A stretch of DNA of 64,000 nt from the NCBI GenBank assembly GCA_947571135.1, contig CANOWY010000001.1, positions 3,604 to 67,603 of the forward strand, given 5' to 3'. This document shows positions 1 through 64,000 of the stretch, piece by piece. Below the pieces are notes generated by a model. That model was not told the origin of the DNA. It saw only the letters and a program-made list of their open reading frames with translations, and made no database searches. A program made the translations under genes and the position numbers. The DNA comes from an uncultured Mycoplasmatota bacterium. Lineage in GTDB: Bacteria > Bacillota_I > Bacilli_A > RF39 > UBA660. Position 1 is the first letter of the stretch; every line of letters starts with the position of its first letter.

Positions 1-1686
1 ATGAATAAAGAATTAATAGAAGAAATAAAAAATCTATATAATATAGATACAAAGGCCGAAATATTAATATCCAATCGTCCAGATTTATGTGATTATCAAT
101 ACAATGGAACTTTCGAACTAGCCAAAACGTTACACCAAAATCCTTTTGATATAGGAGAAAAAATTGTCGAAAAATTACTAAAAAATACAGAAGCATTAAA
201 AAAATTTTCTAAAATAGAATGTGTAAGACCAGGATTTATTAATTTTACCTTAACAGATTCTTATATCAATGAATGTCTGAATAAAATGAAAAAAGAAAAT
301 AAGTATAATGTTACTCTTCCCAAACAAGAAACAATTGTCATAGATTACGGAGGAGCCAATGTTGCGAAACCTCTTCATGTTGGGCACTTAAGACCTGCAA
401 TTGTAGGAGAATCTATCAAAAGACTTTTAAACTATATGAATCAAAATGTCATAGCAGATGTCCATTTAGGAGATTATGGCTTGCAAATTGGCCAAGTAAT
501 TTATGGACTAAAGCAAAAAAACATTGCTCCAAGTGAAATTACATTAGAAATCCTCTCTGATTTATATCCAAAAATCAGTGGTCTATGTAAGGAAAATGAA
601 AGTATCAAAGAAATTTGTGCTAACATTACCAAAGACTTACAAGAGGGAAATGAAGAGTATCAAACATACTTCAAAGAAATTTTAGAAATATCAAAAAAAG
701 ACATCAAAAAAATGTACGATTATATAGGAGTATCCTTTGACCTTTGGTTAGGAGAATCTAATGCCTATCCATATATTTTAGATGTAAAAAACTCCTTAGA
801 AAAAGCAAAACTATTAAAATCTAGCGAAGGAGCCCAAGTTGTGGATGTTAGAAAGGAAAATGACAAAATTGAAGTTCCCCCATTAATCTTCCAAAAATCA
901 AATGGTGCCTATTTATACGGAACAACAGATTTGGCAACTCTCTTTCAAAGAGAAAAAGACTATCATCCTAATAAAGTTTTGTATGTTGCTGATAGTCGTC
1001 AGAACCTTCATTTTACCCAAGTATTCCGTGTTGCTAAAAAAATAGAAGAAACAAAAAATATTGATTGTGAATTTTTAGGACTGGGAACAATCAATGGCAG
1101 TGATGGAAAACCTTTCAAAACCCGTGCTGGAAATACACCAAAATTACAAGAGTTATTTCAGGAAACCAAAGAAATATTTTTAAATAATGAAAGTCACAAT
1201 ACAGAATATGAAGAAAAAGACTTAGAAAAAATCATCGGCGCTATTATAAAATTCGCTGATTTACAGAACAATCGCGAAAAAGGATATATTTTTGATATTG
1301 AAAAATTTGCGGGAATTACGGGAAAAACAGGGCCATATATTCTTTATACCTATGTAAGAACAAAAAAAATTATAAAAAATAATGAAACTTTTGTAGACAA
1401 CTTATCAAAAACAATATATAATGTTCACGACCGAAGTTTAAGATTAAAAATTCTAGAATTAGATGAAATCTTAAATTATGCCTTTAAAACAAGGATGCCT
1501 TCGGTAATTGCAAATTATTTATATGAAATATGTGTTTTAGTGAATACATTTTACGAAAATAATCATATTAATAATTTAGAAGATTATGAGAAAAAAAGAG
1601 ATTGGGTAACCTTACTTTCCCTAACTTTAGATATAATAAAAGACTTACTTGAGATTTTAGTAATGGAAATCCCATCTAAAATGTAG
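1..1686 (+). CDS. argS: Arginine--tRNA ligase
   Basis: IDYGGANVAKPLHVGHLR (HIGH-type motif), HLGDYG, KPFKTRAG. ATG is at base 1, so upstream context is not visible. Confidence 0.96.
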   Translation: MNKELIEEIKNLYNIDTKAEILISNRPDLCDYQYNGTFELAKTLHQNPFDIGEKIVEKLLKNTEALKKFSKIECVRPGFINFTLTDSYINECLNKMKKENKYNVTLPKQETIVIDYGGANVAKPLHVGHLRPAIVGESIKRLLNYMNQNVIADVHLGDYGLQIGQVIYGLKQKNIAPSEITLEILSDLYPKISGLCKENESIKEICANITKDLQEGNEEYQTYFKEILEISKKDIKKMYDYIGVSFDLWLGESNAYPYILDVKNSLEKAKLLKSSEGAQVVDVRKENDKIEVPPLIFQKSNGAYLYGTTDLATLFQREKDYHPNKVLYVADSRQNLHFTQVFRVAKKIEETKNIDCEFLGLGTINGSDGKPFKTRAGNTPKLQELFQETKEIFLNNESHNTEYEEKDLEKIIGAIIKFADLQNNREKGYIFDIEKFAGITGKTGPYILYTYVRTKKIIKNNETFVDNLSKTIYNVHDRSLRLKILELDEILNYAFKTRMPSVIANYLYEICVLVNTFYENNHINNLEDYEKKRDWVTLLSLTLDIIKDLLEILVMEIPSKM

Positions 1687-1697
1687 GAGGAAAAATT

Positions 1698-2129
1698 ATG
1701 GATTTAAAAAGTCTTAGTAAAGAAGAATTAGAAACTATGTCTTATGATGATATTGCATTTGCAATTCTAACAGAAAAAAAACAAAAAATGAAAATAATAG
1801 ACTTATTTAATGAAATTGGAAAACTAATTAATTTATCAGAAGCCATAATAGAAGATAAAATTGGAGATTTCTTTGAAATGTTAACGCTAGATAAAAGATT
1901 TATTATGTTAGATGATGGCACATGGGATTTAAAAACTCGTCATGCTGGAAACGTAATTATTGATGATGAAGATGAAGATATTGTAACAGATGACATGGAA
2001 GACCTTGAGGAAGAAGAAAACGAAGATGAAGAAATTTTTTATGATGAAACAGATGACGATGATGAAACAGACGATTTAAAAGATTTAGTTGTAATTAGTG
2101 ATGAAGACGAAGAAGATTCCATGTTATAA
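1698..2129 (+). CDS. rpoE: RNA polymerase delta subunit
   Basis: N-terminal HARE-HTH-like region (FFEMLTLDKRFIMLDDGTWDLK), very acidic tail, follows argS as in Bacilli. Confidence 0.93.
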   Translation: MDLKSLSKEELETMSYDDIAFAILTEKKQKMKIIDLFNEIGKLINLSEAIIEDKIGDFFEMLTLDKRFIMLDDGTWDLKTRHAGNVIIDDEDEDIVTDDMEDLEEEENEDEEIFYDETDDDDETDDLKDLVVISDEDEEDSML

Positions 2130-2171
2130 CTATTCTTTTTCTTTATAAATAAATACGAGAGGAAATAACTT

Positions 2172-3227
2172 ATGGAAAATAGATTAGAAGCCATTCTAAA
2201 AAGATATCATGAAATTGAAAAAATACTGATGGAACCAGAAGTCATGCAAGACTTTAAAAAAGTAAGTAAACTTTCTAAAGAACGAAGCGATTTAGAAAAT
2301 ATTGTAAAAAAATATGAAGAATATAAAGATGCGAATGAAAAAATTACAGAAGCCAAAAGTTTAATGAATGATGTAGACCTTCGAGAAATGGCAGAAATGG
2401 AAATTATTGAACAAAATGAAAGATTAACAAAAATAACAAATGAATTAGAAATTTTATTAATTCCAAAAGACGAAAATGATGGCAAAAACGTTATTATGGA
2501 AATTCGTGGTGCGGCTGGTGGAGATGAAGCCAATATATTTGCTGGAGACCTATTTAGAATGTATACTTACTACGCCGAAAAAAATAACTGGAAAATAGAA
2601 GTCATTAACGAAATTTCTGGAACTAGTGGCGGATTTTCTCAAGTAGAATGTATGATTAAAGGAGACAATGTATATTCAAAACTAAAATACGAAAGTGGAG
2701 CGCATAGAGTGCAAAGAGTCCCAGAAACAGAGTCTGCAGGAAGAGTTCATACTTCCACTGCCACCGTTGTTGTCATGCCAGAAGTAGAAGATGTAGATAT
2801 TGAAATTAAAGAAAGTGACTTAAAAATTGATGTTTACCATTCAAGTGGAGCAGGAGGACAATCGGTAAATACTTCAAACTCTGCCGTTCGAATTACCCAT
2901 TTGCCTACCAATACCGTAGTAACTTGTCAAAATGAACGTAGTCAAATGAAAAATAAAGAACAGGCTATGTCTATATTAAAAGCCAAAATATATGATAATT
3001 TAGAACAACAAAAAAATAATGAAGTAACACAAGAGCGTAAAAGTAAGGTTGGATCAGGAGATCGTTCTGAAAAAATAAGAACTTATAACTATCCACAAAA
3101 TCGTGTAACAGATCATCGCATTAACTTTTCTATTATGGAACTAGATCGTGTGATGGACGGAGGCCTTGAACCAATTATTACGGCTTTAATTACAGAAGAT
3201 CAAAGAAGAAAATTAGAGGGAGAATAA
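2172..3227 (+). CDS. prfA: Peptide chain release factor 1
   Basis: EIRGAAGGDEA, HRVQRVPETE (PxT), GAGGQ, RSEKIRTYNYPQNRVTDHRI. Confidence 0.98.
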   Translation: MENRLEAILKRYHEIEKILMEPEVMQDFKKVSKLSKERSDLENIVKKYEEYKDANEKITEAKSLMNDVDLREMAEMEIIEQNERLTKITNELEILLIPKDENDGKNVIMEIRGAAGGDEANIFAGDLFRMYTYYAEKNNWKIEVINEISGTSGGFSQVECMIKGDNVYSKLKYESGAHRVQRVPETESAGRVHTSTATVVVMPEVEDVDIEIKESDLKIDVYHSSGAGGQSVNTSNSAVRITHLPTNTVVTCQNERSQMKNKEQAMSILKAKIYDNLEQQKNNEVTQERKSKVGSGDRSEKIRTYNYPQNRVTDHRINFSIMELDRVMDGGLEPIITALITEDQRRKLEGE

Positions 3228-3949
3228 TGTTTACAAAAAGAACTCTAACCGATTTAGATAAAAAATTATTACAAGAAAAATATCAAACAAACTACGAAGA
3301 AGCAATAAAAAAAGTAAATGCCGGCTACCCTATTCAATACTTAATAGGGAATGTCGCTTTTTTAAATGTTGAAATTAATGTCAATGAGCATGTCTTAATT
3401 CCTAGATTTGAAACAGAATATTTAGTAGAAAAAGTTTTAAAAAAAATAGAGAAATACAAACAAGAATCATTAAAGTTTTTGGATATATGTACGGGGAGCG
3501 GTTGTATTGCCATTGCTATTGCCAAAAATACAAACTTTTTTTGCCAAGGAATCGATATTTCAAAAGAAGCCTTACAAGTTGCAAAAGAAAACAGTATAAA
3601 AAATAACGTGACAGTGCAATACAAACAATTTGATATTTTAAAGGAAACAATAACAGAAAATTATGACGTTATAATATCTAACCCGCCTTATATCGGAAAA
3701 GAAGAAAGTGTAGATGAATCTGTTTACTATGAACCTCCAATCGCTTTATATGCAGAAGAAAATGGCATTATTTTTTATAGAAGAATACTAGAAAAAATCC
3801 AAAATAAACCAAGACTAATTGCCTTTGAAATTGGAGAAACCCAAAAAGATGAAATTATAAAATTAGCCACCCAAAAATTTCCAAATGCGAAAATATCTTG
3901 CGAAAAAGATTTATGTGGAAAATTTCGTTATATTTTCATTGAACAATAA
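3227..3949 (+). CDS. prmC: Release factor glutamine methyltransferase
   Basis: LIPRFETE, DICTGSG, SNPPY; coupled to prfA; short N-terminus. Confidence 0.95.
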   Translation: MFTKRTLTDLDKKLLQEKYQTNYEEAIKKVNAGYPIQYLIGNVAFLNVEINVNEHVLIPRFETEYLVEKVLKKIEKYKQESLKFLDICTGSGCIAIAIAKNTNFFCQGIDISKEALQVAKENSIKNNVTVQYKQFDILKETITENYDVIISNPPYIGKEESVDESVYYEPPIALYAEENGIIFYRRILEKIQNKPRLIAFEIGETQKDEIIKLATQKFPNAKISCEKDLCGKFRYIFIEQ

Positions 3950-4004
3950 ATACACTAATAATAGGTCATGTAATAAAAGAGATGTGGAACATATCCTTAA
4001 AAAC

Positions 4005-4033
4005 TTGACAATCTAGTGTAGAAAATATAAAAT
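4005..4033 (+). promoter_or_regulatory. sigma-A promoter of the glycosyltransferase gene
   Basis: TTGACA(4005-4010)-17 bp-TAAAAT(4028-4033). Confidence 0.75.
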
Positions 4034-4111
4034 GGAATAGAGTTAATAACAAAAAAGTCACATTTTAGTCACAATTCAATTATATAGTGTTATTAATAAA
4101 GGAGTAATAGT

Positions 4112-5344
4112 ATGGTACAAATGATTTATTATATATTATTTATCATCACGCTTTTATATGGCTTATATTTTGCTATAACAGGATTATTTGCTTTCAAAAA
4201 AGAAGACATACCAAAAATTCGTCCATTTAGAGCAAGAACAAAATTTGCTGTTGTTATTGCGGCAAGAAATGAAGGTAAAGTTGTAGGGGATCTAATAAAA
4301 AGTTTAAAAGAACAAAATTATCCTAATGATTTATATGACATTTATACATTTGTAAACAATAGTAACGACGATACTTATGAAGTTGCAAAAAAAGCAGGAG
4401 CGAAAGCCGTGAATGTGACTGTTCCAGTAAAATCAAAAGGAGACGTATTAAAATTTGCTTTTGCCAAATTAAAGAAAAAGGATTATGATGCCTATATTAT
4501 TTTTGATGCTGATAATGTTGTACATCCTGATTTCTTAAAATTAATGAACAACACATACCTTTCTGGATATAAAGTAGCACAAGGAAGAAAAGATAGTAAA
4601 AATATTGAAGATAACTGGTTAAGTGCAAGTCATTCTATTTTCTATTATATTCAAAATTTCTTTTTTAACAAAGCACGTATGAAAATAGATTCTGCTGCTG
4701 CAATCAATGGAACTGGATTTATGGTTTCTAAAAGTGTAATCGACGAAGGATTTGATCCGAAAACAATAACTGAAGATATAGAATTATCTATTCAATGTGT
4801 ATTAAAAGGATATAAAATTGCGTATGTAGAAGATGCTATAACTTATGACGAACAAGTTTTAAAATTTATGGATTCTTGGAATCAAAGAAGTCGTTGGAGC
4901 AAAGGAATTATCGAATGCTTTCGAATCTACAAAAAACCTTTACTAAAAAAGATTATAAAAGAAAGAGACTTTGCAGCATTAGATAAATTTATGTTTGCCA
5001 TAGCACCTTATTTTCAAGTATTAGGTGTTGGATTAACATTAATGCTTGGCGTATTTAATATTTTAGGAATTGAATTAAACGATTTATTTTCTTACTTTTT
5101 CTCATTAGGTTATGTATGTTTCATGATTGGTTACTTATGCTGTATCATTATGAATATGTTTGTAATTCTTTATTATAAAAGAGATATTGAAACAACAATG
5201 CATGGAATATTATTATTTATGGTATTTCTAATGTCATGGATACCAATTAACATTATATGTTTATTCAAAAAAGACTTAAAATGGGTACAAATTGAACACA
5301 ATAGAAAAGCAAATATGGACACTTTATTAAACGAAAATCAGTAA
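4112..5344 (+). CDS. Processive GT2-family glycosyltransferase, membrane-bound
   Basis: IAARNE, FDADN (DxD), TED, QRSRW (QxxRW), C-terminal TM helices. Confidence 0.9.
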   Translation: MVQMIYYILFIITLLYGLYFAITGLFAFKKEDIPKIRPFRARTKFAVVIAARNEGKVVGDLIKSLKEQNYPNDLYDIYTFVNNSNDDTYEVAKKAGAKAVNVTVPVKSKGDVLKFAFAKLKKKDYDAYIIFDADNVVHPDFLKLMNNTYLSGYKVAQGRKDSKNIEDNWLSASHSIFYYIQNFFFNKARMKIDSAAAINGTGFMVSKSVIDEGFDPKTITEDIELSIQCVLKGYKIAYVEDAITYDEQVLKFMDSWNQRSRWSKGIIECFRIYKKPLLKKIIKERDFAALDKFMFAIAPYFQVLGVGLTLMLGVFNILGIELNDLFSYFFSLGYVCFMIGYLCCIIMNMFVILYYKRDIETTMHGILLFMVFLMSWIPINIICLFKKDLKWVQIEHNRKANMDTLLNENQ

Positions 5345-5393
5345 TATGAATAAAAAATAAACAATTAAGACATAATTATTTAGGTGAACTAAA

Positions 5394-5900
5394 ATGAAAA
5401 AAATAATTATTGTCTTATTTTTATTTACAGTAATATGTTTTATAAACAAAGGTGAAGAAGAATATATAATTCCAGATAATGCAATAAGATTAAGAGTCAT
5501 TGCAAGTAGCAATACTTTTGAAGATCAAGCAACCAAGATGGAAATAAAAAACAACATTGAAAATATTCTAAAAAACGATATAGCAGTCCCTCAAAACAAA
5601 GAACAAGTAAGTCTTGCTATCAATCAAAAAATACCTGAAATTAAAACAATGATTAACAACTATAACCTTCCCTACCAAATCAATTATGGGAAAAATTACT
5701 TTCCAGAAAAAAGTTATAAAGGTGTAAAATATGAAAGTGGAATGTATGATTCTTTAGTTGTCACATTAGGAAAAGGTGAAGGAGAAAATTGGTGGTGTGT
5801 ACTCTTCCCTCCCCTATGCTTAATGGAAGCCCAAGAAACGAATATGAAAGATGTCGACTACGAATGGTTTGTAAAAGATATATTTAAAAAATATATGTAA
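5394..5900 (+). CDS. spoIIR: Stage II sporulation protein R
   Basis: IRLRVIASSN..DQ..K, YFPEKSY, LGKGEGENWWCVLFPPLC. Confidence 0.95.
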   Translation: MKKIIIVLFLFTVICFINKGEEEYIIPDNAIRLRVIASSNTFEDQATKMEIKNNIENILKNDIAVPQNKEQVSLAINQKIPEIKTMINNYNLPYQINYGKNYFPEKSYKGVKYESGMYDSLVVTLGKGEGENWWCVLFPPLCLMEAQETNMKDVDYEWFVKDIFKKYM

Positions 5901-5910
5901 TTTTCTAAAA

Positions 5911-5946
5911 CCTTCCTTAGTATATTTAACTAAGGAGGATTTTTTT
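5911..5946 (+). terminator. Hairpin plus T-tract after spoIIR, overlapping the RBS of the next gene
   Basis: CCTTCCTTAGT-atattta-ACTAAGGAGG followed by ATTTTTTT. Confidence 0.6.
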
Positions 5947-6486
5947 ATGAAAGAAAGTCTTACAATACTTACCATTGCCATTGCCTTAAGTATGGATACT
6001 TTTTCTCTATCCCTTGGAATAGGAACTGGCAATATATCCAAAAAAAGATGTTTACTCTTCTCTATTATTGTAGGAATTATGCATTTTATAATGCCTTTAA
6101 TCGGAAACTTAATTGGAAACAAAATCGTCGAAATATTTATGTTAAAAAGTAATTTCCTCTTAGGAATTATTTTAATTTATTTAGCCATTACAATGTTAAT
6201 TGAACTTATAAAACAAGAAGATAAACCAAAAAACATGAATATATTTAATATGCTTTTATTCTCGTTAGGCGTTTCCATAGATAGTTTCTCAACGGGAATT
6301 GGACTCAGTGCTATTACTAGTAACATGTTTACAGCAGTTGTTATATTTTCTATTACAAGTTTTTGTTTCACATATATAGGTTTGTTAATAGGCAAATATG
6401 CCAATCGATTACTAGGAGTTTATGCAACTATTTTTGGGTCTATTTTATTAATTATAATAGGTGTTTTTCATTTATGTAAATATTAA
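5947..6486 (+). CDS. mntP: Manganese efflux pump MntP family (YwlD-like)
   Basis: AIALSMDTFSLS, LGVSIDSF, six TM helices, position after spoIIR. Confidence 0.85.
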   Translation: MKESLTILTIAIALSMDTFSLSLGIGTGNISKKRCLLFSIIVGIMHFIMPLIGNLIGNKIVEIFMLKSNFLLGIILIYLAITMLIELIKQEDKPKNMNIFNMLLFSLGVSIDSFSTGIGLSAITSNMFTAVVIFSITSFCFTYIGLLIGKYANRLLGVYATIFGSILLIIIGVFHLCKY

Positions 6487-6553
6487 ACCGGCATGAACTC
6501 GACAAATCAGACATAAAATTATATAATTAAAGAGATAAAAGGAACGTGATGAA

Positions 6554-7810
6554 ATGCAAAAATTAGTAATACAAGGTGGTAATTTATTAAGTGGAACTAT
6601 TAAAATAAATGGTGCTAAAAATAGTGTAGTTGCCCTACTACCCGCTGCAATTCTTTCTGATGAAGAAACCATTATATACAATGTTCCTCATATTACAGAT
6701 GTTGATGTTTTAAAAGAAATTATCGAATTATTAAATGGAAAACTGGTAGTAGAAGAAGATTCTATAAAAATCGATTCTAGTCAAATTATAAATACAACAA
6801 TACCAGAAAAATTATCCAATAAATTACGTGCTTCGTATTACTTTATGGGAGCCTTGCTTTCAAAATTCAAACACGTAGAAATTTATTTTCCAGGAGGCTG
6901 TAACTTTGGTGCAAGACAAATTGATTACCACTTAAAAGGATTTGAAGCCCTAGGTGCAACCATTACGATGGAAGAAAATAAATTTATTATTGATGCCAAA
7001 GAATTAAAGGGAGCAGAAATTGCTTTAAACTTTGCGAGTGTTGGAGCAACCATTAACTTAATGCTCGCTTCAGTAAAAGCAGAAGGCAAAACGACGATAT
7101 ACAATGCTGCAAAAGAACCAGAAATTGTGAACGTTGCTTCCTTTTTAAATAACATGGGAGCAAACATACAAGGTGCTGGAACAAGTACAATCAAAATAAC
7201 AGGTGTAAAAAAATTAGGACATGCAATTGTAGACGTTATTCCAGATCGTATAGAAGCAGGTACATATATCATTGCTGGGGCTCTAATAGGAGATAATTTG
7301 AAAATTTCTAATATCATTCCAGAACACTTAGCAAGTCTTCTTGTAAAATTAAAAGAAATGAACATTAATTATGTAGAAACAACAAATGAAATTATTATTA
7401 GCAGATGCCAAAATGCAAAAGCAACAGACATTAAAACAGGAGTTTACCCTGGATATCCAACAGATCTTGCCCAACCCATATGTGTATTACTAGCAAATGC
7501 TACTGGAACATCTCATTTAACAGAAACTATCTATGCCAAACGTATGGGGCATGTAGAATACCTAAAACAAATGGGAGCCAATATAGATATTATTGATAAC
7601 ACTGAAATTATTACAGGACCTTCAAAATTTTATGGAACTGATGTTGAAGCAAGTGACCTAAGAGCAGGAGCCACTCTTTTCCTAGCCGCTCTAATAGCAG
7701 AAGGCAAAACTAATATTACAAACATTCAATACATTTTAAGAGGATATGAAAATATCGTAAAAAAACTATCCAATGTTGGTGCTAATATTCATATAGAAGA
7801 AATAAAATAG
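6554..7810 (+). CDS. murA: UDP-N-acetylglucosamine 1-carboxyvinyltransferase
   Basis: GAKNS, LRASYY, PGGCNFGAR, KEPEI, PDRIEAGT, YPGYPTDL, DLRAGA. Confidence 0.97.
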   Translation: MQKLVIQGGNLLSGTIKINGAKNSVVALLPAAILSDEETIIYNVPHITDVDVLKEIIELLNGKLVVEEDSIKIDSSQIINTTIPEKLSNKLRASYYFMGALLSKFKHVEIYFPGGCNFGARQIDYHLKGFEALGATITMEENKFIIDAKELKGAEIALNFASVGATINLMLASVKAEGKTTIYNAAKEPEIVNVASFLNNMGANIQGAGTSTIKITGVKKLGHAIVDVIPDRIEAGTYIIAGALIGDNLKISNIIPEHLASLLVKLKEMNINYVETTNEIIISRCQNAKATDIKTGVYPGYPTDLAQPICVLLANATGTSHLTETIYAKRMGHVEYLKQMGANIDIIDNTEIITGPSKFYGTDVEASDLRAGATLFLAALIAEGKTNITNIQYILRGYENIVKKLSNVGANIHIEEIK

Positions 7811-7829
7811 TAGTAGAAACTACTATTTT
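7805..7829 (+). terminator. Intrinsic terminator after murA
   Basis: ATAGTAGT-agaa-ACTACTAT followed by TTTT. Confidence 0.7.
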
Positions 7830-7843
7830 TATATGGGGGAATT

Positions 7844-8545
7844 ATGAAATATAAAATATTAATTATTATTACTTTAGGAACCATTTTTACATCAATTATT
7901 TACTTTCATACTGATAAAGACAATCTAAACGTTTTAGTTCTTGGAGATGGCATTTCAACTGGAATGACTTCTTATCATATAGAAGGATACGACTATAATG
8001 AATACTTAATAGAATATTTAAATGAAAATAACAAATTGGAAAACTACTATAAAAACTTTAATGAAGTAGATGAGACAGCAAGCAATCTCGTAAACAAATT
8101 AAATAACAACATAGAAAATATAGAAAAAAAAATAAAATTAAAACAAGCCGTGAAAGAAGCGGATATTATCACCATAACTCTTGGTATGGACGAACTAAAT
8201 AACTATGCCAAAAAAAATAATTTAGGTTCTACTAAGATAAATGGATATTTAAGTAAATATAAAGAAGTACTAACAATCTTAAGAAAATTAAACAACAAAA
8301 AGATTTATTTAATTAGTCTATATGAAACCAATTTAGTAAATAAAACAAAAATAAAAAAAATAAATGAAGAATTACAAAAATTATGTAATCAAAATAACAT
8401 TACATATATAAATATAGAAGATATAACAGCAAATAAAGAGTTCTTTACGACTAAAAATGAGTACTATTTAAATTATAAAGGCCAAAAATATATTTTTAAT
8501 AAAATAAAAGATACATTAGAACCTCCAACTATGAAAATTATTTGA
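7844..8545 (+). CDS. SGNH/GDSL hydrolase family protein with N-terminal anchor
   Basis: VLGDGIS block I (Ser position altered), ITLGMDEL block III, degenerate block V. Confidence 0.7.
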   Translation: MKYKILIIITLGTIFTSIIYFHTDKDNLNVLVLGDGISTGMTSYHIEGYDYNEYLIEYLNENNKLENYYKNFNEVDETASNLVNKLNNNIENIEKKIKLKQAVKEADIITITLGMDELNNYAKKNNLGSTKINGYLSKYKEVLTILRKLNNKKIYLISLYETNLVNKTKIKKINEELQKLCNQNNITYINIEDITANKEFFTTKNEYYLNYKGQKYIFNKIKDTLEPPTMKII

Positions 8546-8550
8546 AAATC

Positions 8551-8691
8551 AAAAAATATTAATTTTGTCTAAATTCGTATGAATTTGGCAACTTGGTCTT
8601 TTTTTGAGAAATTCTCTAGCAAATTTCCTTTCCTTTATATTAAATTTGGTAAATTAGTAATTTAACGTCATTATTTAGTTGTATTATAGTG
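8551..8691 (+). repeat. Dispersed ~142-bp hairpin/promoter element, copy 1
   Basis: Colinear similarity to 34322-34464 and 60304-60445 (AATTTTGT..AAATTC.TATGAATTTGGCAA.TTGGTCTTTT ... AAATT.GTAATTT ... TTGT.TTATAGTG). Confidence 0.8.
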
Positions 8692-8758
8692 TATTTTTCG
8701 AGATGCAAAACCTCTAGCGTTTGCCACCTTCATCTGTTATCGAGGGAAGCAGTTACAA

Positions 8759-8883
8759 ATGAATAAGCAAGACTTTTTAGTTTTGGACCTAACAATAATT
8801 CTATTAATTTTTTCAACTAGAAAACTAATTTCAAGGAGATTAAAGTAAAGGATTTATCTGATAGAAATATTAACAGTCAGTAG
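8759..8883 (+). pseudogene. Possible decayed N-terminus of an Rpn-like gene, or a 29-aa small ORF (8759-8848)
   Basis: ATG with GAGGGAAG upstream; joined frames read MNKQDFLV/FGPNNNSINFFN*KTNFKEIKVKDL, only weakly Rpn-like. Confidence 0.25.
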
Positions 8884-8946
8884 AACAAGTTTATAGAAAA
8901 AAAATAAGCAAGAAACAAGTTTAAAATCATAAACTAAATTAGGGGA

Positions 8947-8974
8947 TTGCTAATTTGTTTAAATGTGATATAAT
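8947..8974 (+). promoter_or_regulatory. sigma-A promoter of rpmE
   Basis: TTGCTA-16 bp-TATAAT with extended TG; leader hairpin ATGCCTA-agat-TAGGTAT follows. Confidence 0.55.
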
Positions 8975-9028
8975 ACAAAAGACGAAAGAATCTATGCCTA
9001 AGATTAGGTATGGCGAAAGGAGCGAATT

Positions 9029-9247
9029 ATGAGAGCGAATATTCATCCAGAAATGAAAGAAGCCACTGTAAAATGTGCTTGTGGTGCAACTTTTAAAACA
9101 AGATCAACAAAAGAGAATATTGAAGTTGAAATTTGTAGCGAATGTCATCCTTTTTATACAGGAAAACAAGGAAATACAAAAAGAACTGGAAATATTGAAA
9201 AATTTAACCGTAAATATGGTCTAAATAATGATAATAAGGCTGCATAA
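9029..9247 (+). CDS. rpmE: 50S ribosomal protein L31, Zn-binding type
   Basis: [17 protein letters not shown]. Confidence 0.97.
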
Positions 9248-9330
9248 GCAGTTTTTTTTATGCTATAATTAAAATGTGTGAGAAAAAAAGTAAAAAAAGC
9301 AAATAATTAAATAAAGAAAGGAAAAAAATA

Positions 9331-9786
9331 ATGAAAATTTTTATAGGCTCTGACCATCGAGGAGTTGAAATAAAAAAAGAGATAATGAAAAATTTAGAAG
9401 AAGATGGATTTGATATATACAATACCAAAACTCCAAACAAAGAAGTAGATGACTATCCTGATTTTGCATTTGAAGTAGGTGAAAATGTCATAAAAAACGA
9501 TGATTCTTTAGGAATCCTAATCTGTGGCAATGGGATAGGAATTAGTATAGCAGCAAATAAAGTAAAAGGAATTCGTTGTGCAAGAGTGTTTAATGAAGAC
9601 GATGCCTTTAAATCAAAAAATCATAATGGAGCAAATGTGATTGCCATTGGAGCAGACATTCCTTTAGAAAAAGCCATGTCAATTATAGATGTCTTTATCA
9701 GTACCAAAATGGCAAATGAAGAAAGACACCTAAAAAGAATAAATAAAATCATAAATTACGAAAATGGCGAATATAATGAACTATAA
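9331..9786 (+). CDS. rpiB: Ribose-5-phosphate isomerase B
   Basis: GSDHRG, DYPDFA, GILICGNGIGISIAANKVKGIRCA, HNGANV. Confidence 0.95.
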   Translation: MKIFIGSDHRGVEIKKEIMKNLEEDGFDIYNTKTPNKEVDDYPDFAFEVGENVIKNDDSLGILICGNGIGISIAANKVKGIRCARVFNEDDAFKSKNHNGANVIAIGADIPLEKAMSIIDVFISTKMANEERHLKRINKIINYENGEYNEL

Positions 9787-9973
9787 ATTATTAGTATATG
9801 TTTTTAATATTATGTTGTGTATTTTTTCTTTAAGTGGTATCAATTATGAAAAATTTATCAAAAGTAAACGAGTATGGGAAACAAGAATACTAGTTGTTGT
9901 TTTATCACTTGTACTTGCCTACCTACTCACAAACTTTATCTTTGATTTTTTAAGTGTTAGTACAATATCATAA
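9764..9973 (+). CDS. DUF1146 (YwzB-like) small membrane protein
   Basis: Two TM helices, IN.EKFIK, position upstream of spoIID. Confidence 0.75.
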   Translation: MANIMNYKLLVYVFNIMLCIFSLSGINYEKFIKSKRVWETRILVVVLSLVLAYLLTNFIFDFLSVSTIS

Positions 9974-9984
9974 GGAGAATATTT

Positions 9985-10899
9985 ATGAAAAACAAAATAC
10001 TCATTTGTATAGTCGTTGTTTTAAGTATTATTACAGTAGCAGTGGTTAGTAAAAATAAAGAAACTAATCACTCTTTTTTTGATAAAGACGACACCATCAA
10101 AATAAAAACAAAAGAAGAGCGCATTGAAGAATTAAAAATAGAAGATTATCTTATAGGAGTTTTAGCCGCCGAAATGCCTGCTTCTTTTGAAATAGAAGCC
10201 TTAAAAGCCCAAGCAGTTGCTTCACGCAGTTATGCTATGTATAAAATTTTACATAATGAAAGCGAAGACTATGACATTTTAACAAATGTAACAAACCAAT
10301 CCTATATTAACAAAGAAGAAATGCAAGAAAAATGGAAAAACAATTATACCACATATTTAAATAAAATCACAAATGCTGTCCGTGATACCGAAAAAGAAGT
10401 TATGTATTATAATAATGAAATAATTGAATCTTTTTACTTTGCTATGAGTAATGGAGCAACAGAAGATGCCAAAGCAGTATTTCAAACTGACTTACCTTAT
10501 ATAAAAGCAACCACATCTTCTTGGGACAATGAAACCCTAAATAATTTTGCCGTTACCACAAATATAGACAAAGACCAATTTTGTAAATCCTTAAAATTAG
10601 AAGAATGTAATGCCATAACCATAGATAATATAAATTACAGTGCAAGTCATCGCATAAACAGTTTAGAAATCAACAATAAAAAATTTAAAGGAACAGAAGT
10701 AAGAAGTTTATTAAATCTTCGTTCTACGGATTTTGATATTGACATTGGCGAAAGTGAAATCATCATTACCACAAAAGGATATGGACACGGCGTAGGCATG
10801 AGTCAGTATGGAGCAAATGGTATGGCAAAAGAAGGATACAACTATAAAGAAATCTTAAGCCACTATTACAACAACATCACAATCAATAAAATGGTATAA
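9985..10899 (+). CDS. spoIID: Stage II sporulation protein D
   Basis: YLIGVLAAEMPASF..EALKAQAVASRSYA, LNLRST, GYGHGVGMSQYGANGMA. Confidence 0.95.
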   Translation: MKNKILICIVVVLSIITVAVVSKNKETNHSFFDKDDTIKIKTKEERIEELKIEDYLIGVLAAEMPASFEIEALKAQAVASRSYAMYKILHNESEDYDILTNVTNQSYINKEEMQEKWKNNYTTYLNKITNAVRDTEKEVMYYNNEIIESFYFAMSNGATEDAKAVFQTDLPYIKATTSSWDNETLNNFAVTTNIDKDQFCKSLKLEECNAITIDNINYSASHRINSLEINNKKFKGTEVRSLLNLRSTDFDIDIGESEIIITTKGYGHGVGMSQYGANGMAKEGYNYKEILSHYYNNITINKMV

Positions 10900-10923
10900 A
10901 ACTTTTTCTTTTGGGTGAAACTA
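10894..10923 (+). promoter_or_regulatory. sigma-F-type promoter of spoIIQ
   Basis: GTATA(10894-10898)-15 bp-GGTGAAACTA fits the B. subtilis sigma-F consensus GYATA-N15-GGnnAnAHT. Confidence 0.65.
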
Positions 10924-10943
10924 TCTAACAGGAAGGTGATTAG

Positions 10944-11573
10944 ATGACTAAAAGAAAATTGAAAGGAAGCGTAAAACGAGTATTATGTGTTGCAAGTATA
11001 AGTGTAATTTTTATCTCCTTATTTTTTGTAACAAAGAACTTAAAACCAACCAATGAAAGTGATGAAGAATATGTAATGAACTCTATTTTAGATCCCATTA
11101 CTCCTGTTACAAACATAACTGAGACACCAAAGATTACTAGACCTTATACCAGTGACAAAGTACGAATCAGTAATTACTTCTATGAAAAAGATGCAAGTAC
11201 TGAAGAGCAAGAAAAATCATTAATCTATTATGAAAACACATACTTACAAAATAGCGGTGTTGTATATAGTAGTGATGAAGAATTTGACGTCGTTGCCGTT
11301 TATGATGGAACTGTTATAGACATTAAACAAGATGATATTTTAAACAATATTGTTTATGTATCTCATAATAGTAGTCTTACCACTATATATTATGGACTTA
11401 AAGACATAAATGTAAAAATTAATGATTCTATAAATCAAAATACAGTTTTAGGCAAAAGTGACAAAAACAAATTTTCAAACAATGCAAATTCAATGTTATT
11501 CGAAGTCAATTATGATGGCAAAGTATTAAACCCTGAAAGTTTTTATGTCATGGATATAAATGAATTAAATTAA
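10944..11573 (+). CDS. spoIIQ: SpoIIQ-like protein with degenerate M23 domain
   Basis: N-terminal TM, M23 fold lacking Zn ligands, lies between spoIID and spoIIID, sigma-F-like promoter. Confidence 0.8.
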   Translation: MTKRKLKGSVKRVLCVASISVIFISLFFVTKNLKPTNESDEEYVMNSILDPITPVTNITETPKITRPYTSDKVRISNYFYEKDASTEEQEKSLIYYENTYLQNSGVVYSSDEEFDVVAVYDGTVIDIKQDDILNNIVYVSHNSSLTTIYYGLKDINVKINDSINQNTVLGKSDKNKFSNNANSMLFEVNYDGKVLNPESFYVMDINELN

Positions 11574-11625
11574 GTACTAGACAACCCCAGAGATAAATAT
11601 AGTTTATCAAGGGGTTGTTTAAATA

Positions 11626-11883
11626 ATGAATAAAGATTTACTTACAAGAGTAAGAAAAGAAGCACTATATATAGTTCAAAGTAAAAAAACACTAAGAGAA
11701 GTGGCAAAAGTATTCGGAATAAGCAAAAGTACCATACATAAGGATATGAAAGAAAGATTAAAAAAAATTTCTCCTGAATTATTTAGACAAGTAAGGAATG
11801 TTTTAGAAGAACATTTAGAAATTCGTCATATTAAAGGGGGAGAAACAACAAAACAAAAATATTTAAAAAAACAAGTGAGTTGA
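11626..11883 (+). CDS. spoIIID: Sporulation transcription regulator SpoIIID
   Basis: TLREVAKVFGISKSTIHKDM.ERL, RHIKGGETTKQKY. Confidence 0.95.
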   Translation: MNKDLLTRVRKEALYIVQSKKTLREVAKVFGISKSTIHKDMKERLKKISPELFRQVRNVLEEHLEIRHIKGGETTKQKYLKKQVS

Positions 11884-11887
11884 TAAA

Positions 11888-12487
11888 ATGAAGAAAATGC
11901 ATTATGTTATATACCTATGTGACGATGAACTCTTTTTTTTGGATATAAAAAAAGATAACATAAAAAAGGCCAAATTTAAAAGCATCAAAAAAGATGAACT
12001 AATAAATAGTTCATTATTTATAGATGAATTTAGTAAATTTCTAAAACAAAACCATATTAAAGTATCTTTATTTGGAGATAATATTTGTTTTATAAAAAAT
12101 AAGAATATAAATTTGGTTACTCTAGAAAAATATGAAGAATTATTAAAAGAATATTTCTATAAAATAGAGTATAAAGATTTAGAAGAAATCCTAAAAATTG
12201 ATACGAATACTGCTTATTTAAATATTACAAATCATTATCTAGATTATTATTTTATGAAAAAAAATGAAAAAAGAACATTAAGAATTGACTTAAGTCTTTT
12301 TAATGAACAATTAAATAAAGCATTGCAACATATTTTTTCAACAATATTTAAACCAAAACGATTAATGGTATATGGAAATCTTGAAAACATTTCTAAGATT
12401 GCAGAAAACATAACGAATAATTATAATATAGCCACTACTTTCCCCGAAGTCCATTATCATTATATATTTGAAGAATACAAAAAATAG
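11888..12487 (+). CDS. Hypothetical protein, possibly a highly degenerate Mbl/MreB actin-fold protein
   Basis: 199-aa ORF at the position mbl occupies after spoIIID; motif-spacing similarity only. Confidence 0.45.
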   Translation: MKKMHYVIYLCDDELFFLDIKKDNIKKAKFKSIKKDELINSSLFIDEFSKFLKQNHIKVSLFGDNICFIKNKNINLVTLEKYEELLKEYFYKIEYKDLEEILKIDTNTAYLNITNHYLDYYFMKKNEKRTLRIDLSLFNEQLNKALQHIFSTIFKPKRLMVYGNLENISKIAENITNNYNIATTFPEVHYHYIFEEYKK

Positions 12488-12556
12488 CAATTTTGTATTT
12501 TTTTAATGCAATTTATGTTATAATTGCAAATAGTAAACGTAAGGAAGTGTAGAAGT

Positions 12557-13282
12557 GTGATTAAAATTGTAGTGGTAGAAGATGACAAAAAAGCACAGTT
12601 AGAAATAAAAAATATTTTAAGACAATTAGATATATTTAAAGAGGAAGAAATTAAAATAGAATATTTTACAAAATGTACAAACGCATTAAAAGAAATCATA
12701 GAAGACACAGCGGATCGTAAAATCTATATACTAGATATTGAACTAGAAACGAAAATTAGTGGAATAGACATTGCAAAATTTGTTCGTGAAATCGACTGGG
12801 AAAGTGAAATTATTTTTATTACAAATCATGATAAAATGTTTGAGACAACTTATCGTAACGTGTATAACGTTATGGACTTTATTGAAAAATTTCATGACAT
12901 GGATCACAAATTAAAAAAAGATATGAAACTTATTTTTAAGAAGAATTTTGACAATAAAATGTTTAAATTTAGTAGTAGAAACTTAAACCTTCAAATCTTT
13001 TACCGTTCTATTACACATTTATATAGAGATAAAGAATCTAGAAAGATTATTGTAAATACTGACAAAACAAACTATGCAGTTTATCTAAATGTAATCGACG
13101 CAGTAAATTATTTAGACAGTCGATTTAAAATGGTACATAGAGCATGTATTGTTAACTTAGACAGAGTACAAGTTTTTAATTGGACAAAAGGTTATTTTTT
13201 ATTAGATACAGGAGAAAAAGTACATATGTTATCTAAAAAGTATAAAAAGGAAGTGGAAGAATATTATGAAAGAAATAATTGA
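12557..13282 (+). CDS. agrA: LytTR-family response regulator, AgrA-like
   Basis: VVEDD, ILDIEL (phospho-Asp), IIFIT, C-terminal LytTR (VHRACIVNL); probable GTG start at 12557. Confidence 0.88.
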   Translation: MIKIVVVEDDKKAQLEIKNILRQLDIFKEEEIKIEYFTKCTNALKEIIEDTADRKIYILDIELETKISGIDIAKFVREIDWESEIIFITNHDKMFETTYRNVYNVMDFIEKFHDMDHKLKKDMKLIFKKNFDNKMFKFSSRNLNLQIFYRSITHLYRDKESRKIIVNTDKTNYAVYLNVIDAVNYLDSRFKMVHRACIVNLDRVQVFNWTKGYFLLDTGEKVHMLSKKYKKEVEEYYERNN

Positions 13283-14537
13283 TGTATTGATTCCAGTACT
13301 TGTATCATTTTCATGTATATTTTTTTGTGATTTATGTTATGCAAAATTAAACAATACAAAATTAATTATAAATAAAAAAAATATTCTGATTATAGTGCTA
13401 ACATCAATTTTAGTATTATGTAATAATTTGTATACTAACGACGAAATTAAAACAGTTTTTTCTTTTGCTGTAATCTGCTATAACTTTAAATTGATTTATA
13501 AAAAAGATATTAAAAATATTATTATCAGTTATATAATAATTTTTCTAATATTGATTTTATTAGAAATATTATTAACTACTGGTCTATCTGAATTAAAAAT
13601 TTTAAATAGCAATAATGGCGCAATGTTAATAACTTATTTAAAATTATGTTTATCTATTTGTATAGGATTAATTGAATATATAATTTTTTCCGTAAAACCT
13701 ATGAAAAGGTTATTGCAAAAATCGTTAAAATATTTGATAACAAATTCTAGTGTTACTAACATTTCTTATTTAATGTATTTAACAACAGCAATATTAGGAA
13801 TGTTAAGTGTTAAAAATTTTTCAAGTAGTAATGAAATACACTTTTTAATTTGTTTAGTTATCATATTTATAATTTTATTTGCCTTTGTATTTAAATCTAA
13901 AACTACTGAGATAGCATTAAAAGATTCTAATAAACGATTAATTGATTATAACGATAAATATGGGAAATTTTTAGATGAATATAAAATTTATAAACATAAT
14001 ATTAAAAACAAATTATATGCTATAAAATCCTATGGAAATAAAAAAGTAAATGCTTTAATAGATGATTTACTAGAAGAAGAAACAAACTTTAGCATTAAAA
14101 ACAACAATTTGTATAATGTTCCAAAAGGAATTAAAGGTATAGTAGCAGAGAAGTTATACAATTCGAATTTAAATGTAATTGTGGACAATAAAATAAAAAA
14201 TGACCCTTTCAGTAAACTGCCTCCTAAAGTATTTAATAGTATTTCGGAATGTATAGGTATTGCGCTAGATAATGCGATTGAAGCAAGTGAAGTAACAGAT
14301 AATCCAATCATATTAATGGATTTATTTGAAGATGAAGAGAATATATTTATTAAAATAGGAAATAATTTTTGCAATAGTATAGATATAGATGAATTAGGTT
14401 CTATCTATTATTCAACTAAAAATCGGGGTAGTGGACTAGGTTTATTTTCTATCATGCGTAATCATTTAGTAAAGGAAAAAATAGATATTATTAATGATTT
14501 TTACTATATAAAATTACAAATAAAAAAAGCACGCTAA
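13266..14537 (+). CDS. agrC: AgrC-like membrane sensor histidine kinase
   Basis: Polytopic N-terminus, H-box YKHNIKNKL, ALDNAIEA, STKNRGSGLGL. Confidence 0.88.
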   Translation: MKEIIDVLIPVLVSFSCIFFCDLCYAKLNNTKLIINKKNILIIVLTSILVLCNNLYTNDEIKTVFSFAVICYNFKLIYKKDIKNIIISYIIIFLILILLEILLTTGLSELKILNSNNGAMLITYLKLCLSICIGLIEYIIFSVKPMKRLLQKSLKYLITNSSVTNISYLMYLTTAILGMLSVKNFSSSNEIHFLICLVIIFIILFAFVFKSKTTEIALKDSNKRLIDYNDKYGKFLDEYKIYKHNIKNKLYAIKSYGNKKVNALIDDLLEEETNFSIKNNNLYNVPKGIKGIVAEKLYNSNLNVIVDNKIKNDPFSKLPPKVFNSISECIGIALDNAIEASEVTDNPIILMDLFEDEENIFIKIGNNFCNSIDIDELGSIYYSTKNRGSGLGLFSIMRNHLVKEKIDIINDFYYIKLQIKKAR

Positions 14538-14555
14538 TTATACGGCGTGTTTTTA
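14523..14555. terminator. Bidirectional terminator between agrC and agrD
   Basis: AAAAAGCACGC-loop-GCGTGTTTTT between convergent genes. Confidence 0.75.
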
Positions 14556-14557
14556 TA

Positions 14558-14677
14558 TTAAAGCATTTCTTCAGGACAATCAGTTTCATCCCAGTATCCT
14601 AAAAGAGTAAATGTTGAAACACCATTGTTCATTACTTTTGCTAAAGCAGAAAGTACATTTGCAAAGATTGTAGACAT
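14558..14677 (-). CDS. agrD: AgrD-like autoinducing peptide precursor, 39 aa: MSTIFANVLSALAKVMNNGVSTFTLLGYWDETDCPEEML
   Basis: Not in the ORF track. Strong RBS GGAAAGGAGGG, directly downstream of agrB, amphipathic leader plus acidic DExxxP tail. Confidence 0.85.
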   Translation of the reverse strand: MSTIFANVLSALAKVMNNGVSTFTLLGYWDETDCPEEML

Positions 14678-14732
14678 CGTATATTCCCTCCTTTCCATTT
14701 GTTTAAATCTATATAAATAATTTAAACCAAAC

Positions 14733-15341
14733 TTATTTCTTATAGTTTTTATAATTTCTATAAGGAATCTTAAATAGTTTATAAGTCAAAGGACAAATAC
14801 ATATTGTTTCTAATAAAAGTAAGAAACTAACAATTTCATAATAATTAGCATTGTTAAAATAAAAGGAAGTAAGTATAAAAATAATAGATAATGTAACTGC
14901 AAATATTTTATTCATTCTTCTTTTTTTCTTATCAAGCAAAGGTCTAGAGGGAGTATCAGCAGGAGCCCATAATAATAGCGCTAATAATCCAATACCAAAA
15001 CTCAAATAAATAAATTCAATTGGAAAAATAAAATACTTTATTAACAAAGGACCAAATATATAAATAGTAAGTGTAATCATCCAGCAGTATATATTTTTAG
15101 AAGCATGAATACCAAAGGCAAACCCTCTAAGAAAAGAATATAGAAGAATTGTTAGTAGTGTAATAGCAAAAGTCTTAAAAATAATAGATAAAAGCAATAC
15201 AACTCCAGTTTTGGTAATGAAAGAATAAAGTGATTCTAAAGTATATCGAAAAATGTTAATTTGTTTATCATCACAGGCGTTATTCTTAATCAAGTAATTT
15301 AAAGAATGATTTACAAAAGAACTTTTCATAACTTTCATCAC
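14733..15341 (-). CDS. agrB: Accessory gene regulator B, peptide-processing endopeptidase
   Basis: LRGFAFGIHASKNIYC (catalytic His/Cys), WAPADTPSRPL. Confidence 0.92.
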   Translation of the reverse strand: MMKVMKSSFVNHSLNYLIKNNACDDKQINIFRYTLESLYSFITKTGVVLLLSIIFKTFAITLLTILLYSFLRGFAFGIHASKNIYCWMITLTIYIFGPLLIKYFIFPIEFIYLSFGIGLLALLLWAPADTPSRPLLDKKKRRMNKIFAVTLSIIFILTSFYFNNANYYEIVSFLLLLETICICPLTYKLFKIPYRNYKNYKK

Positions 15342-15502
15342 CCACCTTTGTCAGGATATCATTTTTATATTACTTATTTTCAGAAAAAAAGGCTAACAAA
15401 AAAGTTTTAGGTCTAAAAAGAAACTTTCTAAATATACAAAAAATATCTAGAAAAAAGGGACGTGATTTTTAATGGTTAAGACAAAAATTTTCCTATGCGA
15501 AC

Positions 15503-15511
15503 TTTGTCGAA
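15503..15511. promoter_or_regulatory. Putative Spo0A box
   Basis: TTTGTCGAA contains the TGTCGAA 0A-box consensus; lies in the agrB/csp divergent intergenic region. Confidence 0.45.
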
Positions 15512-15590
15512 CGTATTTTATTGTTTATCACCCCCCAAAGGTGGTATTGTTAAGTTGTGGGTAGTAAATATAGAAGAAAGAGGTGTTGAA

Positions 15591-15803
15591 ATGCGTGGTA
15601 AAGTGAAGTGGTTCAACAATGAAAAAGGCTATGGCTTTATTGAATGCAATGACTTAGAAGATATATTCGTTCATTACTCTGCTATAACCAAAGAAGGCTA
15701 CAAAACTTTAAAAGAAGGAGATATCGTTGACTTTAAATTAATTGAAACTTCTAAAGGCCTACAAGCCGTTGATGTAACTTCTACACAATTAACTACTGTT
15801 TAG
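15591..15803 (+). CDS. cspA: Cold-shock protein
   Basis: GKVKWFNNEKGYGFI, DIFVHYSAI; true ATG at 15591 after AAGAGGTG. Confidence 0.95.
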   Translation: MRGKVKWFNNEKGYGFIECNDLEDIFVHYSAITKEGYKTLKEGDIVDFKLIETSKGLQAVDVTSTQLTTV

Positions 15804-15852
15804 TAGTTTTTTTATTTTTTCTATGTTATAATCGGATTAAGGAAGGTGAATT

Positions 15853-16386
15853 ATGGAAATCATTATAAGAGGGGACAAGATAACCGTTACAGAAGCCATA
15901 AAAGAATATGTAACGAATAAATTTGAAAAACTTGATAAATACTTTGAAAATCCGAGTGATATTAAGGCTTATGTCAATGTAAAAGTAAGTAATTTATCAC
16001 AAATTATTGAAGTAACCATTCCAACTAGTAAATTTACATTACGTGCAGAAGAAGGACATGAAGATTTGTATGCTGCAACAGATCTAATGGTCGACAAGTT
16101 AGAAAGACAAATTAGAAAAAACAAGACAAGATTAAAAAACAAATTTAAAAACAATGACTTAATGGATTTAAACTTAGAATTTGACGTAACAGATGAAGAA
16201 GTAAACGAAAGAGAAATTGTAAAAAGAAAATCTATTGAAATGAAACCAATGGACGAAGAGGAAGCCATTTTACAAGCAGAGTTATTAGACCATGACTTCT
16301 TTGTATTTAAAAATATCGATGAAGAATGCGTGTCAGTTCTTTATAAAAGAAAAGATGGACGTTACGGAATTATAAACGTGAAATAG
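15853..16386 (+). CDS. hpf: Ribosome hibernation promoting factor, long HPF
   Basis: LRAEE.HEDLYAATD..VDKLERQIRKNK; C-terminal KPMDEEEAILQ..LLDHDFFVF. Confidence 0.95.
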   Translation: MEIIIRGDKITVTEAIKEYVTNKFEKLDKYFENPSDIKAYVNVKVSNLSQIIEVTIPTSKFTLRAEEGHEDLYAATDLMVDKLERQIRKNKTRLKNKFKNNDLMDLNLEFDVTDEEVNEREIVKRKSIEMKPMDEEEAILQAELLDHDFFVFKNIDEECVSVLYKRKDGRYGIINVK

Positions 16387-16498
16387 TTAAAAAAGTGCTT
16401 AAGACTAAATTTAAGCCTTTTTTATTTGCAAATCTTCTTGTATTTTAAGGAAAATGTAAGTAAACTATGATGGTGAAGTTTTAAAGGAGGTGTGTTAC

Positions 16499-17725
16499 AT
16501 GAAAAAATATTATTTAGGAGAACTGCCTGGAAGGAATGGACAAAGAGATAAAATTTATTATAGTTGTAATCTAAATGAATTTTTTGCAATAAAAAAAGAT
16601 GGAGAAGAAAGAAAGTTAAGCAAGAAACAAACAAGATTTTTATATAAAAAATACCATATTAAATGTGACTTACTTAATATAATTCATTCCACAAAAACAA
16701 AAGTCGTCCTATTATACTTAATTGGTATTTTAATATTGTATCGCTTATTATCAAATTTAGAATCTTATAGTGAGAAATATGGCAATCTATTAATTGAAGA
16801 TATACCAAAATTAGAAAAAGAATATTCTTTTGATGAAAAAATTCTAAAAGAAGAAAGAAATCTTCAGTTTTTAATCAATATGTGTAAAAAATATATAGAT
16901 AGAAATAATAATTACACGGAAGAACAAAAAGAATATCTAAAACTTATATGGAGCAAATACTTAACAGATGAAGGAGAACTCTTTGAACGAGAAGCCATAT
17001 TAGAAATGCTAAATAAGATAACGAGTGTTCAAATAGAATACAAGCCTTATGAAAATAATTCCGTAACAGGTAGATATATAGAGGAAGATAACACCATTAT
17101 TTTATATGAGTCTTATGCTACAAACGCTACTTTAGTACACGAAACCATACATTGTACAATAGGGGATGAATTGCAAAAGAAATATCTTGATTTAGAAGAA
17201 GGATATTGTGGAGCCTTATGTGGAAAATATTGCGATGAATTTACTTATAGAGAAGAAAATGAATATCTTTTGTTAATAAGTGAAATAATAGGAAAAGAAA
17301 AATTAAAGTCATGTATTATCAACGGAAAAGAAGACGAGTTAATAAAAGAAATAGCCGATAAGACTTTTACTGAAAAAAACGAGATAAGAAATTTAATAGT
17401 AAAAACCTACAAATATAAAGCGATTCCGTTAGGAAAAGAAAATTTCTTAAAAAGAACCACCTTATTTAAAGAAATTAAAAAAGATTTAGCGAGTCTTGCC
17501 ATAAAAGCAGATGAAAGCAATGCCAAAAATTTTATAGTCTTAAATGCCTATTATGACAAATATACTTTAGAAACCTCTTTTTTAGAAGAACGATACCATT
17601 ACACGATAAAAGAAGAAATAGAAGGCATTCCAGAATACATCACGATTTATGAAGAAAACAAATACGATTTTGACGATTTATTCGAAGAAGACTATAGATT
17701 GCAAAAAAGAAAAACAAATGAGTAG
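16499..17725 (+). CDS. Membrane-anchored orphan protein with zincin motif
   Basis: AAGGAGG RBS; one TM; GRY...NTIILY...LVHETIH...LEEG. Confidence 0.6.
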   Translation: MKKYYLGELPGRNGQRDKIYYSCNLNEFFAIKKDGEERKLSKKQTRFLYKKYHIKCDLLNIIHSTKTKVVLLYLIGILILYRLLSNLESYSEKYGNLLIEDIPKLEKEYSFDEKILKEERNLQFLINMCKKYIDRNNNYTEEQKEYLKLIWSKYLTDEGELFEREAILEMLNKITSVQIEYKPYENNSVTGRYIEEDNTIILYESYATNATLVHETIHCTIGDELQKKYLDLEEGYCGALCGKYCDEFTYREENEYLLLISEIIGKEKLKSCIINGKEDELIKEIADKTFTEKNEIRNLIVKTYKYKAIPLGKENFLKRTTLFKEIKKDLASLAIKADESNAKNFIVLNAYYDKYTLETSFLEERYHYTIKEEIEGIPEYITIYEENKYDFDDLFEEDYRLQKRKTNE

Positions 17726-17765
17726 GAATATGTTATAATATACTGTAAAGAAGGAGAGATACAAG

Positions 17766-20255
17766 ATGGGATTTTTTAGAAAATTAATAGATTCAGAGTA
17801 TAAAGAATTAAAAAGATTTGAAAGTATTGCTGATAAGATAATAGCATTAGATGAGAGTATGCAAAAATTATCCGATGCCGAATTAAAGAAGAAAACAGAA
17901 GAATTTAAAAAAGAATTAGAAAATGGCACTGATTTAAATGACTTAATCGTTCCTGCTTTTGCAGTTGTTCGTGAAGCGGCAAGCCGTGTGATTGGAGAAA
18001 AGCCATTTTATGTGCAAATATTAGGTGGGCTTGCCATTCATTTTGGAAACATTGCAGAAATGAAAACAGGAGAAGGAAAAACCTTAACAGAAACTATGCC
18101 TACCTACTTAAATGCCTTAACAGGAAAAGGGGTACATATAATTACTGTTAATGAATTCTTAGCCAAACGTGACTCTGAATGGATGGGGGAAATCTTCAGA
18201 TTTTTAGGGTTAACAGTAGGGCTTAACTTACGTGATTTATCTCCAAAAGAAAAAAAGGCAGCCTACGACTGTGATGTTTTGTATTCAACAAATAATGAAA
18301 TAGGATTTGATTACTTAAGAGATAACATGGTAGCCCGCGCAGAAGATCGTGTGCAACGTCCACTTCACTTTTGTATCGTCGATGAAGTAGACTCTATCTT
18401 AATTGATGAAGCAAGAACACCTCTTATTATTTCAGGAGGACAAGCAAACAGCGGGAATTTATATGTCGATGCCGATAAAGCCGTTAAGAATTTAGTAAAT
18501 GAGGAAGATTATACCATTGACGAAAAAGTAAAGAATGTTTCTTTAACAGAAGCAGGAAGTAAAAAGATTGAAAAATTCTTTAAAGTAGCAAATTTATATG
18601 ATATTAATAATACAAATCTAGTACATCATATCAATCAAGCCTTAAAAGCCAATTATGGATTTAAAAAAGATATTGATTATGTAGTAAGCGATGACCAAGT
18701 AATTATCGTTGACCAATTTACTGGACGTTTAATGCAAGGTCGTCAATTTAGTGATGGGCTTCATCAAGCGATTGAGGCAAAAGAGCGTGTAACAATTAAT
18801 GTAGAAACCAAAACAATGGCAACAATTACATTCCAAAATTTATTTAGAATGTATGAAAAATTATCAGGTATGACTGGTACTGCAAAAACAGAAGAAGAAG
18901 AATTTAGAAATATCTACAATATGTATGTAATTGGGATTCCAACCAATAAACCAATTACACGTGTGGATTTACCAGATCTTGTCTATGCAACAATGGAAGG
19001 AAAATACAAGGCCATTGTAAACTGTATTAAAGAAATACATGAAACAGGGCAACCGATATTAGTTGGAACAATTAGTGTAGAAGCCAATGAACATTTGAGC
19101 AAAATGTTAACAAAAGTAGGCTTAAAACATGAAGTATTAAATGCCAAAAATCATGAAAGAGAAGCCGAAATTATTGCAAATGCCGGAAAAAAAGGAGCAA
19201 TTACTATTGCTACCAATATGGCAGGACGTGGAACCGATATCAAACTAACGGAAGAAACATTAGAACTTGGTGGCCTTTATGTAATCGGTACAGAACGTCA
19301 TGAATCACGTCGTATTGATAACCAATTACGTGGTCGTTCAGGACGTCAAGGAGACGTAGGTACTAGTCAATTCTTTGTATCGTTTGATGATGACTTAATG
19401 CGTATGTTTGGAACAGATAGAATTAAACAAGTTGTCCAAAGTATTGGTATGACAGATGACCAATCTATCCGTTCTAAAGCCATCACAAGAAGTATTGAAA
19501 CTGCACAAAAAAAGGTAGAAGGAAACAACTTTGATATGCGTAAGAGTCTTCTTGATTATGATAATGTCGTAAACGAACAAAGAACGATTATCTATGAAAA
19601 ACGTAATGAAGTATTAGATAATGAAAATATTCATGAAAGTGTTATTGAAATATTTAAAAATACCATTACTACTTTAGTAGAAAAACATATTGAACCAGAA
19701 GGGTATTTAACGGATGATGATAAGAGTGAAATCATTGAATTTGTAAATACCAATTATATGAAAAATAAACCAATTGATGTAAAAGAAATAGCAGAATTAA
19801 AACAAGAAGAAATAGAAGAATACTTAACAGATAAAATTTTAAAAGACTATGAGAAAAAAATTAGTGTAGCACCAAACTTCCAAGAATTCGAGCGTGCTAT
19901 TACTCTTCGAATGATTGACTCATTATGGGTAGATCATATCAGTACTATGGAACATTTAAAAGAAGGAATTATGTTACGTGGTTATGGGCAAGTAAATCCA
20001 TTACAAGCCTATACAATGGAAGGTTTTGATTTATTTGAAAACTTACTTGATAAGATTGATGAAAATATTGCGGGCTTTTTATTAAAAGCCAATATTGAAC
20101 AAAATACAGAACGCAAACAAACCATTGTAGGAGTAGCAAATGATGGAAAAGAAAAAGTAAAACAAACTCCGAAAAAATCAGAAAAAAAAGTAGGACGTAA
20201 TGATCAATGTCCATGTGGTTCGGGCAAAAAATACAAACAATGTTGTGGAAAATAA
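17766..20255 (+). CDS. secA: Preprotein translocase ATPase SecA
   Basis: MKTGEGKT, DEVDSILIDEARTPLIISG, NMAGRGTDI, C-terminal GRND.CPCGSGKKYKQCCG. Confidence 0.99.
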   Translation: MGFFRKLIDSEYKELKRFESIADKIIALDESMQKLSDAELKKKTEEFKKELENGTDLNDLIVPAFAVVREAASRVIGEKPFYVQILGGLAIHFGNIAEMKTGEGKTLTETMPTYLNALTGKGVHIITVNEFLAKRDSEWMGEIFRFLGLTVGLNLRDLSPKEKKAAYDCDVLYSTNNEIGFDYLRDNMVARAEDRVQRPLHFCIVDEVDSILIDEARTPLIISGGQANSGNLYVDADKAVKNLVNEEDYTIDEKVKNVSLTEAGSKKIEKFFKVANLYDINNTNLVHHINQALKANYGFKKDIDYVVSDDQVIIVDQFTGRLMQGRQFSDGLHQAIEAKERVTINVETKTMATITFQNLFRMYEKLSGMTGTAKTEEEEFRNIYNMYVIGIPTNKPITRVDLPDLVYATMEGKYKAIVNCIKEIHETGQPILVGTISVEANEHLSKMLTKVGLKHEVLNAKNHEREAEIIANAGKKGAITIATNMAGRGTDIKLTEETLELGGLYVIGTERHESRRIDNQLRGRSGRQGDVGTSQFFVSFDDDLMRMFGTDRIKQVVQSIGMTDDQSIRSKAITRSIETAQKKVEGNNFDMRKSLLDYDNVVNEQRTIIYEKRNEVLDNENIHESVIEIFKNTITTLVEKHIEPEGYLTDDDKSEIIEFVNTNYMKNKPIDVKEIAELKQEEIEEYLTDKILKDYEKKISVAPNFQEFERAITLRMIDSLWVDHISTMEHLKEGIMLRGYGQVNPLQAYTMEGFDLFENLLDKIDENIAGFLLKANIEQNTERKQTIVGVANDGKEKVKQTPKKSEKKVGRNDQCPCGSGKKYKQCCGK

Positions 20256-20446
20256 AAAAAACACTTTATTTTAAACAAATTATCAGAAAAATAATATAAA
20301 TGTTAGCGTTCAAAAGTGCTAGCATTTTTTCTTTACTTAAAATTAGTAAACGAGAAACGAACATGACAAAAATTTTATAAAAAATACCGAACTGTAATAA
20401 GTAGAAGTTATTCACATTTTTTGCTATAATGAAATCGGTGAAAAAT

Positions 20447-21539
20447 ATGGACAAAAAAGAATTATCTAATACTTTAAATAAACTATTAGAAAAACTAAAT
20501 GACTTAGGGAGGTCACTTTGACTTAGAACAAAAACAAAATCATATTGAAGAATTAAAAAAACAGACGGAACAAGAAAATTTTTGGCAAGATATAGAAAAT
20601 GCTACAAAAATAAATCAAGAATATGTTGCTTTAAAAAAAGAATTAGATACATTTTCTAACACTAAACAGAACATTGTGGATAACTTGGAACTTATCGACA
20701 TTATAGAAGAACAAGAACTTCTTAACCTCACAAAAGAAATTAAATCGTTAGAAGAGAAATTAAATGAATTAGAAATTGCTTGTCTACTTAATGAAGAACA
20801 CGACAAACTGAACTGTTATTTGGAAATCCATCCAGGGGCAGGAGGAACAGAATCTTGTGATTGGGCAAACATGCTTTCTCGAATGTATATGCGATTTTGT
20901 GAGAATAATGGATATTCTTATGAAATTATTGAAAGCCAGAAAGGTGAGGAAGCAGGCATAAAAAGTTTTACAATGTATATAAAAGGAATGTATGCGTTTG
21001 GCTACTTAAAAAATGAAAGAGGCGTACATCGTTTAGTGCGTATTTCTCCTTTTGACTCTAACGCTAGAAGACATACTTCTTTTGCTTCAGTTTTAGTAAC
21101 ACCTGAATACAACCAAGAAATTAATATTGAAATTAAAGAAAGTGATTTAAAAATAGACGTATATCATTCAAGTGGTGCAGGGGGACAATCTGTAAACACA
21201 TCAAACTCAGCCGTAAGAATTACCCATATACCCTCTAAAATAGTTGTAACTTGCCAAAACGAAAGAAGTCAAATGCAAAACAAAGAACAAGCGATGAAAA
21301 TACTAAAAAATAAATTATACGAATTAGAATTACTTGCCTTAGAAAACAAGATAAATGACTTAAAGGGAAATATGGAGAACATTAATTTTGGGAGTCAAAT
21401 CAGAAGTTACGTTTTAGAGCCTTATAAAATGATTAAGGACAATCGCAGTGGCTACGAAACAAGCAACGTTTTAAAAGTATTAGACGGAGATTTACTGCCA
21501 ATTATGGAATCTATTCTAAAAACAAGGAGAAATAAATGA
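20447..21539 (+). CDS. prfB: Peptide chain release factor 2 with programmed +1 frameshift
   Basis: ATG at 20447, 24 codons to AGGGAGG-TCA-CTT-TGA-C (20506-20522); +1 frame open to 21539; SPF and GGQ motifs. Confidence 0.96.
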
Positions 21540-22381
21540 AAAAAATAATAAATTTTACCACTCTTTTTGTAGGTTTATTCCTAGCCGCTTTCTCTTTTAA
21601 TTTATTTCTCGCACCCTTTAACCTAGTTGCTGGTGGGGTAAGTGGACTTGCCCTAATTGTTCACAAAGTATTATCCCTAGACGAAAGTACCTTTATTATG
21701 ATAGTCAATCTTCTTTTACTAGGAATTAGTTTTCTCTTTTTAGGAAAAGAAAAAACTAAAAATACGATATTAGGTTCTCTTTTATTTCCTATTTTTGTTA
21801 ATCTAACCAGTTACATCATACCATATATAGACATTAAGGAATTAGAATTAATTGTTGTTTCGATTTTAGGTGGACTTTTAAGTGGTGTTGGGTATGGCAT
21901 AATATTCAAAAGTGGTTATACCTCAGGTGGTACAGATATACTAAATCAAATCATAGAAAAATATATGCACATTCCAATGTCAACTTCTATTATTTTTGTA
22001 GATGGCATTATCACGCTATGTGGAGGTTTTATTTTTGGCTTGCCATTAATGGTGTACTCTCTTATAAGTTTAATTTTAATTAGTATCTTCAGCCATAAAA
22101 CTATCATTGGAGAAGGAAAAAGTAAAACATTATACATTACTTCTTCTAAAATAAAAGAAATAAAATATTATTTACATAAAGAACTGAAAGTAGACAGTAC
22201 AGATTTTGATATTATTGGTGGATACTCTAATGAACCTCAAAAAATGATTATGTCCATTATCAATACTAAAGATTACTATCGAATAAAAGAGGCCATTAAA
22301 TTAATTGATAAAAATGCATTTATAACGGTAACAGATGCTTACCAAATTATAAATGAAAATGTTTCAATACGCAGGATTTAA
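21536..22381 (+). CDS. YitT family membrane protein
   Basis: GGVSGLA, SGGTDIL, C-terminal DUF2179-like region (IDKNAFITV). Confidence 0.9.
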   Translation: MKKIINFTTLFVGLFLAAFSFNLFLAPFNLVAGGVSGLALIVHKVLSLDESTFIMIVNLLLLGISFLFLGKEKTKNTILGSLLFPIFVNLTSYIIPYIDIKELELIVVSILGGLLSGVGYGIIFKSGYTSGGTDILNQIIEKYMHIPMSTSIIFVDGIITLCGGFIFGLPLMVYSLISLILISIFSHKTIIGEGKSKTLYITSSKIKEIKYYLHKELKVDSTDFDIIGGYSNEPQKMIMSIINTKDYYRIKEAIKLIDKNAFITVTDAYQIINENVSIRRI

Positions 22382-22406
22382 AAAAAGAGACAATTTAGGA
22401 GGTACT

Positions 22407-23756
22407 ATGAATAAAACATTAACATTTTTAAATCAAGTAGTAAAAGAAAACACAACCATTGTCCTAGGACTTTCAGGAGGCCCGGATTCAATTTGTCTTT
22501 TTCATATGCTAGTAAATATCCAAAAAAAGAAAAAAATAAAAATAATCTGTGCTCATGTGAATCATAACGTAAGACAAGAAAGCGAAAAGGAAGAAAAGTT
22601 TGTTAAAAAAATTTGTGAACAAAATAACTGTTTATTTGAAACGATTAAATTAAATATAGACACAAAAAATAACTTTGAAAGCAAAGCAAGAAAAGAAAGA
22701 TACAATTTTTTTGATAAAATAGTGAATAAATATCATGCGGAATATCTTATGACGGCTCATCATGGAGATGATTTAATGGAAACTATTCTTATGCACATTA
22801 CAAGAGGAAGTAATTTAAGAGGATATGCTGGATTTAGGGAAATAACCACTTATCCACAATTCAAACTTATAAGACCATTAATTCATATGTCCAAAGAAGA
22901 GATTTTATCCTATTGTAAAGATAATAGTTTAAAGTATTGTATGGATAAGTCAAATGAAAGCGATACTTATACAAGAAACCGTTATAGAAAATATATTATC
23001 CCTTTTTTAAAAAAAGAATATAAAAACGTTCATCGAAAATATTTAAAATTTAGCGAAAGATTAGAAGAGATAGAAGAATATTTAAAAAAAAATACAGAAA
23101 TTGCATTGACTAAAGTATATGATTTTGATAAAGTAAATTTGCGCGAATTGAATAAATGCGATTTGCTCATTAAAAGGCGTGTAATTGAGTATATATTAAA
23201 AGAGGAATACCAAGACGATATCTTATTGATTAACGAAAAGCATATAGATGCTATTCTACATATATGCGAAATAGAAAAGCCGAATACAGTGTTGTTTCTT
23301 CCTCTTAAAAAAAAGATAGTAAAAGAGTACAATACAATGTATTTTTGTAATAAAGAAAATAAACCTAGTAAAGAATATATACTAGATGACTTTGTAAAAA
23401 TAAGCGATACAGAAATCATAAAAAAACTAGAAGATACTAATATTGAAAAAAGTAACTTTATTATAAGGTTAGACAGTAACGAAATTGCCTTTCCCTTAAA
23501 GTTGCGAACTCGAAAAGAAAAAGATGAAATGGCAATTAAAAACTTAAATGGAACAAAAAAAATAAAAGATATTTTTATAAATGAAAAAGTTCCAAAAACG
23601 AGAAGAGATACCTATCCAATAATAGTAGACAATAACGATACTATATTATGGTTACCAGGATTAAAAAAATCAAAATTTGATAAAAACAAAAATGAATTTT
23701 ATGATATAATATATAAATATGTAATTAGTGAGGAGAAAAATAATGAAAAGAAATAA
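22407..23756 (+). CDS. tilS: tRNA(Ile)-lysidine synthase
   Basis: LSGGPDS, AHVNH, ARKERY, AHHGDD, IRPL; ATG 22407 after GGAGG. Confidence 0.96.
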   Translation: MNKTLTFLNQVVKENTTIVLGLSGGPDSICLFHMLVNIQKKKKIKIICAHVNHNVRQESEKEEKFVKKICEQNNCLFETIKLNIDTKNNFESKARKERYNFFDKIVNKYHAEYLMTAHHGDDLMETILMHITRGSNLRGYAGFREITTYPQFKLIRPLIHMSKEEILSYCKDNSLKYCMDKSNESDTYTRNRYRKYIIPFLKKEYKNVHRKYLKFSERLEEIEEYLKKNTEIALTKVYDFDKVNLRELNKCDLLIKRRVIEYILKEEYQDDILLINEKHIDAILHICEIEKPNTVLFLPLKKKIVKEYNTMYFCNKENKPSKEYILDDFVKISDTEIIKKLEDTNIEKSNFIIRLDSNEIAFPLKLRTRKEKDEMAIKNLNGTKKIKDIFINEKVPKTRRDTYPIIVDNNDTILWLPGLKKSKFDKNKNEFYDIIYKYVISEEKNNEKK

Positions 23757-25713
23757 TACAGTAAAAAATTTATTTCCTTATTTAGTTCTAATAGTGGTAG
23801 TATTTTTTGTATTAACCGTATTAAACTTTGGAGGTGCTATTAATCATAGTATTACGACTGGAGAACTATTAAGTGAATTAGAAAAAAGCAATGTAACAGA
23901 AATTACAATTACTCCAAAAAGTAATGATTCTGTATATTACATTGAAGGAAAACTAGCAAACTATAAAGAAAAGGAAACATTTTCTGCCAAAGTAGTTGCA
24001 GAAGATTTAACTGAAATCACGAATTATGCAAAAGAACATGACTTAAAAGTCTATGAAACAAACAAAGATCCAGGATCTATTTCCTTATTATATGTAGTTA
24101 TGAATTTCTTACCTATTGTAATTGTTGTAGTAGGTGCTTATATTCTATTTACAAAAATGGCAGGAAGCAATAAAAACTCTATGGATTTTGGAAGAAGTCG
24201 CGCTAGACTTTCAGAAGATGGTGGAACTACTAAATTTAGTGATGTAGCAGGACTTAAAGAAGAAAAAGAAGAAGTATCTGAACTTATAGACTTCTTAAAA
24301 AATCCTAAAAAGTTCCAAAAATTAGGAGCGCGTATTCCAAAAGGAGTTTTACTAGTAGGGCCTCCAGGAACAGGTAAAACTTTACTTGCCAAAGCCGTTG
24401 CAGGAGAAGCCAATGTGCCATTCTATTATATAAGTGGTTCTGATTTCGTAGAATTATTTGTAGGTGTAGGAGCAAGTCGTGTGCGTGATATGTTTAAAGA
24501 AGCAAAGAAAAATGCTCCTTGCCTAATATTTATTGATGAAATTGATGCCGTAGGACGCCAACGTGGTGCTGGACTTGGTGGAGGTCATGATGAACGTGAA
24601 CAAACATTAAACCAACTGTTAACAGAAATGGATGGTTTTGGTGCTAATGAAGGAATAATTATTATTGCTGCTACGAATAGACCAGATGTTTTAGATCCTG
24701 CTCTTTTAAGACCAGGAAGATTTGATAGACAAGTTACGGTGAATTTACCAGATACAAAAGAACGTGAAGAAATTTTAAAAGTTCATGCTAAAAATAAAAT
24801 ACTTGCAGAAAACGTAAAATTAGAAAATATAAGTGCTCGTACTCCAGGATTTAGTGGAGCAGACTTAGAAAACTTGCTTAATGAAGCCGCTTTACTTGCA
24901 GTGCGAAAAAATGAAGAAGCCATTACAATTGATGATATTGACGAAGCAACAGATCGTGTTTTAATGGGGCCTGCTAAAACTTCTCGTAAAATTACCGACA
25001 AAGAAAAAAGGCTTGTTAGTATTCATGAATCAGGACATGCTGTAATTGGAATAAAATTAGAAGATGCGAACGAAGTCCATAAGATTACGATTATTCCACG
25101 TGGTATGGCTGGTGGATATACAATGATGCTTCCAAAAGAAGAAAAAATATCTGTTATGACTGAAAAAGAATTAATGGCTATGATTACAGGACTGCTTGGC
25201 GGACGTGCTGCAGAAGAATTATTCTTAGGAGAAATTACAACTGGTGCAAGTGATGACTTTAAAAAAGCAACCAATATTGCCCGTAGTATGGTATCAGAAT
25301 ATGGTATGAGTGAGTTAGGGCCAATGCAATATGAACAAAAAAGTGAAGGTGTTTTCCTTGGAAGAGATTACAATAAATCTAGAAATTACTCAGACCAAGT
25401 GGCACTAGAAATCGATAGAGAAGTTCGTAAAATTATTGAAAGTTGTTATAAAGATGCTAAGAAAATTCTTAGTGAAAATAAAGATTTAGTCATGACATTA
25501 AGCGATGCTTTAGTAGAAAGAGAAACCTTAACGAAAGAAGAAATTGAATCATTAGTAACAACTGGAACAATTAGAGAAAATTTAGAGCCATTAAAAGAAG
25601 GAGAACCTTCTTTACTAAAGTTAAGAGAGATAGCAAAGGCTAATAAAATTAAAGGATATACTAAAATGACGAAAGAAGAATTAGAAAATGCTATAAATGA
25701 ATTAGACGAATAA
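23743..25713 (+). CDS. ftsH: ATP-dependent zinc metalloprotease FtsH with a C-terminal Rho_N-like extension
   Basis: [30 protein letters not shown]; tail [23 protein letters not shown]. Confidence 0.97.
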
Positions 25714-25732
25714 AATAGTCTAATTTTTTTTT
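25701..25732 (+). terminator. Terminator after ftsH
   Basis: TTAGAC-loop-GTCTAA followed by a T-tract. Confidence 0.6.
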
Positions 25733-25802
25733 ATAAATGTTAATTTTAATTGTATTTATAAATACAAAAGTATGATATAACAGATATAGGAGTTGGAAAA
25801 AA

Positions 25803-28800
25803 ATGGCAAAAAGTTACATAATAGGATTAGACCTTGGTATAAATAATGTTGGATATGCAATCATAGAGGAAGAAACACGTCATATTATTAAAAAAGGAGT
25901 TAGATTATACAACGCTTCTAATGGAGCAAAAGATAGAAGAATTTTTAGAAATACACGTCGAAGGATGAAAAGAAAAGAGAATAGAGTTAATGAATGCTTA
26001 AAACTTTTAGAAAGTATAGGCTTCCCTAAAAAAAACACAACAGATTCGCTTTTGTTAAACAAAAGGATAAAAGGTTTAAAAGAAAAATTAGATAAACAAG
26101 AAATTGTAAATATAATATGCTATTACATGGTACATCGTGGATACATTCCGTTTGGTGATGAAGAACGTATGTTAGTTGATTTGCAAGGAATGAAACCATG
26201 TGAATATTATAAAAGATTGTGGAACGAATCTGGAAAATACAGAGCATTAGAAAATGTAATAAATCACGAAGATTTAAAAAGAGAATTTAGTGAAATTTTA
26301 AAAGTACAATGTAATTTTTATCCTGAATTGAATAAAATAATTGGATCATCAAAAGAAGAAAAAGGCTTACTTTGGATTTTCAGTCGAAAAAGAAAGTTTT
26401 GGGAAGGACCTGGGAGTCAAAATTCTTGGACTCCATATGGAAGATTTAATAGCAGGGAAGATGTTTTAAATTATATTGAATTAAAAAACAGTGGACAAGA
26501 AAAATATCTTTTTGAAGATCTAATTGGACATTGTAAAATATTTAGAGAAGAAAAATGTGTTCCTAAAGCAAATTTTTTTGCTGAAAAATTTAATTTATTA
26601 AATGACTTTCTCAATATACGAATAATTCATCCTGAATCAATTAAGAAAGAAAATTATATTTTTCAACAAGAAAAGAGTAATAATTACCAATTGACTTCTA
26701 AAGCATTAGAAGAAATTATAAATTATTGTTTAAATTTTGAAGGGAAGACACTTTCTTATACAAAAGTTTTAAAAGAAGTACTTGGCTTAAGAAAAGATGA
26801 TATTTTGGGATATCGAATGGACAAAAGTGGTAATCCTGAGTTTTCACTATTTAAAACATATCGCTATGTCATAAAAATTTTTAAAGAAAAAAAATTATCA
26901 ACTACATGGCTTATTCAAGACAATTATAAAAATTATAATCGCTTAATGGAAATTTTAGCAGTTGCACCTGGCATTGTAGAGATTGAAAAAATGCTTACGA
27001 GTATTCATATTTGCACAGAAGAAGAAAAAGAAGTAATTAAAGAAATAAGTCTCAAATTAAAAAAAGATAGCGCATTAGAATATCATTCGTTAAGTGAGAG
27101 GGCACTTAATAAAGCCATTATAGATATGATAAGTACTGAGATGAATTTTATGCAAGTTTCTAAAAAATTTGATTATGAGAAAGAATCTAGAGAGTATTTT
27201 TTGAAAAATTATGGTAGTGGCGAAGGTAAATTACTTATGACAACTAAATATGTAGATGAGATAATTGCGTCTCCACAAGTAAAAAAAACTTTAAGACAAG
27301 CAATAAAAATAATAAATGCTATTATAAATGAAATGAAAACATATCCACGTGTAATTGCAATAGAATCAACTACAAAAATGAATGGAAAAGATAAAAAGCA
27401 AGAAATAGAACAAGAACAAAAAAGAAATGAATTTCGTCGTAAAGAAGCAATAAAAATATTAGAAGCGCTTTATAATGATGATAAAATTACTGAAAATATG
27501 GTAGAAAGAATAAAATTATTTTTAGAAACAAATAGAGAATGTCCTTACTGTGGTAAGAATGTTTCTATAAATGAAGTAATAAACAATACTCTAGAAGTTG
27601 AGCATATTTTACCAATTAGTCAAAGTGCCGATGATTCTCAAGATAATAAAACAATCTCATGTAGAAATTGTAATGAAAAAAAAGGAAATAAAACGCCATA
27701 TAATTTTTTAAGTAAAGACGAATTTGAAAAGTTCACAACACGTATTTTAAAATACAATATTTCAGATAAAAAAAGAAATAACTTTTTGACAAGAGAAGAT
27801 ATTAATAAATATAAAATAAGATTTTTTAATCGTAATTTGAGAGATACTGCATATGCAACAAAAGAATTGGTAAATCAAGTACATTTATTTAATAACTACT
27901 TAAAAGCAAATATTGAAAATATAGAAATAAAAACTTTATCAACACCAGGTCAATTAACTCATAACATTCGAGATAAATGGAAACTGAAAAAAGATAGAGA
28001 TGACGGAAAATACCATCACGCAGTTGATGCTTCTATAGTTGCAGGCATTGCTACTACAAAATTAGGAGAACTTATTATCGAATCACAAAATGATACACAA
28101 TTCTGGATTTTAAAAAAAGATGTAGCAACAAAAATACCTGAATATTTAGAAAACTTCAATTTAAAAGAAATGAAAAATGAAATTATAAAAATACAAAATG
28201 ATCAAGATAATCAAATATCCATGCAGGTAAATAAAGATCCTAATCGTTCCATTTCAAATGCCAATATATATTCATTTATTAAAAAAGGGGAAGAAGATTA
28301 TTACATTATAGAACAAATTGATGATATTTATTCGCCAGATTTATTACGTAAAGAAAAAGAGAAACTAGATATTTTATTTGATGAAATGAATTCAAAATAT
28401 ACTTTGTTGTGCCAAGAGAAAGATCCAAAATTATTTCGTTATTTGAAAGAAATTTATAAAACATATCAAATAGATAAAACCAATCCTTTTAGAAATTACT
28501 GCGAAGAAAAACTAACAGAAGAGGAAACATTTGATTATTTAAAACATGGAATAAAAACTCCATCTAAAAATAATAAAGGTGTCCTAATAAAAAAACTAAG
28601 ATACATGAGGAGTACAACTGATCCTTATCTTCTAGAAAAGAAAAATATAAATAAAAAAGAAAATACTTATATTGGATTAGATAGGGTATCTATTTATTGT
28701 ACTCGTCTTTACTGGGATAAAGATTTAAAAAAGATTATTTTTATGCCAATTTATTGTCCATGTGTAGATTTTAAAACAAAAAAAATTAATAAAAATCACC

Positions 28801-29072
28801 CCTTATATCAACATTATTATAAAAAATTTGTCCATGAAAAGAATGTAGAATTTATTGTTGATTTATTTAATGGCAATTATTTAGAAATTGAAAAACCAAA
28901 TGGTGAGATAATTTATAGATTTGTTGAAAGTTATCATAAAGTTGGCAAAAAAATTTCGTGTCAAGGTGGCAATTATTTATCATCTAAAGATAAATTTATT
29001 CTATATGATGTAGATATTCTCGGAAATAAGAAAAAGCGTTTGACTTGGCCAAAAGATTCAGATATAATGTAG
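25803..29072 (+). CDS. cas9: Type II CRISPR RNA-guided endonuclease Cas9, 1089 aa
   Basis: RuvC-I IGLDLGINNVG, Arg-rich bridge helix, RuvC-II IAIES, HNH CPYCG..EVEHILP..N..KGNKTP, RuvC-III HHAVDA. Confidence 0.96.
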   Translation: MAKSYIIGLDLGINNVGYAIIEEETRHIIKKGVRLYNASNGAKDRRIFRNTRRRMKRKENRVNECLKLLESIGFPKKNTTDSLLLNKRIKGLKEKLDKQEIVNIICYYMVHRGYIPFGDEERMLVDLQGMKPCEYYKRLWNESGKYRALENVINHEDLKREFSEILKVQCNFYPELNKIIGSSKEEKGLLWIFSRKRKFWEGPGSQNSWTPYGRFNSREDVLNYIELKNSGQEKYLFEDLIGHCKIFREEKCVPKANFFAEKFNLLNDFLNIRIIHPESIKKENYIFQQEKSNNYQLTSKALEEIINYCLNFEGKTLSYTKVLKEVLGLRKDDILGYRMDKSGNPEFSLFKTYRYVIKIFKEKKLSTTWLIQDNYKNYNRLMEILAVAPGIVEIEKMLTSIHICTEEEKEVIKEISLKLKKDSALEYHSLSERALNKAIIDMISTEMNFMQVSKKFDYEKESREYFLKNYGSGEGKLLMTTKYVDEIIASPQVKKTLRQAIKIINAIINEMKTYPRVIAIESTTKMNGKDKKQEIEQEQKRNEFRRKEAIKILEALYNDDKITENMVERIKLFLETNRECPYCGKNVSINEVINNTLEVEHILPISQSADDSQDNKTISCRNCNEKKGNKTPYNFLSKDEFEKFTTRILKYNISDKKRNNFLTREDINKYKIRFFNRNLRDTAYATKELVNQVHLFNNYLKANIENIEIKTLSTPGQLTHNIRDKWKLKKDRDDGKYHHAVDASIVAGIATTKLGELIIESQNDTQFWILKKDVATKIPEYLENFNLKEMKNEIIKIQNDQDNQISMQVNKDPNRSISNANIYSFIKKGEEDYYIIEQIDDIYSPDLLRKEKEKLDILFDEMNSKYTLLCQEKDPKLFRYLKEIYKTYQIDKTNPFRNYCEEKLTEEETFDYLKHGIKTPSKNNKGVLIKKLRYMRSTTDPYLLEKKNINKKENTYIGLDRVSIYCTRLYWDKDLKKIIFMPIYCPCVDFKTKKINKNHPLYQHYYKKFVHEKNVEFIVDLFNGNYLEIEKPNGEIIYRFVESYHKVGKKISCQGGNYLSSKDKFILYDVDILGNKKKRLTWPKDSDIM
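29040..29068 (+). promoter_or_regulatory. sigma-A promoter for tracrRNA inside the cas9 3' end
   Basis: TTGACT(29040-29045)-17 bp-TATAAT(29063-29068). Confidence 0.8.
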
Positions 29073-29074
29073 AT

Positions 29075-29178
29075 ATGGATGTTGAAAAAAGTTTTCAATT
29101 TCCTAAATTACACAGGGTTTCCTATTATAACTTATTTTAGGTAACTGAGGAATGCTTAAAACCGGCATTCCTTTTTTT
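29075..29178 (+). ncRNA. tracrRNA
   Basis: Anti-repeat 29091-29116 matches 25/26 nt of the repeat reverse complement; terminator AGGAATGC-loop-GCATTCCT-T7 at 29148-29178; 5' end estimated from the promoter. Confidence 0.88.
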
Positions 29179-29187
29179 GATAAAAAA

Positions 29188-30081
29188 ATGGCTTTTCGTA
29201 CTATATATATTGAAAAAGCAGTTCGTCTAAGATTAGATTTAAATAATATTGTTGTGAATTATGAAAATGATGATTATCATATCAATATAGATGAAATAAA
29301 TTCCTTAATTATAGATGATCCACGTTGTAACATATCTCTACGATTACTATCTGCTCTATGCGAAAAAGGAATCAATGTGATATTTACAGATTCCTCTCAT
29401 ATGCCAATTGGATCTTTACAAACATTATATAATCATACTAGGGCTCCAAAAAAAATTAAATTGCAAATGTCTTGGGATAAAAATTCTCAAATTTATCTTT
29501 GGACCGAAATAGTAAAACAAAAAATAGAAAATCAAATAGATACACTAAAGAAAAAAGGAAAATTAGAAAAAGTAGATTTAATAGAAAAAATGAAAACAGA
29601 AGTTACACTTGGTGATTTAAAAAATAAAGAAGGTCTTGCAAGTAGAGTTTATTTTAAAGAACTATTTGGAGTAACTTTCAAGCGTTTTGATGAGAATATA
29701 ATAAATTACGCTATGAACTATATATATCAGATATTACGATCTAAAATTGCTCAAGAGATTGTAGCATGTGGTTATATTCCTGCTATAGGAATCTGCCATA
29801 AAAGTGAATTTAATTTATATAACTTAGCAGATGATTTTATTGAACCTTTTCGACCTATATGTGATTATTACGTTTGTGATATATTAGAAAATACAATAGA
29901 AAATTATTTGACTTCTGAAATTAAACAAAAAATAGTAAACATTCTAAACCATAATGTATGTTTTAAAAAAGCCTCTTATAAAATTCATATTGTGATTCAA
30001 TTTTATGTTCAATCATTGTTTAAATATCTTGAAACAGGAGATATTGCACATATAGAATTTCCAACACTATGGAATATGTAA
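29188..30081 (+). CDS. cas1: CRISPR-associated endonuclease Cas1, type II
   Basis: MAFRTIYI start, NKEGLASRVYF..LFG, GICHKSEFN.YNLADDFIEPFRP; alternative start 29152 falls inside the tracr terminator. Confidence 0.94.
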   Translation: MAFRTIYIEKAVRLRLDLNNIVVNYENDDYHINIDEINSLIIDDPRCNISLRLLSALCEKGINVIFTDSSHMPIGSLQTLYNHTRAPKKIKLQMSWDKNSQIYLWTEIVKQKIENQIDTLKKKGKLEKVDLIEKMKTEVTLGDLKNKEGLASRVYFKELFGVTFKRFDENIINYAMNYIYQILRSKIAQEIVACGYIPAIGICHKSEFNLYNLADDFIEPFRPICDYYVCDILENTIENYLTSEIKQKIVNILNHNVCFKKASYKIHIVIQFYVQSLFKYLETGDIAHIEFPTLWNM

Positions 30082-30440
30082 ATTTGTATCGTCAAATGCG
30101 TTTAATTTTAATTTATGATTTACCTGTTCAAGATGAAATGGAAAGAAAAGTTTACAGTCGATTCCATCGAGATATTACTAGATTAGGTTTTTATATGTTG
30201 CAATATTCAGTTTATTCAAAAGTAATACAAAATGATACATCATTAAAACAGTACTTATTTAGAGTTGAAAGAATAGTTCCAAAAAAAGGGAATATCATTG
30301 TGTTAAAAGTAACAGAAAAACAATACCAAGAGATGATATACTTACGTGGTGAAAAAAATAAATTTGATATTTTAGTTGGTGGAAAGGAATTTGTTGTTTT
30401 TGGAGGTGATCGAAATGATGAATTTAAAAATCGTGAATAA
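30069..30440 (+). CDS. cas2: CRISPR-associated endoribonuclease Cas2
   Basis: MRLILIYDLP, GFYMLQYSVYSK, VTEKQY. Confidence 0.94.
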   Translation: MEYVNLYRQMRLILIYDLPVQDEMERKVYSRFHRDITRLGFYMLQYSVYSKVIQNDTSLKQYLFRVERIVPKKGNIIVLKVTEKQYQEMIYLRGEKNKFDILVGGKEFVVFGGDRNDEFKNRE

Positions 30441-31305
30441 AGAAGAGGAATTTTTAGAGCCAATTTTAAAAGATAATTCTCTTTTTATTTTAGATAAAAA
30501 TACATTTTTTAAATTTTATTATCAATTTTATCAATGTCTTGAAAACAAAGATAAAAATATAAAGATTAATATCGGAGAAAAAATGCTTGAACCAAAAAAT
30601 ACTATATTATTTTCATTTTGTGATTATAAAGAGATTTTAGAAAATTTAAAATATAAAAAAGGAACTCTATTTTATGAATACTTGTTATCATGTTTAGGAG
30701 AACTTAACATTTTAGAAGAGGATGTAGTATTTTATGATATAGCAAATATTGCAAAGAATATAACTGAAAAAGCAAATGTAAAAGTATTTTATAATTTAGA
30801 AGAAGATATTGAAAAATTGTTATTTAGTACTGTAGATTTTACATTAGATTTTGAAGTAAAAAATATTGTAGAAGTTTTAAAAAATTTATTAAAATCTTAT
30901 ATTGAAAAGAATCAAAATAAAATTTTTATCATTTTTTACGATTCAAGTTTATTGTCTTTAAAATTTGAATATTTTGACTTTTGCTATACTTTTGATATTT
31001 CAGAACAAAAAGACCTTGATAGATATAATTTGATTTGTATGGAAGAAATAAAAAAGTTTGATATTAATTCTTTTGTAGAAAAATTGGAAAGTATTTGGCC
31101 TGTGGAATTCTATAATGAGAAAGTAATCAATTATGTTCAAAAATATTTTATTTTTAAAAAGTGTAATATTTCATTAATTGCACATGAAGAACCAGAATAT
31201 TTAACATATAAATTAATGAGTAAGATATATAATGAGGAGATCAGTATAAAATTGGATAATTGTACTATTCGCGACAATATTAAATCTTTTTTAGAACAGA
31301 TTTGA
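30415..31305 (+). CDS. csn2: Long-type Csn2, type II-A
   Basis: Lies between cas2 and the array; DYKEILENLKYKKGTLFYEYL resembles the S. thermophilus CRISPR1-type long Csn2 motif; ATG after GGAGGTGA. Confidence 0.78.
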   Translation: MMNLKIVNKEEEFLEPILKDNSLFILDKNTFFKFYYQFYQCLENKDKNIKINIGEKMLEPKNTILFSFCDYKEILENLKYKKGTLFYEYLLSCLGELNILEEDVVFYDIANIAKNITEKANVKVFYNLEEDIEKLLFSTVDFTLDFEVKNIVEVLKNLLKSYIEKNQNKIFIIFYDSSLLSLKFEYFDFCYTFDISEQKDLDRYNLICMEEIKKFDINSFVEKLESIWPVEFYNEKVINYVQKYFIFKKCNISLIAHEEPEYLTYKLMSKIYNEEISIKLDNCTIRDNIKSFLEQI

Positions 31306-31330
31306 AACCTTTATGATATAATATTTATAG
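31306..31330 (+). promoter_or_regulatory. CRISPR leader, 25 bp, with extended -10 promoter
   Basis: TG-A-TATAAT at 31314-31322; leader end ATTTATAG abuts repeat 1. Confidence 0.6.
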
Positions 31331-32290
31331 GTTTTAGGATCCTGTGTAATTTAGGAAGTTGAAAACCAATTCCCAGTTGGGTAGATGTTCTATCAAGTTT
31401 TAGGATCCTGTGTAATTTAGGAAGTTGAAAACGTGTTGATTTGATTTGCAACGTCAGTTAGTGTTTTAGGATCCTGTGTAATTTAGGAAGTTGAAAACAG
31501 ATAGAATTCGTGCTCACTCAAACGGTGTGTTTTAGGATCCTGTGTAATTTAGGAAGTTGAAAACGTTTTGTCTTCCTGTTATATTAGGAACTTTGTTTTA
31601 GGATCCTGTGTAATTTAGGAAGTTGAAAACTACTATAAAAGCACTTAAAACGGATACTCCGTTTTAGGATCCTGTGTAATTTAGGAAGTTGAAAACTACT
31701 ATAAAAGCACTTAAAACGGATACTCCGTTTTAGGATCCTGTGTAATTTAGGAAGTTGAAAACTTTTACTATAAGAAACTCCACAATCTAGCAGTTTTAGG
31801 ATCCTGTGTAATTTAGGAAGTTGAAAACATACGAAGCCGATGTAAAGGTTCAATACTTGTTTTAGGATCCTGTGTAATTTAGGAAGTTGAAAACAACTTT
31901 TAAGATTAAAACACCTTATACAAAGTTTTAGGATCCTGTGTAATTTAGGAAGTTGAAAACTTGACATACTAGTTCCATCTATCATTAAAGGTTTTAGGAT
32001 CCTGTGTAATTTAGGAAGTTGAAAACTATCCACTATGATTGTAATACATCTTATCGGTTTTAGGATCCTGTGTAATTTAGGAAGTTGAAAACCTAAGCCC
32101 TTAAATTCAAGATATTTCTCAAGTTTTAGGATCCTGTGTAATTTAGGAAGTTGAAAACTACTTTTATACAAAATCTTGCTAACTCTACGTTTTAGGATCC
32201 TGTGTAATTTAGGAAGTTGAAAACTTTTCCACATCCTGTTAGCATAAATACTGCGTTTTAGGATCCTGTGTAATTTAGGAAGTTGAAAAC
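31331..32290 (+). CRISPR. CRISPR array: 15 identical 36-bp repeats GTTTTAGGATCCTGTGTAATTTAGGAAGTTGAAAAC and 14 spacers of 30 bp
   Basis: 66-bp period read directly; spacers 5 and 6 are identical; orientation from tracrRNA complementarity and the leader promoter. Confidence 0.99.
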
Positions 32291-34273
32291 AATTTTTGAA
32301 CCTTTTTGAGGTGGTAATTTATCTGTCATAAGTTTTTGAATTTCGGCTAACTTAACGCGTTTGTCATATCCATCTTGCATTGTAGATATTTCTTTCATAT
32401 TATCCATAATAAATTGTACTTCTTCTGGTTTTAAATCGAAATCACTTTTATGCTTATCTATCCAATCTTTAGATTTATTCTTAATCATTTGATTATATGC
32501 TTCAGTAAGTTCACTTTGAGCGTACTTAACCATGCCTTCAGGAGTCATACGTTCCATAATATTAAAGGCCTGTACAGTTTGACCAGCCTTAGAACCAATA
32601 TCACGCATTTTCTTAGCAACTTCCACCATAGAATCATAATCGCCATTATCGGCATATTGTTTAAGTAAAATCCACCCTTCTGCTACATCTGTAGCATCTG
32701 CATTTACACTCTCTTTGTTAAACCATCTTGTACTTTCAACTTGACCATCCTTGTTTAATCTTTCAAATGCTTTATCTAAACTTTCTTTGTTTGTTACTTT
32801 ATCATAATATTTAACTTCATTTTCGGATAAAATTTTATTCTTTTGTTCTAAATTTAACATGTCTGTTTTTTCTAAGATATTATTCCAATATTTACTCTCA
32901 CCATCATTTACTTGATTTCTATTAACTTTTGGCAATATAGGAGTAGTATTAGCATCATTTGAATTTAAATTAGATATTTCTAATGGGTTTAATGTCTTAT
33001 TACTTTCTGTAAATTCTTTACTATATGGAGCATTTATTTTATTTTGTGCTTTAAGAGAACTTATATCTTGCATATTTGTTCTAGTTCCAGTTGCTTTATA
33101 ATTCTTTTCTAAATGTTCTTGCCAAGATGTATTATTTTGAGTTTCTTGCATAGAATGTTTAGTAGATGGCAATTTGACATTATCCTTTGATTGTGTTATA
33201 TTGTCATTAAGAAAAGGAATACTTATCGATTCAGTCGCAGTATTAACTGGTGAACTGATTTGGGTATTCCTTTTTAAGTTTGTTATGTCATATAACATTT
33301 TTTTATTGCCATTTTTAGCAACATTTATTAAACCAGTATAGGTTTTATCTCCTACTTTAAAAGTAGTTTCGTAATAATCCCAACCATCTTTAGCAAAATT
33401 ATGTATTCCATCATCCAGAGCACTATATTTATATTTTGAAACTTCTAATAAATTATCTAATTCTGTAGAGGCTTTCATTTTTGAAATCTTATCATTTTTT
33501 TGAAGGGTATTTTTTGGAAAGGTATATTCATTTGCCGTTTTTCTATTTACAACAACTACATCATTATTTGAATTTATACCAGTATTCTTAAAATTATCCA
33601 AAATATATTGTTTTGCGATTTTAGTTTGTTCGTACAAATTCTTACCTTCAAATATATCTTGGTTTGTGTCCACATTCACATATTTATTACCATTTACATC
33701 TTGTTGGATACTAAACATATTATTATTTAAATTATTACTTTGAGTTCTATATGCAGTCTCCCATTTATTCTGTAAATCTTTAATGAATAGACTTTCTTTT
33801 GAATTACCAGTTATTTTGTTGGCTAAAGATACAATAGCATTATAAATACGTTTGAATATACTTGGTTGTTCCATAGATAAATTATTAATAAATTCTTGAT
33901 TACCGAATAATTGTCCTGATATATCTGCTAATACTTCACTAGATACATCATTTGTGCCATAAGTTTGTTTTAGACTTTCTAAGGCATTATTAAACTCACT
34001 ATTTTTACTAGCATAGTCAATTACTAATTTTTTCATAGAATCAGTTTCTATTGCATGTGTAACTTCATGCATAATAAGAAATTCTCCTGCTCGTTGAGAG
34101 TTAGGGTTTATTTTTATTTCTATTTCCCCATTTTGATTGTTAATTTGAGCATTTATCATATTCCCATTTTTAGAAGTTATGTTTGTATCAAATGTAATAT
34201 TATAATTTTTATCTGATACTATTTTTTCTAAGGTATTTATAAAATCGTGTGTTTGTTGTGAATTGTTAAAGTA
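32291..34273 (-). pseudogene. Doubly truncated fragment of a phage/conjugative-element large polyvalent-type protein gene
   Basis: Frame open from 34273 with no RBS or start context; it runs into repeat 15 (..KGSKI|VFNFLNYTGS*). Contains a HEVTH zincin motif and an LPD-like segment (DGWDYYETTF...LINVAK...LYDIT). Confidence 0.7.
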
Positions 34274-34321
34274 TTAACTAGTAAATTTTTTATTGGATAA
34301 TAAATAATATAAAATAAAAAT

Positions 34322-34464
34322 AAAAAGTACCAATTTTGTTAAAATTCCTATGAATTTGGCAAATTGGTCTTTTATTATGTCAAAATCTCCAGTAAATCCC
34401 CTCTGTTTTTCTCCCGATTTAACAAATTCGTAATTTGCATTCCTTTTTTACTTGTTTTATAGTG
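34322..34464 (+). repeat. Dispersed ~142-bp hairpin/promoter element, copy 2
   Basis: Hairpin ACCAATTT..AAATTC-ctat-GAATTT..AAATTGGT plus CTTTT; ends in TTGCAT-17 bp-TATAGT (34435-34463). Confidence 0.85.
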
Positions 34465-34576
34465 GAACACACGGACACCAAGCACTTAAACTTAAGTCGT
34501 TTCGTTTAAAAGAAGTTTAAAATAGTTTGAGAGAAAAGCAAAGGATTTAGCAACGAAAGGAAAGAGTAAAATAAAC

Positions 34577-35062
34577 ATGAAAATAATAAAAAAAGAAACA
34601 TTTCTAAAAATATTTACAATAGAGGAAAATCGATTGTTATTAGACACCATGATTTTAAATTTTTTTGGCTTAGAAGCAACGAATAAAATAGAAGAAACAG
34701 AAATAGAAAAAGAAGATATCGTTCTAACTTTTATACTCATGATAAATACAGAAATAATCTTAAAAATTAATGTAAAAGATACTAAAAATTTATTCTATGC
34801 TTCTAAAATATTTTATCTTAATTTCAGTTATCAGGAGGTAGCCAAATCTCATGAACTTTTAATCCCATGTTATTGGGAAATCTATATTCCATATTGTTAT
34901 CAACACCAAAAGAACAACCGTAAACTTTTTTTAGTTGCAGCCTTACTTTATTGCGAAAATAAAAAAGAAGTAGAAAAAATATTAAAAAAACTAAACATAG
35001 AGAGTCAAAATGATATTGAAGAAATTTTAGAAATTGTAGAAAAAAATATCGAGTTTTTATAA
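34577..35062 (+). CDS. Shortened, probably inactive Rpn/PD-(D/E)XK transposase-like protein
   Basis: FLKIFTIEENRLLL..ILNFFGL and NLFYASKIFY echo Rpn-family motifs; catalytic D/E positions appear substituted. Confidence 0.5.
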   Translation: MKIIKKETFLKIFTIEENRLLLDTMILNFFGLEATNKIEETEIEKEDIVLTFILMINTEIILKINVKDTKNLFYASKIFYLNFSYQEVAKSHELLIPCYWEIYIPYCYQHQKNNRKLFLVAALLYCENKKEVEKILKKLNIESQNDIEEILEIVEKNIEFL

Positions 35063-35125
35063 AGACAAATATCTATTATTGTGTTAAAATATTTCTAGTA
35101 ACTAAAAATTGAGAAGGATGGTAGT

Positions 35126-35911
35126 ATGGCAAAAATTATTTCAATTGTAAATCAAAAAGGAGGCGTTGGAAAAACGACCACAAGTATCAATTTGGCCGCT
35201 GCTTTAGGAAATGAAGGCAAAAAAACTTTACTAATCGATTTAGATTCCCAAGGCAATGCTTCAAGTGGTTTAGGATTAAATACCAATGATTTTGAAAATG
35301 ATATTTATGATGTAATAACTGATGCTTGCACTATCAAAGAAGCCATTATAAAAACAAAGTTTAAAAACTTATCTATCATTCCGTCTACAATCAACCTTGC
35401 AGGGGTAGAAGTAGAATTTGTAAAAAAAATGTTAGAAGATAAAGAATTTAAACAAAATGAACAATTAGAACAAAAAATGGAAGAAATAAAAGATCGCTAT
35501 GATTATATTTTAATTGATTGCCAACCTTCTCTTGGCTTAACTACCATGAATGCTTTAGTTGCTAGTGATTCTGTGATTATTCCAGTTCAATGCGAATATT
35601 ATGCATTAGAAGGAATTAACCAACTTCTAAATTCTATTATTTTAGTACAATCTAAAATGAACCCAGACTTAAGAATTGAAGGTGTACTACTCACCATGTT
35701 AGATGGTAGAACAAATATAGGATTAGAAGTCATGGAAGAAGTCAGAAAATATTTTAAAAATAAAGTTTTCAATACCATAATACCAAGGCTTGTACGTTTA
35801 GTAGAAGCGCCTAGTCATGGGAAACCTGTAAATGCATATGATCCTACAAGTCGTGCAACACTTGCATATGCTAATTTAGCAAAGGAAGTGATAAGTAGAA
35901 ATGGAAACTAA
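35126..35911 (+). CDS. parA: Chromosome partitioning ATPase ParA/Soj
   Basis: NQKGGVGKTT, LIDLDSQGNA, IPVQCEYYALEG, EAPSHG. Confidence 0.97.
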   Translation: MAKIISIVNQKGGVGKTTTSINLAAALGNEGKKTLLIDLDSQGNASSGLGLNTNDFENDIYDVITDACTIKEAIIKTKFKNLSIIPSTINLAGVEVEFVKKMLEDKEFKQNEQLEQKMEEIKDRYDYILIDCQPSLGLTTMNALVASDSVIIPVQCEYYALEGINQLLNSIILVQSKMNPDLRIEGVLLTMLDGRTNIGLEVMEEVRKYFKNKVFNTIIPRLVRLVEAPSHGKPVNAYDPTSRATLAYANLAKEVISRNGN

Positions 35912-36791
35912 AAGAAAAGCACTAGGAAAGGGCTTAGAACAATTATTTTCTAACGAGGTAATTGATTTTGATAACTTTGAACAAGAGATAGTAGACTCTG
36001 CAAAATCAAATGATATTATTGAAATTACATTAGAGGAAATTAGAAGTAATCCTTACCAACCGCGAAAATCGTTTAATGAAGAAAGCATTAAAGAATTAGC
36101 AGATAGTATTAAAGAATATGGAATTGTCCAACCTATTATTGTAAAAAAAACCATAAAAGGTTATGAATTGATTGCAGGAGAACGTCGTACTAAAGCCGCA
36201 CGTGTAGCAGGATTAGAAACAATACCTGCCATTATAAAAGAATTTGATGATCAAGAAATGATGGAAATCGCTTTAGTAGAAAATATTCAAAGAGAAGACT
36301 TAAACCCAATCGACGAAGCAAAAGCGTATGAAAATATTATTCAGTTAAGTGGTATGACACAAGAAGAATTTGCCCGTCGTTTTGGAAAAAGTAGAAGTCA
36401 TGTTACCAATATGTTAGGATTATTAAAACTTCCAAATGCTACCAAAAAACTAGTTGAAGAAAATAAAATTAGTATGGGGCATGCCCGTTCTTTAAGTAAA
36501 TTAAGTAATGAATTATTAGTAAATGAACTAGCAGATAGAATTATTACTGAAAACTTAAGTGTTAGAGATTTAGAACATATTATAGCAGAAAGTGACTTAC
36601 CCAAAAATAACAAGATTACAAGAAAAGCAGAAGAAAAAAATATGCATTATTCTATATATGAAAAAGTAATGCGTGAAAAGTTAGGAACAAAAGTAAAAAT
36701 CAAAGAAAATAAAATAGAAATTCCGTTTGATAGAGAAAAAGACTTAGAAAGAATACTTGAAATTTTGGGAATAGAAATTACAGGTGATTAG
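35901..36791 (+). CDS. parB: Chromosome partitioning protein ParB/Spo0J
   Basis: ALGKGL, NPYQPRK.F, IAGERR, ALVENIQREDL, GKSRSHVTNML. Confidence 0.97.
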   Translation: METKRKALGKGLEQLFSNEVIDFDNFEQEIVDSAKSNDIIEITLEEIRSNPYQPRKSFNEESIKELADSIKEYGIVQPIIVKKTIKGYELIAGERRTKAARVAGLETIPAIIKEFDDQEMMEIALVENIQREDLNPIDEAKAYENIIQLSGMTQEEFARRFGKSRSHVTNMLGLLKLPNATKKLVEENKISMGHARSLSKLSNELLVNELADRIITENLSVRDLEHIIAESDLPKNNKITRKAEEKNMHYSIYEKVMREKLGTKVKIKENKIEIPFDREKDLERILEILGIEITGD

Positions 36792-37607
36792 ATGGAAAAT
36801 GTAAAAGGGGTGTTTTCATTTTTAGCAAAAAAAGAAGTATATGGTCTAGCCTTAATTATTTTAATAGCAATTTTAGTTTATCACTTTGGTAAAATTGGAA
36901 TTGAAAAAATTATTATTTCTGGAAAAAACGATTTCGAAAGAAAAAAAAGAAATACCATAGTAAAATTAATATCCAATATTTTTAGATATGTCATATATAT
37001 TTTACTAGGTCTCACCGCTTTAGGACTATATGGTGTAGATACAAAGGCTTTAATTGCAAGTTTAGGTGTTGCAGGAGCCGTTTTAGGACTTGCTTTACAA
37101 GACACCATAAAAGATTTCATCAGTGGGATTACCATTATTATGGACAATTTTTTTGTTGTAGGAGATATTGTAACTTGTAAGGACTTTACTGGAGAAGTTA
37201 TCGATATGGGATTAAAAACTACAAAAATAAAGAAAGTAAGTGGAGAGGTGTTCGTGATTGCAAATCGTAATATTGATGCAATTGTAAATGTTAGTCAAAA
37301 GCCGGCTAATGTAATTATAGACATTCCCACCGCTTATGAAGAAAAAACGGAACGCGTTGAAAAAACAATTATGAAAATTATAGAAGAGATAAAAAAAATA
37401 GAAGGTGTAAAAAAAGAACCACAGTATTTGGGAATTTCGGCTTTAGATGATAATTGTGTAAAATATACCATTAGTTTTACTTGTCCACAAGAACGCCAGT
37501 GGCAAATCAAAAGAGACACCTTAAAAATAATTAAAACTCTTTATGAAAAAAATAAAATAAAAATACCATATACTCAAATAGAGGTGCATCATGAACAAAA
37601 CATATAA
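36792..37607 (+). CDS. mscS: Small-conductance mechanosensitive channel family protein
   Basis: GAVLGLALQDTIKDFISG, VGDIV, GEVIDMGLKTTKI. Confidence 0.9.
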   Translation: MENVKGVFSFLAKKEVYGLALIILIAILVYHFGKIGIEKIIISGKNDFERKKRNTIVKLISNIFRYVIYILLGLTALGLYGVDTKALIASLGVAGAVLGLALQDTIKDFISGITIIMDNFFVVGDIVTCKDFTGEVIDMGLKTTKIKKVSGEVFVIANRNIDAIVNVSQKPANVIIDIPTAYEEKTERVEKTIMKIIEEIKKIEGVKKEPQYLGISALDDNCVKYTISFTCPQERQWQIKRDTLKIIKTLYEKNKIKIPYTQIEVHHEQNI

Positions 37608-37791
37608 ACTAAATGATTACGTAATAATGAAAAAACCTCATGCTTGTAAAACGAATGAGTGGAAAATTACAAGAGTGGGCGTAGATATAAAAATTAAATG
37701 TGTAAATTGCGGGCGTGAAATTATGATGGATCGCTTAGAATTTGAACGTAAAATAAAAAAAGTATTGGGTGATACAAATGAACGTAAATAA
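37591..37791 (+). CDS. DUF951 family protein
   Basis: MKKPHAC..NEW.ITRVGVDIKIKC..CGR. Confidence 0.9.
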   Translation: MNKTYKLNDYVIMKKPHACKTNEWKITRVGVDIKIKCVNCGREIMMDRLEFERKIKKVLGDTNERK

Positions 37792-39322
37792 ATTAAAAGA
37801 GAAAATAACTCTACATCCTATAATGACCATTATTATGATGATTGCTCTTACCATTATAGTAAGTGGCATATTATCGGCATTAGGAATACAAGCAACATCA
37901 AGAAGAATTAGTACTTCTTCTTTAGAATACAATACGTACATCGCCGAAGTAAATTCGCTGTTTAGTTTTAGTGGCCTAAAATATATCTTTACCAGTACCA
38001 TTTCAAACTTTATGGCTTTTGCACCTTTAAGTAGTTTTATGATAATTTTAATTGGAATTGGAGTTATGGAAAAAAGTGGCTTTTTAAAAGTAGCCTTTAC
38101 CTTACTTACCAAAAATGCAAAAAAAGTAAACGTAACCTTTGTTTTAGTCTTAATTAGTATTTTATTAGGAATAATTGGAGATTTATCATTTGTTCTTTTA
38201 CTTCCTATTAGTGCTATACTATTTGAAGTAGGTAAAAGAAATCCTACCATTGGAATTGTAGCCTCTTTTGCAGGCCTTACCTGTGGGTATGGAATTAATG
38301 TAATCTTTACAAGTATAGATTCATCTTTACTATCCCTTACTGCTTTAGCAAGCCATGTTTTAGACAGTGACTATGTTTTAAAAGCAACAAGTTTTGTTTT
38401 CATAATGTTTATAGTTGTACTAGCCATAACTTTTTTAATAACCCAAATAACAGAAAAACACATTATTTATAAGTTAGACCGATATGAAATTTCAGAACAA
38501 GAGGGTGAAGACGAACTAGTCATAGGAAAAAAACAGAAAAAAGGATTAGCCTTAGCCTTTTTAGCCTTCATTTTCTATTTTCTAATATTCTTATATAACA
38601 TTATTCCAGGACTGCCCTTCTCTGGGAAATTTCTAGACAATAGCCAAATATTTTATATTGATAAGTTATTTAGTTACAATTCTTTTTTCAGTAGTGGTTT
38701 CGTATTTATTGTCACTATGGGAATGATTATTATCGGATTTTTCTATGGAATCGGTGCCAAAACAATAAAAAATCATCGAGAACTATGCAATGCTTTAGGG
38801 CACTCTTTAGACGGTATTGGAAAAGTAATTGTATTAATCTTTTTTACCTCAATTTTAATCAATGTATTTAAATATACAAATATAGGCACCGTAATTGTAA
38901 CAGCCCTAGCGTCTCTTACTAGTAATACGGCATTTACTGCAATTCCACTTATAATTCTATTATTCTTAGTCAGTGCTATCTCGACTATTTTTGTACCGTC
39001 TTCTATTACGCGTTGGTCTATATTATCTGCTGTAACGGTACCAGTATTTATGAACGCTGGAATTTCACCAGAATTTACACAAGTTATATTTAGATTTGGA
39101 GAATGCACAACACTTGGATTAACCCCATTGTTTGCCTATTTTGTTATTTATCTAGCATTACTAGATAAATACAACCAAAAAGACCAACCTATTAACATCA
39201 TAAAAGCAATTAAATATCAAATGCCTTTTGCTGCATCTACTTTCGTTGTATTGTTGACAATTTTAATTGTGTGGTATATAGTAGGACTTCCAATAGGTGT
39301 AGGAGTGTCTCCAACATTATAA
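37778..39322 (+). CDS. AbgT-family transporter
   Basis: LHP, NFMAFAPL, GVMEKSG, RNPTIG...FAG, VPVFM, many TM helices. Confidence 0.8.
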   Translation: MNVNKLKEKITLHPIMTIIMMIALTIIVSGILSALGIQATSRRISTSSLEYNTYIAEVNSLFSFSGLKYIFTSTISNFMAFAPLSSFMIILIGIGVMEKSGFLKVAFTLLTKNAKKVNVTFVLVLISILLGIIGDLSFVLLLPISAILFEVGKRNPTIGIVASFAGLTCGYGINVIFTSIDSSLLSLTALASHVLDSDYVLKATSFVFIMFIVVLAITFLITQITEKHIIYKLDRYEISEQEGEDELVIGKKQKKGLALAFLAFIFYFLIFLYNIIPGLPFSGKFLDNSQIFYIDKLFSYNSFFSSGFVFIVTMGMIIIGFFYGIGAKTIKNHRELCNALGHSLDGIGKVIVLIFFTSILINVFKYTNIGTVIVTALASLTSNTAFTAIPLIILLFLVSAISTIFVPSSITRWSILSAVTVPVFMNAGISPEFTQVIFRFGECTTLGLTPLFAYFVIYLALLDKYNQKDQPINIIKAIKYQMPFAASTFVVLLTILIVWYIVGLPIGVGVSPTL

Positions 39323-39338
39323 AGGAGTGTGTTAAAAT

Positions 39339-39710
39339 ATGTACAAAAAAGATTATAACCTTTGGGTTAGATATCATAAAGGACAGATAAATAGAGAATT
39401 AACAGAAGAAGAATATAAGGATATAAAAGCCTCTGATTTTGCTATGCATTTTCTTGTGCCTACTAAAGCATTAATACAAGAATGTGGTGGTTTAAGTGCT
39501 ATAGAAAATGCTGATTTTTTTAACGATTATTATAAAGTATTTTACCTAGCAAATATCTTTTGCGTTCCTATAGAAGTTATACAAATAAAACTTGAATACA
39601 TTCTAAAAGAAATAGAAAAGGCTAAAGAAAGAAAACAGAATGCTAAACTTGTAAGAAAAATTCAATTAAAGAAGAAAGAAATTGCCATGTTTGGAGAATG
39701 TATTAAGTAA
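39339..39710 (+). CDS. Small protein resembling the C-terminal half of ImmA/IrrE
   Basis: ASDFAMHFLVP...LANIFCVP.EVI.IKL; no HExxH. Confidence 0.45.
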   Translation: MYKKDYNLWVRYHKGQINRELTEEEYKDIKASDFAMHFLVPTKALIQECGGLSAIENADFFNDYYKVFYLANIFCVPIEVIQIKLEYILKEIEKAKERKQNAKLVRKIQLKKKEIAMFGECIK

Positions 39711-39743
39711 TGTTGTTAAAATATTGAGAATGGAGGTAGAAAT

Positions 39744-40844
39744 ATGTCATTAAAAGCAGGAATAGTAGGACTTCCAAATGTAGGTAAATCCACTTTATTT
39801 AACGCCATTACTAAAAAAAATATACTGGCCGCAAATTACCCGTTTGCAACTATTGATCCAAATATTGGAGTTGTAACAGTACCCGATAAACGACTAGAAT
39901 TTTTGGAGAATATGTACATTCCAAAAAGTTTAGTACCAACTACATTTGAATTTACAGATATAGCAGGCCTAGTAAAAGGAGCAAGTAAAGGAGAAGGACT
40001 TGGAAATAAATTTTTATCCCATATTCGTGAAGTCGATGCAATCGTAGAAGTTGTAAGGTGTTTTAAAGATGAAAACATTATTCATGTTGAGGGTGGAGTA
40101 GACCCTATTCGTGACATTGAAATCATTAACTTAGAATTGATTTTGGCAGATTTAGAAATTATTGAAAACAGAATTGATAAAATTGCAAAAAAAGCAGAGA
40201 CTACTAAAGACAAAGTAGCCCTAAAAGAAGTAGAAGTTTTAAAAAAAGCAAAAGAATCATTACTTAATAATCAAGCCTTAAGACTTTTAGAGTTTGAGGA
40301 AGAGGAACTGGGAATTTTAAAACCATTTAATTTTATTACATTAAAACCTATTATATATGTTGCGAATGTTTTGGAAGATGACATTGCACTAGGTGAAAAC
40401 GAATTTACAAAGAAAGTAAAGGAATACGCCGCAAAAGAAAGCGCAGGTGTCATAGTCATGTGTGCTAAGATAGAATCCGAGTTAGCAGAACTAGAAGAAA
40501 ATGACAAAAGAGACTTCTTAAAAGACTTAGGGATAAACTATAGTGGACTGGATAAATTAATATTTGCCACTTATGATTTATTAGGGCTTCAAACTTTCTT
40601 TACTGTCGGAAGTGATGAAGTAAGGGCTTGGACATTTAAAAAAGGCTGCAACGCTAAAAAATGTGCAGGACTTATTCATAGCGATATTGAAAGAGGTTTT
40701 ATTAAAGCAGAAATAATGAAATTTAATGATTTAGAAGAATTAAAAGAAGAGAAAAAAGTACAAGAAGCGGGAAAACTTTATTTAGAAGGCAAAGAATATA
40801 TAATGCAAGATGGAGATATAGTGTATTTTAGATTTAATGTTTAG
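39744..40844 (+). CDS. ychF: Redox-regulated ATPase YchF
   Basis: GIVGLPNVGKSTLFN, DIAGLVKGASKGEGLGNKFL, IHSDIERGFI. Confidence 0.98.
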   Translation: MSLKAGIVGLPNVGKSTLFNAITKKNILAANYPFATIDPNIGVVTVPDKRLEFLENMYIPKSLVPTTFEFTDIAGLVKGASKGEGLGNKFLSHIREVDAIVEVVRCFKDENIIHVEGGVDPIRDIEIINLELILADLEIIENRIDKIAKKAETTKDKVALKEVEVLKKAKESLLNNQALRLLEFEEEELGILKPFNFITLKPIIYVANVLEDDIALGENEFTKKVKEYAAKESAGVIVMCAKIESELAELEENDKRDFLKDLGINYSGLDKLIFATYDLLGLQTFFTVGSDEVRAWTFKKGCNAKKCAGLIHSDIERGFIKAEIMKFNDLEELKEEKKVQEAGKLYLEGKEYIMQDGDIVYFRFNV

Positions 40845-40901
40845 GTTTTTTTCTTGGATAAAAAGTGTTATAATGAACATATAGTAAATAAGGAGGAAAA
40901 A

Positions 40902-41549
40902 ATGACAAATAAATTAATGAGTAAAACATTCCTATGGATGTTTGCAGGATTATTAGTTACATTCTTAACGGGTTACTTTGTATCAAATAATGAAGTTATG
41001 ATTATTAACATTTTTAAAAATTCTACATATCTAATCTTATGTGTAGTGGAACTAATTTTAGTAATTGTACTTTCTGCAAAAGTAAGAACAATGAATAAAA
41101 ATATAGCAAGAATTTGTTTCATACTGTATAGTTTTGTCTCAGGACTTACATTCTCATCTATATTCATTGTATATGAATTGACTTCAATACTTTATGTATT
41201 CCTACTAGCCTCTGTTGTATTTTTAGTCTTTGGTTTAATTGGATATTTTACAAATTTAGATTTAACAAAAATTAGTACTTATCTTATGATGGCACTATTT
41301 GCAGTTATCATTTGCTATATTATTAATTTATTCGTAAGTAATAATTCGTTTGATTTGATACTATCTATAATCAGTATTCTAATATTTATAGGCTTTACTG
41401 CTTACGATGTACAAAAGATTAAACGTTTAGGAGAAGAAGAATTAATAGAAGAAGATAACTTAAGTATTGTTGGAGCATTAAATTTATATTTAGACTATAT
41501 TAATATTTTTCTAGATTTGTTAAGAATATTTGGAAATTCTAGAGATTAG
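40902..41549 (+). CDS. Bax inhibitor-1/YccA family membrane protein
   Basis: AYDVQKIK, ALNLYLDYINIFL; ATG 40902 after AAGGAGG. Confidence 0.92.
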   Translation: MTNKLMSKTFLWMFAGLLVTFLTGYFVSNNEVMIINIFKNSTYLILCVVELILVIVLSAKVRTMNKNIARICFILYSFVSGLTFSSIFIVYELTSILYVFLLASVVFLVFGLIGYFTNLDLTKISTYLMMALFAVIICYIINLFVSNNSFDLILSIISILIFIGFTAYDVQKIKRLGEEELIEEDNLSIVGALNLYLDYINIFLDLLRIFGNSRD

Positions 41550-41651
41550 TTCATCATAAAGTATAAGCGTATGAAAGCGTTTATATTTTTTTTTGACTTT
41601 TTAAAAATTTATGATAGAATAAACATCGTTTTGAAAGGGGAATTTTTTAAT

Positions 41652-42584
41652 ATGAAAAAACAATACTTAAGTTTAAAAAATATTTTGCTATTATTAGGAA
41701 TGGGTATATCTTTAAATGGTTGTCAAAAGGAAACGAATGAAGTAGAAAATCTAGTAATAAACGAAGTAGAAAGTAAAGAACCAGTTTTGAATAAAAATCT
41801 TGCTAGCGACACAATAAATCAAATGTTAGAAGAAGCCAAAAAGTTAGTTCCAGAAATAGAAGTAAAAGACATCACAATAAGTGCTATTGGAGATTGCACA
41901 CTCGGAACAGATACTCATTTTGGTTATGAAAATAGTTTTACAAATGTTTTAGCCAATAACCATACTTATGACTACGGTGAAAAAGGATATAATGATACAA
42001 TAAATATTTTGGAAAATACAAGTATTCCTTACTTTGGATATGAAAACTATTCTATTTTAGAAGTAGAAGACATGAAAATAGGATTAGCAGGTTTTACAGG
42101 TTGGAATGAAGATGTGACTAAAGAAAATACAGAAAAAGCAATTGAATACTTTCAAAATAATAATGCAGATCTTATTATTATGACATATCATTGGGGAATC
42201 GAAAGAGAATATAAACAAAACGAAATACAAGAAAGTATTGCAAGACATGCTATTGATAGTGGTGCAGATTTAGTTTTAGGACACCATCCACATGTATTAC
42301 AGGGAATAGAAAGTTATAATGGAAAATATATTGTATATTCATTAGGTAATTTTGTATTTGGTGGAAATAGAAATCCAAATGATAAAGATACTATGATTTT
42401 TCAAGAAACATTTCATTATGAAAATGGCGTCTTAAAAGATACATCAATAAAAATTATTCCTTGTTCCCTATCAAGCAGAACAGATTTAAATGATTACCAA
42501 CCAAAGATTTTAGATGGTGAAGAACATAAAAGAGTATTAAAAAAAGTACTAGATAGCAGTACTAATTTAGAGTATACGGAGTAA
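41652..42584 (+). CDS. CapA/PGA_cap family lipoprotein, apparently with an internal deletion
   Basis: Lipobox LNGC, AIGD, LANNH.YDYG, YHWG, GHHPHVLQG, YSLGNF; NLE block missing. Confidence 0.8.
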   Translation: MKKQYLSLKNILLLLGMGISLNGCQKETNEVENLVINEVESKEPVLNKNLASDTINQMLEEAKKLVPEIEVKDITISAIGDCTLGTDTHFGYENSFTNVLANNHTYDYGEKGYNDTINILENTSIPYFGYENYSILEVEDMKIGLAGFTGWNEDVTKENTEKAIEYFQNNNADLIIMTYHWGIEREYKQNEIQESIARHAIDSGADLVLGHHPHVLQGIESYNGKYIVYSLGNFVFGGNRNPNDKDTMIFQETFHYENGVLKDTSIKIIPCSLSSRTDLNDYQPKILDGEEHKRVLKKVLDSSTNLEYTE

Positions 42585-42739
42585 GGCATAAAGCCTTTTT
42601 ATTTTGTATCATTTTACAATGCTTTGTGGATAAGGTTTTAAAAAAATACTAGATACTTGTGAATTAGAAATAAACATAAGGCACAAATAGCCTTTTTTCT
42701 TTTTACAAAAGCCTTTATAATAAAGAAAAGGAGATTTTT

Positions 42740-43441
42740 ATGAAACTAAGTGAAGCCCCAATTAATCCAATATGGAGCCAAGAAACAAAACAATATACAA
42801 ATGATAGGATAGACTTTTCGTTAATAAACCAAATTGTATTGGAGGGAATTAGTGATAACAACATATCAAGTAATTATGCCATTTGTTTTGGAACAAGTAG
42901 AAAAATAGAAATGGTTGCTCGAGTAGAAAAAGCGGTAGAGTTGTATCAAAAAGGAAGAATACAGAAAGTTTTATTTACAGGTGGAAAAAATGGAATCTCA
43001 AGTATTAAAAACAACCAAACGCCAGAGGAAGTAAAAAAAGACAATTTAGATATATCGTACTTAATCCATGATGATTTAGCAGAAGCAGAGCGAATGAAGA
43101 AATATGCAATAGAACTTGGAATGCCAAAAGAAGACATTATTATTGATTGTAAATCCAATAATTCTAATGAAACTTTACAGAATTTACTCGAGTTTATCAA
43201 CATAAAAGAGAAAGAAAATTTAACACATATTACTTCTGCTTATCACTTAAAATGTTGCTTAGCCTCTGCAAAAAAATATGTTCCTTTAAAGTTAACATAT
43301 ACTTTGGTATTGGCAGAAACGGGATACTTTGAAAAAGAAAATTACCAACTTACAAAATTAGGATGTGAACTATTAAATTTTGAGGCTAATCATTTAGTAC
43401 GTTTAGCAAGGGAAAATAAAATTGCCGATTTAGATATTTAA
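42740..43441 (+). CDS. YdcF/DUF218 family protein
   Basis: AVELYQKG..VLFTGG, EAE.MK.YA..LGMP, ITSAYH. Confidence 0.85.
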   Translation: MKLSEAPINPIWSQETKQYTNDRIDFSLINQIVLEGISDNNISSNYAICFGTSRKIEMVARVEKAVELYQKGRIQKVLFTGGKNGISSIKNNQTPEEVKKDNLDISYLIHDDLAEAERMKKYAIELGMPKEDIIIDCKSNNSNETLQNLLEFINIKEKENLTHITSAYHLKCCLASAKKYVPLKLTYTLVLAETGYFEKENYQLTKLGCELLNFEANHLVRLARENKIADLDI

Positions 43442-43496
43442 AATCAAATCTTTTTTTGATAAAATAGGAGTGTAAATACAAGTTAGGGGGATTTAT

Positions 43497-44183
43497 ATGA
43501 ATGATGTGGCAAAATTAATAGTTTGTTTGAATTCTTATGGTTTCATTCCAAAAGAGATGACAATTGTTTTTGAAATAGGCACATTAAACAATTTAGATTT
43601 ATTGACTTATTCTTATCAAAATGCAAATGATTTTTTTCTAAAGAATAGAAATAAGATAATAAATTGTATAAAAAAACAGATCCCTTGTTATGAAATAAAT
43701 GTTAACTTTGAATTTTTAGAGTTAAAATCAGAAATCGACATTCCTATCTATATAGAAATGAAAGAAGAAACTTTGCCTGTTTTGTTTAAAACGATTAGAA
43801 CGAATGATAAAGAAGAAAATTTAGAAGTATTTATAAAAGAACGTTTGAAAAATAATGGCCTTTATTTATTGTATTTATGTGATAGTTACATTCAAAAAGA
43901 TGTAGAGTATGAAAGCATATTTAAAAATTGTAATAGGCATATTTATACTAAAATTATGGAGAATTTAGTGAAAGAAGAAGAAATTGATTATGTATGGAAT
44001 TTTTTTAAAAGCAAAAATAGGTTTTTTGCTATAATTCGCTTTCTAGTAAATGCTGAAAATATGGAAGAGGCATTAGATTGTTTTTCCAAAATGATTCCTT
44101 TAAAAGAAACTAGAGAATCTAATGACTATGAGTATACAAGGAGGATGAAACAAACTTGGTTACCTTATAAAGATAGTGAATAA
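43497..44183 (+). CDS. Hypothetical protein
   Basis: 228-aa ORF with AGGGGG RBS; no recognised motif. Confidence 0.6.
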   Translation: MNDVAKLIVCLNSYGFIPKEMTIVFEIGTLNNLDLLTYSYQNANDFFLKNRNKIINCIKKQIPCYEINVNFEFLELKSEIDIPIYIEMKEETLPVLFKTIRTNDKEENLEVFIKERLKNNGLYLLYLCDSYIQKDVEYESIFKNCNRHIYTKIMENLVKEEEIDYVWNFFKSKNRFFAIIRFLVNAENMEEALDCFSKMIPLKETRESNDYEYTRRMKQTWLPYKDSE

Positions 44184-44224
44184 AATAGAGGTTTAGAAAT
44201 AAGATATAATAGGAGAAATAAAGA

Positions 44225-44253
44225 TTTACAAGCAATAGTTTTTTTGCTATAAT
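44225..44253 (+). promoter_or_regulatory. sigma-A promoter of the rpsF operon
   Basis: TTTACA-17 bp-TATAAT with extended TG. Confidence 0.7.
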
Positions 44254-44272
44254 ACTTGCGAGTATGAAATTA

Positions 44273-44318
44273 CTCCTTGCTTTAGTAATTCTAAAGCCAA
44301 ATAGACCATAAGGAGGTG
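44273..44318 (+). promoter_or_regulatory. S6:S18 ribosomal protein leader RNA
   Basis: CTCCTTGC-hairpin-GCC-aaa-TAGACC-ATAAGGAGGTG with an anti-SD helix, same layout as the Bacillus rpsF leader. Confidence 0.75.
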
Positions 44319-44325
44319 TAGAAAA

Positions 44326-44616
44326 ATGAAAAAATATGAAATTATGTTCATTGTAAAGTCTACAAACGAAAGTGATGAAATTAAAGCATCTGCAGAATTT
44401 ATGAAAAATATCATTACAGAAAACAAAGGAAAAGTTGTAGAATTTAACGAACTAGGTGAAAAAAAATTAGCCTATCCAATCAAGAAAGAAATGAATGGAT
44501 ATTATTATGTTATGGTAGTAGAAGCAGACAATACGGCTGTTAGTGAACTTAACCGTAAATCATCAATTAACGAAAATATTTTAAGACATTTAATCATCAG
44601 ATTAGACGAGGAGTAG
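44326..44616 (+). CDS. rpsF: 30S ribosomal protein S6
   Basis: YEIMFI, GEKKLAYPI, ILRHLII. Confidence 0.97.
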   Translation: MKKYEIMFIVKSTNESDEIKASAEFMKNIITENKGKVVEFNELGEKKLAYPIKKEMNGYYYVMVVEADNTAVSELNRKSSINENILRHLIIRLDEE

Positions 44617-44619
44617 AAA

Positions 44620-45078
44620 ATGAATAAAGTAATATTAATTGGTAGACTTGCAAGAGACCCTGAAATGCGTACTACAGCAAGTGGTATGAACGTAACTCGT
44701 TTTACATTAGCAGTATCACGTCCATTTCAAGATCAAAATGGAGAACGTGGAGCAGATTTTATTAATTGTGTTGCATGGCGTAGACAAGCAGAAAACATTG
44801 CAAAGTATTGTGTAAAAGGAAGCCAAGTGGCAGTTGAAGGTAGAATTCAAACTGGTTCCTACGATGCTCAAGATGGAACAAAAAGATATACAACTGATAT
44901 TATCTGTGATAATTGTACATTCCTAGGAACTAAAAATAGTGATAATGGTTATACAAGCCAAAGCAATAACAATTATAATGAGACTATACCAAGTATGCCA
45001 ACTTCTGACATTTCAGAAGATCCATTTAAAGATTTCGGAGAAGAAATTGCTCTAAGCGATGATGATTTACCATTCTAA
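44620..45078 (+). CDS. ssb: Single-stranded DNA-binding protein
   Basis: MNKVILIGRL..DPE, DFINCVAW, C-terminal DDDLPF. Confidence 0.98.
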   Translation: MNKVILIGRLARDPEMRTTASGMNVTRFTLAVSRPFQDQNGERGADFINCVAWRRQAENIAKYCVKGSQVAVEGRIQTGSYDAQDGTKRYTTDIICDNCTFLGTKNSDNGYTSQSNNNYNETIPSMPTSDISEDPFKDFGEEIALSDDDLPF

Positions 45079-45094
45079 GAAAGGAGAAATAAAA

Positions 45095-45310
45095 ATGGCA
45101 GAATTTCGTAGAAAAAAGAAAAAAATATGTCAAATGTGCGCTGGAAAAAGCGTTGATTATAAAGATGTAATGATTATTAATAAATATATAAATGAAAAAG
45201 GAAAAATCATGCCTAGACGTATGACAGGGGCATGTGCAAAACATCAAAGACATATTGCACAACAAATTAAATATGCAAGATTTATGGCTTTAATACCATT
45301 TGTAAAATAA
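45095..45310 (+). CDS. rpsR: 30S ribosomal protein S18, Zn-type
   Basis: CQMC, VDYKD, GKIMPRR.TG.CAKHQR; ATG 45095. Confidence 0.97.
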   Translation: MAEFRRKKKKICQMCAGKSVDYKDVMIINKYINEKGKIMPRRMTGACAKHQRHIAQQIKYARFMALIPFVK

Positions 45311-45576
45311 ACATTCTAAGTTCAGGATGTTTTTTTAATGCTATGAAAAAATGAATTATCATTTTTAGCATAATATGACCTTATAGAAGAATAAATTTTG
45401 AGATAGTAAAAAAAGAATGGCTATGTTCAATGAAAAAGTGACAAAAAAATGTATAGTAAAGCCAAAAACTTTCAAACTATATTAATGTTAGTTGTTGACT
45501 TTGTAAAATCTATGATATAATCAAAAAAAGTAATAAGAATAAAAAGAAATTATTTGAAAAAAGAAAGAGGTTGAAT

Positions 45577-47220
45577 ATGAAAATACTAGTAGGTTTATCC
45601 AATGGACTTAAAAGTGAAAATGTTCCATATCAAATGTTTATTGTCGATGTAGATTCAACAGAACCAATGAAACAAGAATGGAGTCCAGTGAAAATTGAAG
45701 CGTTAAGCAGTTGCTCTAACGTACGCGTAAATTTAGGAAATTACAAATCTGTTACACAAAATCCAATGGAATATTTGGAAGCAGAGTTTGATTTAAGTAA
45801 ATTAGTAGATATTACGTCTAATCAAGCAGAATTTCAAATTATTAATGTTTACAAAGATGATATAGGAGATCCTATTCTTTATCGTACTGTAAATTCTGTA
45901 GGAGAGGTAGAAATGCACCATATTTCTGAACTTGCCTATAAGAAAAAATTTAGTATATATGGAGATAATGTGAACAGTCTACCATCTTATGTAAAAACAA
46001 CAACATTAAAAGATGCGTATGATTGGTGGGCAAAAAGAGACAAAGTGAAAATTCATAGAAGAACCACTCGTTTTGTATATGAAAACTTTGATACGCATGA
46101 AGATATGCCAGTCCAACTTCTATACCATTACTTAACTGGTGTAAAAGGATTTAAATTAGGTTATCATACCATTACCGATATCAATGAAAAATATTCTGAA
46201 AGTAAAAAATTACATGAATATTTCCTATTTAATGGAACAGCAAATGTTAAACTAAAAGAAAGTATTCCAACGGTTGAAACTGGAATAGAAGAAGTAGGAA
46301 TTTTTGGAAACAAAGATCCGTATCCAGATTCAAGAAAACTTGGATACTATGGTGCTACGATGTCTTTAATTTGTAACAGAAAGAATTATCCAGCATTTGA
46401 TTATTATAGCAAACCAACGTCTGAGGCAAATTACGATAAAGAAGGTATTGAAGTAACCATTGATATTACAGACGGCAATATGGCTGTTTATAATAAATGC
46501 GAAGAAGCAAATTGTATTTCTACCGATTGGCGAATTGGAGAAAATAATGACTTCTTTGGTGTAACTCTATCAAGTTTATTAACAGAGAAACTTGGAGAAT
46601 TAAGTAAAAAATTCCAAAATGAAAAAGAACGAGTAGAATTTGGACATTGGTCAAGTGCCAATACAAATGATTGGTTCCAAGTTATGGCATTTGCCTTGTC
46701 TACTCAATATTATAGTAAAGAATTAAGAAATAAATTAACAGAAATTTTAAACAACTTTCAATATTTATTTTCTTCAAAACTAGCCGAAATGATTGAAAAA
46801 ATTAGTGCAAAAGATTCTTTAGAAACTATGAAATGGGCAGAAGAAAACGTAGAAAAAGTCATGGTAGATATTTCTTTTATGAAAGAAGATGAATCAATTC
46901 AAAAATCAAGCATAACACTAGATCAAATGAAAAATTTATTTACTTTCAAAAGAAACTCATTTGAACTACCAGATTGGCTACAAATTTATTCTCCTGAAAC
47001 CATAGAAAAATTAGGTGGTGTAGAATACTTAAACCAATTTATTGCTACTCGTGGAGAAGAATCTTCAGAATTATTCTTATCTATGTGGGCAGAAAAACTA
47101 GAAAGCGACCAAAAATACGCTTCTGTTGAGCCAAAAGAAGATATTTTGGAACAAATTGATAAACTAGATGATATTCCAGTAATTAATCCAGAAAAAGAAA
47201 AAGCCAAAAAAGCGGCTTAA
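45577..47220 (+). CDS. Hypothetical protein, ~547 aa
   Basis: Long clean ORF, GAGG RBS, own promoter-like TG-A-TATAAT and a downstream terminator; no recognised motif. Confidence 0.7.
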   Translation: MKILVGLSNGLKSENVPYQMFIVDVDSTEPMKQEWSPVKIEALSSCSNVRVNLGNYKSVTQNPMEYLEAEFDLSKLVDITSNQAEFQIINVYKDDIGDPILYRTVNSVGEVEMHHISELAYKKKFSIYGDNVNSLPSYVKTTTLKDAYDWWAKRDKVKIHRRTTRFVYENFDTHEDMPVQLLYHYLTGVKGFKLGYHTITDINEKYSESKKLHEYFLFNGTANVKLKESIPTVETGIEEVGIFGNKDPYPDSRKLGYYGATMSLICNRKNYPAFDYYSKPTSEANYDKEGIEVTIDITDGNMAVYNKCEEANCISTDWRIGENNDFFGVTLSSLLTEKLGELSKKFQNEKERVEFGHWSSANTNDWFQVMAFALSTQYYSKELRNKLTEILNNFQYLFSSKLAEMIEKISAKDSLETMKWAEENVEKVMVDISFMKEDESIQKSSITLDQMKNLFTFKRNSFELPDWLQIYSPETIEKLGGVEYLNQFIATRGEESSELFLSMWAEKLESDQKYASVEPKEDILEQIDKLDDIPVINPEKEKAKKAA

Positions 47221-47226
47221 TCTCAG

Positions 47227-47253
47227 AAACTGTCTAGCAATAGGCAGTTTTTT
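47227..47253 (+). terminator. Intrinsic terminator
   Basis: AAACTGTCTA-gcaa-TAGGCAGTTT followed by TTT. Confidence 0.75.
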
Positions 47254-47304
47254 TGTGATTGAAAAAAGAATTGGTTCTTGTTAGAATAACTATTTGTGAT
47301 ATAT

Positions 47305-47774
47305 ATGGAAAGAAAAAATGGATATGTGATAATAGAGAATTGGAAAAAAATAAATAGAAATTTTATAGGACATAATGCTAAAGTAAAGGCTGGTTCATGA
47401 ATGGAACAGACGAATATTTATTTAAGTCCTATTTAAATGAATTAGAAAGATATAGAGAATTATATTATACCTTGATTATAAAAAAACTTGGATTAAAAAG
47501 TCCCGAGATAGATTTGGCAAAATTTAAAGATCAATTAGGTACAATTGCCAAAAATTATAATCCGCAACATCGTGAATCTTATACGATAGTAGAAGTTTTA
47601 TCATATGCCTCAAAATATAACTTAAGAGATTTGCCAAATGAAATCTCTAACTTTTGTATAGAAAAAAAATGGAATTATTCCATAAAAAAAGTTCCGATAG
47701 AAATTAAAGATTGCTTAATAGAGGATACGCAAAGATGTTTGGAAAGTGTAGAGAATATAGTAAATAAAAGATAA
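47305..47774 (+). pseudogene. Frameshifted, truncated HipA-like kinase
   Basis: 47305-47400 ORF joins the 47397-47774 ORF if one A is restored at 47385-47387, giving IGHNAKVKGWFMNGTDEYLFK..ELYY..IKKLGL..IDLA..GTIAKNY. Confidence 0.5.
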
Positions 47775-47871
47775 AGTTAAAAATATAGATATAATAGAAA
47801 CCAGGAATTTCCGTTGCTATCTAAAACATTTCCATGGTATAATGAATAACGAATAGGAGGCTTAAAATCAT

Positions 47872-48315
47872 ATGAAAGTAATTCTATTACAAGATGTAAA
47901 AAAGCAAGGTAACAAAGACGACATAGTAGAAGTAAGTGATGGCTATGCTAACAATTTTTTAATAAAAAATAAACTGGCTGTCCCATACTCCAAAAAGAGC
48001 AAAGAAGTATTAGAAACAGAATTAGAAACAAGAAAAAAAGCCGAAGAAAAAAGAATAGAAGAATGCCAAAAAATGGCTCATGAAATTGAGAAGAAAAAAT
48101 TAGTATTCACACTAAAATCAGGAAAAGATGGGAAAACATTTGGCACTATATCTTCCAAACAAATAAACGAAGAATTAAAAAAATGGGGATTTACAATTGA
48201 TAAAAAAAGTATCTTTGTAGATCATGCAATAGATACTTTAGGATGTCATGAAGTGGAAATTGAATTACACAAAAAAGTAAAATGTAAAATAACAATTGAA
48301 ATTAAAGAAAAATAA
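47872..48315 (+). CDS. rplI: 50S ribosomal protein L9
   Basis: MKVILLQDVK..G, V.DGYANNFLI, G..FGTISSK. Confidence 0.97.
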   Translation: MKVILLQDVKKQGNKDDIVEVSDGYANNFLIKNKLAVPYSKKSKEVLETELETRKKAEEKRIEECQKMAHEIEKKKLVFTLKSGKDGKTFGTISSKQINEELKKWGFTIDKKSIFVDHAIDTLGCHEVEIELHKKVKCKITIEIKEK

Positions 48316-48329
48316 AGAAGGTGAAAAGC

Positions 48330-49685
48330 ATGGCTATAAAACAAATGCCTCAAAACAAAGAAGCAGAAATGAGCGTACTTGGTGTATGTTTTTTAAACAA
48401 AGAAGCCTTACAAAAAGTATGTGAAGAAGTAAATATAAGCATGTTTTATAGTGAAGCCAACAAAAAAATATTTGAAGCCCTTCTGGAATTACATAAAAAT
48501 AGTACTCCCATTGATATAACCACTGTTAAAAATGAACTTGATAAACAAAAAAACTTAAATGCAATAGGAGGATTAGAATACATAAGTGAAGTGATTGATT
48601 CTGTTGCTACAACAGCGAATTTAGATTCTTATATTCAAATTATTAAAGAAAAAGCAATCCGTAGAAGACTGATTGATACAGCGACGAATATCATTACAGA
48701 TACTTATGAAGAAGAAAAAGATTTAGCACTATTACTTGACAACTCTGAAAAAAAGATAACAGATGTTGCCAAGTCGAGAGTATCAAAAGAATTAACCCCA
48801 ATATCAGAAGCATTAAGACAAGCCCAAGAAAATTTAGAACTACTTGCCAAAAACAAAAGCGAAATTACAGGACTTGCTACTGGTTTTTATGATTTAGATA
48901 AAGCAACCAGTGGATTGCATGGAGGAGAACTTATTATTTTAGGAGCCCGTCCCGCTGTTGGTAAAACTGCTTTTGCATTAAATATTGCCACCAATGCTGC
49001 CATGTCAACCGATAAAGCCGTTGCTATTTTTAATTTAGAAATGACCTCTGAACAGTTAGTAAATCGTATGCTAAGTGCAGTAGGCGGAATTGAAGGAGAT
49101 AAGTTAAAAACAGGATCTCTTAACCATAATGACTGGAAAAAATATAACGAAGCCATGAGCCAACTTGCCGATACTAACATATATATTGAAGATGATGTCT
49201 CTGTAACAGGGCCAGAAATAAGAGCAAAATGTCGTCGTCTTGCCAATAGTGCAAAAGGCCTTGCTTTAGTCGTGATTGATTACTTGCAGTTAGTTACAAC
49301 TGGTGGAAGAGCGGAATCTCGTCAAGTGGAAGTATCAGAAATTTCTCGATCCTTAAAGAAAATGGCAATTGAACTAAATGTTCCTGTAATTGCCTTAGCC
49401 CAATTAACTCGTGGAGCAGAACAAAGAAAAGATTCTAATCAACCAAGACTAGTCGATTTACGTGAATCAGGATCAATTGAACAAGACGCTGATTTAGTAA
49501 TGTTTTTAAACCGTCAAGATTATTTTGAAGAAAAATCAGCAGATAAAAAGCCAACCATTATACCAGTAGACTTAATTATAGCCAAGCATCGTCGTGGCTC
49601 CACTGGGCTTATACAACTAATATTAGAATTAGACAAAAGTTGCTTTAAAAACTACCAGCGTGTAGAGCCAGTTATGGAATATTAA
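48330..49685 (+). CDS. dnaB: Replicative DNA helicase
   Basis: PQN.EAE, GARPAVGKTAF, IDYLQL, LAQL.R, DLRESGSIEQDAD. Confidence 0.98.
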   Translation: MAIKQMPQNKEAEMSVLGVCFLNKEALQKVCEEVNISMFYSEANKKIFEALLELHKNSTPIDITTVKNELDKQKNLNAIGGLEYISEVIDSVATTANLDSYIQIIKEKAIRRRLIDTATNIITDTYEEEKDLALLLDNSEKKITDVAKSRVSKELTPISEALRQAQENLELLAKNKSEITGLATGFYDLDKATSGLHGGELIILGARPAVGKTAFALNIATNAAMSTDKAVAIFNLEMTSEQLVNRMLSAVGGIEGDKLKTGSLNHNDWKKYNEAMSQLADTNIYIEDDVSVTGPEIRAKCRRLANSAKGLALVVIDYLQLVTTGGRAESRQVEVSEISRSLKKMAIELNVPVIALAQLTRGAEQRKDSNQPRLVDLRESGSIEQDADLVMFLNRQDYFEEKSADKKPTIIPVDLIIAKHRRGSTGLIQLILELDKSCFKNYQRVEPVMEY

Positions 49686-49700
49686 AAAGGGTGATGAAAA

Positions 49701-51203
49701 TTGAAAAAAACAGAATTAACCAAAGCCATTATTTTAACAAGCATTACAGGAGTTCTCTTATTAATTATTGGTCTAACTACTCGTGATTTTGATTATGCAA
49801 AAAAAGTATACCAAGTATATTTAAATGGAAACAAACTAGGATTAATTGAAAATCAGGAAGATTTATATGCATTAATTAACGAAGAACAAAAAGAAATAAA
49901 AGAAGCCTATGGCGTATCAAATGTTTACCCTCCTAATGGTTTTGTCATTAAAGAACACAATACATATGAAGATGAGGTTGTTTCTGCCAAAGCCATTTAT
50001 GAAACAATAAAAGACAAAGAAGATTTTACGGTACAAGGATACACAATTAAAATTAAATTCAAAGAGGAGGAAAAACAAGATTTAGTCATAAATGTTCTAG
50101 ACGAAAATGTATTTAAAGAAGCCTTAACGAGTGTAGTGACAGCCTTTGTAGACAAAGATGAATTCTATGCTTATATAAATAATACACAAGAACCTATTGA
50201 TGAAGTGGGAGAAATTATAGAGGACTTATATTTTGAAGAAACGATTACCATAAAACCTACTTTTATTAGTGTAAATGATAAAATATATACAAATGCCAAT
50301 GAATTAACGCAATATTTATTATTTGGGCCTGAAAAGAAAAAAGAAGCCTATACTGTAAAACAGGGAGATACGATTTCCTCTATTTCAGAAGAACAAAAAC
50401 TAAATACACAAGAATTTTTAATTGCAAATCCTAAATATAAAAATGAAAATAGTATACTAACAATTGGAGACAAAGTGGACATTACTCTAATTAACCCAGT
50501 ACTTACCTTAGTAGAAAATATTTACTCTGTATCAGATGAAGAACAAAAATACGAAACAGAAGAAAAATATGATTCAACCAAACCAATTACATTTAGTGAA
50601 ATTACTCAAACGGGAATTACTGGAATTGAACGTATTAGTAGAGAAACACAAGTTGTAAATGGAGAACCAAATCAAGGTGTTGGAAAATTTAGTTCTGTGA
50701 CAATTAGAGAAACTCAAAATGAAATTATTACTAAAGGTGGACATAAACCAAATGGTCACTATGTAGATCAAGGCGGTGCCTGGGGATGGCCGACGAATCG
50801 TCCATACGTTATAACTTCTGAATTTGCGTATCGTTGGGGGTCTTTCCATAATGCGATTGATATTTCGATTCACCCAATGGGGTCTCCGATTTATGCGACA
50901 AAAGATGGAGTTGTAGTAGAAACAGAAAAAAGTTGTGCCAATGTTGGAAGTTATCGTAACCAATGTGGTGGAACTTATGGAAATCATGTAATTATCAATC
51001 ATAATAATGGATATTATACAATGTATGCTCATATGTTACAAAATGTAGAAGTAAATGTCGGAGACACTGTAAAACGTGGTCAAATTATTGGTTACATGGG
51101 AAGTAGTGGTTCTTCAACGGGAGTACATTTGCATTATGGTGTATCAAAAGGAGAGCCAAATCATGGTGGGCAATGGATTAATCCTCGGAGTCTGTATAGA
51201 TAA
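49701..51203 (+). CDS. M23 peptidase with LysM and G5 domains
   Basis: YTVKQGDT (LysM), G5-like segment, HNAIDI, YAHM, STGVHLHY; TTG start. Confidence 0.9.
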   Translation: MKKTELTKAIILTSITGVLLLIIGLTTRDFDYAKKVYQVYLNGNKLGLIENQEDLYALINEEQKEIKEAYGVSNVYPPNGFVIKEHNTYEDEVVSAKAIYETIKDKEDFTVQGYTIKIKFKEEEKQDLVINVLDENVFKEALTSVVTAFVDKDEFYAYINNTQEPIDEVGEIIEDLYFEETITIKPTFISVNDKIYTNANELTQYLLFGPEKKKEAYTVKQGDTISSISEEQKLNTQEFLIANPKYKNENSILTIGDKVDITLINPVLTLVENIYSVSDEEQKYETEEKYDSTKPITFSEITQTGITGIERISRETQVVNGEPNQGVGKFSSVTIRETQNEIITKGGHKPNGHYVDQGGAWGWPTNRPYVITSEFAYRWGSFHNAIDISIHPMGSPIYATKDGVVVETEKSCANVGSYRNQCGGTYGNHVIINHNNGYYTMYAHMLQNVEVNVGDTVKRGQIIGYMGSSGSSTGVHLHYGVSKGEPNHGGQWINPRSLYR

Positions 51204-51961
51204 TGCGTGTTGTTGTTCTAGCAAGTGGCTCCGAAGGAAACTCTACTTATATAGAAACAGAAGGAACCAAACTACTTATTGATTTAGGAAGAAATACCAA
51301 ATACATCAAAGAAAAATTAGCAGAAATTAATAGAAATCCTGAAGAAATAGATTATATATTGATTAGCCATACCCACAAAGACCACACCAGTGCCTTAAAA
51401 ACGTTTGTTAATCGTTACAAAACAACTGTACTTTTAAGTCAAGAAATGTTTTATGATTTAGAAGATATAAAAGAATACGAAAATATTGTTATCTATGAAG
51501 ATGATATCTATCTAAAAGACATTAAAATTAAAACAATTAAATCTTCACATGACGCACCAGACGCCAGAAACTTTATAGTAGAAAATAAAGGAGAATCTGT
51601 TGTTTATGTTACAGATACAGGCTATTTGAATCGTAAATACTTTGATATATTAAAAGACAAAGAAGTTTATTTATTTGAAAGTAATCATGATATTGAAATG
51701 CTTTTAAATGGGCCTTATCCAAAATGGCTAAAAACACGAGTTGTTGGAAGTTATGGCCACTTATCAAATAAAGATTCTTCCTTTTACTTAAGTAAATTAA
51801 TTGGCCCTCATACAAAAAAAGTGATTTTAATGCATTTAAGTCATATCAACAATACAGAAGAAAAAGCACTTGAAATGATACATGAAACATTTAAAGAATA
51901 TGAAATTGAATTTAAGGACATTGCCTGTGCAAAACGTTCTGAGATTACAGAGGTAGTTTAA
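51203..51961 (+). CDS. walJ: MBL-fold metallo-hydrolase, WalJ/YycJ-like
   Basis: LASGSEGNS, SHTHKDH, SHDA, FESNHD, GHLSN, HLSHINN. Confidence 0.85.
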   Translation: MRVVVLASGSEGNSTYIETEGTKLLIDLGRNTKYIKEKLAEINRNPEEIDYILISHTHKDHTSALKTFVNRYKTTVLLSQEMFYDLEDIKEYENIVIYEDDIYLKDIKIKTIKSSHDAPDARNFIVENKGESVVYVTDTGYLNRKYFDILKDKEVYLFESNHDIEMLLNGPYPKWLKTRVVGSYGHLSNKDSSFYLSKLIGPHTKKVILMHLSHINNTEEKALEMIHETFKEYEIEFKDIACAKRSEITEVV

Positions 51962-52398
51962 TGATTAAAATTATCTGTTTAGGAAAATTAAAAGAAAAAT
52001 ATTTAAATGCTATGGTTTTCGATTACGTAAAAAGAATTAATCGCTATCATAAAATAGAAATCATAGAACTAAAAGATGAAGATTCTCTTGAAAAAGAAGA
52101 AGCGAAAGTTTTAAAATACATAGGAGAAAAAGATTTTATTATCACTTTAGAAATTGAAGGAAAAAGTATAAAAAGCGAAGAACTAGCAAAATTAATGGAC
52201 ACTACATTTATTACGCATAGCACAATTACCTTTATAATAGGAAGTTCTCTAGGATTATCAGACAAGATAAAAAGCATTAGCCATTATGCTTTATCTTTTT
52301 CGAATCTTACATTTCCGCATGGTTTATTTAGAGGAATTTTACTTGAACAAATCTATCGTGCCTTTAAAATTAACAACCACGAAAGTTATCATAAATAA
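51961..52398 (+). CDS. rlmH: 23S rRNA pseudouridine-1915 N3-methyltransferase
   Basis: GKLKEKY, FIIGSSLGL, LTFPH.L.R.ILLEQIYRAF.I..HESYHK. Confidence 0.96.
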   Translation: MIKIICLGKLKEKYLNAMVFDYVKRINRYHKIEIIELKDEDSLEKEEAKVLKYIGEKDFIITLEIEGKSIKSEELAKLMDTTFITHSTITFIIGSSLGLSDKIKSISHYALSFSNLTFPHGLFRGILLEQIYRAFKINNHESYHK

Positions 52399-52594
52399 TT
52401 AGGAAGTAGCGATAAAGATACAATCGAAGAATTAAAACCACTAATTTTATATTTACTTTCAGAGTAAAAAAACTTGCATATTAAATATATAGTGGAACAA
52501 CTTACATCTGTTTATCTATCGCTAATAGTGATATAATTATGATGTTGTTGAAATGCGATTGGAAAGTAATGAAAATAAAAAAGGAGCAGTAAAT

Positions 52595-53266
52595 ATGTTA
52601 AACAATGATTGGGACCAAGTATTAAAAATAGTATTCGAAAGTGAAGGATTTAAAAAGTTTTATCATATAGTCGAAAATGAATACAATACCAAAACGATTT
52701 TCCCACCAAAAGATTATATCTTTAATGCTTTAAAATTAACCCCATACAAAGATGTAAAAGTAGTGATAGTGGGACAAGACCCATACCATGGTGTAGGAGA
52801 AGCCCATGGACTTTCTTTCTCTGTCCAAAAAGGAATTAAAGTTCCACCGTCTCTTAAAAATATTTATAAAGAATTAGAAAGTGACTTAGGAATTCCTCCA
52901 GTTAACGAAGGAGATTTAACGTATTGGGCACGTCAAGGAGTTCTTTTATTAAATGCGGTATTAACCGTTGTAAAAGATACCCCAGCAAGTCATAGAAACT
53001 TAGGTTGGGAGCGTCTTACAGATTACATTATTAAAACATTAAATGAAAAGCACGAACCAGTCGTATTTATCCTTTGGGGGAATTTTGCTAAAGAAAAAAA
53101 AGCATTTATTACCAATCCCCAACATTTAGTTTTAACATCTGCTCACCCAAGCCCATTCTCTGCAAACTATGGCTTTTTTGGAAGCAAGCCTTTTTCAAAA
53201 ACAAATGAGTTTTTAGAAAAGAACAATATAGTTCCTATTGACTGGAATTTAAACAATCAAAGTTAA
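52595..53266 (+). CDS. ung: Uracil-DNA glycosylase
   Basis: GQDPYH, GLSFS, GVLLLN, HPSPFS; ATG 52595 after AAGGAG. Confidence 0.97.
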   Translation: MLNNDWDQVLKIVFESEGFKKFYHIVENEYNTKTIFPPKDYIFNALKLTPYKDVKVVIVGQDPYHGVGEAHGLSFSVQKGIKVPPSLKNIYKELESDLGIPPVNEGDLTYWARQGVLLLNAVLTVVKDTPASHRNLGWERLTDYIIKTLNEKHEPVVFILWGNFAKEKKAFITNPQHLVLTSAHPSPFSANYGFFGSKPFSKTNEFLEKNNIVPIDWNLNNQS

Positions 53267-53287
53267 AAAGTTGAACTTTCACAAAAT

Positions 53288-53320
53288 AAAAATTCAAGAA
53301 TTATGAACCTTGAATTTTTT
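53288..53320. terminator. Bidirectional terminator between ung and lemA
   Basis: AAAAATTCAAG-loop-CTTGAATTTTT. Confidence 0.7.
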
Positions 53321-53873
53321 ATAATTTAAAATCATCGTACACATCATCTGTCATATCTTTGCCATCAAAAAAAGCATTAATTTTAAATTGATGAACTTTG
53401 GCAACAATATTAGAAGGAAATTTACGAATATAACCATTTAAGTCATTCGTATTTTTGTTATAATAATTTGTAATCGCCGCTATTTTTTCATCCGATTCTT
53501 TGATAGAAAAAAAGATTTCTTTTAATTCTTTGTTACCGGCAAGTTCAGGATAATCATCTCTAAACTTTCCTAAAGTATTAAAGGCTTCTTTTAATTTTCT
53601 ATCCAACTCAAAATTAGTAATTTTTTTATTCTTCAATTGGATATATTCCTTAAAATATTCTTTATTATCTTTTAAAGTAGTTTTCACGATAGAATCTCCA
53701 CGAACTAACATATCGTATCTTTTTCGTAAAGTTTCATCGATAATTCCTTCAGCCTGTTCAATTTTAGTTTTTAAATATTGCATTTTATTATAGTAAGAAA
53801 CATAAAGTATGGCAATACTTGCTCCGATAATAATGAAAATCAACAAAATAGTAAAAAAATTCATATACTTCAC
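53319..53873 (-). CDS. LemA family protein
   Basis: N-terminal TM, LRKRYD, YPEL, YYNK..N..IRKFPSNIVA. Confidence 0.85.
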   Translation of the reverse strand: MKYMNFFTILLIFIIIGASIAILYVSYYNKMQYLKTKIEQAEGIIDETLRKRYDMLVRGDSIVKTTLKDNKEYFKEYIQLKNKKITNFELDRKLKEAFNTLGKFRDDYPELAGNKELKEIFFSIKESDEKIAAITNYYNKNTNDLNGYIRKFPSNIVAKVHQFKINAFFDGKDMTDDVYDDFKL

Positions 53874-53954
53874 CTATTCTTAAAAATATTATACCATTAT
53901 TTTTTCATTTCTTTAACAGGAATGTTATAATTAGAAAAGAAAAGAGGAAAGCCT

Positions 53955-54464
53955 ATGCAAATAAAACGTATTCCCGTTGGGGATTTAGAAGCAAACTGCT
54001 ATATTGTAACTAAAGAAGAAAAAGCCCTATTAATAGACCCAGGCGACGAAGCAGAAAAAATAGAAAAACATCTAGAAGGTTTAGAGTTAGTAGGTATATT
54101 ACTTACACATGCACATTTCGATCATATCGGAGCACTTTCTTATTTTGAAGAAAAATATCACTTAAAACATAATGAAACGAATACGCAAATATTTACATAT
54201 GAAGTGATAAAAACACCAGGTCATTCCAAAGATTCTCTTACATTTTATTTTCCAGAAGAAAACATAATGTTTACAGGTGATTTCCTATTCCAAGGAACAA
54301 TTGGTAGAATGGATTTATCAGGTGGTGATGAACAAGAAATGAAAGAAAGCCTAAAAAGAATATCCACTTATGAAGATAGTATTACTATTTATCCAGGCCA
54401 TGGTCCTTCCTCTACCTTAAAAGAAGAAAAGAAATATTTTAATTACTATTACAATACGTTATAA
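53955..54464 (+). CDS. MBL-fold metallo-hydrolase, glyoxalase II-like
   Basis: ANCY, LIDPG, THAHFDHIG, TPGHS, FTGDFLF, YPGHG. Confidence 0.9.
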   Translation: MQIKRIPVGDLEANCYIVTKEEKALLIDPGDEAEKIEKHLEGLELVGILLTHAHFDHIGALSYFEEKYHLKHNETNTQIFTYEVIKTPGHSKDSLTFYFPEENIMFTGDFLFQGTIGRMDLSGGDEQEMKESLKRISTYEDSITIYPGHGPSSTLKEEKKYFNYYYNTL

Positions 54465-54512
54465 ATAAAAAATAACCTCCCCTTTAAAAAGATAGGGAAG
54501 TTTTTTTAATTT

Positions 54513-54890
54513 TTAAAATGTTTTTTCAGAATAAGCATGACTATAACGAATACGTTCATCAAATTCTACATAATCTAAATAAATCATACGAATTAAATAC
54601 CATTTTCCTGTGTTAGGATCACTAATAATCAAATGATCTTTTCCGGCCTCTTCAATAATACCGTTGTAGATTTTATCTCTCCATTCCACGGAATCGGGAT
54701 AAGACACATAAGCCCTTACTCTTTGTCCTTTATTTAATCTTAAAATATTCTCAATATAACTTTGTTCTGAATCGATATCTGGATTATAACTTATATTTCC
54801 TGGAGGAGTACTTCCAGTATAATTTCCATTAAAGCCTACATTGTCACTTGCTCCTGGAAATGTTGGATTTTGGTAATAACTACCGTTCAT
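54513..54890 (-). CDS. gerQ: Spore coat protein GerQ
   Basis: EQSYIENILRLNKG, GIIEEAGKDHLIISDP.TG.WYL..IYLDYV.FDE. Confidence 0.92.
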   Translation of the reverse strand: MNGSYYQNPTFPGASDNVGFNGNYTGSTPPGNISYNPDIDSEQSYIENILRLNKGQRVRAYVSYPDSVEWRDKIYNGIIEEAGKDHLIISDPNTGKWYLIRMIYLDYVEFDERIRYSHAYSEKTF

Positions 54891-54969
54891 TTTAATTCAC
54901 CTCTACTAATTATTATGATATTTGTTTCAAATTATGCAAATGTTTAGTATAATGTGTATGGTGAATAAT

Positions 54970-55890
54970 ATGGATTTAAACTTTGATTTAAGAAGTATTA
55001 GAGAAACTGTAACAAAAAAGAACTTTTATATTAGAAGCATTGTATTAATAGTAAGTGTCACATTATTAGCACTCAATTACAATTTATTTTTGTCTCCTAA
55101 TCATTTTGTTATTGGGGGAACTAGCGGACTTGCTATTATTATCAATAGATTATTTGGACTTTCTCATTCTATTTTTATAGGAATTACAAGTGCTATACTC
55201 ATTATCCTTGCCCTTGTTTTTCTTGGATATAAGGAGACAAGTCGTTGTATTATTGGTTCTATTTTATACCCATTTTTAATCTCTTTAACAGAGCCTTTAG
55301 CAAACTATTTAATACCTTATCTACAATTTGATAGTACTATAATTGTAGTATTAATTGGAGGAACTTTGTGTGGCGTATCAAATGGTTTGATTTATAAGAC
55401 GGGATTTAATACTGGCGGTAGTGATGTTTTAATGAAAATTATTAACAAATATGGAAAAATGCCAGAAGGAAAAGCTGTTTTTTCAATTAATATAGTTATA
55501 ATGATATTTGGTTGTATTATATTTGGAGCGAACAAGTTCATCTATTCGTTAATTATTTTATTTATAAATACTATGCTAATTGACCGTATTATTATTGGTG
55601 TTTCCAATAGTAAATTATTCTTTATTTATACCAAAGAAGAAGAAAAAGTAAAAACATTTATAATGGAAGAATTAAAAACAGGGGTAACACTATTTAATGC
55701 TAAAGGCGGATTTAGTGGAGAAGAAAGTCATGTCCTTATGTGTGTAGTCCCAAATCAAGATTATTATTTATTTAAAGAAACAGTTTTAGAAATAGATAAA
55801 GACGCTTTCTTTGTAATCAATGATTGTTATGAAGTAACAGGTGGCGTCCAAAAGACGCGAAAGTTAATAGGAAGTATAAATGGTAAATAA
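54970..55890 (+). CDS. YitT family membrane protein, second paralog
   Basis: GGTSGLA, NTGGSDVL, IDKDAFFVI. Confidence 0.88.
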   Translation: MDLNFDLRSIRETVTKKNFYIRSIVLIVSVTLLALNYNLFLSPNHFVIGGTSGLAIIINRLFGLSHSIFIGITSAILIILALVFLGYKETSRCIIGSILYPFLISLTEPLANYLIPYLQFDSTIIVVLIGGTLCGVSNGLIYKTGFNTGGSDVLMKIINKYGKMPEGKAVFSINIVIMIFGCIIFGANKFIYSLIILFINTMLIDRIIIGVSNSKLFFIYTKEEEKVKTFIMEELKTGVTLFNAKGGFSGEESHVLMCVVPNQDYYLFKETVLEIDKDAFFVINDCYEVTGGVQKTRKLIGSINGK

Positions 55891-55892
55891 AA

Positions 55893-57395
55893 ATGGAAGA
55901 ATTAGTACAAATATTATCAAATGCAAGTTGCAATTTAGAACTTTATCTAAAACAAATGAATGATTTAAGTGAAGAAGAAATAGTGGCTTTATTTGAAAAT
56001 ACAAATATAAGTAATGAAATCAAAGAAAATATCCTGATACATGCCTGCGAAAGAATGAACCACTTATCCGCAAACAGTTTTATTAAAATATCTATTTGGG
56101 CTGAAGATGTAAAACTTTATAAAAAAAATTATTTTTCAAAAATAGAAAAAATGACGTATCAAGAATTTGTAGATTTAATTTACAATGGTATTTATGAACC
56201 TGAAATTTTAATAGAAATTATGAAAACAGATGTTTACAGCAGATATTTACAACAAGAAAGAGAAGAGCCAAAAACATATGACATACAGTGTTTTGATATT
56301 CAGGGGAAATTAGATTCTTTTGACAGTATGGAAGAATTGGATTCTATTGGTCTAGAAACATTAAATATTATAAAAGAAAATAAAAAAACTGAAAACATGG
56401 AACTGATGGAATATGTTTATTTAAACACCCTTATAGAAAATATAGATTTGCTTCCATTAGATAGTAAAAGCATAAAAATTGGTTTAAATTTAATGGCAAT
56501 ACAAATGAAAAGACATCAAATTCTTACCATGAAAATGATTGAATTTTATTTATATTATCGTATTAAAGAATTAAATCTTAAAAGTGTTTGTAAAAATGTA
56601 ATTGTAACTTTAGGAAGTAGTAATCATTTTGGACATTATACAGTGGATGGAGAAATAGTAAAAGGTGGAACATTAAGAATTTATTATGAATATTTAATAA
56701 ATATTTTTCAAAAATATAACCAATCATTTCATTATGAAGGAATTAATGATGTAATCAATATTAATTTTTTAGAATTTATCTCACATGAGTTGAAACATGC
56801 ATTACAAATGTTTCATTTTATAAGGCTTACAGAAAATTTAGATAATACAAAATACTTTGAAACAATATATACTAATAAAGAAATCAATTATTTTTTAAGA
56901 AATGGAACTTTGCTATATAAAGTAGGAGAAGAAAAATATCATAAATACCATGATACTTTTATAAAAGAAGTACAAGCAAATTTATTTTCATTTTTTGATA
57001 CAAATAATCAAATACTTAAAAACTTTAAAGATTGCTATCCACAATATATGTTAGAAAACAATGTAATGACTTTTGCAAGGCGTATTGTTGAATTTTACAC
57101 AAACGAAGATGGCACTTTGTTATCTCCTATGGAAAAATTTGATACGTTTTATCTAGAAAATATTGGGGAGAAAAAAGAACCTATTGTTACGACTGAAAAT
57201 CCAGATATCATCTCTTCTTTAATGATGGGAGATAAAATTCCATTAGATGTATATGAATTTATCAAAAAAATAGCAAACAAAGAAATAAAAACAACTAACT
57301 TACTAGAAACACTAATGGTTTATCTACAAAATAATCCTGAGTTATCCACTCCCGCATTAACAAATGAAGTAGAAAAACAAACACCTACTTTATAG
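55893..57395 (+). CDS. Orphan protein with zincin motif
   Basis: GHY...ISHELKHALQ...EVQAN; no signal peptide. Confidence 0.6.
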   Translation: MEELVQILSNASCNLELYLKQMNDLSEEEIVALFENTNISNEIKENILIHACERMNHLSANSFIKISIWAEDVKLYKKNYFSKIEKMTYQEFVDLIYNGIYEPEILIEIMKTDVYSRYLQQEREEPKTYDIQCFDIQGKLDSFDSMEELDSIGLETLNIIKENKKTENMELMEYVYLNTLIENIDLLPLDSKSIKIGLNLMAIQMKRHQILTMKMIEFYLYYRIKELNLKSVCKNVIVTLGSSNHFGHYTVDGEIVKGGTLRIYYEYLINIFQKYNQSFHYEGINDVININFLEFISHELKHALQMFHFIRLTENLDNTKYFETIYTNKEINYFLRNGTLLYKVGEEKYHKYHDTFIKEVQANLFSFFDTNNQILKNFKDCYPQYMLENNVMTFARRIVEFYTNEDGTLLSPMEKFDTFYLENIGEKKEPIVTTENPDIISSLMMGDKIPLDVYEFIKKIANKEIKTTNLLETLMVYLQNNPELSTPALTNEVEKQTPTL

Positions 57396-57470
57396 ACTAG
57401 GTGAAATTTACCATTTATTTAAACACATTTAAATGATATAATTACTCTATAATATGAGGTGGTAAACGTA

Positions 57471-58172
57471 GTGAATTTAATAGAAGTAAAAAATTGTTAT
57501 AAAGTATACAACAATGGAGTTACGGCCATTGCAGATTTAAATTTAGCCATAGCAAGAGGAGAATTTGTATTTGTAATTGGGGCAAGTGGAAGTGGAAAAT
57601 CTACTTTAATCAAAATGTTATATCGTGAAGAAAAGCCAACGAATGGAAAAGTATTTGTTGGTGGTATTAATGTGGCAAAATTAAGAAATTCCAAAGTATT
57701 TAAATTAAGAAGAAAATTAGGAATTGTGTTCCAAGATTTTAAACTGCTCCCAAAATTAACAGTATATGAAAATGTGGCGTTTGCACTAGAAGCCATAGGA
57801 CTACACAGCAAAGAAATTCGTCCTAAAGTAATAAAAGCCTTGGAAAACGTTGGACTAAAAGATAAAATGCGTAGTTTTCCTAATCAACTATCTGGAGGAG
57901 AGCAACAAAGAGTATGCATTGCAAGATCCATCGTAAATGAACCAAAACTACTTATTTGTGATGAACCAACAGGAAACTTGGACCCAGACATTTCAAGAGA
58001 AATTGTGAGTATTTTAGATAAAATTAATAAAGAATTTGGAACGACAATTATAATGGCAACCCATGATAGAGACATTGTAAATAAAATGAAAAAAAGAGTA
58101 ATATTACTGGAAAATGGTGTCTTGGCAAGTGATGAAAAGAAAGGAAGTTATGTAGTACATGAAAGCCATTAG
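57471..58172 (+). CDS. ftsE: Cell division ATP-binding protein FtsE
   Basis: GASGSGKST, VFQDFKLL, LSGGEQQR, DEPTGNLD; GTG start after GAGGTG. Confidence 0.95.
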   Translation: MNLIEVKNCYKVYNNGVTAIADLNLAIARGEFVFVIGASGSGKSTLIKMLYREEKPTNGKVFVGGINVAKLRNSKVFKLRRKLGIVFQDFKLLPKLTVYENVAFALEAIGLHSKEIRPKVIKALENVGLKDKMRSFPNQLSGGEQQRVCIARSIVNEPKLLICDEPTGNLDPDISREIVSILDKINKEFGTTIIMATHDRDIVNKMKKRVILLENGVLASDEKKGSYVVHESH

Positions 58173-59061
58173 AATATTAATTCGTGGAATACGTGATGCA
58201 TTTAAAAGTGTAATTCGTAACTTTAGTTTATCAACGGCGGCCATTACTTGTAGTAGTATTACACTAGTATTAGTAGCAGTTGCTATGATTATTTCTTACA
58301 ACGTTAAAAATATCACTTCTGAGTTAGAACAGGAACTTACAATCGTTGTATATATGAAAGAAACAGGAACTGAAGAACACATAGAAGAAATGAAAAAAAA
58401 TTTAGATACTATGAAAGAGTCAGGAAATGTAGCAGACTACAAATATAAAAGTAAAGATGAATGGAAACTTGAAATGAAAACGTATTCAGACACATTTAAC
58501 ACAGCATTAGAGTTTTTAGAAACTAATCCTTTACTTGATTCATTTATGGTAACAGTAAAAGATGTATCGCACTTAAAAGAAACAACAGAAGAGATAAGAA
58601 AATATGAATCTGTTTCCAGTGCTGATTATGGAGAAGGTATGGCAGAAAATTTAGTAATTGCTTTTGATGTTATTGAGAAAGTTACGATTATTATTGTTCT
58701 TGCCTTGGTACTCGTTACGGCTTTCTTAATTGGAAACACCATTAAATTAACAATATTTTCTAGAAAAAATGAAATTGAAATTATGCGTTTAGTAGGTGCT
58801 AGTAATATTTCTATTCGTTTGCCTTTCCTATTTGAAGGATTATTTTTAGGAATATTAGGAAGTATTATACCAATATTAGTAACCATATACGGATATGTAT
58901 TACTATATGATCATTTTAATGGATACTTATTCACTCAAATTATTCAATTAGCAGAACCATTTAATTTCATTCTATATGTATCAGGATTATTGCTAATTAT
59001 TGGTGCTATTATCGGTATGCTTGGAAGTTATCGCGCAGTAAGGAAGTATTTGAAAATATGA
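58159..59061 (+). CDS. ftsX: Cell division permease FtsX
   Basis: NPLLDSF, NTIKLTIFSRKNEIEIMRLVGA, PFLFEG. Confidence 0.95.
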   Translation: MKAIRILIRGIRDAFKSVIRNFSLSTAAITCSSITLVLVAVAMIISYNVKNITSELEQELTIVVYMKETGTEEHIEEMKKNLDTMKESGNVADYKYKSKDEWKLEMKTYSDTFNTALEFLETNPLLDSFMVTVKDVSHLKETTEEIRKYESVSSADYGEGMAENLVIAFDVIEKVTIIIVLALVLVTAFLIGNTIKLTIFSRKNEIEIMRLVGASNISIRLPFLFEGLFLGILGSIIPILVTIYGYVLLYDHFNGYLFTQIIQLAEPFNFILYVSGLLLIIGAIIGMLGSYRAVRKYLKI

Positions 59062-60305
59062 TAAAAAGAATAATGAAAAAAACGTTTTCGATTTTAATGT
59101 TGTTTATTGTATTGTTTACTTATACAATAAGTCCAATTCCTGTAGATGCAGCAGAGATAAAAGATCCACAAACTTTAGGAGACTTACAACATAATTTACA
59201 AGAATTAAAAAACAAAAAAGCAGAAAATGACCGTAAGCAGCAAAGTGCTAAAGATGAAATTCAAAACAAAAAAAACGCGATTACAAAAGCCGAAGCCGAT
59301 ATTACCCAAGCCGAATCAGATATAGACGAAGCAGAACAAAGAATAATAGAATCAAATGAAAGAATAGAAGGACTAAAAGAACAAACCGAACAAATTTTAA
59401 AAGTATTGCAACAATTGCAAAATCAAAATGTCTATTTGGAATATGTATCGGATTCTTCCTCTATAACAGAACTTGTTATGCGTATTTCTGCTATAGAACA
59501 GATTACAGACTCAAATCAAAAAAATTTAAAAAATTTACAAAATCTAATAAAACAAAATGAACAATTAAAAGTAGAATTAGCAGAAAAACAAAAAAATTTA
59601 GAGCAAAAAATAGAGGATTATCAAAAAAAGATTGAAAGTTTATATGGGGACTTAGAGTCTTACGATAAATTTGAACTTGATATAGATACGCAAATAAAAT
59701 TATTAGAAGCCCAAGTCAAAGAATACGAACGATTAAGTATAGAAAAATACAACAAAATTGTACCTACTGCTCGATTAGATGAATTAGACAATGCTCCATA
59801 CAATGCAGGTTGGTTAAAACCTTTAAAGAAAGGTTCAGTTACAAGCCCAGAAGGATATAGAACACACCCTGTAACAGGAGTAAAATATAGTTTTCATAGT
59901 GGAATTGACATTGGAAAAAATGCTGAAGGGACACCTGTTTATGCAGCGGCTGCAGGAAAAGTTTCAGGAATAGTCAATCGATATAGTTGTGGAGGAAATA
60001 TGGTGTACGTAACAGTCACAGTAGGAGGAGTAAAATATACAACGTATTACTATCATTTACTCAGTATAAAAGTTAAGTTAAATCAAATTGTTACACAAGA
60101 CACTGTAATTGGTACAGTAGGAGGAGGTTCTACTGCTAAGAAAAATGGTGGATATGATAGTTGTACCACTGGTGCACATCTTCATTTTGGTGTAGCAAAA
60201 GGACATTATTCTGGAAGTATTCCAACATCTAAAGTAATTGTCCCTCCAGGATTTAATAACAAGAAAGGGTATAGTTGGTCAACAAGATCAGCCTTTTATG
60301 GATAA
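59058..60305 (+). CDS. Coiled-coil M23 peptidoglycan hydrolase, EnvC/CwlO-like FtsEX partner
   Basis: Signal peptide, long coiled coil, HSGIDI, YYHL, TTGAHLHF. Confidence 0.88.
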   Translation: MIKRIMKKTFSILMLFIVLFTYTISPIPVDAAEIKDPQTLGDLQHNLQELKNKKAENDRKQQSAKDEIQNKKNAITKAEADITQAESDIDEAEQRIIESNERIEGLKEQTEQILKVLQQLQNQNVYLEYVSDSSSITELVMRISAIEQITDSNQKNLKNLQNLIKQNEQLKVELAEKQKNLEQKIEDYQKKIESLYGDLESYDKFELDIDTQIKLLEAQVKEYERLSIEKYNKIVPTARLDELDNAPYNAGWLKPLKKGSVTSPEGYRTHPVTGVKYSFHSGIDIGKNAEGTPVYAAAAGKVSGIVNRYSCGGNMVYVTVTVGGVKYTTYYYHLLSIKVKLNQIVTQDTVIGTVGGGSTAKKNGGYDSCTTGAHLHFGVAKGHYSGSIPTSKVIVPPGFNNKKGYSWSTRSAFYG

Positions 60306-60445
60306 AAAAGTACCAATTTGGTTAAATTTGTATAAATTTACTAAATTGGTCTTTTCTTTTAGAAAAATATCTAAAAGATTTTATCTGATTTTTCTAAAAT
60401 TTCCCAAATTGGTGATTTGTATTTCTTTTAAGTTGTTTTATGGTG
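60304..60445 (+). repeat. Dispersed ~142-bp hairpin/promoter element, copy 3
   Basis: AAAAGTACCAATTT..TAAATTT-gtat-AAATTTA..AAATTGGTCTTTT; ends TTGTAT-16 bp-TATGGT. Confidence 0.82.
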
Positions 60446-60559
60446 ATACTAATTATTTTGATAATTCTTGTTGGTTGTAAAACTAGTTTTTGGTGAATTT
60501 GGGAAATAAAAAAGAACACTATACATAAAGGATAAATGGCTCGCTTAAATTAAGTTTAC

Positions 60560-60702
60560 GAGGTTGCTAAAAAATACCTCATATTCCTCCAATCACTATG
60601 GAACAAATTGTAGAGTGCACAGATTTATCCATAGAAGAAATAGAACAATTAAAATTAGTTAAAGAAACAATTTTAAGGTTTCCTTTCTTTTTGAAACAAT
60701 GA
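60560..60702 (+). pseudogene. Remnant of an Rpn-family C-terminal tail; small ORF 60598-60702
   Basis: EVAKKYL /frameshift/ IPPITMEQIVECTDLSIEEIEQLK matches the IAKxxL...EQI...TGLS.EEI..L tail typical of Firmicutes Rpn proteins. Confidence 0.6.
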
Positions 60703-60751
60703 CGTGATATAATAATTAATTATAAGTTAAACTTAGAAAGGAGCAATCAAT

Positions 60752-61675
60752 ATGACATTTTCCACTCGTTTAAAAGAAGAAATGACCGAATATAATAGTA
60801 ATCTAATTGAAAAAAGAGCAGAATTGTCTGCTATCCTAAGATACGATACTAAAATAGAAAAAGATAAAATTACCATTACTAGTGAAAATGCAAAAATTGC
60901 GCGTCGTATCTATACCTATTTAAAAGAGGTTTTTGGAATAAACATGAAAATAATAGTTCGTAATCAAAAAAGATTTCGCATAAAGCAAATTTATATTTTA
61001 GAAATTAAAGAAAAAGTATCCTATATTTTAGAATCTTTATATATCTATGAACATGGCAAGAAAATAAAAGCAAATGAAAACTATTTCGAAGCCGATGAAG
61101 AAAAAGTAGCGTATCTAAGAGGAACGCTTTTAACAACAGGCTCCATTAATGATCCTAGTACAAGTGGGTACCATTTAGAATTTGTTTTTCTAACAAAAAC
61201 AGATGCAGATTTTATAAAAAAAATGTTAAAAAGTATCAAAATGGAAGCAAAAGTTTTAAAAAGAGGAAACCGATATATGACCTATATTAAAAGCGCAGAA
61301 GTAATAAGCGATATAATTAAAATGTTTAATGCTGTAAATTCTCTTTTTTATTTTGAAGATATTCGAATTTATCGTGATCATAAAAATATGGTCAATCGTC
61401 TTAATAACTGTGAAATAGCCAATCAAGAAAAAACTACAAAAACAGGAATGCAACAAATAGAAAGTATTGAATACATAATGCAAAATAATTTAATGGAATT
61501 ATTAGATGAACATACGAAAATCGTTTTGGAATATCGTTATAAATATCCAGAATCTTCTTATTCTGAACTTGCAGATATTATTTCTCTAGAAACAGATTAT
61601 AAAATAGGAAAATCAGGAATTAATCATCACTTTATTAAAATGAAGAAATTAATAGAACAAACCAAAAAATTATAA
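60752..61675 (+). CDS. whiA: DNA-binding protein WhiA
   Basis: MTFS..LKEE, YLRG.LL..GSINDP, YHLEF, N..NRL.NC..AN.EKT, KSGINH. Confidence 0.94.
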   Translation: MTFSTRLKEEMTEYNSNLIEKRAELSAILRYDTKIEKDKITITSENAKIARRIYTYLKEVFGINMKIIVRNQKRFRIKQIYILEIKEKVSYILESLYIYEHGKKIKANENYFEADEEKVAYLRGTLLTTGSINDPSTSGYHLEFVFLTKTDADFIKKMLKSIKMEAKVLKRGNRYMTYIKSAEVISDIIKMFNAVNSLFYFEDIRIYRDHKNMVNRLNNCEIANQEKTTKTGMQQIESIEYIMQNNLMELLDEHTKIVLEYRYKYPESSYSELADIISLETDYKIGKSGINHHFIKMKKLIEQTKKL

Positions 61676-61898
61676 AATTTTTCCAATCTTTGACTTTGTA
61701 TTATCTTTCCAAAGTCATTCATTTTGATTGATTTTTTTCTTTTTTTAATCTCTATTAGCACAATATATCAATATATAGATATTTTCATCTTTTTATACCC
61801 TATACCTAATTTTTGAAACTAATAATCAACATATTTGATAGTTAATAATTTATTATCAAATCAAGAGAATTAGATTTTTTAATTATAGGAGGAAAATA

Positions 61899-62378
61899 AT
61901 GAAAAAGAAAGTAAATTGTAAAATTCTTGGTGTTATTGCAATTAGTTTTATACTATTATGGGCAAAAAGCGTATCTGCTGCGGAAACTACATTTAGAGCA
62001 ACAAATATTACTTATCAAAACGAAAAAGTTTGGGATGGAAAAGGAGAACCAAATGCAAGTGGTTCTGAATCAAATACATCAAGGTTATTTGGTGGAGGGA
62101 CTCCGCGTCTTTACTTATACCACGTAAAAACTTCCGCAACAGATCCTTGTCCAAATTGTAAGTTTTCAATTAGAACATATCTTGATGTTTTAGATAACGG
62201 ACTTTATGTTTATCCTCAAAAGTTTGTTACTTTTCAAATGGGGCAAACTAAAAATCTTGACACTGAAGCAGGAGTTGGGCAACCATGTATACACTATTTA
62301 GGAGGAAAGAGGACTGATTGGACACTTCAAGATTTAGGGGCTACTATTTTTGGATGGTTTGGTCTGGGGAACTATTAG
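61899..62378 (+). CDS. Secreted hypothetical protein
   Basis: Sec signal peptide ending SVSA|A; GGAGG RBS; CPNC motif. Confidence 0.65.
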   Translation: MKKKVNCKILGVIAISFILLWAKSVSAAETTFRATNITYQNEKVWDGKGEPNASGSESNTSRLFGGGTPRLYLYHVKTSATDPCPNCKFSIRTYLDVLDNGLYVYPQKFVTFQMGQTKNLDTEAGVGQPCIHYLGGKRTDWTLQDLGATIFGWFGLGNY

Positions 62379-62488
62379 TTTAAATTAAATTATATTAATT
62401 GTATTTAGAGATAAATTTTAATATTAAAATATAAAAATCTAATTTTCACTTTTTTAGATTATAATGTTAAAATATAGGCGGTGGTTAT

Positions 62489-63505
62489 ATGTCTAAGTGT
62501 AAAGCACTATTTAAAAGAAATTGGTTAATTCTATTGATATTGGCTACAGTGATGATACCTATCATAAAATATCATTTTACCTTCAAACAGTACTTAATAC
62601 AAGATGAATTTAAAAGTAATTTTTGCCAAATGGTGGTTCATGAAGACAATAATCTAGAAGATTACGAAAACTTTTGTGAAAATATATTAAAACAACCTAC
62701 TTTTAAAAATAATACTTATAGCAATGTTATGTGTCAAAAAATTATGCAACAAGGTGTAACACAAGAAGAAAAAACTTGGTGTGAAAAATTATTAACAGAA
62801 GAAAATAAAGAGCCGAAAACGGATTTTTATACTATGTTTTCTAATCTATTATTAGATAGTGTCCATAATTTTAATCCCTTATCTTTTCTATTTATCACTG
62901 TCCCTACTTTGGTAGGAATATGTAAAATATTAAAAAGGAAGCATATTATAAATGCTTTAACGCGAGAAAGTTATAAAAGTTTTTTAATTGATTTCTTTAA
63001 AAAAGCCTATAAATATTTTTGGGTACTACCATTTATTGCGCTTTTTATGATTGGACTTAGTATAGCAACAACTTCTTTTGATCATACTTATTCTTTAGTT
63101 CATAATAACAGCATTTGGGAATTGTCAACGATTCAAAACAGATACTTATTTATTATAGGGTATGTTAGTAATATAACACTTTATTCTATTTTCTTTATCA
63201 ATTTAGCATTAATAGTGGCTAGGAAATACCATAATACTTTTGTTGCTATAATTGTATCTTATTTATATTACATCGGTATTGAAATATTTTTTGAATTAAT
63301 TTTAAAAACTTTAATATATAGGGTATTTCACAGTGATATAGGACACATATTAAACATTATGAATTTATGGATTTATAGTGATTCTTATGGGTTAGGCGCG
63401 CTATTTACTTTTAGTATAACAATGACCATTCTTTCGTTTATAGGCGTTTATTTTGCCTATCGAAATAAAGAATCTTTCGTTTTATCTTGTGAAAAAAACA
63501 ATTAG
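62489..63505 (+). CDS. ABC transporter permease-like membrane protein
   Basis: N-terminal TM, Cys-containing extracellular domain, about five C-terminal TM helices; precedes an ABC ATPase. Confidence 0.65.
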   Translation: MSKCKALFKRNWLILLILATVMIPIIKYHFTFKQYLIQDEFKSNFCQMVVHEDNNLEDYENFCENILKQPTFKNNTYSNVMCQKIMQQGVTQEEKTWCEKLLTEENKEPKTDFYTMFSNLLLDSVHNFNPLSFLFITVPTLVGICKILKRKHIINALTRESYKSFLIDFFKKAYKYFWVLPFIALFMIGLSIATTSFDHTYSLVHNNSIWELSTIQNRYLFIIGYVSNITLYSIFFINLALIVARKYHNTFVAIIVSYLYYIGIEIFFELILKTLIYRVFHSDIGHILNIMNLWIYSDSYGLGALFTFSITMTILSFIGVYFAYRNKESFVLSCEKNN

Positions 63506-63513
63506 GAGGAATC

Positions 63514-64000
63514 ATGAAAATAGAAGTGAGAAATGTAAGTAAAGCATTTAAGAAAAATATTGTCTTAGAAGATGTAAATATAACATTTGAAGATGGATAT
63601 ATTTATGGTTTTAAAGGAAGAAATGGTAGTGGGAAAACTGTATTATTAAAAATAATATGTGGAATTTATAAAGCAACAAAAGGACAAGTTTTATATGATG
63701 AAAAAGAATATAATAAAGCAACAGAATATGTACCTGAAGTCCGTGCTTTAATTGAAAAGCCGTGCTTTTTTCCAGATTTAACAGGATTTGAAAATTTAAA
63801 ATTACTTGCCAAAATACAAAATAAAATAGGAGAGAAAGAAATTATTAATGCATTAGAAGAGGTAAACCTAATAGAAGAAAAGGATAAAAAATTTTCTAAA
63901 TATTCCTTGGGAATGAAGCAAAAATTAGGAATTGCGCAAGTTATAATGGAGAATCCTCATATTTTAATTTTAGATGAGCCTTTTAATGCTTTAGAAAAGG
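63514..64000 (+). CDS. ABC transporter ATP-binding protein, truncated by the window end
   Basis: Not in the ORF track. GGAGG RBS, GRNGSGKT, YSLGMKQK signature, ILDEPFN. Confidence 0.92.
   Translation, partial: MKIEVRNVSKAFKKNIVLEDVNITFEDGYIYGFKGRNGSGKTVLLKIICGIYKATKGQVLYDEKEYNKATEYVPEVRALIEKPCFFPDLTGFENLKLLAKIQNKIGEKEIINALEEVNLIEEKDKKFSKYSLGMKQKLGIAQVIMENPHILILDEPFNALEK

Follow-up and report, generated by a model that had tools for sequence, protein, structure and literature searches.

The repeat of about 142 bp that occurs three times in the window (the whole 64-kb stretch of DNA analysed here) represents the 5′ part of a dispersed small-gene cassette some 430 bp long. In our judgement the three copies are probably decayed members of a new, type-I-toxin-like cassette family, of which the 5′ control module survives. 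The preliminary description of these repeats is partly confirmed in its observations and partly supported in its interpretation.

Three Repeats in the Window and Five in Relatives

The copies share a layout of A-tract, AU-rich hairpin of about 18 bp (H1), T-tract, second copy of the 3′-arm motif and promoter (Table 1). The reported colinearity is real; only copy 3 had to be redrawn, as it starts at 60305, not 60304, and measures 141 rather than 142 bp. A profile search of the 64 kb returned these three copies and no more. By single-sequence nhmmer, copy 2 matches both copy 1 (E 8.5e-11 and 7.5e-8) and copy 3 (E 4.8e-5 and 2.4e-9), while copies 1 and 3 match each other weakly (E 0.21 and 0.007 only); copy 2 is the link that holds the family together. 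Copies 1 and 3 do lie close behind stop codons, 0-6 bp after ORFs 7844-8545 and 59058-60305. Copy 2 had been placed next to the CRISPR locus, but a 633-aa minus-strand ORF (32258-34159) separates it from the array (31331-32291).

Table 1. Positions of the repeats, their modules and neighbouring features in the window.
Feature	Position	Strand	Remarks
Copy 1	8551-8691	+	141 bp, colinear with copies 2 and 3
Copy 1 M1 (A-run, H1, T-run)	8551-8606	+	6 bp past stop of GDSL-lipase-like ORF 7844-8545
Copy 1 H1	8558-8597	+	5′ arm 8558-8576, loop 8577-8580, 3′ arm 8581-8597; T-run 8598-8606
Copy 1 M2	8607-8691	+	Spacer, second 3′-arm motif 8643-8663, promoter
Copy 1 putative promoter	8662-8690	+	−35 TTAACG 8662-8667; −10 TATAGT 8685-8690
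Copy 1 decayed cargo	8697-8848	+	Leader relic CGAGATGCAAAACCTCTAGCGTTTGCCACC, GAGGGAAG Shine-Dalgarno, damaged ORF
Copy 1 29-aa ORF	8759-8848	+	MNKQDFLVLDLTIILLIFSTRKLISRRLK
Copy 2	34322-34464	+	143 bp
Copy 2 M1 (A-run, H1, T-run)	34322-34377	+	
Copy 2 H1	34329-34368	+	5′ arm 34329-34347, loop 34348-34351, 3′ arm 34352-34368
Copy 2 M2	34378-34464	+	Spacer, second motif copy ~34414-34432, promoter; repeat I3
Copy 2 putative promoter	34435-34463	+	−35 TTGCAT 34435-34440, 17-bp spacer, −10 TATAGT 34458-34463
Copy 2 truncated cargo	34465-34576	+	Relics of 3′ closing elements only; compared with L026, L048, L023
Copy 2 relics	34478-34516	+	CCAAGCACTT 34478-34487; GTCGTTTCGTTTAAAAGAAG 34497-34516
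161-aa ORF	34577-35062	+	Conserved orphan gene upstream of parA/parB; outside cassette
Copy 3	60305-60445	+	141 bp
Copy 3 M1	60305-60360	+	A-run overlaps TAA stop of M23 peptidase gene
Copy 3 H1	60312-60350	+	5′ arm 60312-60329, loop 60330-60333, 3′ arm 60334-60350, then T-run
Copy 3 M2	60361-60445	+	Second motif copy 60397-60423, promoter
Copy 3 putative promoter	60417-60444	+	−35 TTGTAT 60417-60422, 16-bp spacer, −10 TATGGT 60439-60444
Copy 3 decayed cargo	60446-60570	+	Leader mutated, peptide ORF absent; aligned with L044
Copy 3 relics	60506-60554	+	A-run and H2 5′ arm 60506-60525; CTCGCTTAAATTAAG 60540-60554
Possible PDDEXK_2 C-terminal tail relic	60592-60654	+	ITMEQIVECTDLSIEEIEQLK, within 34-codon ORF 60598-60702
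Native terminator of M23 peptidase gene	60661-60693	+	AAAGAAAC..GGTTTCC then TTTCTTTTTG

Related genomes yielded five more copies and carry the module at four different intergenic sites. Those directly after ftsH (L023/L024, L026/L028 and L048) are orthologous to window copy 2, and L044 has an orthologue of copy 3 behind its M23 peptidase gene; the copy in L046 lies between a lactamase-B-fold gene and gerQ. M1+M2 measures 141-145 bp in 8/8 copies, which are 66-78% identical and align nearly gap-free, while the sequence 3′ of it is indel-rich in the alignment with L044. Between orthologues M1+M2 is 76-79% identical, compared with 65-83% at four-fold degenerate sites; because the two rates are so close, the evidence for selection is the absence of indels and not slow substitution. 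Homology extends beyond the −10 box, with about 440 bp shared by L026 and L046 (E 1e-50), and region 8534-8820 at copy 1 aligns with the L026 cassette through its peptide ORF (E 5e-8).

A Hairpin and Candidate Terminator Opens Each Copy

As originally described, each copy opens with a long hairpin, which has an A-run and a T-run on its flanks. The MFE of H1 is −11.6, −15.2 and −17.2 kcal/mol in copies 1, 2 and 3 (z −3.8, −4.3 and −6.6, respectively), and the fold is more stable on the plus than on the minus strand. CM scores are 73.1 bits for copy 1 (25.2 on the minus strand), 78.7 for copy 2 and 73.3 for copy 3. The covariation claimed for the inner stem is real as far as a C-G to U-A change in copy 3 is concerned, but it has no statistical support across 7 copies, where 89.1% of cells pair versus 87.8% in shuffles (not significant) and double changes in two H1 pairs equal the shuffle mean. 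A simple terminator scan did not call H1, because its stem is too AT-rich and bulged. M1 is most likely an intrinsic terminator working in both directions, which would shield the cassette from the gene before it. A fourth locus in the same metagenomes carries the hairpin only.

Phased Sites and a Promoter-Like End in M2

The second motif copy trails the first by 61 bp in copy 1 or 63 bp in copy 3, and direct repeat D1 is 76% identical in copy 1 and 78% in copy 3. In L026 and L048, AAATTNG sites occur at positions 40, 61, 82 and 103, i.e., four sites exactly 21 bp apart; the window copies keep those at 40 and 103 (63 bp apart), the background density being 2 per kb. The 3′ arm of H1 constitutes the first site, and the last abuts or overlaps the −35 box. 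The promoter-like end reported for each copy is found in all three as a TTG..16/17..TAT(A/G)GT box. The copies hardly vary in a 15-bp palindrome, CAAATTnnnAATTTG, which shows one two-sided change in copy 1, and in the divergent relative L050 the motif shifts in concert to AAATTGAC. M2 is a 21-bp-phased array of AAATTNG sites, presumably bound by a regulator, that ends in a putative sigma-A-type promoter. In this genome the M2 of copy 2 probably drives the genes that follow it, the 161-aa ORF, parA and parB.

The same features would suit a host regulatory module made up of terminator, four-site operator array and promoter, one member of a regulon controlled by a single DNA-binding protein. Its copies would be retained for their control of whatever follows them, with the peptide RNA as one target and not a toxin. 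The strict length, the exact phasing, the overlap of the −35 box by the last site, the palindrome with its two-sided change, the concerted motif change in L050 and the placement of copy 2 ahead of the ORF-parAB genes are all consistent with such a role. However, intact modules are always paired with the same downstream RNA, at three unrelated sites, and the DNA-binding partner of the array is hypothetical. In addition, copy 3 regulates nothing obvious, since the retained native terminator and whiA's own promoter lie downstream of it. We consider a regulon of this kind possible, but unlikely.

Intact Cassettes Carry a Predicted Structured RNA with a Small Hydrophobic ORF

In intact cassettes, which occur in related gut bacteria, the four phased sites are followed by a predicted plus-strand RNA of about 250 nt. 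Some 20 bp of pairing between its 5′ and 3′ ends close the predicted fold (MFE −74.6 kcal/mol, z −8.0 in L048; MFE −64, z −5.6 in L026); for the L048 minus strand, z is −3.3. The RNA contains a 23-aa ORF, MINKKDILILLLIVIIILLILFN, coding for an almost purely Ile/Leu, predicted membrane peptide that resembles a type I toxin. Both the ORF and a GGAGGT Shine-Dalgarno are intact in L026, L028 and L048. The peptide has no match in Pfam or NCBIfam and lacks the charged C-terminal tail usual for type I toxins. Public RNA runs cover this organism at a depth of 2-3 only.

These are the features expected of a type I toxin mRNA. The promoter would give rise to the ~250-nt RNA coding for the 23-residue peptide, and the fold would keep this candidate toxin mRNA translationally silent. 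Possibly, a convergent antisense RNA of ~90 nt, running from a conserved TATAYT box to hairpin H2, counters the mRNA. The candidate minus-strand promoter consists of a −10-like box only, with no credible −35, and H2 is absent in L050.

Could the cargo be a structured non-coding RNA in which the ORF is incidental, the cassettes being sibling sRNA genes with promoter and upstream insulator? The very strong closed fold would fit, as would the identity of at least 36 nt within the ORF across three species, which could also reflect a role at the RNA level. Moreover, L044 has no ORF and keeps the closing helices and H2, and L046 has lost the start codon and kept the remaining sequence. These ORF-less copies, however, resemble deletion products and not a conserved alternative form. 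A good Shine-Dalgarno is kept at the right distance and is sequestered, in the predicted fold, by a hairpin with co-varying arms; the hydrophobic core shows only synonymous differences (TTA/CTA/CTC, TTG/TTA); and the divergent L050 retains a KK-plus-hydrophobic ORF with other nucleotides. We therefore regard a non-coding cargo as doubtful. Support for the long-range helices comes from a handful of compensatory differences, spotted by eye among 4-6 sequences.

Decay of the Cargo in the Three Window Copies

All three window copies are relics of the peptide cassette. The 29-aa ORF behind copy 1 is a homologue of the relatives' 23-aa ORF with an internal deletion and a terminal frame change, and the downstream RNA is unstructured (z −0.06). 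Copy 2 has lost its leader, peptide ORF and hairpin H2 to deletion, and behind copy 3 the RNA structure is lost (z +0.88). The proposal that the noncoding part outlasts its cargo is borne out by the fixed 141-145 bp next to deleted or unstructured downstream sequence, although the cargo is not the Rpn gene that had been assumed. Decay would proceed through deletion of the peptide ORF, and the surviving terminator-plus-promoter module may now serve neighbour genes.

Occupied and Empty Sites

Presence of the module is lineage-specific, and the sites occupied differ between species. In L045 and L046 the copy 3 site is a short intergenic region without cassette (68 and 105 bp), nearly filled by the native M23 hairpin and T-run; in the window this native terminator is kept downstream of the inserted cassette, and the whiA promoter comes next. 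In the window, the intergenic site used by the L046 cassette measures 48 bp and is unoccupied. At the L045 site a 12-nt match to the left end of the cassette remains (AAAAGTACCATT); this "empty" site is a deletion scar and not a naive target. The copies in relatives lend support to the earlier idea of a duplicated-cassette family that lies behind stop codons and brings along a hairpin, T-run and promoter. The cassette seems to have been copied into further intergenic positions, in every case behind a stop codon and ahead of the terminator already there or the promoter that follows.

Dispersed positions directly behind stop codons, presence/absence differences between closely related species, a hairpin accompanied by multiple copies of one short motif, and the hairpin-only locus might also be expected of a miniature non-autonomous transposon (MITE, REP, BOX or Correia-like), served by a transposase in trans that recognizes hairpin and motif. 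Yet neither terminal inverted repeats nor target duplications could be defined. There are only three copies in the 64 kb, a CM search of about 236 kb of related DNA found none outside the expected sites, and the 66-78% likeness indicates that the copies are old and not the product of recent bursts. The cassette matched nothing in Rfam, Pfam or NCBIfam, nor in plasmids or phages. Together with the scar in L045, this makes a transposon improbable.

No Nuclease Gene Belongs to the Cassette

The 161-aa ORF after copy 2, previously taken for a shortened Rpn-like gene, is full-length (homologues 156-166 aa) and unrelated to PD-(D/E)XK proteins. It has no match in Pfam or NCBIfam, and aligned with a PDDEXK_2 protein by hhalign it reaches a probability of 0.2%. 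A whole-library profile search returned no such relative, and it has no structural neighbour and no fold match to PD-(D/E)XK proteins. In a set of 1.84 billion proteins its family numbers only 17 representatives, every one from its own narrow group, and the gene order ftsH-ORF-parA-parB is common to it and its homologues in relatives. An N-terminal Rpn relic had been suspected behind copy 1, where a profile search of six-frame segments found nothing Rpn-like. The Rpn tail proposed after copy 3 fared better. ITMEQIVECTDLSIEEIEQLK ranks top of 2364 six-frame segments, both against one PDDEXK_2 protein and against a 104-sequence family HMM, and covers the last 21 profile positions (E 0.034-0.039); the resemblance is weak, and the orthologous stretch in L044 is interrupted by stop codons.

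The anticipated association with Rpn genes was not seen: intact PDDEXK_2 genes at loci L031-L038 are not preceded by the element, and the two that adjoin the cassette in L029 do so on its upstream side and have an upstream region of their own without M1+M2. No nuclease domain was detected near the three copies. An Rpn/PD-(D/E)XK gene as cargo was rejected, as intact relatives carry the small hydrophobic-peptide mRNA instead. The model of a mobile element that inserts behind genes, supplies a terminator and expresses such a gene, with the downstream regions as decayed Rpn genes, is thus very improbable and largely refuted. Rpn C-terminal tails are variable and separately translatable as intragenic antitoxins (PMC10400941). 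The only likeness to Rpn/PDDEXK_2 (PF04754, PF12784) is the 21-residue stretch, which has no nearby nuclease domain and lacks a conserved ORF in the sister species.

Comparison with Known Type I Systems

Repeated intergenic DNA of 0.15-0.5 kb was also what first drew notice to the chromosomal type I toxin-antitoxin loci ldr-rdl (long direct repeats, "LDR") and ibs-sib ("QUAD" repeats) of E. coli. Their repeats comprise a promoter, a structured mRNA and a tiny, very hydrophobic ORF (18-19 aa in Ibs), and occur in several copies per genome with lineage-specific duplication and proneness to decay (PMC2887945). The cassette likewise is repeated intergenic DNA with a putative promoter, structured RNA and small hydrophobic ORF. 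In contrast to these systems, it has no sequence similarity to them, its copies are dispersed and not in tandem, its antisense RNA is a candidate only, and it places a hairpin, its candidate terminator, and an array of four sites phased at 21 bp ahead of the promoter, in an uncultured low-GC spore-former of mouse gut. A four-site regulated promoter is unusual for type I toxins and counts against the toxin reading.

The B. subtilis txpA/RatA and bsrG/SR4 systems and Fst/par combine a small membrane peptide, a sequestered ribosome-binding site and an antitoxin opposite the 3′ end (PMC2887945). The cassette shares with them a Gram-positive host, a small, predicted membrane peptide and a ribosome-binding site sequestered in the predicted fold, and the candidate antisense unit from TATAYT box to H2 would have the same geometry. 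Its peptide is shorter (23 aa) than in these systems, has no charged C-terminal cluster and is without a Pfam/NCBIfam match, and the antisense promoter is weak by sequence, H2 being missing in L050. In hok/sok mRNA, the extreme 5′ and 3′ ends pair to close the full-length form, which is inhibited by fold-back, and duplicated elements permit alternative pairings. Although the cassette belongs to another family and phylum, and processing or activation of its RNA is hypothetical, its RNA ends pair in a like manner, and the duplicated elements b, H2-3′ and H2-5′, b′ would allow alternative pairings.

The Three Repeats of the Window

The window (G+C content, 28%) derives from an uncultured spore-former within the Bacilli, detected in metagenomes of the mouse gut. 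The three colinear repeats of about 142 bp reported in the preliminary description align over their whole length with a mean column identity of 78%; each runs from an A-run to a -10 box. A profile built from the three copies detected no fourth copy in the 64-kb window. Since such a profile is circular, each copy was also searched alone. As the sole query, copy 2 retrieved copy 1 at E 7.5e-8 and copy 3 at E 4.8e-5, and it was itself recovered by copy 1 alone (E 8.5e-11) and by copy 3 alone (E 2.4e-9), while copies 1 and 3 matched each other weakly (E 0.21 and 0.007). The repeat family is therefore real and is joined through copy 2.

Every copy begins with an A-run, a bulged, AU-rich hairpin (H1) of about 18 bp and a T-run, together called M1, and is completed by M2, a spacer with phased sites that ends in the promoter-like arrangement TTG-16/17 bp-TAT(A/G)GT. 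The hairpins of copies 1, 2, and 3 have minimum free energies (MFE) of -11.6, -15.2, and -17.2 kcal/mol and fold-stability z-scores of -3.8, -4.3, and -6.6, respectively, and fold better on the plus than on the minus strand because of their G-U pairs. When examined as intrinsic (rho-independent) terminators, all copies had the H1 hairpin and T-run, and the AU-rich bulged stem was not called by the consensus scan. As described earlier, copy 1 lies close behind a stop codon (6 bp away, in an ORF with a GDSL-lipase-like Pfam match), and so does copy 3, which overlaps the stop codon of an M23 peptidase gene. Copy 2 is indeed downstream of the CRISPR locus but does not abut its array, as the 633-aa ORF lies between them.

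Coordinates of the repeats and of other features in the window
Feature	Coordinates	Strand	Remarks
GDSL-lipase-like ORF	7844-8545		
Copy 1	8551-8691		141 bp
Damaged peptide ORF of copy 1	8759-8848		29 aa
Strong promoter	8947-8974		TTGCTA-16-TATAAT, extended TG; ahead of the RF03156 match
L31-Firmicutes leader (RF03156) match	8992-9022		29.9 bits, below the gathering score of 33.3; E 2.5e-4
rpmE	9029-9247		just downstream of the RF03156 match
Type II CRISPR-Cas locus	25803-32291		between ftsH and copy 2, together with the 633-aa ORF
cas9	25803-29072		1089 aa; HNH and RuvC domains
Three further ORFs of the CRISPR-Cas locus	to 31305		
CRISPR array	31331-32291		36-nt repeat GTTTTAGGATCCTGTGTAATTTAGGAAGTTGAAAAC
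633-aa ORF	32258-34159	-	begins MINAQINNQNGEIEIK; HEVTH motif near the N-terminus
Copy 2	34322-34464		143 bp
161-aa ORF	34577-35062		
M23 peptidase gene	59058-60305		
Copy 3	60305-60445		141 bp
Best PDDEXK_2 match	60592-60654		after copy 3
Terminator shared with L045 and L046	~60661-60693		downstream of the cassette

Constraint on Hairpin and Length

With a covariance model of the hairpin, plus-strand scores of the seven good copies were 51-81 bits, compared with 24-42 bits on the minus strand, and the model yielded no further convincing copies in the 236 kb searched with it. In the model-guided alignment 89.1% of the cells pair, against 87.8% in the shuffle control. With the partner columns slid out of place, no more than 55% paired, which shows that the hairpin depends on its register. 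Covariation in the hairpin, noted for its inner stem in the preliminary description, was not significant, with two-sided changes at only two pairs, which equals the shuffle mean; covariation is thus no proof of selection for the hairpin. The case for the hairpin rests on its presence in every copy except the decayed one of locus L023 and on the G-U asymmetry between strands.

In all eight copies compared, M1 and M2 together measure 141-145 bp; these copies are 66-78% identical in a star-like pattern, and their eight-way alignment is almost gap-free, while the sequence just downstream is full of deletions. Between orthologues the identity of M1+M2 is 76-79%, about that of four-fold degenerate sites (65-83%). 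Selection was consequently not supported by the substitution rate, and the sign of constraint is the fixed length rather than slow substitution.

A Larger Cassette in Related Genomes

Comparison with loci from other genomes, mostly relatives (L023 to L050), indicates that the repeat is very probably the 5' module of a larger cassette of ~430-440 bp and that the window copies are relics of it. The cassettes of L026, L048, and L046 have ~440 bp in common. Past the -10 box, the leader reads GCGAGATGC...TAGTGTTTGCC and is followed by a predicted hairpin in which the Shine-Dalgarno sequence (SD; GGAGGT) pairs with an upstream anti-SD segment. A 23-codon ORF, MINKKDILILLLIVIIILLILFN in L026 and L028 and MMDKKDFLILLLIVIIILLILFN in L048, is preceded in both versions by the GGAGGT SD, so that the ORF of a small (<60 aa), hydrophobic, membrane-type peptide, with a ribosome-binding site as in type I toxins, is intact in relatives. 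On the 3' side of the ORF are an A-run, a hairpin (H2), and then GGCAAGCACT...(A/G)TCTCGC, whose two parts are antiparallel complements of the two leader elements. In the MFE structures from RNAfold for L026, L048, and the sister species L044, the RNA is closed end to end by two helices, GCGAGAU/AUCUCGC and AGUGUUUGCC/GGCAAGCACU; only the first of these helices forms in L046. The plus-strand RNA has an MFE of -74.6 kcal/mol and a z-score of -8.0 in L048 (minus strand, -3.3), and of -64 kcal/mol and -5.6 in L026. As modeled, the transcript has the features of a structured toxin mRNA, with the SD sequestered or the two ends closed. Compensatory differences, found by eye in sequences too few for a statistical test, occur in helix b (GCC/GGC versus GCT/AGC), in helix a (G-C to A-U in L023 and L050), in the SD hairpin (GCUAC/GUAGC versus CCAC/GUGG), and in H2 (CACU/AGUG versus CACC/GGUG).

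Where the ORF differs in its hydrophobic core, the changes are synonymous, and the divergent L050 keeps an ORF of KK plus hydrophobic residues with different nucleotides, which argues for coding. On the other hand, at least 36 nt are identical in three species, and the start codon is lost in L046. The identical stretch, ATTGTTATAATCATTCTCTTGATACTATTTAACTAG, lies inside the peptide ORF in L026 (9420-9470), L048, and L046, at two genomic sites, and holds a perfect extended -10, TGTTATAAT, on the plus strand; its conservation exceeds coding needs. The cassette has no Rfam family, and its peptides gave no significant Pfam match (best E 0.56) and no NCBIfam match; they are not members of the described toxin families (Fst/Ldr, TxpA, Ibs, Hok, and others).

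Decay of the Window Copies

The alignment of copy 1 to the L026 cassette extends through the ORF (8534-8820, E 5e-8). Its ORF is a damaged form with an internal deletion and a shifted end, and is the sole survivor of the peptide ORF in the window; the 3' closing elements are lost and the RNA is unstructured (z -0.06). In copy 2, only fragments of the 3' elements precede the 161-aa ORF. The leader of copy 3 is mutated, its ORF is absent, and it carries a further 33-nt deletion relative to L044; the z-score of its RNA is +0.88. With the cargo decayed in all three, the copies are three relics in which only M1+M2 is preserved. The earlier proposal that the noncoding part outlasts the gene therefore holds, with the correction that the gene is that of the peptide, not an Rpn gene.

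The start of the copy 1 ORF, AAATGAATAAGCAAGA (8757-8772), recurs 141 bp downstream at 8898-8913 with 88% identity, which may point to a second cassette once present in tandem, or may be chance.

Gain and Loss among Relatives

The module is located directly after ftsH, upstream of a 16x-aa ORF, in L023/L024, L026/L028, and L048, and in a more divergent form at the same site in L029/L030 and L050; this distribution makes copy 2 ancient. L044 (WhiA 96% identical) has the module where copy 3 lies in the window. The corresponding intergenic region measures 105 bp in L045 and 68 bp in L046 and consists of a simple terminator and the whiA promoter; this terminator is kept in the window, downstream of the cassette. 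After the stop codon, L045 retains AAAAGTACCATT, a 12-nt match to the left end of the cassette, and the short form is thus a deletion scar and not a virgin target. In L046 (WhiA 89%) the module lies between a lactamase-B-fold gene and gerQ, a site that is empty in the window (48 bp); neither the window nor L047 has a counterpart of this copy. A stop codon precedes the cassette each time, and the resident terminator or the next promoter follows it. No terminal repeats or target duplications could be defined at the two filled/empty comparisons.

A MITE- or REP-type repeat, for which many near-identical copies would be expected, was considered unlikely: terminal inverted repeats and target-site duplications were not found at these two comparisons, the copies are 66-78% alike, and there are three in 64 kb with none extra in 236 kb of relatives. 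In wider searches, a pattern scan of genome contigs gave 15 single chance matches and did not return the window's own genome, and the scan of metagenomes yielded nothing beyond a sequence identical to copy 2 and a single weak hairpin. The Logan contigs of the DNA runs were fragmented, and copies 1 and 3 were not recovered from them as themselves. No similar sequence was found in the plasmid and phage collections.

Contigs of four metagenome runs (X1-X4) contain, outside the window, a fourth locus that matches only the hairpin of copy 2 (47 nt, 6 mismatches) between different flanks, ...TTAGAAAAAAATAA / ACTTTTTTCAATAAATTC...; here the hairpin stands alone, lacking the promoter module. One contig of another run, X27, skips 64 bp of the AT-rich stretch just upstream of copy 2 (34220-34285), a population deletion variant.

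The 161-aa ORF and the Rpn Interpretation

The preliminary description placed each repeat ahead of a decayed gene of the Rpn family of nucleases (PDDEXK_2; PF12784/PF04754). The sequence observation itself was sound, but the Rpn interpretation was not. The 161-aa ORF after copy 2, which had been taken for a shortened Rpn gene, is intact and conserved and fails every Rpn test. It has no Pfam or NCBIfam match, and its 19 homologues, all full length, are of 156-166 aa with 50-81% identity. PF12784 was detected in none of the 20 family members at E≤10, and hhalign gave a probability of 0.2% against a neighboring genuine PDDEXK_2 protein. A profile search of 1.84 billion representative proteins returned 17, which, apart from one 65-aa fragment and one marginal match, make up a narrow family of 96-210 aa. 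The AlphaFold model is confident (pLDDT 86, pTM 0.80) and has no structural neighbors, the best E values being 0.46 for the PDB and 0.58 for BFVD, and the protein has no sequence match in the PDB. Profile, profile-profile, sequence, and fold searches thus rule out a remote relative of Rpn. Nor is the gene part of the cassette, as no relic of it is present near copies 1 and 3. Its order in relatives is ftsH-ORF-parA-parB wherever the upstream gene is visible, except that L029 has PDDEXK_2 genes upstream instead. It is an intact, conserved orphan with an orphan fold at a conserved chromosome-partition locus, and its annotation should read conserved, function unknown; the link to Rpn should not be carried forward.

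A single PDDEXK_2 protein and an HMM built from 104 members of that family served as queries against the six-frame translation of the window. The HMM detected no PDDEXK_2 relic after copies 1 and 2; nothing was found of the N-terminal relic proposed for copy 1. The best match, ITMEQIVECTDLSIEEIEQLK after copy 3 (E 0.034-0.039), is short and aligns to the last 21 profile positions, and the orthologous stretch in L044 is interrupted by stop codons. It is a possible relic, 21 residues long, of the C-terminal Rpn tail claimed there. The reverse association also failed, as the element is absent upstream of the intact PDDEXK_2 genes at L029 and L031-L038 and was not found near PDDEXK_2 genes in other low-GC contigs. 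At L029, a pair of PDDEXK_2 genes with their own upstream region lies directly upstream of the cassette at the ftsH/parAB locus. The window has its CRISPR locus at that same junction, suggesting a hotspot for insertions.

The two PDDEXK_2 genes of L029 (within 1-1505) are separated by ~1.3 kb, and the same stretch of ~160 bp lies after both.

A Probable Type-I-Toxin-Like Cassette

Taken together, we consider it probable that the ~142-bp repeats are decayed relics of the control region of a dispersed, type-I-toxin-like small-peptide cassette. The cassette would carry its own insulating hairpin terminator, followed by a promoter with phased binding sites; its mRNA would be closed, sequestering the SD, and would encode a tiny membrane peptide. 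We infer its transcription, translation, toxicity, termination, and regulator binding. In its anatomy (hairpin terminator, promoter, closed mRNA, and tiny membrane peptide) it resembles type I toxin loci. The LDR and QUAD (ibs-sib) repeats of E. coli underwent lineage-specific duplication followed by decay (PMC2887945), and the cassette family shows the same history. That it is a true type I toxin-antitoxin system is a more tentative proposition, which we would neither quite adopt nor dismiss. The best candidate for the antitoxin, judged from sequence, would be a convergent RNA transcribed from the minus strand, extending from a conserved TATAYT box as far as H2, which on that strand is a hairpin with a T-run; it would share the 3'-overlap geometry of Gram-positive type I systems. 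This unit has no credible -35, and H2 is called a minus-strand terminator by the scan in L046 and is absent in L050. Two other antisense arrangements were rejected: a minus-strand small RNA over M1+M2 and an antisense promoter opposite the SD and ORF. No conserved -35/-10 arrangement was seen by eye, and folding and scoring were far better on the plus strand. The RNA-labelled public runs, in which the organism is present at a depth of 2-3, are DNA-like in appearance and gave no usable coverage.

If the type-I-toxin-like reading holds, the cassettes form an undescribed family in an uncultured, spore-forming Bacilli lineage of the mouse gut, and their built-in terminator and phased operator array would be unusual for the type I class. 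Their relics, amounting to a terminator and a promoter, could be mistaken for mobile elements or regulatory RNAs, and neighboring genes may come to use them, as the parAB operon may in the window.

Phased Sites in M2

In L026 and L048, the motif AAATTNG occurs at positions 40, 61, 82, and 103, an exact 21-bp spacing. The H1 hairpin supplies the first site as its 3' arm and an inverted copy as its 5' arm; the last overlaps the -35 and forms the palindrome CAAATTnnnAATTTG, which hardly varies, although copy 1 shows one change on both sides. Of these sites, the window copies retain the outermost two, at a distance of 61-63 bp, and in L050 every copy of the motif reads AAATTGAC. The palindromes loosely resemble the CodY box, AATTTTCWGAAAATT, with a different half-site spacing.

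A more far-reaching and, in our judgment, unlikely reading makes M1+M2 a self-contained, length-locked insulator-operator-promoter unit with a dedicated, co-evolving DNA-binding protein, controlling the toxin-like peptide cassettes. In this reading the terminator hairpin would be made of two inverted operator copies, and further copies in direct orientation would recur at 21-bp intervals as far as the -35. The orphan-fold 161-aa protein, encoded beside the ancestral copy in every relative, would be a candidate binder, and the protein-site pair would perhaps also target insertion between stop codons and resident terminators. If true, this would place a type I-like toxin under transcription-factor control and constitute a new mode of spread.

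The CRISPR Locus and the 633-aa ORF

Between ftsH and the module, the window carries two inserted features, the type II CRISPR-Cas locus and the 633-aa ORF. Since L023, L026, and L048 have the cassette directly after ftsH, the CRISPR locus is a lineage-specific insertion at this site. The 633-aa ORF, unassigned in both Pfam and NCBIfam, may encode part of a larger protein from a mobile element.

Follow-up and report, generated by a model that had tools for sequence, protein, structure and literature searches.

Which residue closes the signal ring when an AgrD precursor carries no cysteine at the ring position? This question is raised by a 39-codon open reading frame (ORF) next to agrB in the 64-kb stretch of DNA analyzed here (64,000 nucleotides; hereafter the window). 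To our knowledge, the chemically characterized agr signals are all closed through Cys or, rarely, Ser, and we know of no AgrB that has been shown to use Thr. Published accounts likewise describe AIP rings as closing through Cys and rarely Ser (PMC8251862; PMC11953309), and the searchable literature, in which subscription journals are mostly not covered, yielded no Thr-closed AIP. The original prediction for this locus was a lactone linked through Thr or Ser, with an unusual ring size. Based on comparison with relatives, we favor, with a probability of about 0.68, a Thr-linked macrolactone, T-LLGYW, which would carry 0–4 exocyclic residues and be made by a complete agr module of an uncultured low-GC gut Firmicute. 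Relative to that literature, what is new in this reading is Thr as an AIP ring nucleophile; the six-residue ring is already known (PMC10301443).

Translation of the minus strand at 14558–14677 from an ATG to a TAA gave MSTIFANVLSALAKVMNNGVSTFTLLGYWDETDCPEEML, confirming the predicted 39-residue ORF with the core STFTLLGYW and the tail DETDCPEEML. The ORF starts 55 nt past the agrB stop on the same strand, and an AGGAGG-type site equivalent to its ribosome-binding site (Table 1) was present in 26/26 genus loci. A longer frame of 46 aa, opening at an ATG at 14698, also appears in the ORF listing; we rejected it as the true agrD, since its ATG directly precedes the ribosome-binding site and runs into it, and relatives lack the extension. 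An ORF of 39 codons is unremarkable in AT-rich DNA, but we rejected a chance origin as well, because a 39-aa ORF (once 40 aa) recurs 23–61 nt past the agrB stop in all of the same-genus loci recovered (25/25). The exact peptide occurs, without any name, on 8 public contigs in a public protein collection, and a word-based protein search queried with the 46-aa frame found 39 further variants in metagenomes. A Pfam scan of the 39-aa peptide, AgrD model included, gave no match, and the NCBIfam AgrD model TIGR04223 aligned with the tail part only and below threshold (11.8 bits vs. a cut-off of 19; E = 0.21). Column entropies revealed the three-part layout of an AgrD, namely a hydrophobic leader, a variable core and an acidic follower with a conserved Pro, while the ring position, where an AgrD carries Cys (rarely Ser), is occupied by Thr24. 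We conclude that the 39-codon ORF is a genuine agr-type peptide precursor gene.

The agr module around this gene is complete, with agrA and agrC on one side and a convergent agrD and agrB on the other (Table 1). AgrB matched PF04647 with 114.2 bits (gathering cut-off, 23); its gene is single copy in the genome (1.45 Mb, 62 contigs, 92.6% complete), and homologues were found in 25 of the 30 other genomes of the genus and also in sister genera. His79 and Cys86 of AgrB, in the spacing H-x6-C, were invariant in 34/34 aligned relatives. Judged by motif and spacing rather than by direct alignment, they probably correspond to H77/C84 of Staphylococcus aureus AgrB, which we take to be its catalytic residues. 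The true agrB start may be an ATG four codons downstream of the ORF start, which would give the opening MK(S/N/E).FV common to relatives. For AgrC and AgrA, scores against the NCBIfam equivalog models were far below cut-off, indicating that these proteins are family-level relatives and not staphylococcal orthologues.

Table 1. Coordinates in the window of agrD and its parts, the other agr genes, neighboring signals and upstream genes.
Feature	Position	Strand	Basis
agrD, AIP precursor, 39 codons, TAA stop at 14558–14560	14558–14677	-	Sequence, relatives, profile alignment
AgrD residues 1–16 (MSTIFANVLSALAKVM), hydrophobic/amphipathic N-terminal leader	14630–14677	-	Read from sequence
AgrD residues 17–23 (NNGVSTF), near-invariant pre-ring block	14609–14629	-	Entropy ≤0.3 bits per column
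Thr24 codon ACT, predicted ring nucleophile, at the ring Cys position of relatives	14606–14608	-	Substitutions and alignment
Predicted six-residue ring T24-L-L-G-Y-W29	14591–14608	-	Variability, alignment, ring variants
C-terminal follower D30-ETDCPEEML, which AgrB is predicted to remove, holding Cys34-Pro35	14561–14590	-	Conservation, TIGR04223 partial match, alignment
Ribosome-binding site GGAGGG, 8 nt 5' of the agrD ATG	14686–14691	-	Read from sequence
agrB, membrane peptidase/cyclase, 202 aa	14733–15341	-	PF04647, E = 5.8e-33
agrC-like sensor histidine kinase, 423 aa, membrane, convergent with agrBD	13266–14537	+	HATPase_c_5; weak AgrC match
agrA-like response regulator, receiver and LytTR	12524–13282	+	Domain matches
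Probable bidirectional terminator between agrC and agrD	14522–14554	.	A-run, CACGC (14530–14534), 10-nt loop, GCGTG (14545–14549), T-run
TTTAGACCTAAAA box (TTTAGAC(H)(W)AAAA), about 64 nt 5' of the agrB ORF start	15405–15417	-	Conserved position
SpoIID, upstream of agrA	9985–10899		
M23 peptidase, upstream of agrA	10944–11573		
SpoIIID, upstream of agrA	11626–11883		

Per-column entropies were calculated for a genus set of 59 unique peptides. The leader was moderately conserved, and by analogy with AgrD biology as summarized in PMC8251862 it presumably serves in membrane targeting. Columns 17–24 (NNGVSTFT) and the tail (DE..CP.E.L) were near-invariant, with columns 17–23, 31, 34, 35, and 37 almost fixed; the NNGVSTF block likely holds the N-terminal processing site plus any exocyclic tail. 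In between, residues 25–28 were hypervariable, with 53 distinct ring 6-mers among the 59 peptides and entropies of 2.5–3.1 bits at columns 25, 26, and 28. Column 29 was aromatic (W in 51, F in 6, and Y in 1 of the peptides), and residue 29 is the predicted C-terminal acyl donor.

Counting back from Asp30, Leu25 stands at five residues and Thr24 at six, and the sole Cys of the peptide is Cys34 in the acidic C-terminal tail; the absence of Cys five residues before the tail had been read correctly in the original prediction. Column 24 of the genus set held T in 55, S in 3, and C in 1 of the peptides, so that a nucleophile was kept in 59/59; the congeners with Ser are L013, L021, and L022. At 26 genus loci the codon was ACT (16), ACA (5), ACG (1), TCA (3), or TGT (1), a variety that points to selection on the amino acid and not on the DNA alone. 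Conservation by itself does not single out Thr24, since its neighbors in the block, S21, T22, and F23, show ~97% conservation each within the genus; the case for it as the ring residue comes from the substitution pattern together with homology. Of all positions with a hydroxyl or thiol, only position 24 keeps a nucleophile throughout the genus relatives.

With respect to homology, five sister genera carry Cys at column 24 in a gapless alignment with the pattern C-x5-(D/N)EP (SSAC-VVLVV-DEPECP, VGC-VWIFW-NEPKMP, SNAC-VMWYI-DEPECP, SQAC-MFWFV-DEPKMP, and LGC-AWWWF-DEPKAL). A profile built from 13 peptides and run against 1.84 billion cluster representatives returned 256 matches at E ≤ 1e-3. Among the best 150 of these 256, column 24 was C in 121, T in 14, S in 14, and G in 1 (C/T/S in 149/150), and in all of the best 150 five residues separated it from a following (D/E)-E-(P). 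Finally, an hhalign comparison with Clostridium acetobutylicum AgrD, as listed in Table S2 of PMC10301443, matched Thr24 to the ring Cys of that precursor over 26 gapless columns with E = 6.7e-6, pairing KIGEQANGKC-VLVTL-YEPKMPEELL with VMNNGVSTFT-LLGYW-DETDCPEEML. The register T24(+0), D30(+6), E31(+7), P35(+11) is that of CVLVTL-YEPKMP. By alignment, then, Thr24 and the ring Cys are homologous, a place given to Thr24 by about 200 relatives, and the same register predicts a ring of six residues, T24–W29. The proposal of a Ser/Thr-closed ring thus gained support, and the homologue alignment that had been suggested for finding an invariant Ser/Thr picks Thr24: of the three rings put forward, T-LLGYW (6) stands, whereas T-FTLLGYW (8) and S-TFTLLGYW (9) gain no support from the alignment. 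Two further expectations have to be revised: there is nothing unusual about a ring of six residues in this AgrD family, and the Thr form extends beyond this lineage, being present in 14 of the best 150 family representatives.

Two of these representatives carry a Cys just before the column-24 Thr or Ser (P0046, ASTC-T-HWLFF; P0052, ASTC-S-FWGYH); they may form a thiolactone ring of seven residues, or represent an intermediate state. In a relative of the same order, locus L032 (G037:C6) encodes, ~20 nt past agrB, an AgrD-like peptide ending ...GIALGSTKGLKVSALYEKEMPKHMLNK that has no Cys, and no Ser or Thr five or six residues before its YEKEMP follower; a larger ring is possible for this peptide.

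In an AgrB tree, the genus formed one clade with support 100/99. A basal clade was common to Ser types (L021 and L022) and a Thr type (L024), the third Ser type (L013) fell elsewhere, and the single Cys type (L026) was weakly nested among Thr types, a pattern indicating that T, S, and C were exchanged several times. Such repeated exchange is expected if all three can act as nucleophile. A candidate AgrB signature for Thr use, YCW in the genus as against ICL or similar in sister genera, was rejected, since the Cys-type L026 also has YCW. The AgrB homologue of L013 (G010:C33:565-1164) contains one in-frame TGA, which may reflect a pseudogene, a sequencing error, or recoding.

A ring could also be closed further upstream, at Thr22 to span 8 residues or at Ser21 to span 9 as in GBAP, leaving Thr24 as just a conserved ring member. 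Enterococcus faecalis FsrD/GBAP, a nine-residue Ser lactone, shows that rings of this kind exist, and both residues are well kept: S21 and T22 are each present in 58/59 genus peptides, and column 21 is S/T in 93–95% of the best 150 of the 256 family matches. The exceptions, however, are telling, with S21 replaced by Ala in P0035 and T22 by Asn in L021, and in most family members column 22 is Q, V, N, M, or L. Column 21, moreover, is S/T in 95% of the precursors with Cys at column 24 (Cys-type) and in 93% of those with Thr or Ser there (O-type); being equally conserved in precursors that have their own ring Cys, it points to a role other than ring closure. Column 24 alone varies within the set T/S/C, and we consider a larger ring very improbable. 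Like GBAP, the product of the window is predicted to be a lactone AIP from an AgrB-family enzyme; it would differ from GBAP in ring size and nucleophile position, the alignment lending no support to a large ring.

Cys34 itself, as the only Cys of the peptide and one that is invariant in the genus along with Pro35 (Cys34 in 59/59), might be taken for the ring-forming residue, the more so as a tail Cys is enriched in O-type precursors. Behind Cys34, however, lie just five residues, the conserved P-E-E-M-L recognition motif, so that no variable ring would result. Three relatives (L026, L027, and L029) have a Cys in column 24 as well as in the tail, five others, all O-type (P0056, P0058, P0087, P0159, and P0185), lack Cys altogether, and the equivalent residue of C. 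acetobutylicum AgrD is Met. The original prediction had itself raised a ring formed by the tail Cys as the finding that would overturn a Ser/Thr ring; the Cys-free and two-Cys relatives go against it, and we give it a next to negligible chance.

The ring residues vary even between close strains. Across agrB, contigs L039 and L040 hardly differ from the window, and their agrD departs from that of the window in codon 25 (CTT to TAT) and codon 28 (TAC to TTA), i.e., by two base changes in each of these ring codons, plus three synonymous sites. Within one 90%-identity cluster, at least six rings (LLGYW, LLGYF, FLGVW, FLGLW, FFGLW, and YLGLW) follow an identical 24-residue N-terminal part. The AgrD of L002 differs from that of the window by W29F only, and between the same two loci AgrC is 100% identical over residues 1–100, 56% over residues 101–200, and 98% over residues 201–423. 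Hypervariability of the ring together with part of the receptor's sensor is the pherotype pattern of staphylococcal agr, and it also speaks for residue 29 belonging to the mature signal. In the DNA, the variable segment of this mosaic AgrC (13566–13865) lies apart from agrD.

It is also conceivable that no ring is formed, with AgrB trimming the tail only and a linear ...TLLGYW acting as the signal, or that the system has decayed. Hydrolysis of the acyl-enzyme is chemically possible, and no AgrB is known to use Thr. Against this stand the pherotype pattern, in which the AgrC sensor segment and the ring residues diversify together as in working pherotype systems, the four intact agr genes with the catalytic pair of AgrB retained, and the column-24 nucleophile, which is kept in the genus (59/59) and the family (149/150), with Thr retained despite synonymous codon changes. 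We therefore regard a ringless product or a decayed system as quite improbable.

In the model that we favor, the N-terminal helix would insert the AgrD precursor at the membrane, and AgrB, with His79/Cys86 as catalytic residues, would cut between Trp29 and Asp30, freeing DETDCPEEML while Trp29 stays bound to the enzyme as an acyl thioester. Attack on this thioester by the Thr24 side-chain hydroxyl would then give the six-residue macrolactone T-L-L-G-Y-W, and a peptidase would cut inside the NNGVSTF block, leaving 0–4 exocyclic residues, after which the AgrC-like kinase would sense the peptide and signal via the LytTR regulator. Since AgrB keeps His79/Cys86, we expect no change in how the acyl-enzyme thioester forms. 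With Thr in place of the ring Cys, a hydroxyl would be the attacking group, so that the predicted product is an ester and not a thioester. In this scheme the N-terminal cut site, the regulon, and the ester linkage as such are inferred. Counting against this model, the secondary alcohol of Thr is a poorer nucleophile than the thiol of Cys or the hydroxyl of Ser.

The main rival of the Thr-linked lactone is a rearranged, all-amide cyclic hexapeptide: should the leader be cut directly before Thr24, an O-to-N acyl shift would yield cyclo(TLLGYW), the oxygen counterpart of the clostridial cAIPs. In Ruminiclostridium, AIPs that lack an N-terminal extension convert from thiolactones into lactams, and the fate of Ser-closed lactones without such an extension is stated as open in the same source (PMC8251862). 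The residue before the nucleophile fits this rival, being F/Y in 15/28 O-type precursors vs. A/G in 103/121 Cys-type precursors; the aromatic residue at column 23 (Phe23 in the window, 14609–14611) could reflect a different leader-cleavage site or a co-adaptation. The conserved VSTF block, however, fits an exocyclic tail equally well, and the C. acetobutylicum peptide used as the active signal is described as a thiolactone ring (PMC10301443). We consider the all-amide product unlikely, yet worth keeping in view beside the Thr-linked lactone.

The tail Cys raises a separate point, as the favored model assigns no function to this near-invariant residue. At column 34 (14576–14578 in the window), Cys was present in 22/28 O-type vs. 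29/121 Cys-type precursors (odds ratio 11.6, p = 1e-7), as a raw count over representatives P0040–P0189 that ignores kinship; the tree of the 39-aa peptides is poorly resolved, with one independent pair of tail Cys and O-nucleophile on supported branches. A functional coupling between ring closure in Thr/Ser-type AgrD and this follower Cys, five residues past the cut, is a doubtful proposition, and the five Cys-free O-type precursors indicate that it cannot be obligatory. The substrate-borne thiol may, for example, relay or position the Trp29 acyl group for the poorer hydroxyl. If true, this would mean substrate-assisted AgrB catalysis and a family of signals, Thr-lactone or all-amide, spread over uncultured gut Firmicutes.

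Among known systems, S. aureus agrBDCA produces AIP-I, YSTCDFIM, from a precursor with the tail DEVEVPKELTQLHE. The window shares with it the four components, the H-x6-C of AgrB, a hypervariable ring and receptor sensor part, and a tail opening with D-E, with Pro as its sixth residue. S. aureus, by contrast, has a five-residue thiolactone and one four-gene operon, as opposed to a predicted six-residue Thr ring and convergent operons in the window. Ser-closed peptides are described for Staphylococcus intermedius/pseudintermedius (AIP) and for Hungateiclostridium (Clostridium) thermocellum AgrD (PMC8251862; PMC5322536); these likewise have an oxygen nucleophile at the AgrD ring position and keep the catalytic Cys/His of AgrB, but their rings are of five residues and closed through Ser, whereas the window has Thr, a secondary alcohol, and a predicted ring of six. 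In C. acetobutylicum, AgrD (CA_C0079) gives the six-membered thiolactone CVLVTL, of which the synthetic form R6T0 was used as the active signal, and the AgrD group of this species is described as having predicted six-membered rings (PMC10301443). Both precursors have a nucleophile, five residues, and x-E-x-x-x-P-E-E-(L/M)-L, both systems keep agrBD and agrCA in separate transcription units, and both genomes have sporulation genes. The window differs in having Thr in place of the ring Cys, a shorter leader (39 vs. 54 aa for the whole AgrD), a tail with Cys (DETDCP vs. YEPKMP), and an agrBD that converges on agrAC.

Gut-microbiome AIP prediction pipelines assume Cys or Ser only (PMC11953309). 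If AgrB-type enzymes use Thr, about a tenth of the AgrD family of the window would make signals that are missed by current rules and models, among them those of an entire genus of gut Firmicutes with small genomes. Thioesters are far less stable than esters; if the Thr ester is true, signal lifetime and gut cross-talk would differ. The natural T/S/C series at position 24, combined with many rings, also offers a set for studying the nucleophile tolerance of AgrB and the specificity of AgrC.

The probable terminator between agrC and agrD was read by eye. A simple promoter/terminator scan at the locus gave nothing useful, and it did not report this hairpin because the loop exceeds 8 nt; in L039/L040 the stem is kept and the loop differs. 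The TTTAGACCTAAAA box has an exact match at the equivalent place in 8 genus loci, the relatives of the window with the box being L002, L003, L007, L008, L009, L012, and L019, and in relatives the TTTAGAC box precedes a TGnTATGAT-like -10 element. We regard it as a candidate site for LytTR or another regulator; TTTAGAC boxes showed no enrichment in the 64-kb window, and we therefore make no claim of a regulon. L026 has two TTTAGAC half-sites, 21 nt apart.

The ORFs flanking the module (11888–12487, 199 aa; 16490–17725, 411 aa) are without a Pfam match. Genes for SpoIID, an M23 peptidase, and SpoIIID in a genome of 1.45 Mb (Table 1) indicate a small-genome lineage with sporulation genes. As spoIID and spoIIID adjoin the agr genes, the module may gate sporulation, by analogy with the role of agr in clostridia.

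Follow-up and report, generated by a model that had tools for sequence, protein, structure and literature searches.

The type II locus and the end of its array

The window analysed here is a stretch of 64,000 nucleotides from an uncultured Mycoplasmatota bacterium. It was found that a type II CRISPR-Cas locus, putatively of type II-A, lies on its + strand, with a cas9 gene encoding HNH and RuvC domains, cas1, cas2, and a tracrRNA with an anti-repeat. The cas9 gene (25803..29072) encodes a SaCas9-like protein of 1089 residues, which matches Pfam HNH_4 and Cas9_RuvC, aligns over its full length with SaCas9-type structures, and has the RuvC Asp and the HNH His residues. The tracrRNA anti-repeat (29091..29124) is located between cas9 and cas1; it matches the reverse complement of the repeat better than any other sequence of the window does (31/34 aligned). 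An Rfam search gave no tracrRNA match. The cas1 (29152-30081; Pfam Cas_Cas1, 1.5e-29) and cas2 (30069-30440; Pfam CRISPR_Cas2, 3.5e-13) genes are followed by a fourth gene of the operon (30415..31305, 296 aa). This gene was called csn2 in the initial annotation. Its position beside cas2, which is the same in related loci, agrees with the name, but neither Pfam nor NCBIfam gave any match, the Csn2 families included.

The CRISPR array (31331..32290, + strand) has the leader and the promoter at its left. By exact search, 15 identical copies of the 36-nt repeat GTTTTAGGATCCTGTGTAATTTAGGAAGTTGAAAAC were found, the first at 31331 and the last at 32255, with 14 spacers of exactly 30 nt. The leader ...TATGATATAATATTTATAG is kept in L107 and L109. 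Spacer 10 (32027..32056, + strand) is a perfect match to the rplM gene of the host itself, and this self-match is tolerated. The last repeat (32255..32290) is identical to the consensus at 36 of 36 positions. No further spacer and repeat and no degenerate terminal repeat had been noticed after it, and a mismatch-tolerant search of the 64 kb agrees: with up to nine mismatches allowed, neither a 16th repeat nor a degenerate terminal repeat exists past 32290, and the tracrRNA anti-repeat at 29091 is the sole extra match in the window. A segment at 34345-34366 looked like a degenerate terminal repeat by eye and was rejected, since 57 of the 402 background windows reach its score. No + strand terminator was predicted 3′ of the array.

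Only about 22-24 nt of a type II terminal repeat are needed. In five related arrays (L109, L111, L112, L116, and L117), the terminal repeat is conserved for the first 21-24 nt only. Thus, the full internal-type last repeat in the window, as compared with the 3′-degenerate ends of these arrays, fits the loss of the original array end. The sister lineage L007/L008 has three substitutions in the last repeat, all in its 3′ third, as is expected for the onset of terminal-repeat decay.

In relatives, FtsH directly adjoins ParA, with neither cas genes nor the gene fragment described below. Thus, the cas genes, the array, and the fragment form an island. No integrase was found near the locus. An AT-rich spacer region with a 161-aa ORFan (34296..35062, + strand), located upstream of parA, still belongs to the island; it has no family match, and the ORFan has no homologue in the relatives L009-L016. 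The claim that host-like sequence returns after the fragment is thus only partly true, because the next gene is this ORFan.

A phage gene fragment fused to the last repeat

A captured fragment of a phage gene for a polyvalent-type internal-virion protein, truncated at both ends, occupies 32291..34295 on the − strand. Its reading frame runs without interruption through 671 codons, between 34273 and a stop codon at 32258-32260 inside the repeat. The frame ends with ...KLPPQKGSKI followed by VFNFLNYTGS and the stop, the latter part being encoded by the repeat. That the frame is cut exactly at the repeat edge and acquires this repeat-encoded end was already stated in the initial annotation, and both the translation and the alignments with phage homologues confirm it. 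The called ORF (32258..34159, − strand) has 633 codons from the first ATG, of which the last 10, together with the stop, lie in the repeat; no convincing ribosome-binding site or start context was found for it. At this locus, annotation pipelines call a 633-aa "protein" whose C-terminus comes from a CRISPR repeat. An HExxH motif (HEVTH; 34055..34069, − strand) was read from the translation and is conserved among the homologues as HE[IV]THAIE.

The other end of the fragment is less clear-cut. An in-frame TAA (34274..34276, − strand), where the homologues have Gln, is a sign of 5′ decay, and the codons just upstream of it faintly resemble the phage ...RKSASQ. Thus, the frame is indeed open from 34273 as initially described, but the edge there is not sharp, and the right boundary lies at about 34274-34295.

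The first 30 nt of the fragment (32291..32320, + strand), hereafter the pseudo-spacer, encode KLPPQKGSKI on the minus strand and remain collinear with the phage homologues up to the base that adjoins the repeat. The 3′ flank ATCTGTCA (32321..32328, + strand) is a candidate PAM. With 13 of 15 positions complementary, the 3′ end of spacer 7 and the beginning of the pseudo-spacer form an inverted repeat (I5). This was taken as chance, since no homology and no consistent reading frame go with it.

The insert comes from a phage. Podovirus-like phages have a giant polyvalent-type protein gene, which takes up roughly 25-30% of their small genomes, and the insert corresponds to about residues 424-1263 of the 2018 that this gene encodes, an internal third. 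It shares 79% amino acid identity with the L089 ORF 8732-14788 over residues 378-661. There are 111 homologues of 370-1173 aa, many of which have polyvalent-protein Pfam domains, and relatives carry PF18760, PF18819, PF18812, PF18798, and PF18838. The fragment itself has no Pfam match even at E<=10, and neither the fragment nor the 161-aa ORF matched anything in PHROGs, NCBIfam, or Pfam. Thus, the "LPD-type modules" once assigned to the fragment were not borne out. On the other hand, its suspected phage origin was corroborated by viral contigs in which full-length homologues have head genes on one side and tail genes on the other; the gene of L089 and that of L091 sit between the portal/major-head genes and the tail genes. 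L126, which carries a homologue, is a prophage.

At the junction, the window reads ...GGTTCAAAAATT and then GTTTTC, where phage L089 reads ...GGATCAGGGATT and then AAGTCT; the homology to intact genes ends at the repeat edge. The homologues P0008, P0013, and P0023 run on past the junction (...KG[SA][KG]I[KR][SA]WMRISMLFNPKTQ) for about 680 more residues. Both DNA and protein alignments with L089, L091, P0008, P0013, and P0023 place the beginning of the phage homology at the first base after the complete repeat. As for the exact donor, the junction-proximal 32-nt sequence is missing from IMG/VR, and the fragment has no DNA match in the phage collection.

Reality and age of the fusion

Is the fusion an artefact of one assembly? 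The same repeat-fragment junction and the same far junction were found in SPAdes and Logan assemblies from at least eight samples, on independent metagenome contigs, and the sequence is present in about 20 mouse-gut runs from at least 13 studies. Both junctions are spanned by contigs in 4 of 4 runs, at a depth equal to that of the host flanks, which is the coverage check that had been proposed. An assembly chimera formed through spacer-protospacer identity was one of the three initial models, and for a single contig it had a prior plausibility only. It is refuted by these spanning contigs and is next to impossible, since at least eight contigs, which come from different samples and from assemblers of two kinds, have the same two junctions, and since a 57-nt indel and lineage-specific substitutions segregate with the host flanks.

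The identical fragment protein is encoded on six contigs, and a 99% variant on two more. The junction is identical among arrays that have 8 to 20 repeats per contig and differing spacers; thus, it predates the divergence of the strains. The fusion is real, exact, and fixed, and the feature is a genuine chromosomal scar that has been vertically inherited. Its decay has already begun: the 57-nt stretch (34228..34284), which lies between AAAAAAT direct repeats, is missing from L001, L003, L007, L008, and L106. The state of the last repeat in the sister lineage suggests that a degenerate terminal repeat may arise after such a fusion.

Similar fusions at other type II loci

The fusion in the window is not the only one of its kind. 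Among the seven chromosomal remnants of this phage gene family that were examined, five lie directly against type II arrays, at their cas-distal end, and these arrays span at least three unrelated repeat families. In L104, a perfect last repeat is fused to an antisense polyvalent fragment cut in the middle of the gene, and the phage sequence starts from the next base. Remnants are likewise located at the cas-distal array end in L120/L121, L122/L123, and L107. In L122, the phage homology adjoins an 18-nt partial repeat, so that the junction is inside the repeat, and the retained 18 nt include a promoter-like box TGATATAAT. In L120, the junction lies after or within a terminal repeat conserved for 24 nt; its edge is fuzzy, the Pfam match beginning within the repeat slot at nt 8172. 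In L107, about 55 nt of unassigned sequence separate the repeat from the fragment. The L124 remnant is found in a restriction-modification/GmrSD island without an array. The remnants of L107, L104, and L120 are frameshifted or fragmented, and L107 has lost the HExxH region by deletion. The orientation of the fragment relative to the array is mixed across the loci. I know of no description of spacer-target recombination products recurring at several natural loci.

Spacer targets and the candidate PAM

A search of the array against 50,697 phage records gave one match, spacer 4 (27/29) with a tail-knob gene of a Clostridium innocuum phage. IMG/VR scans with spacers 14, 4, 1, and 10 and with three spacers from L002 and L006 found nothing, and 45 spacers had no match in any of the fetched phage loci. 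The usable target flanks were about GTTTGTTAGA for spacer 12, GAGCCTGTTT for the spacer 4-like target, whose match is imperfect, and TTTAATTTGT for the self-target of spacer 10. No common motif was seen in these few usable flanks, those from co-occurring contigs included.

Origin of the fusion

The best explanation of the locus, and on balance a probable one, is that a spacer recombined with its protospacer and that the distal array was then lost. This was also among the initial models, as a recombination that replaced the array trailer, and it gives the best fit because the homology ends at the repeat edge and the last repeat is of the full internal type. Recombination between spacers and phage targets has been reported (Varble et al. 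2019, Nat Microbiol 4:956, as covered in the review PMC8616872). In the present case, a small podovirus-like phage of a mouse-gut Bacilli lineage would have carried a polyvalent-type internal-virion gene of about 2000 codons, and a type II array would have held a spacer matching this gene. Homologous recombination between the 30-bp spacer and the protospacer would join the phage DNA exactly at the repeat/spacer boundary, either by a single crossover producing a cointegrate that later suffered a deletion, or by one homologous and one illegitimate crossover. On the distal side, the second spacer copy, the following repeats, the original degenerate terminal repeat, and the trailer would be lost. 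A likely driver is that the crRNA of the cointegrate would act against its own PAM-flanked copy, so that the survivors would be cells in which the distal copy had been deleted. Repeat 15 would remain, followed by the former spacer as the crossover site and by a collinear 2-kb stretch of the phage gene that reads toward the array. The fragment would now serve as the trailer of the array only, and it is decaying. Since no repeat follows it, the fragment cannot yield a crRNA. I infer that the pseudo-spacer was once a bona fide spacer, that the events took this order, and that autoimmunity played a role.

Several points speak against this recombination. If the 30-mer were an ordinary spacer, the expected form would be a 42-mer consisting of the 30-nt pseudo-spacer and GTTTTAGGATCC. 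The 30-mer flanked by two repeats was seen in none of 8 contigs, none of 16 runs gave a contig with it as a normal spacer, and no contig diverging at 32320 was found in those runs; such contigs show presence, not absence. A homology of 30 bp is short for homologous recombination, and the published demonstration, reportedly made in the laboratory in staphylococci and giving transducing particles, concerned another host. For a perfect PAM-flanked protospacer, cleavage by Cas9 is to be expected instead of recombination, except in an escaper phage; an escaper with a mutated PAM would recombine as well. The junction inside the repeat of L122 and the fuzzy one of L120 are not predicted by recombination alone and need later erosion. 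Finally, two events, or one rare mixed event, are required.

The first alternative to be weighed is that a phage remnant lay somewhere past the array end (in a defence island, for instance) and that successive deletions trimmed the trailer to the sequence needed for crRNAs, in which case the exact junction at the repeat end would be chance. Such erosion is unlikely as the origin, although the 57-nt deletion indicates that trimming is still under way here, other junctions lie at the functional limit of the terminal repeat (18 nt in L122, 24 nt in L120, and 21-24 nt in fragment-free arrays), L107 retains its interval of about 55 nt, and the L124 remnant sits in a defence-type island with no array at all. 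It gives no reason why five of seven remnants were beside arrays initially. All 36 nt are perfect both here and in L104, with phage sequence from the next base, though about 22-24 nt would suffice; two junctions at offset 0 are unlikely if deletion endpoints are random; and the original degenerate terminal repeat is missing. The junction lies exactly at the repeat border, the site of Cas1-Cas2 chemistry, likewise in L104, and fusions recur in several type II loci. These facts would also suit a giant spacer or an aberrant Cas1-Cas2 integration, in which the end of a long phage DNA was joined at the repeat boundary and the distal repeat was never made or was lost. However, the second repeat that would define a giant spacer is missing from the far side, so this initial model is disfavoured. 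The insert of about 2 kb stands against 14 of 14 spacers of exactly 30 nt. Type II-A acquisition takes place at the leader end and measures 30 bp, whereas the insert is at the trailer end and is older than all the spacers. I know of no report of a kilobase spacer. Taken together, this origin is improbable.

A prophage that integrated site-specifically into a CRISPR repeat and then decayed is a very improbable origin. There is a documented type II-A precedent, the prophage PhiAP1.1, which is integrated into the array of S. pyogenes (bioRxiv 10.1101/2020.10.09.333658), and 41 nt beyond the junction L089 has 10 nt in common with the repeat. This match was rejected as microhomology or attP: it is found in one of four homologues, and its background rate of 1.5% per 120 nt indicates chance. 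Its extension to 13 nt with spacer 14 was also rejected, as the three extra bases come from a strain-specific spacer. Moreover, the junction is at the repeat edge and not within a shared core, the breakpoint is in the middle of a conserved structural ORF, and there is neither an integrase nor a second att-like repeat. Whatever the origin, the fragment might have been retained as useful, as a decoy or dominant-negative anti-phage factor or through antisense RNA made by read-through of the array; this too is improbable. The 633 codons are intact in all strains, the window differs from L007 by 11 synonymous and 7 non-synonymous codons (dN/dS about 0.15), and the fragment lies among defence genes with no + strand terminator predicted after the array. 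However, the differences fall into three patches (e.g., five changes in 33790-33800), resembling gene conversion from phage homologues more than the effect of selection in the host, and the divergence outside the patches is about 0.26%, which is too low for the intactness of the ORF to inform. The frameshifted or fragmented remnants of L107, L104, and L120, with the HExxH region deleted in L107, and the poor start context here also argue against a useful protein. The mixed orientation of the fragments leaves the antisense-RNA idea unsupported.

Implications

Spacer-target recombination is reported from the laboratory. The locus described here and four further type II loci look like its natural footprint. 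DNA of non-integrating phages appears to enter chromosomes via the array, to truncate the array, and to become its new trailer. If the pattern holds in a systematic survey, it would explain, in a way that can be tested, how array trailers and degenerate terminal repeats originate, and it would offer a gene-flow route from lytic phages to their hosts, one means by which arrays shed old spacers, and a marker of past phage-mediated movement of cas loci. A broader reading is that the capture of kilobase DNA of virulent phages at the cas-distal type II boundary is a general, boundary-specific process, spacer-guided or Cas1-Cas2-catalysed, which repeatedly installs polyvalent-gene fragments and regenerates the terminal repeat and the trailer, the fragments perhaps being kept as a decoy or dominant-negative protein, an antisense RNA, or a homology trap. 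This generalisation is quite doubtful at present.

Comparison with known systems

The closest parallel is the spacer-target recombination of Varble et al. (2019). From such recombination, a repeat is predicted to be followed by a spacer identical to the protospacer and then by collinear phage DNA, as is seen at 32290/32291. It also ties phage DNA physically to cas loci and to the horizontal transfer of these loci, which fits the island status of the present locus. In contrast to that system, the product in the window is a remnant fixed in the chromosome of an uncultured gut bacterium, at a type II locus that has lost its distal array and whose ancestral spacer was not seen. In the light of self-targeting spacers and CRISPR-driven deletions (e.g., Vercoe et al. 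2013), autoimmunity against a PAM-flanked copy would select for deletion of the distal copy. The array shares with self-targeting systems a self-matching spacer, that against rplM, but this match is tolerated, and the deletion here, in contrast to CRISPR-driven ones, was not directly observed.

The prophage PhiAP1.1 (bioRxiv 10.1101/2020.10.09.333658) resembles the present case: phage DNA is found inside or at the array of a type II-A system, and this has effects on the spacers that lie downstream. However, PhiAP1.1 has an integrase, a repeat-mimicking attP, and an intact prophage between repeat halves, whereas the window has no integrase, a break in the middle of an ORF, a junction at the repeat edge, and only 2 kb left. 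With respect to the usual ends of type II arrays, the fragment takes the position of the trailer. Related loci have the usual 3′-degenerate last repeat, while the array in the window ends in a perfect repeat and has recognisable phage coding sequence for its trailer. The homologues of the fragment resemble polyvalent proteins (Iyer et al. 2017, PMC5512222) and MuF-fused toxins, being multi-module proteins of 1000-2400 aa encoded in the head-tail module, and they have ART-PolyVal, MuF_C, PBECR3, LPD, SprT-like, and ParB-like domains as polyvalent proteins do. In contrast, the window has no more than an internal piece, in which no Pfam domain was detected and which is a remnant rather than a working polyvalent protein.

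Structure of the type II locus and its array

The type II locus of the window is encoded on the plus strand and comprises cas9 (25803-29072; SaCas9-like, with HNH and RuvC domains), a tracrRNA anti-repeat (29091-29124), cas1, cas2 and, in the csn2 position, a fourth cas-operon gene for a 296-aa protein (30415-31305). This protein matches none of the Csn2 models of Pfam or NCBIfam. Its relatives (46-61% identical) adjoin cas2 in related loci, and it may represent a Csn2-like family without earlier description. By exact search, the array consists of 15 identical 36-nt repeats, starting from 31331 to 32255, with 14 spacers between them, each exactly 30 nt long. Apart from the anti-repeat, no repeat-like sequence with up to nine mismatches was found elsewhere in the 64 kb; a suspected stretch at 34345-34366 was rejected, as equally high scores occur in 57 of 402 control windows. 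Spacers 5 and 6 (31631-31660 and 31697-31726) are identical, TACTATAAAAGCACTTAAAACGGATACTCC; one repeat-spacer unit was tandemly duplicated, being doubled in the window and contig L002 and single in L004 and L005. A 20-nt inverted repeat (31844-31863 and 32286-32305, 90% complementary) pairs the 3′ end of spacer 7 plus a repeat start with the last repeat's end plus the first bases beyond it. Its spacer part matches at 13 of 15 positions, and it is probably due to chance.

Searches for spacer targets yielded no PAM for the window Cas9. It was found that spacer 10 (32027-32056) matches the host's own rplM, the gene for ribosomal protein L13, at 30 of 30 positions. In six of eight runs, the contig with the match is at host depth; its translated context matches Pfam Ribosomal_L13, and the 3′ flank of the protospacer is TTTAATTTGT. 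Every strain with that spacer tolerates this match to an essential gene of its own, so either the protospacer lacks a PAM or Cas9 activity is held back.

A phage gene fragment fused to the last repeat

Past the last repeat, the minus strand has an open frame of 671 codons that runs from 34273 to a stop within the repeat, so that the product ends in ...KLPPQKGSKI/VFNFLNYTGS, the last residues being repeat-encoded. Since the exact repeat search and the open frame agree with it, the initial annotation described the fusion accurately: 15 exact repeats, no further repeat, and a continuous frame stopping in the repeat. The 633-aa product, including the repeat-encoded tail, is identical on six contigs from six samples (SPAdes and Logan assemblies), and a 99% variant occurs on two further contigs. 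The arrays of the SPAdes contigs vary; L002 has 20 repeats with additional leader-end spacers, L005 has 14, and in L006 the spacers are different and the seven at the trailer end are gone. Despite the differing spacers, all end with the same final repeat followed by AATTTTTGAACC... Thus, the junction is older than the divergence of the strains. Public data from at least 13 studies contain the fragment in about 20 runs, most of them labelled as mouse gut; in each of the four runs examined for it, both junctions are spanned by contigs whose depth equals that of the flanks. An assembly chimera, one of the origins considered initially, is contradicted by this coverage and by the same junction in independent samples and two assemblers. 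The feature is real. In run X11, the same repeat on a 346-nt contig placed at 32260-32294 leads into other sequence, AATTAGCTGCTGCTATTTTATATAAAG..., with no repeat 30 nt on; this sequence may be the fragment-free trailer of a related strain or species.

Pfam, PHROGs and NCBIfam do not recognize the fragment. Many of its 111 homologues carry ART-PolyVal, MuF_C, PBECR3, LPD3, LPD23 and SprT-like domains, which define phage polyvalent proteins (Iyer et al. 2017, PMC5512222). The proposed assignment to a polyvalent-type protein with LPD modules therefore holds for the homologues, LPD3 and LPD23 included, while the fragment itself has no Pfam match. Full-length relatives are ORFs of 2018 and 2183 aa on IMG/VR contigs of 20-23 kb, lying between portal and major-head genes on one side and a tail protein on the other. 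The fragment corresponds approximately to residues 424-1263 of the protein of phage contig L089, the C-terminal 284 residues being 79% identical. On the array side, homology is collinear through the last base (...GGTTCAAAAATT/GTTTTC in the window versus ...GGATCAGGGATT/AAGTCT in L089), and intact proteins continue as ...[KR][SA]WMRISMLFNPKTQ... for about 680 more residues. L089 resembles the repeat over 10 nt, no more than expected by chance. On the far side, clear homology starts at YFNNSQ (34273), and the homologues have a Gln in place of the stop immediately before it; thus, the far boundary lies at 34274-34295.

Genomic context and decay

Among genome representatives, MAGs of uncultured Bacilli come closest, with ParA 78-80% identical. 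In one relative, L011, ParA directly follows FtsH, and other relatives have unrelated genes in that interval. Thus, 25714-35125, between ftsH and parA, is an island: besides the cas genes it holds the array, the phage fragment and an ORFan of 161 aa. Related loci, whose fourth gene is 46-61% identical and whose repeat is near-identical, occupy other chromosomal sites, as does the homologous cas module in L107, L109 and L111. In five related arrays (L109, L111, L112, L116 and L117), the terminal repeat is conserved for its first 21-24 nt only and is followed by host genes. From these sequences, the perfect last repeat of the window (36 of 36) looks like an internal repeat made terminal by loss of the original array end.

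Among strains, 57 nt between AAAAAAT direct repeats (34228-34284) are absent from five other contigs, an indel polymorphism whose deletion form takes the first 15 codons of the fragment. In the sister lineage (L007 and L008), the last repeat has three substitutions, all within its 3′ third, and the adjoining 30 nt have two. Between the fragments of the window and L007, 11 codon differences are synonymous and seven non-synonymous (dN/dS about 0.15), with changes grouped in three tight patches (33790-33800, with five changes, all synonymous; 32884-32900; 32280-32309). Divergence is 0.33% in the flanks and about 0.26% in the fragment without the patches. The clustering suggests gene conversion, with related infecting phages supplying the DNA, rather than host selection. 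The intact ORF is uninformative, as the lineage is too young, and remnants at other loci are broken. For these reasons, the fragment is treated as a decaying scar. As had been proposed, no crRNA can be made from it by the known route of type II maturation, since no repeat lies downstream.

Recurrence at other type II loci

The same association exists at five loci, the window included; the other four are flanked by housekeeping genes. The L107 cas operon has 76% nucleotide identity to that of the window at a different genomic site. About 55 nt past its last repeat, a frameshifted polyvalent remnant lies in the opposite orientation (10939-12933), one 314-nt module being 90% identical to the window fragment. 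At L120/L121, another type II locus, the terminal repeat is conserved over 24 nt, and a 5-kb fragmented Phage_min_cap2/MuF_C polyvalent gene follows directly (8148-13504 of L120). L104 has an unrelated repeat and a Cas9 of 1240 aa; its perfect last repeat is fused to an antisense polyvalent fragment (10079-11530), the same architecture as in the window, and homology to protein P0078 and a 2478-aa phage protein reaches 0-30 nt from the repeat. At the II-C-like L122/L123 (27 repeats), a 587-aa fragment (10001-11764 of L122; 14 contigs) meets a partial repeat of 18 nt on the cas-distal side.

Further remnants on long contigs were picked for inspection blind to context. That of L119 stands alone, L126 is an intact prophage, and L124 (10001-12232, P0063) is a truncated polyvalent remnant in a defence island, where its neighbours are a type I restriction-modification system and a GmrSD-type enzyme, and less than 10 kb away there is no CRISPR array. 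In summary, the cas-distal end of a type II array adjoins five of the seven chromosomal remnants examined, with at least three unrelated repeat families and different gene breakpoints; three of these five were found via homology to the polyvalent gene, a search route that partly accounts for the bias toward it. The bias may also partly reflect the gene's share of about 25-30% of the small phage contigs that carry it.

Origin of the junction

I somewhat favour the initially proposed recombination of a spacer with its protospacer, followed by loss of the distal array, since its expected product is collinear phage DNA joined exactly at the edge of a repeat. Homologous recombination would join phage DNA at the exact repeat boundary, and the cointegrate would hold two copies of the first 30 nt of the fragment (32291-32320). 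The distal copy, with a repeat behind it, would yield a crRNA against the proximal, PAM-flanked copy, so survivors would be expected to lack the distal copy and everything past it, as in the observed structure. As an ordinary spacer, this 30-mer was found in none of the 16 runs searched. Erosion, in which deletions trimmed as far as the functional limit of the last repeat, would account for the junction of L122 at 18 nt and that of L120 at 24 nt; it is rather unlikely, as it leaves two perfect offset-0 junctions unexplained and gives no reason for remnants being at arrays in the first place.

A giant spacer captured by Cas1-Cas2 is still less probable. The second repeat is missing, the insert is at the wrong end of the array, and the 30-nt ruler is broken although all 14 spacers keep it. 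Integration into repeats of the PhiAP1.1 type is very improbable, as the break lies mid-ORF at the repeat edge without an integrase. Recombination between spacer and protospacer, the favoured origin, has been reported before, according to a review (PMC8616872) that cites Varble et al. 2019. Thus, the feature is already partly explained by a known mechanism and is unusual as its fixed, recurrent, natural product.
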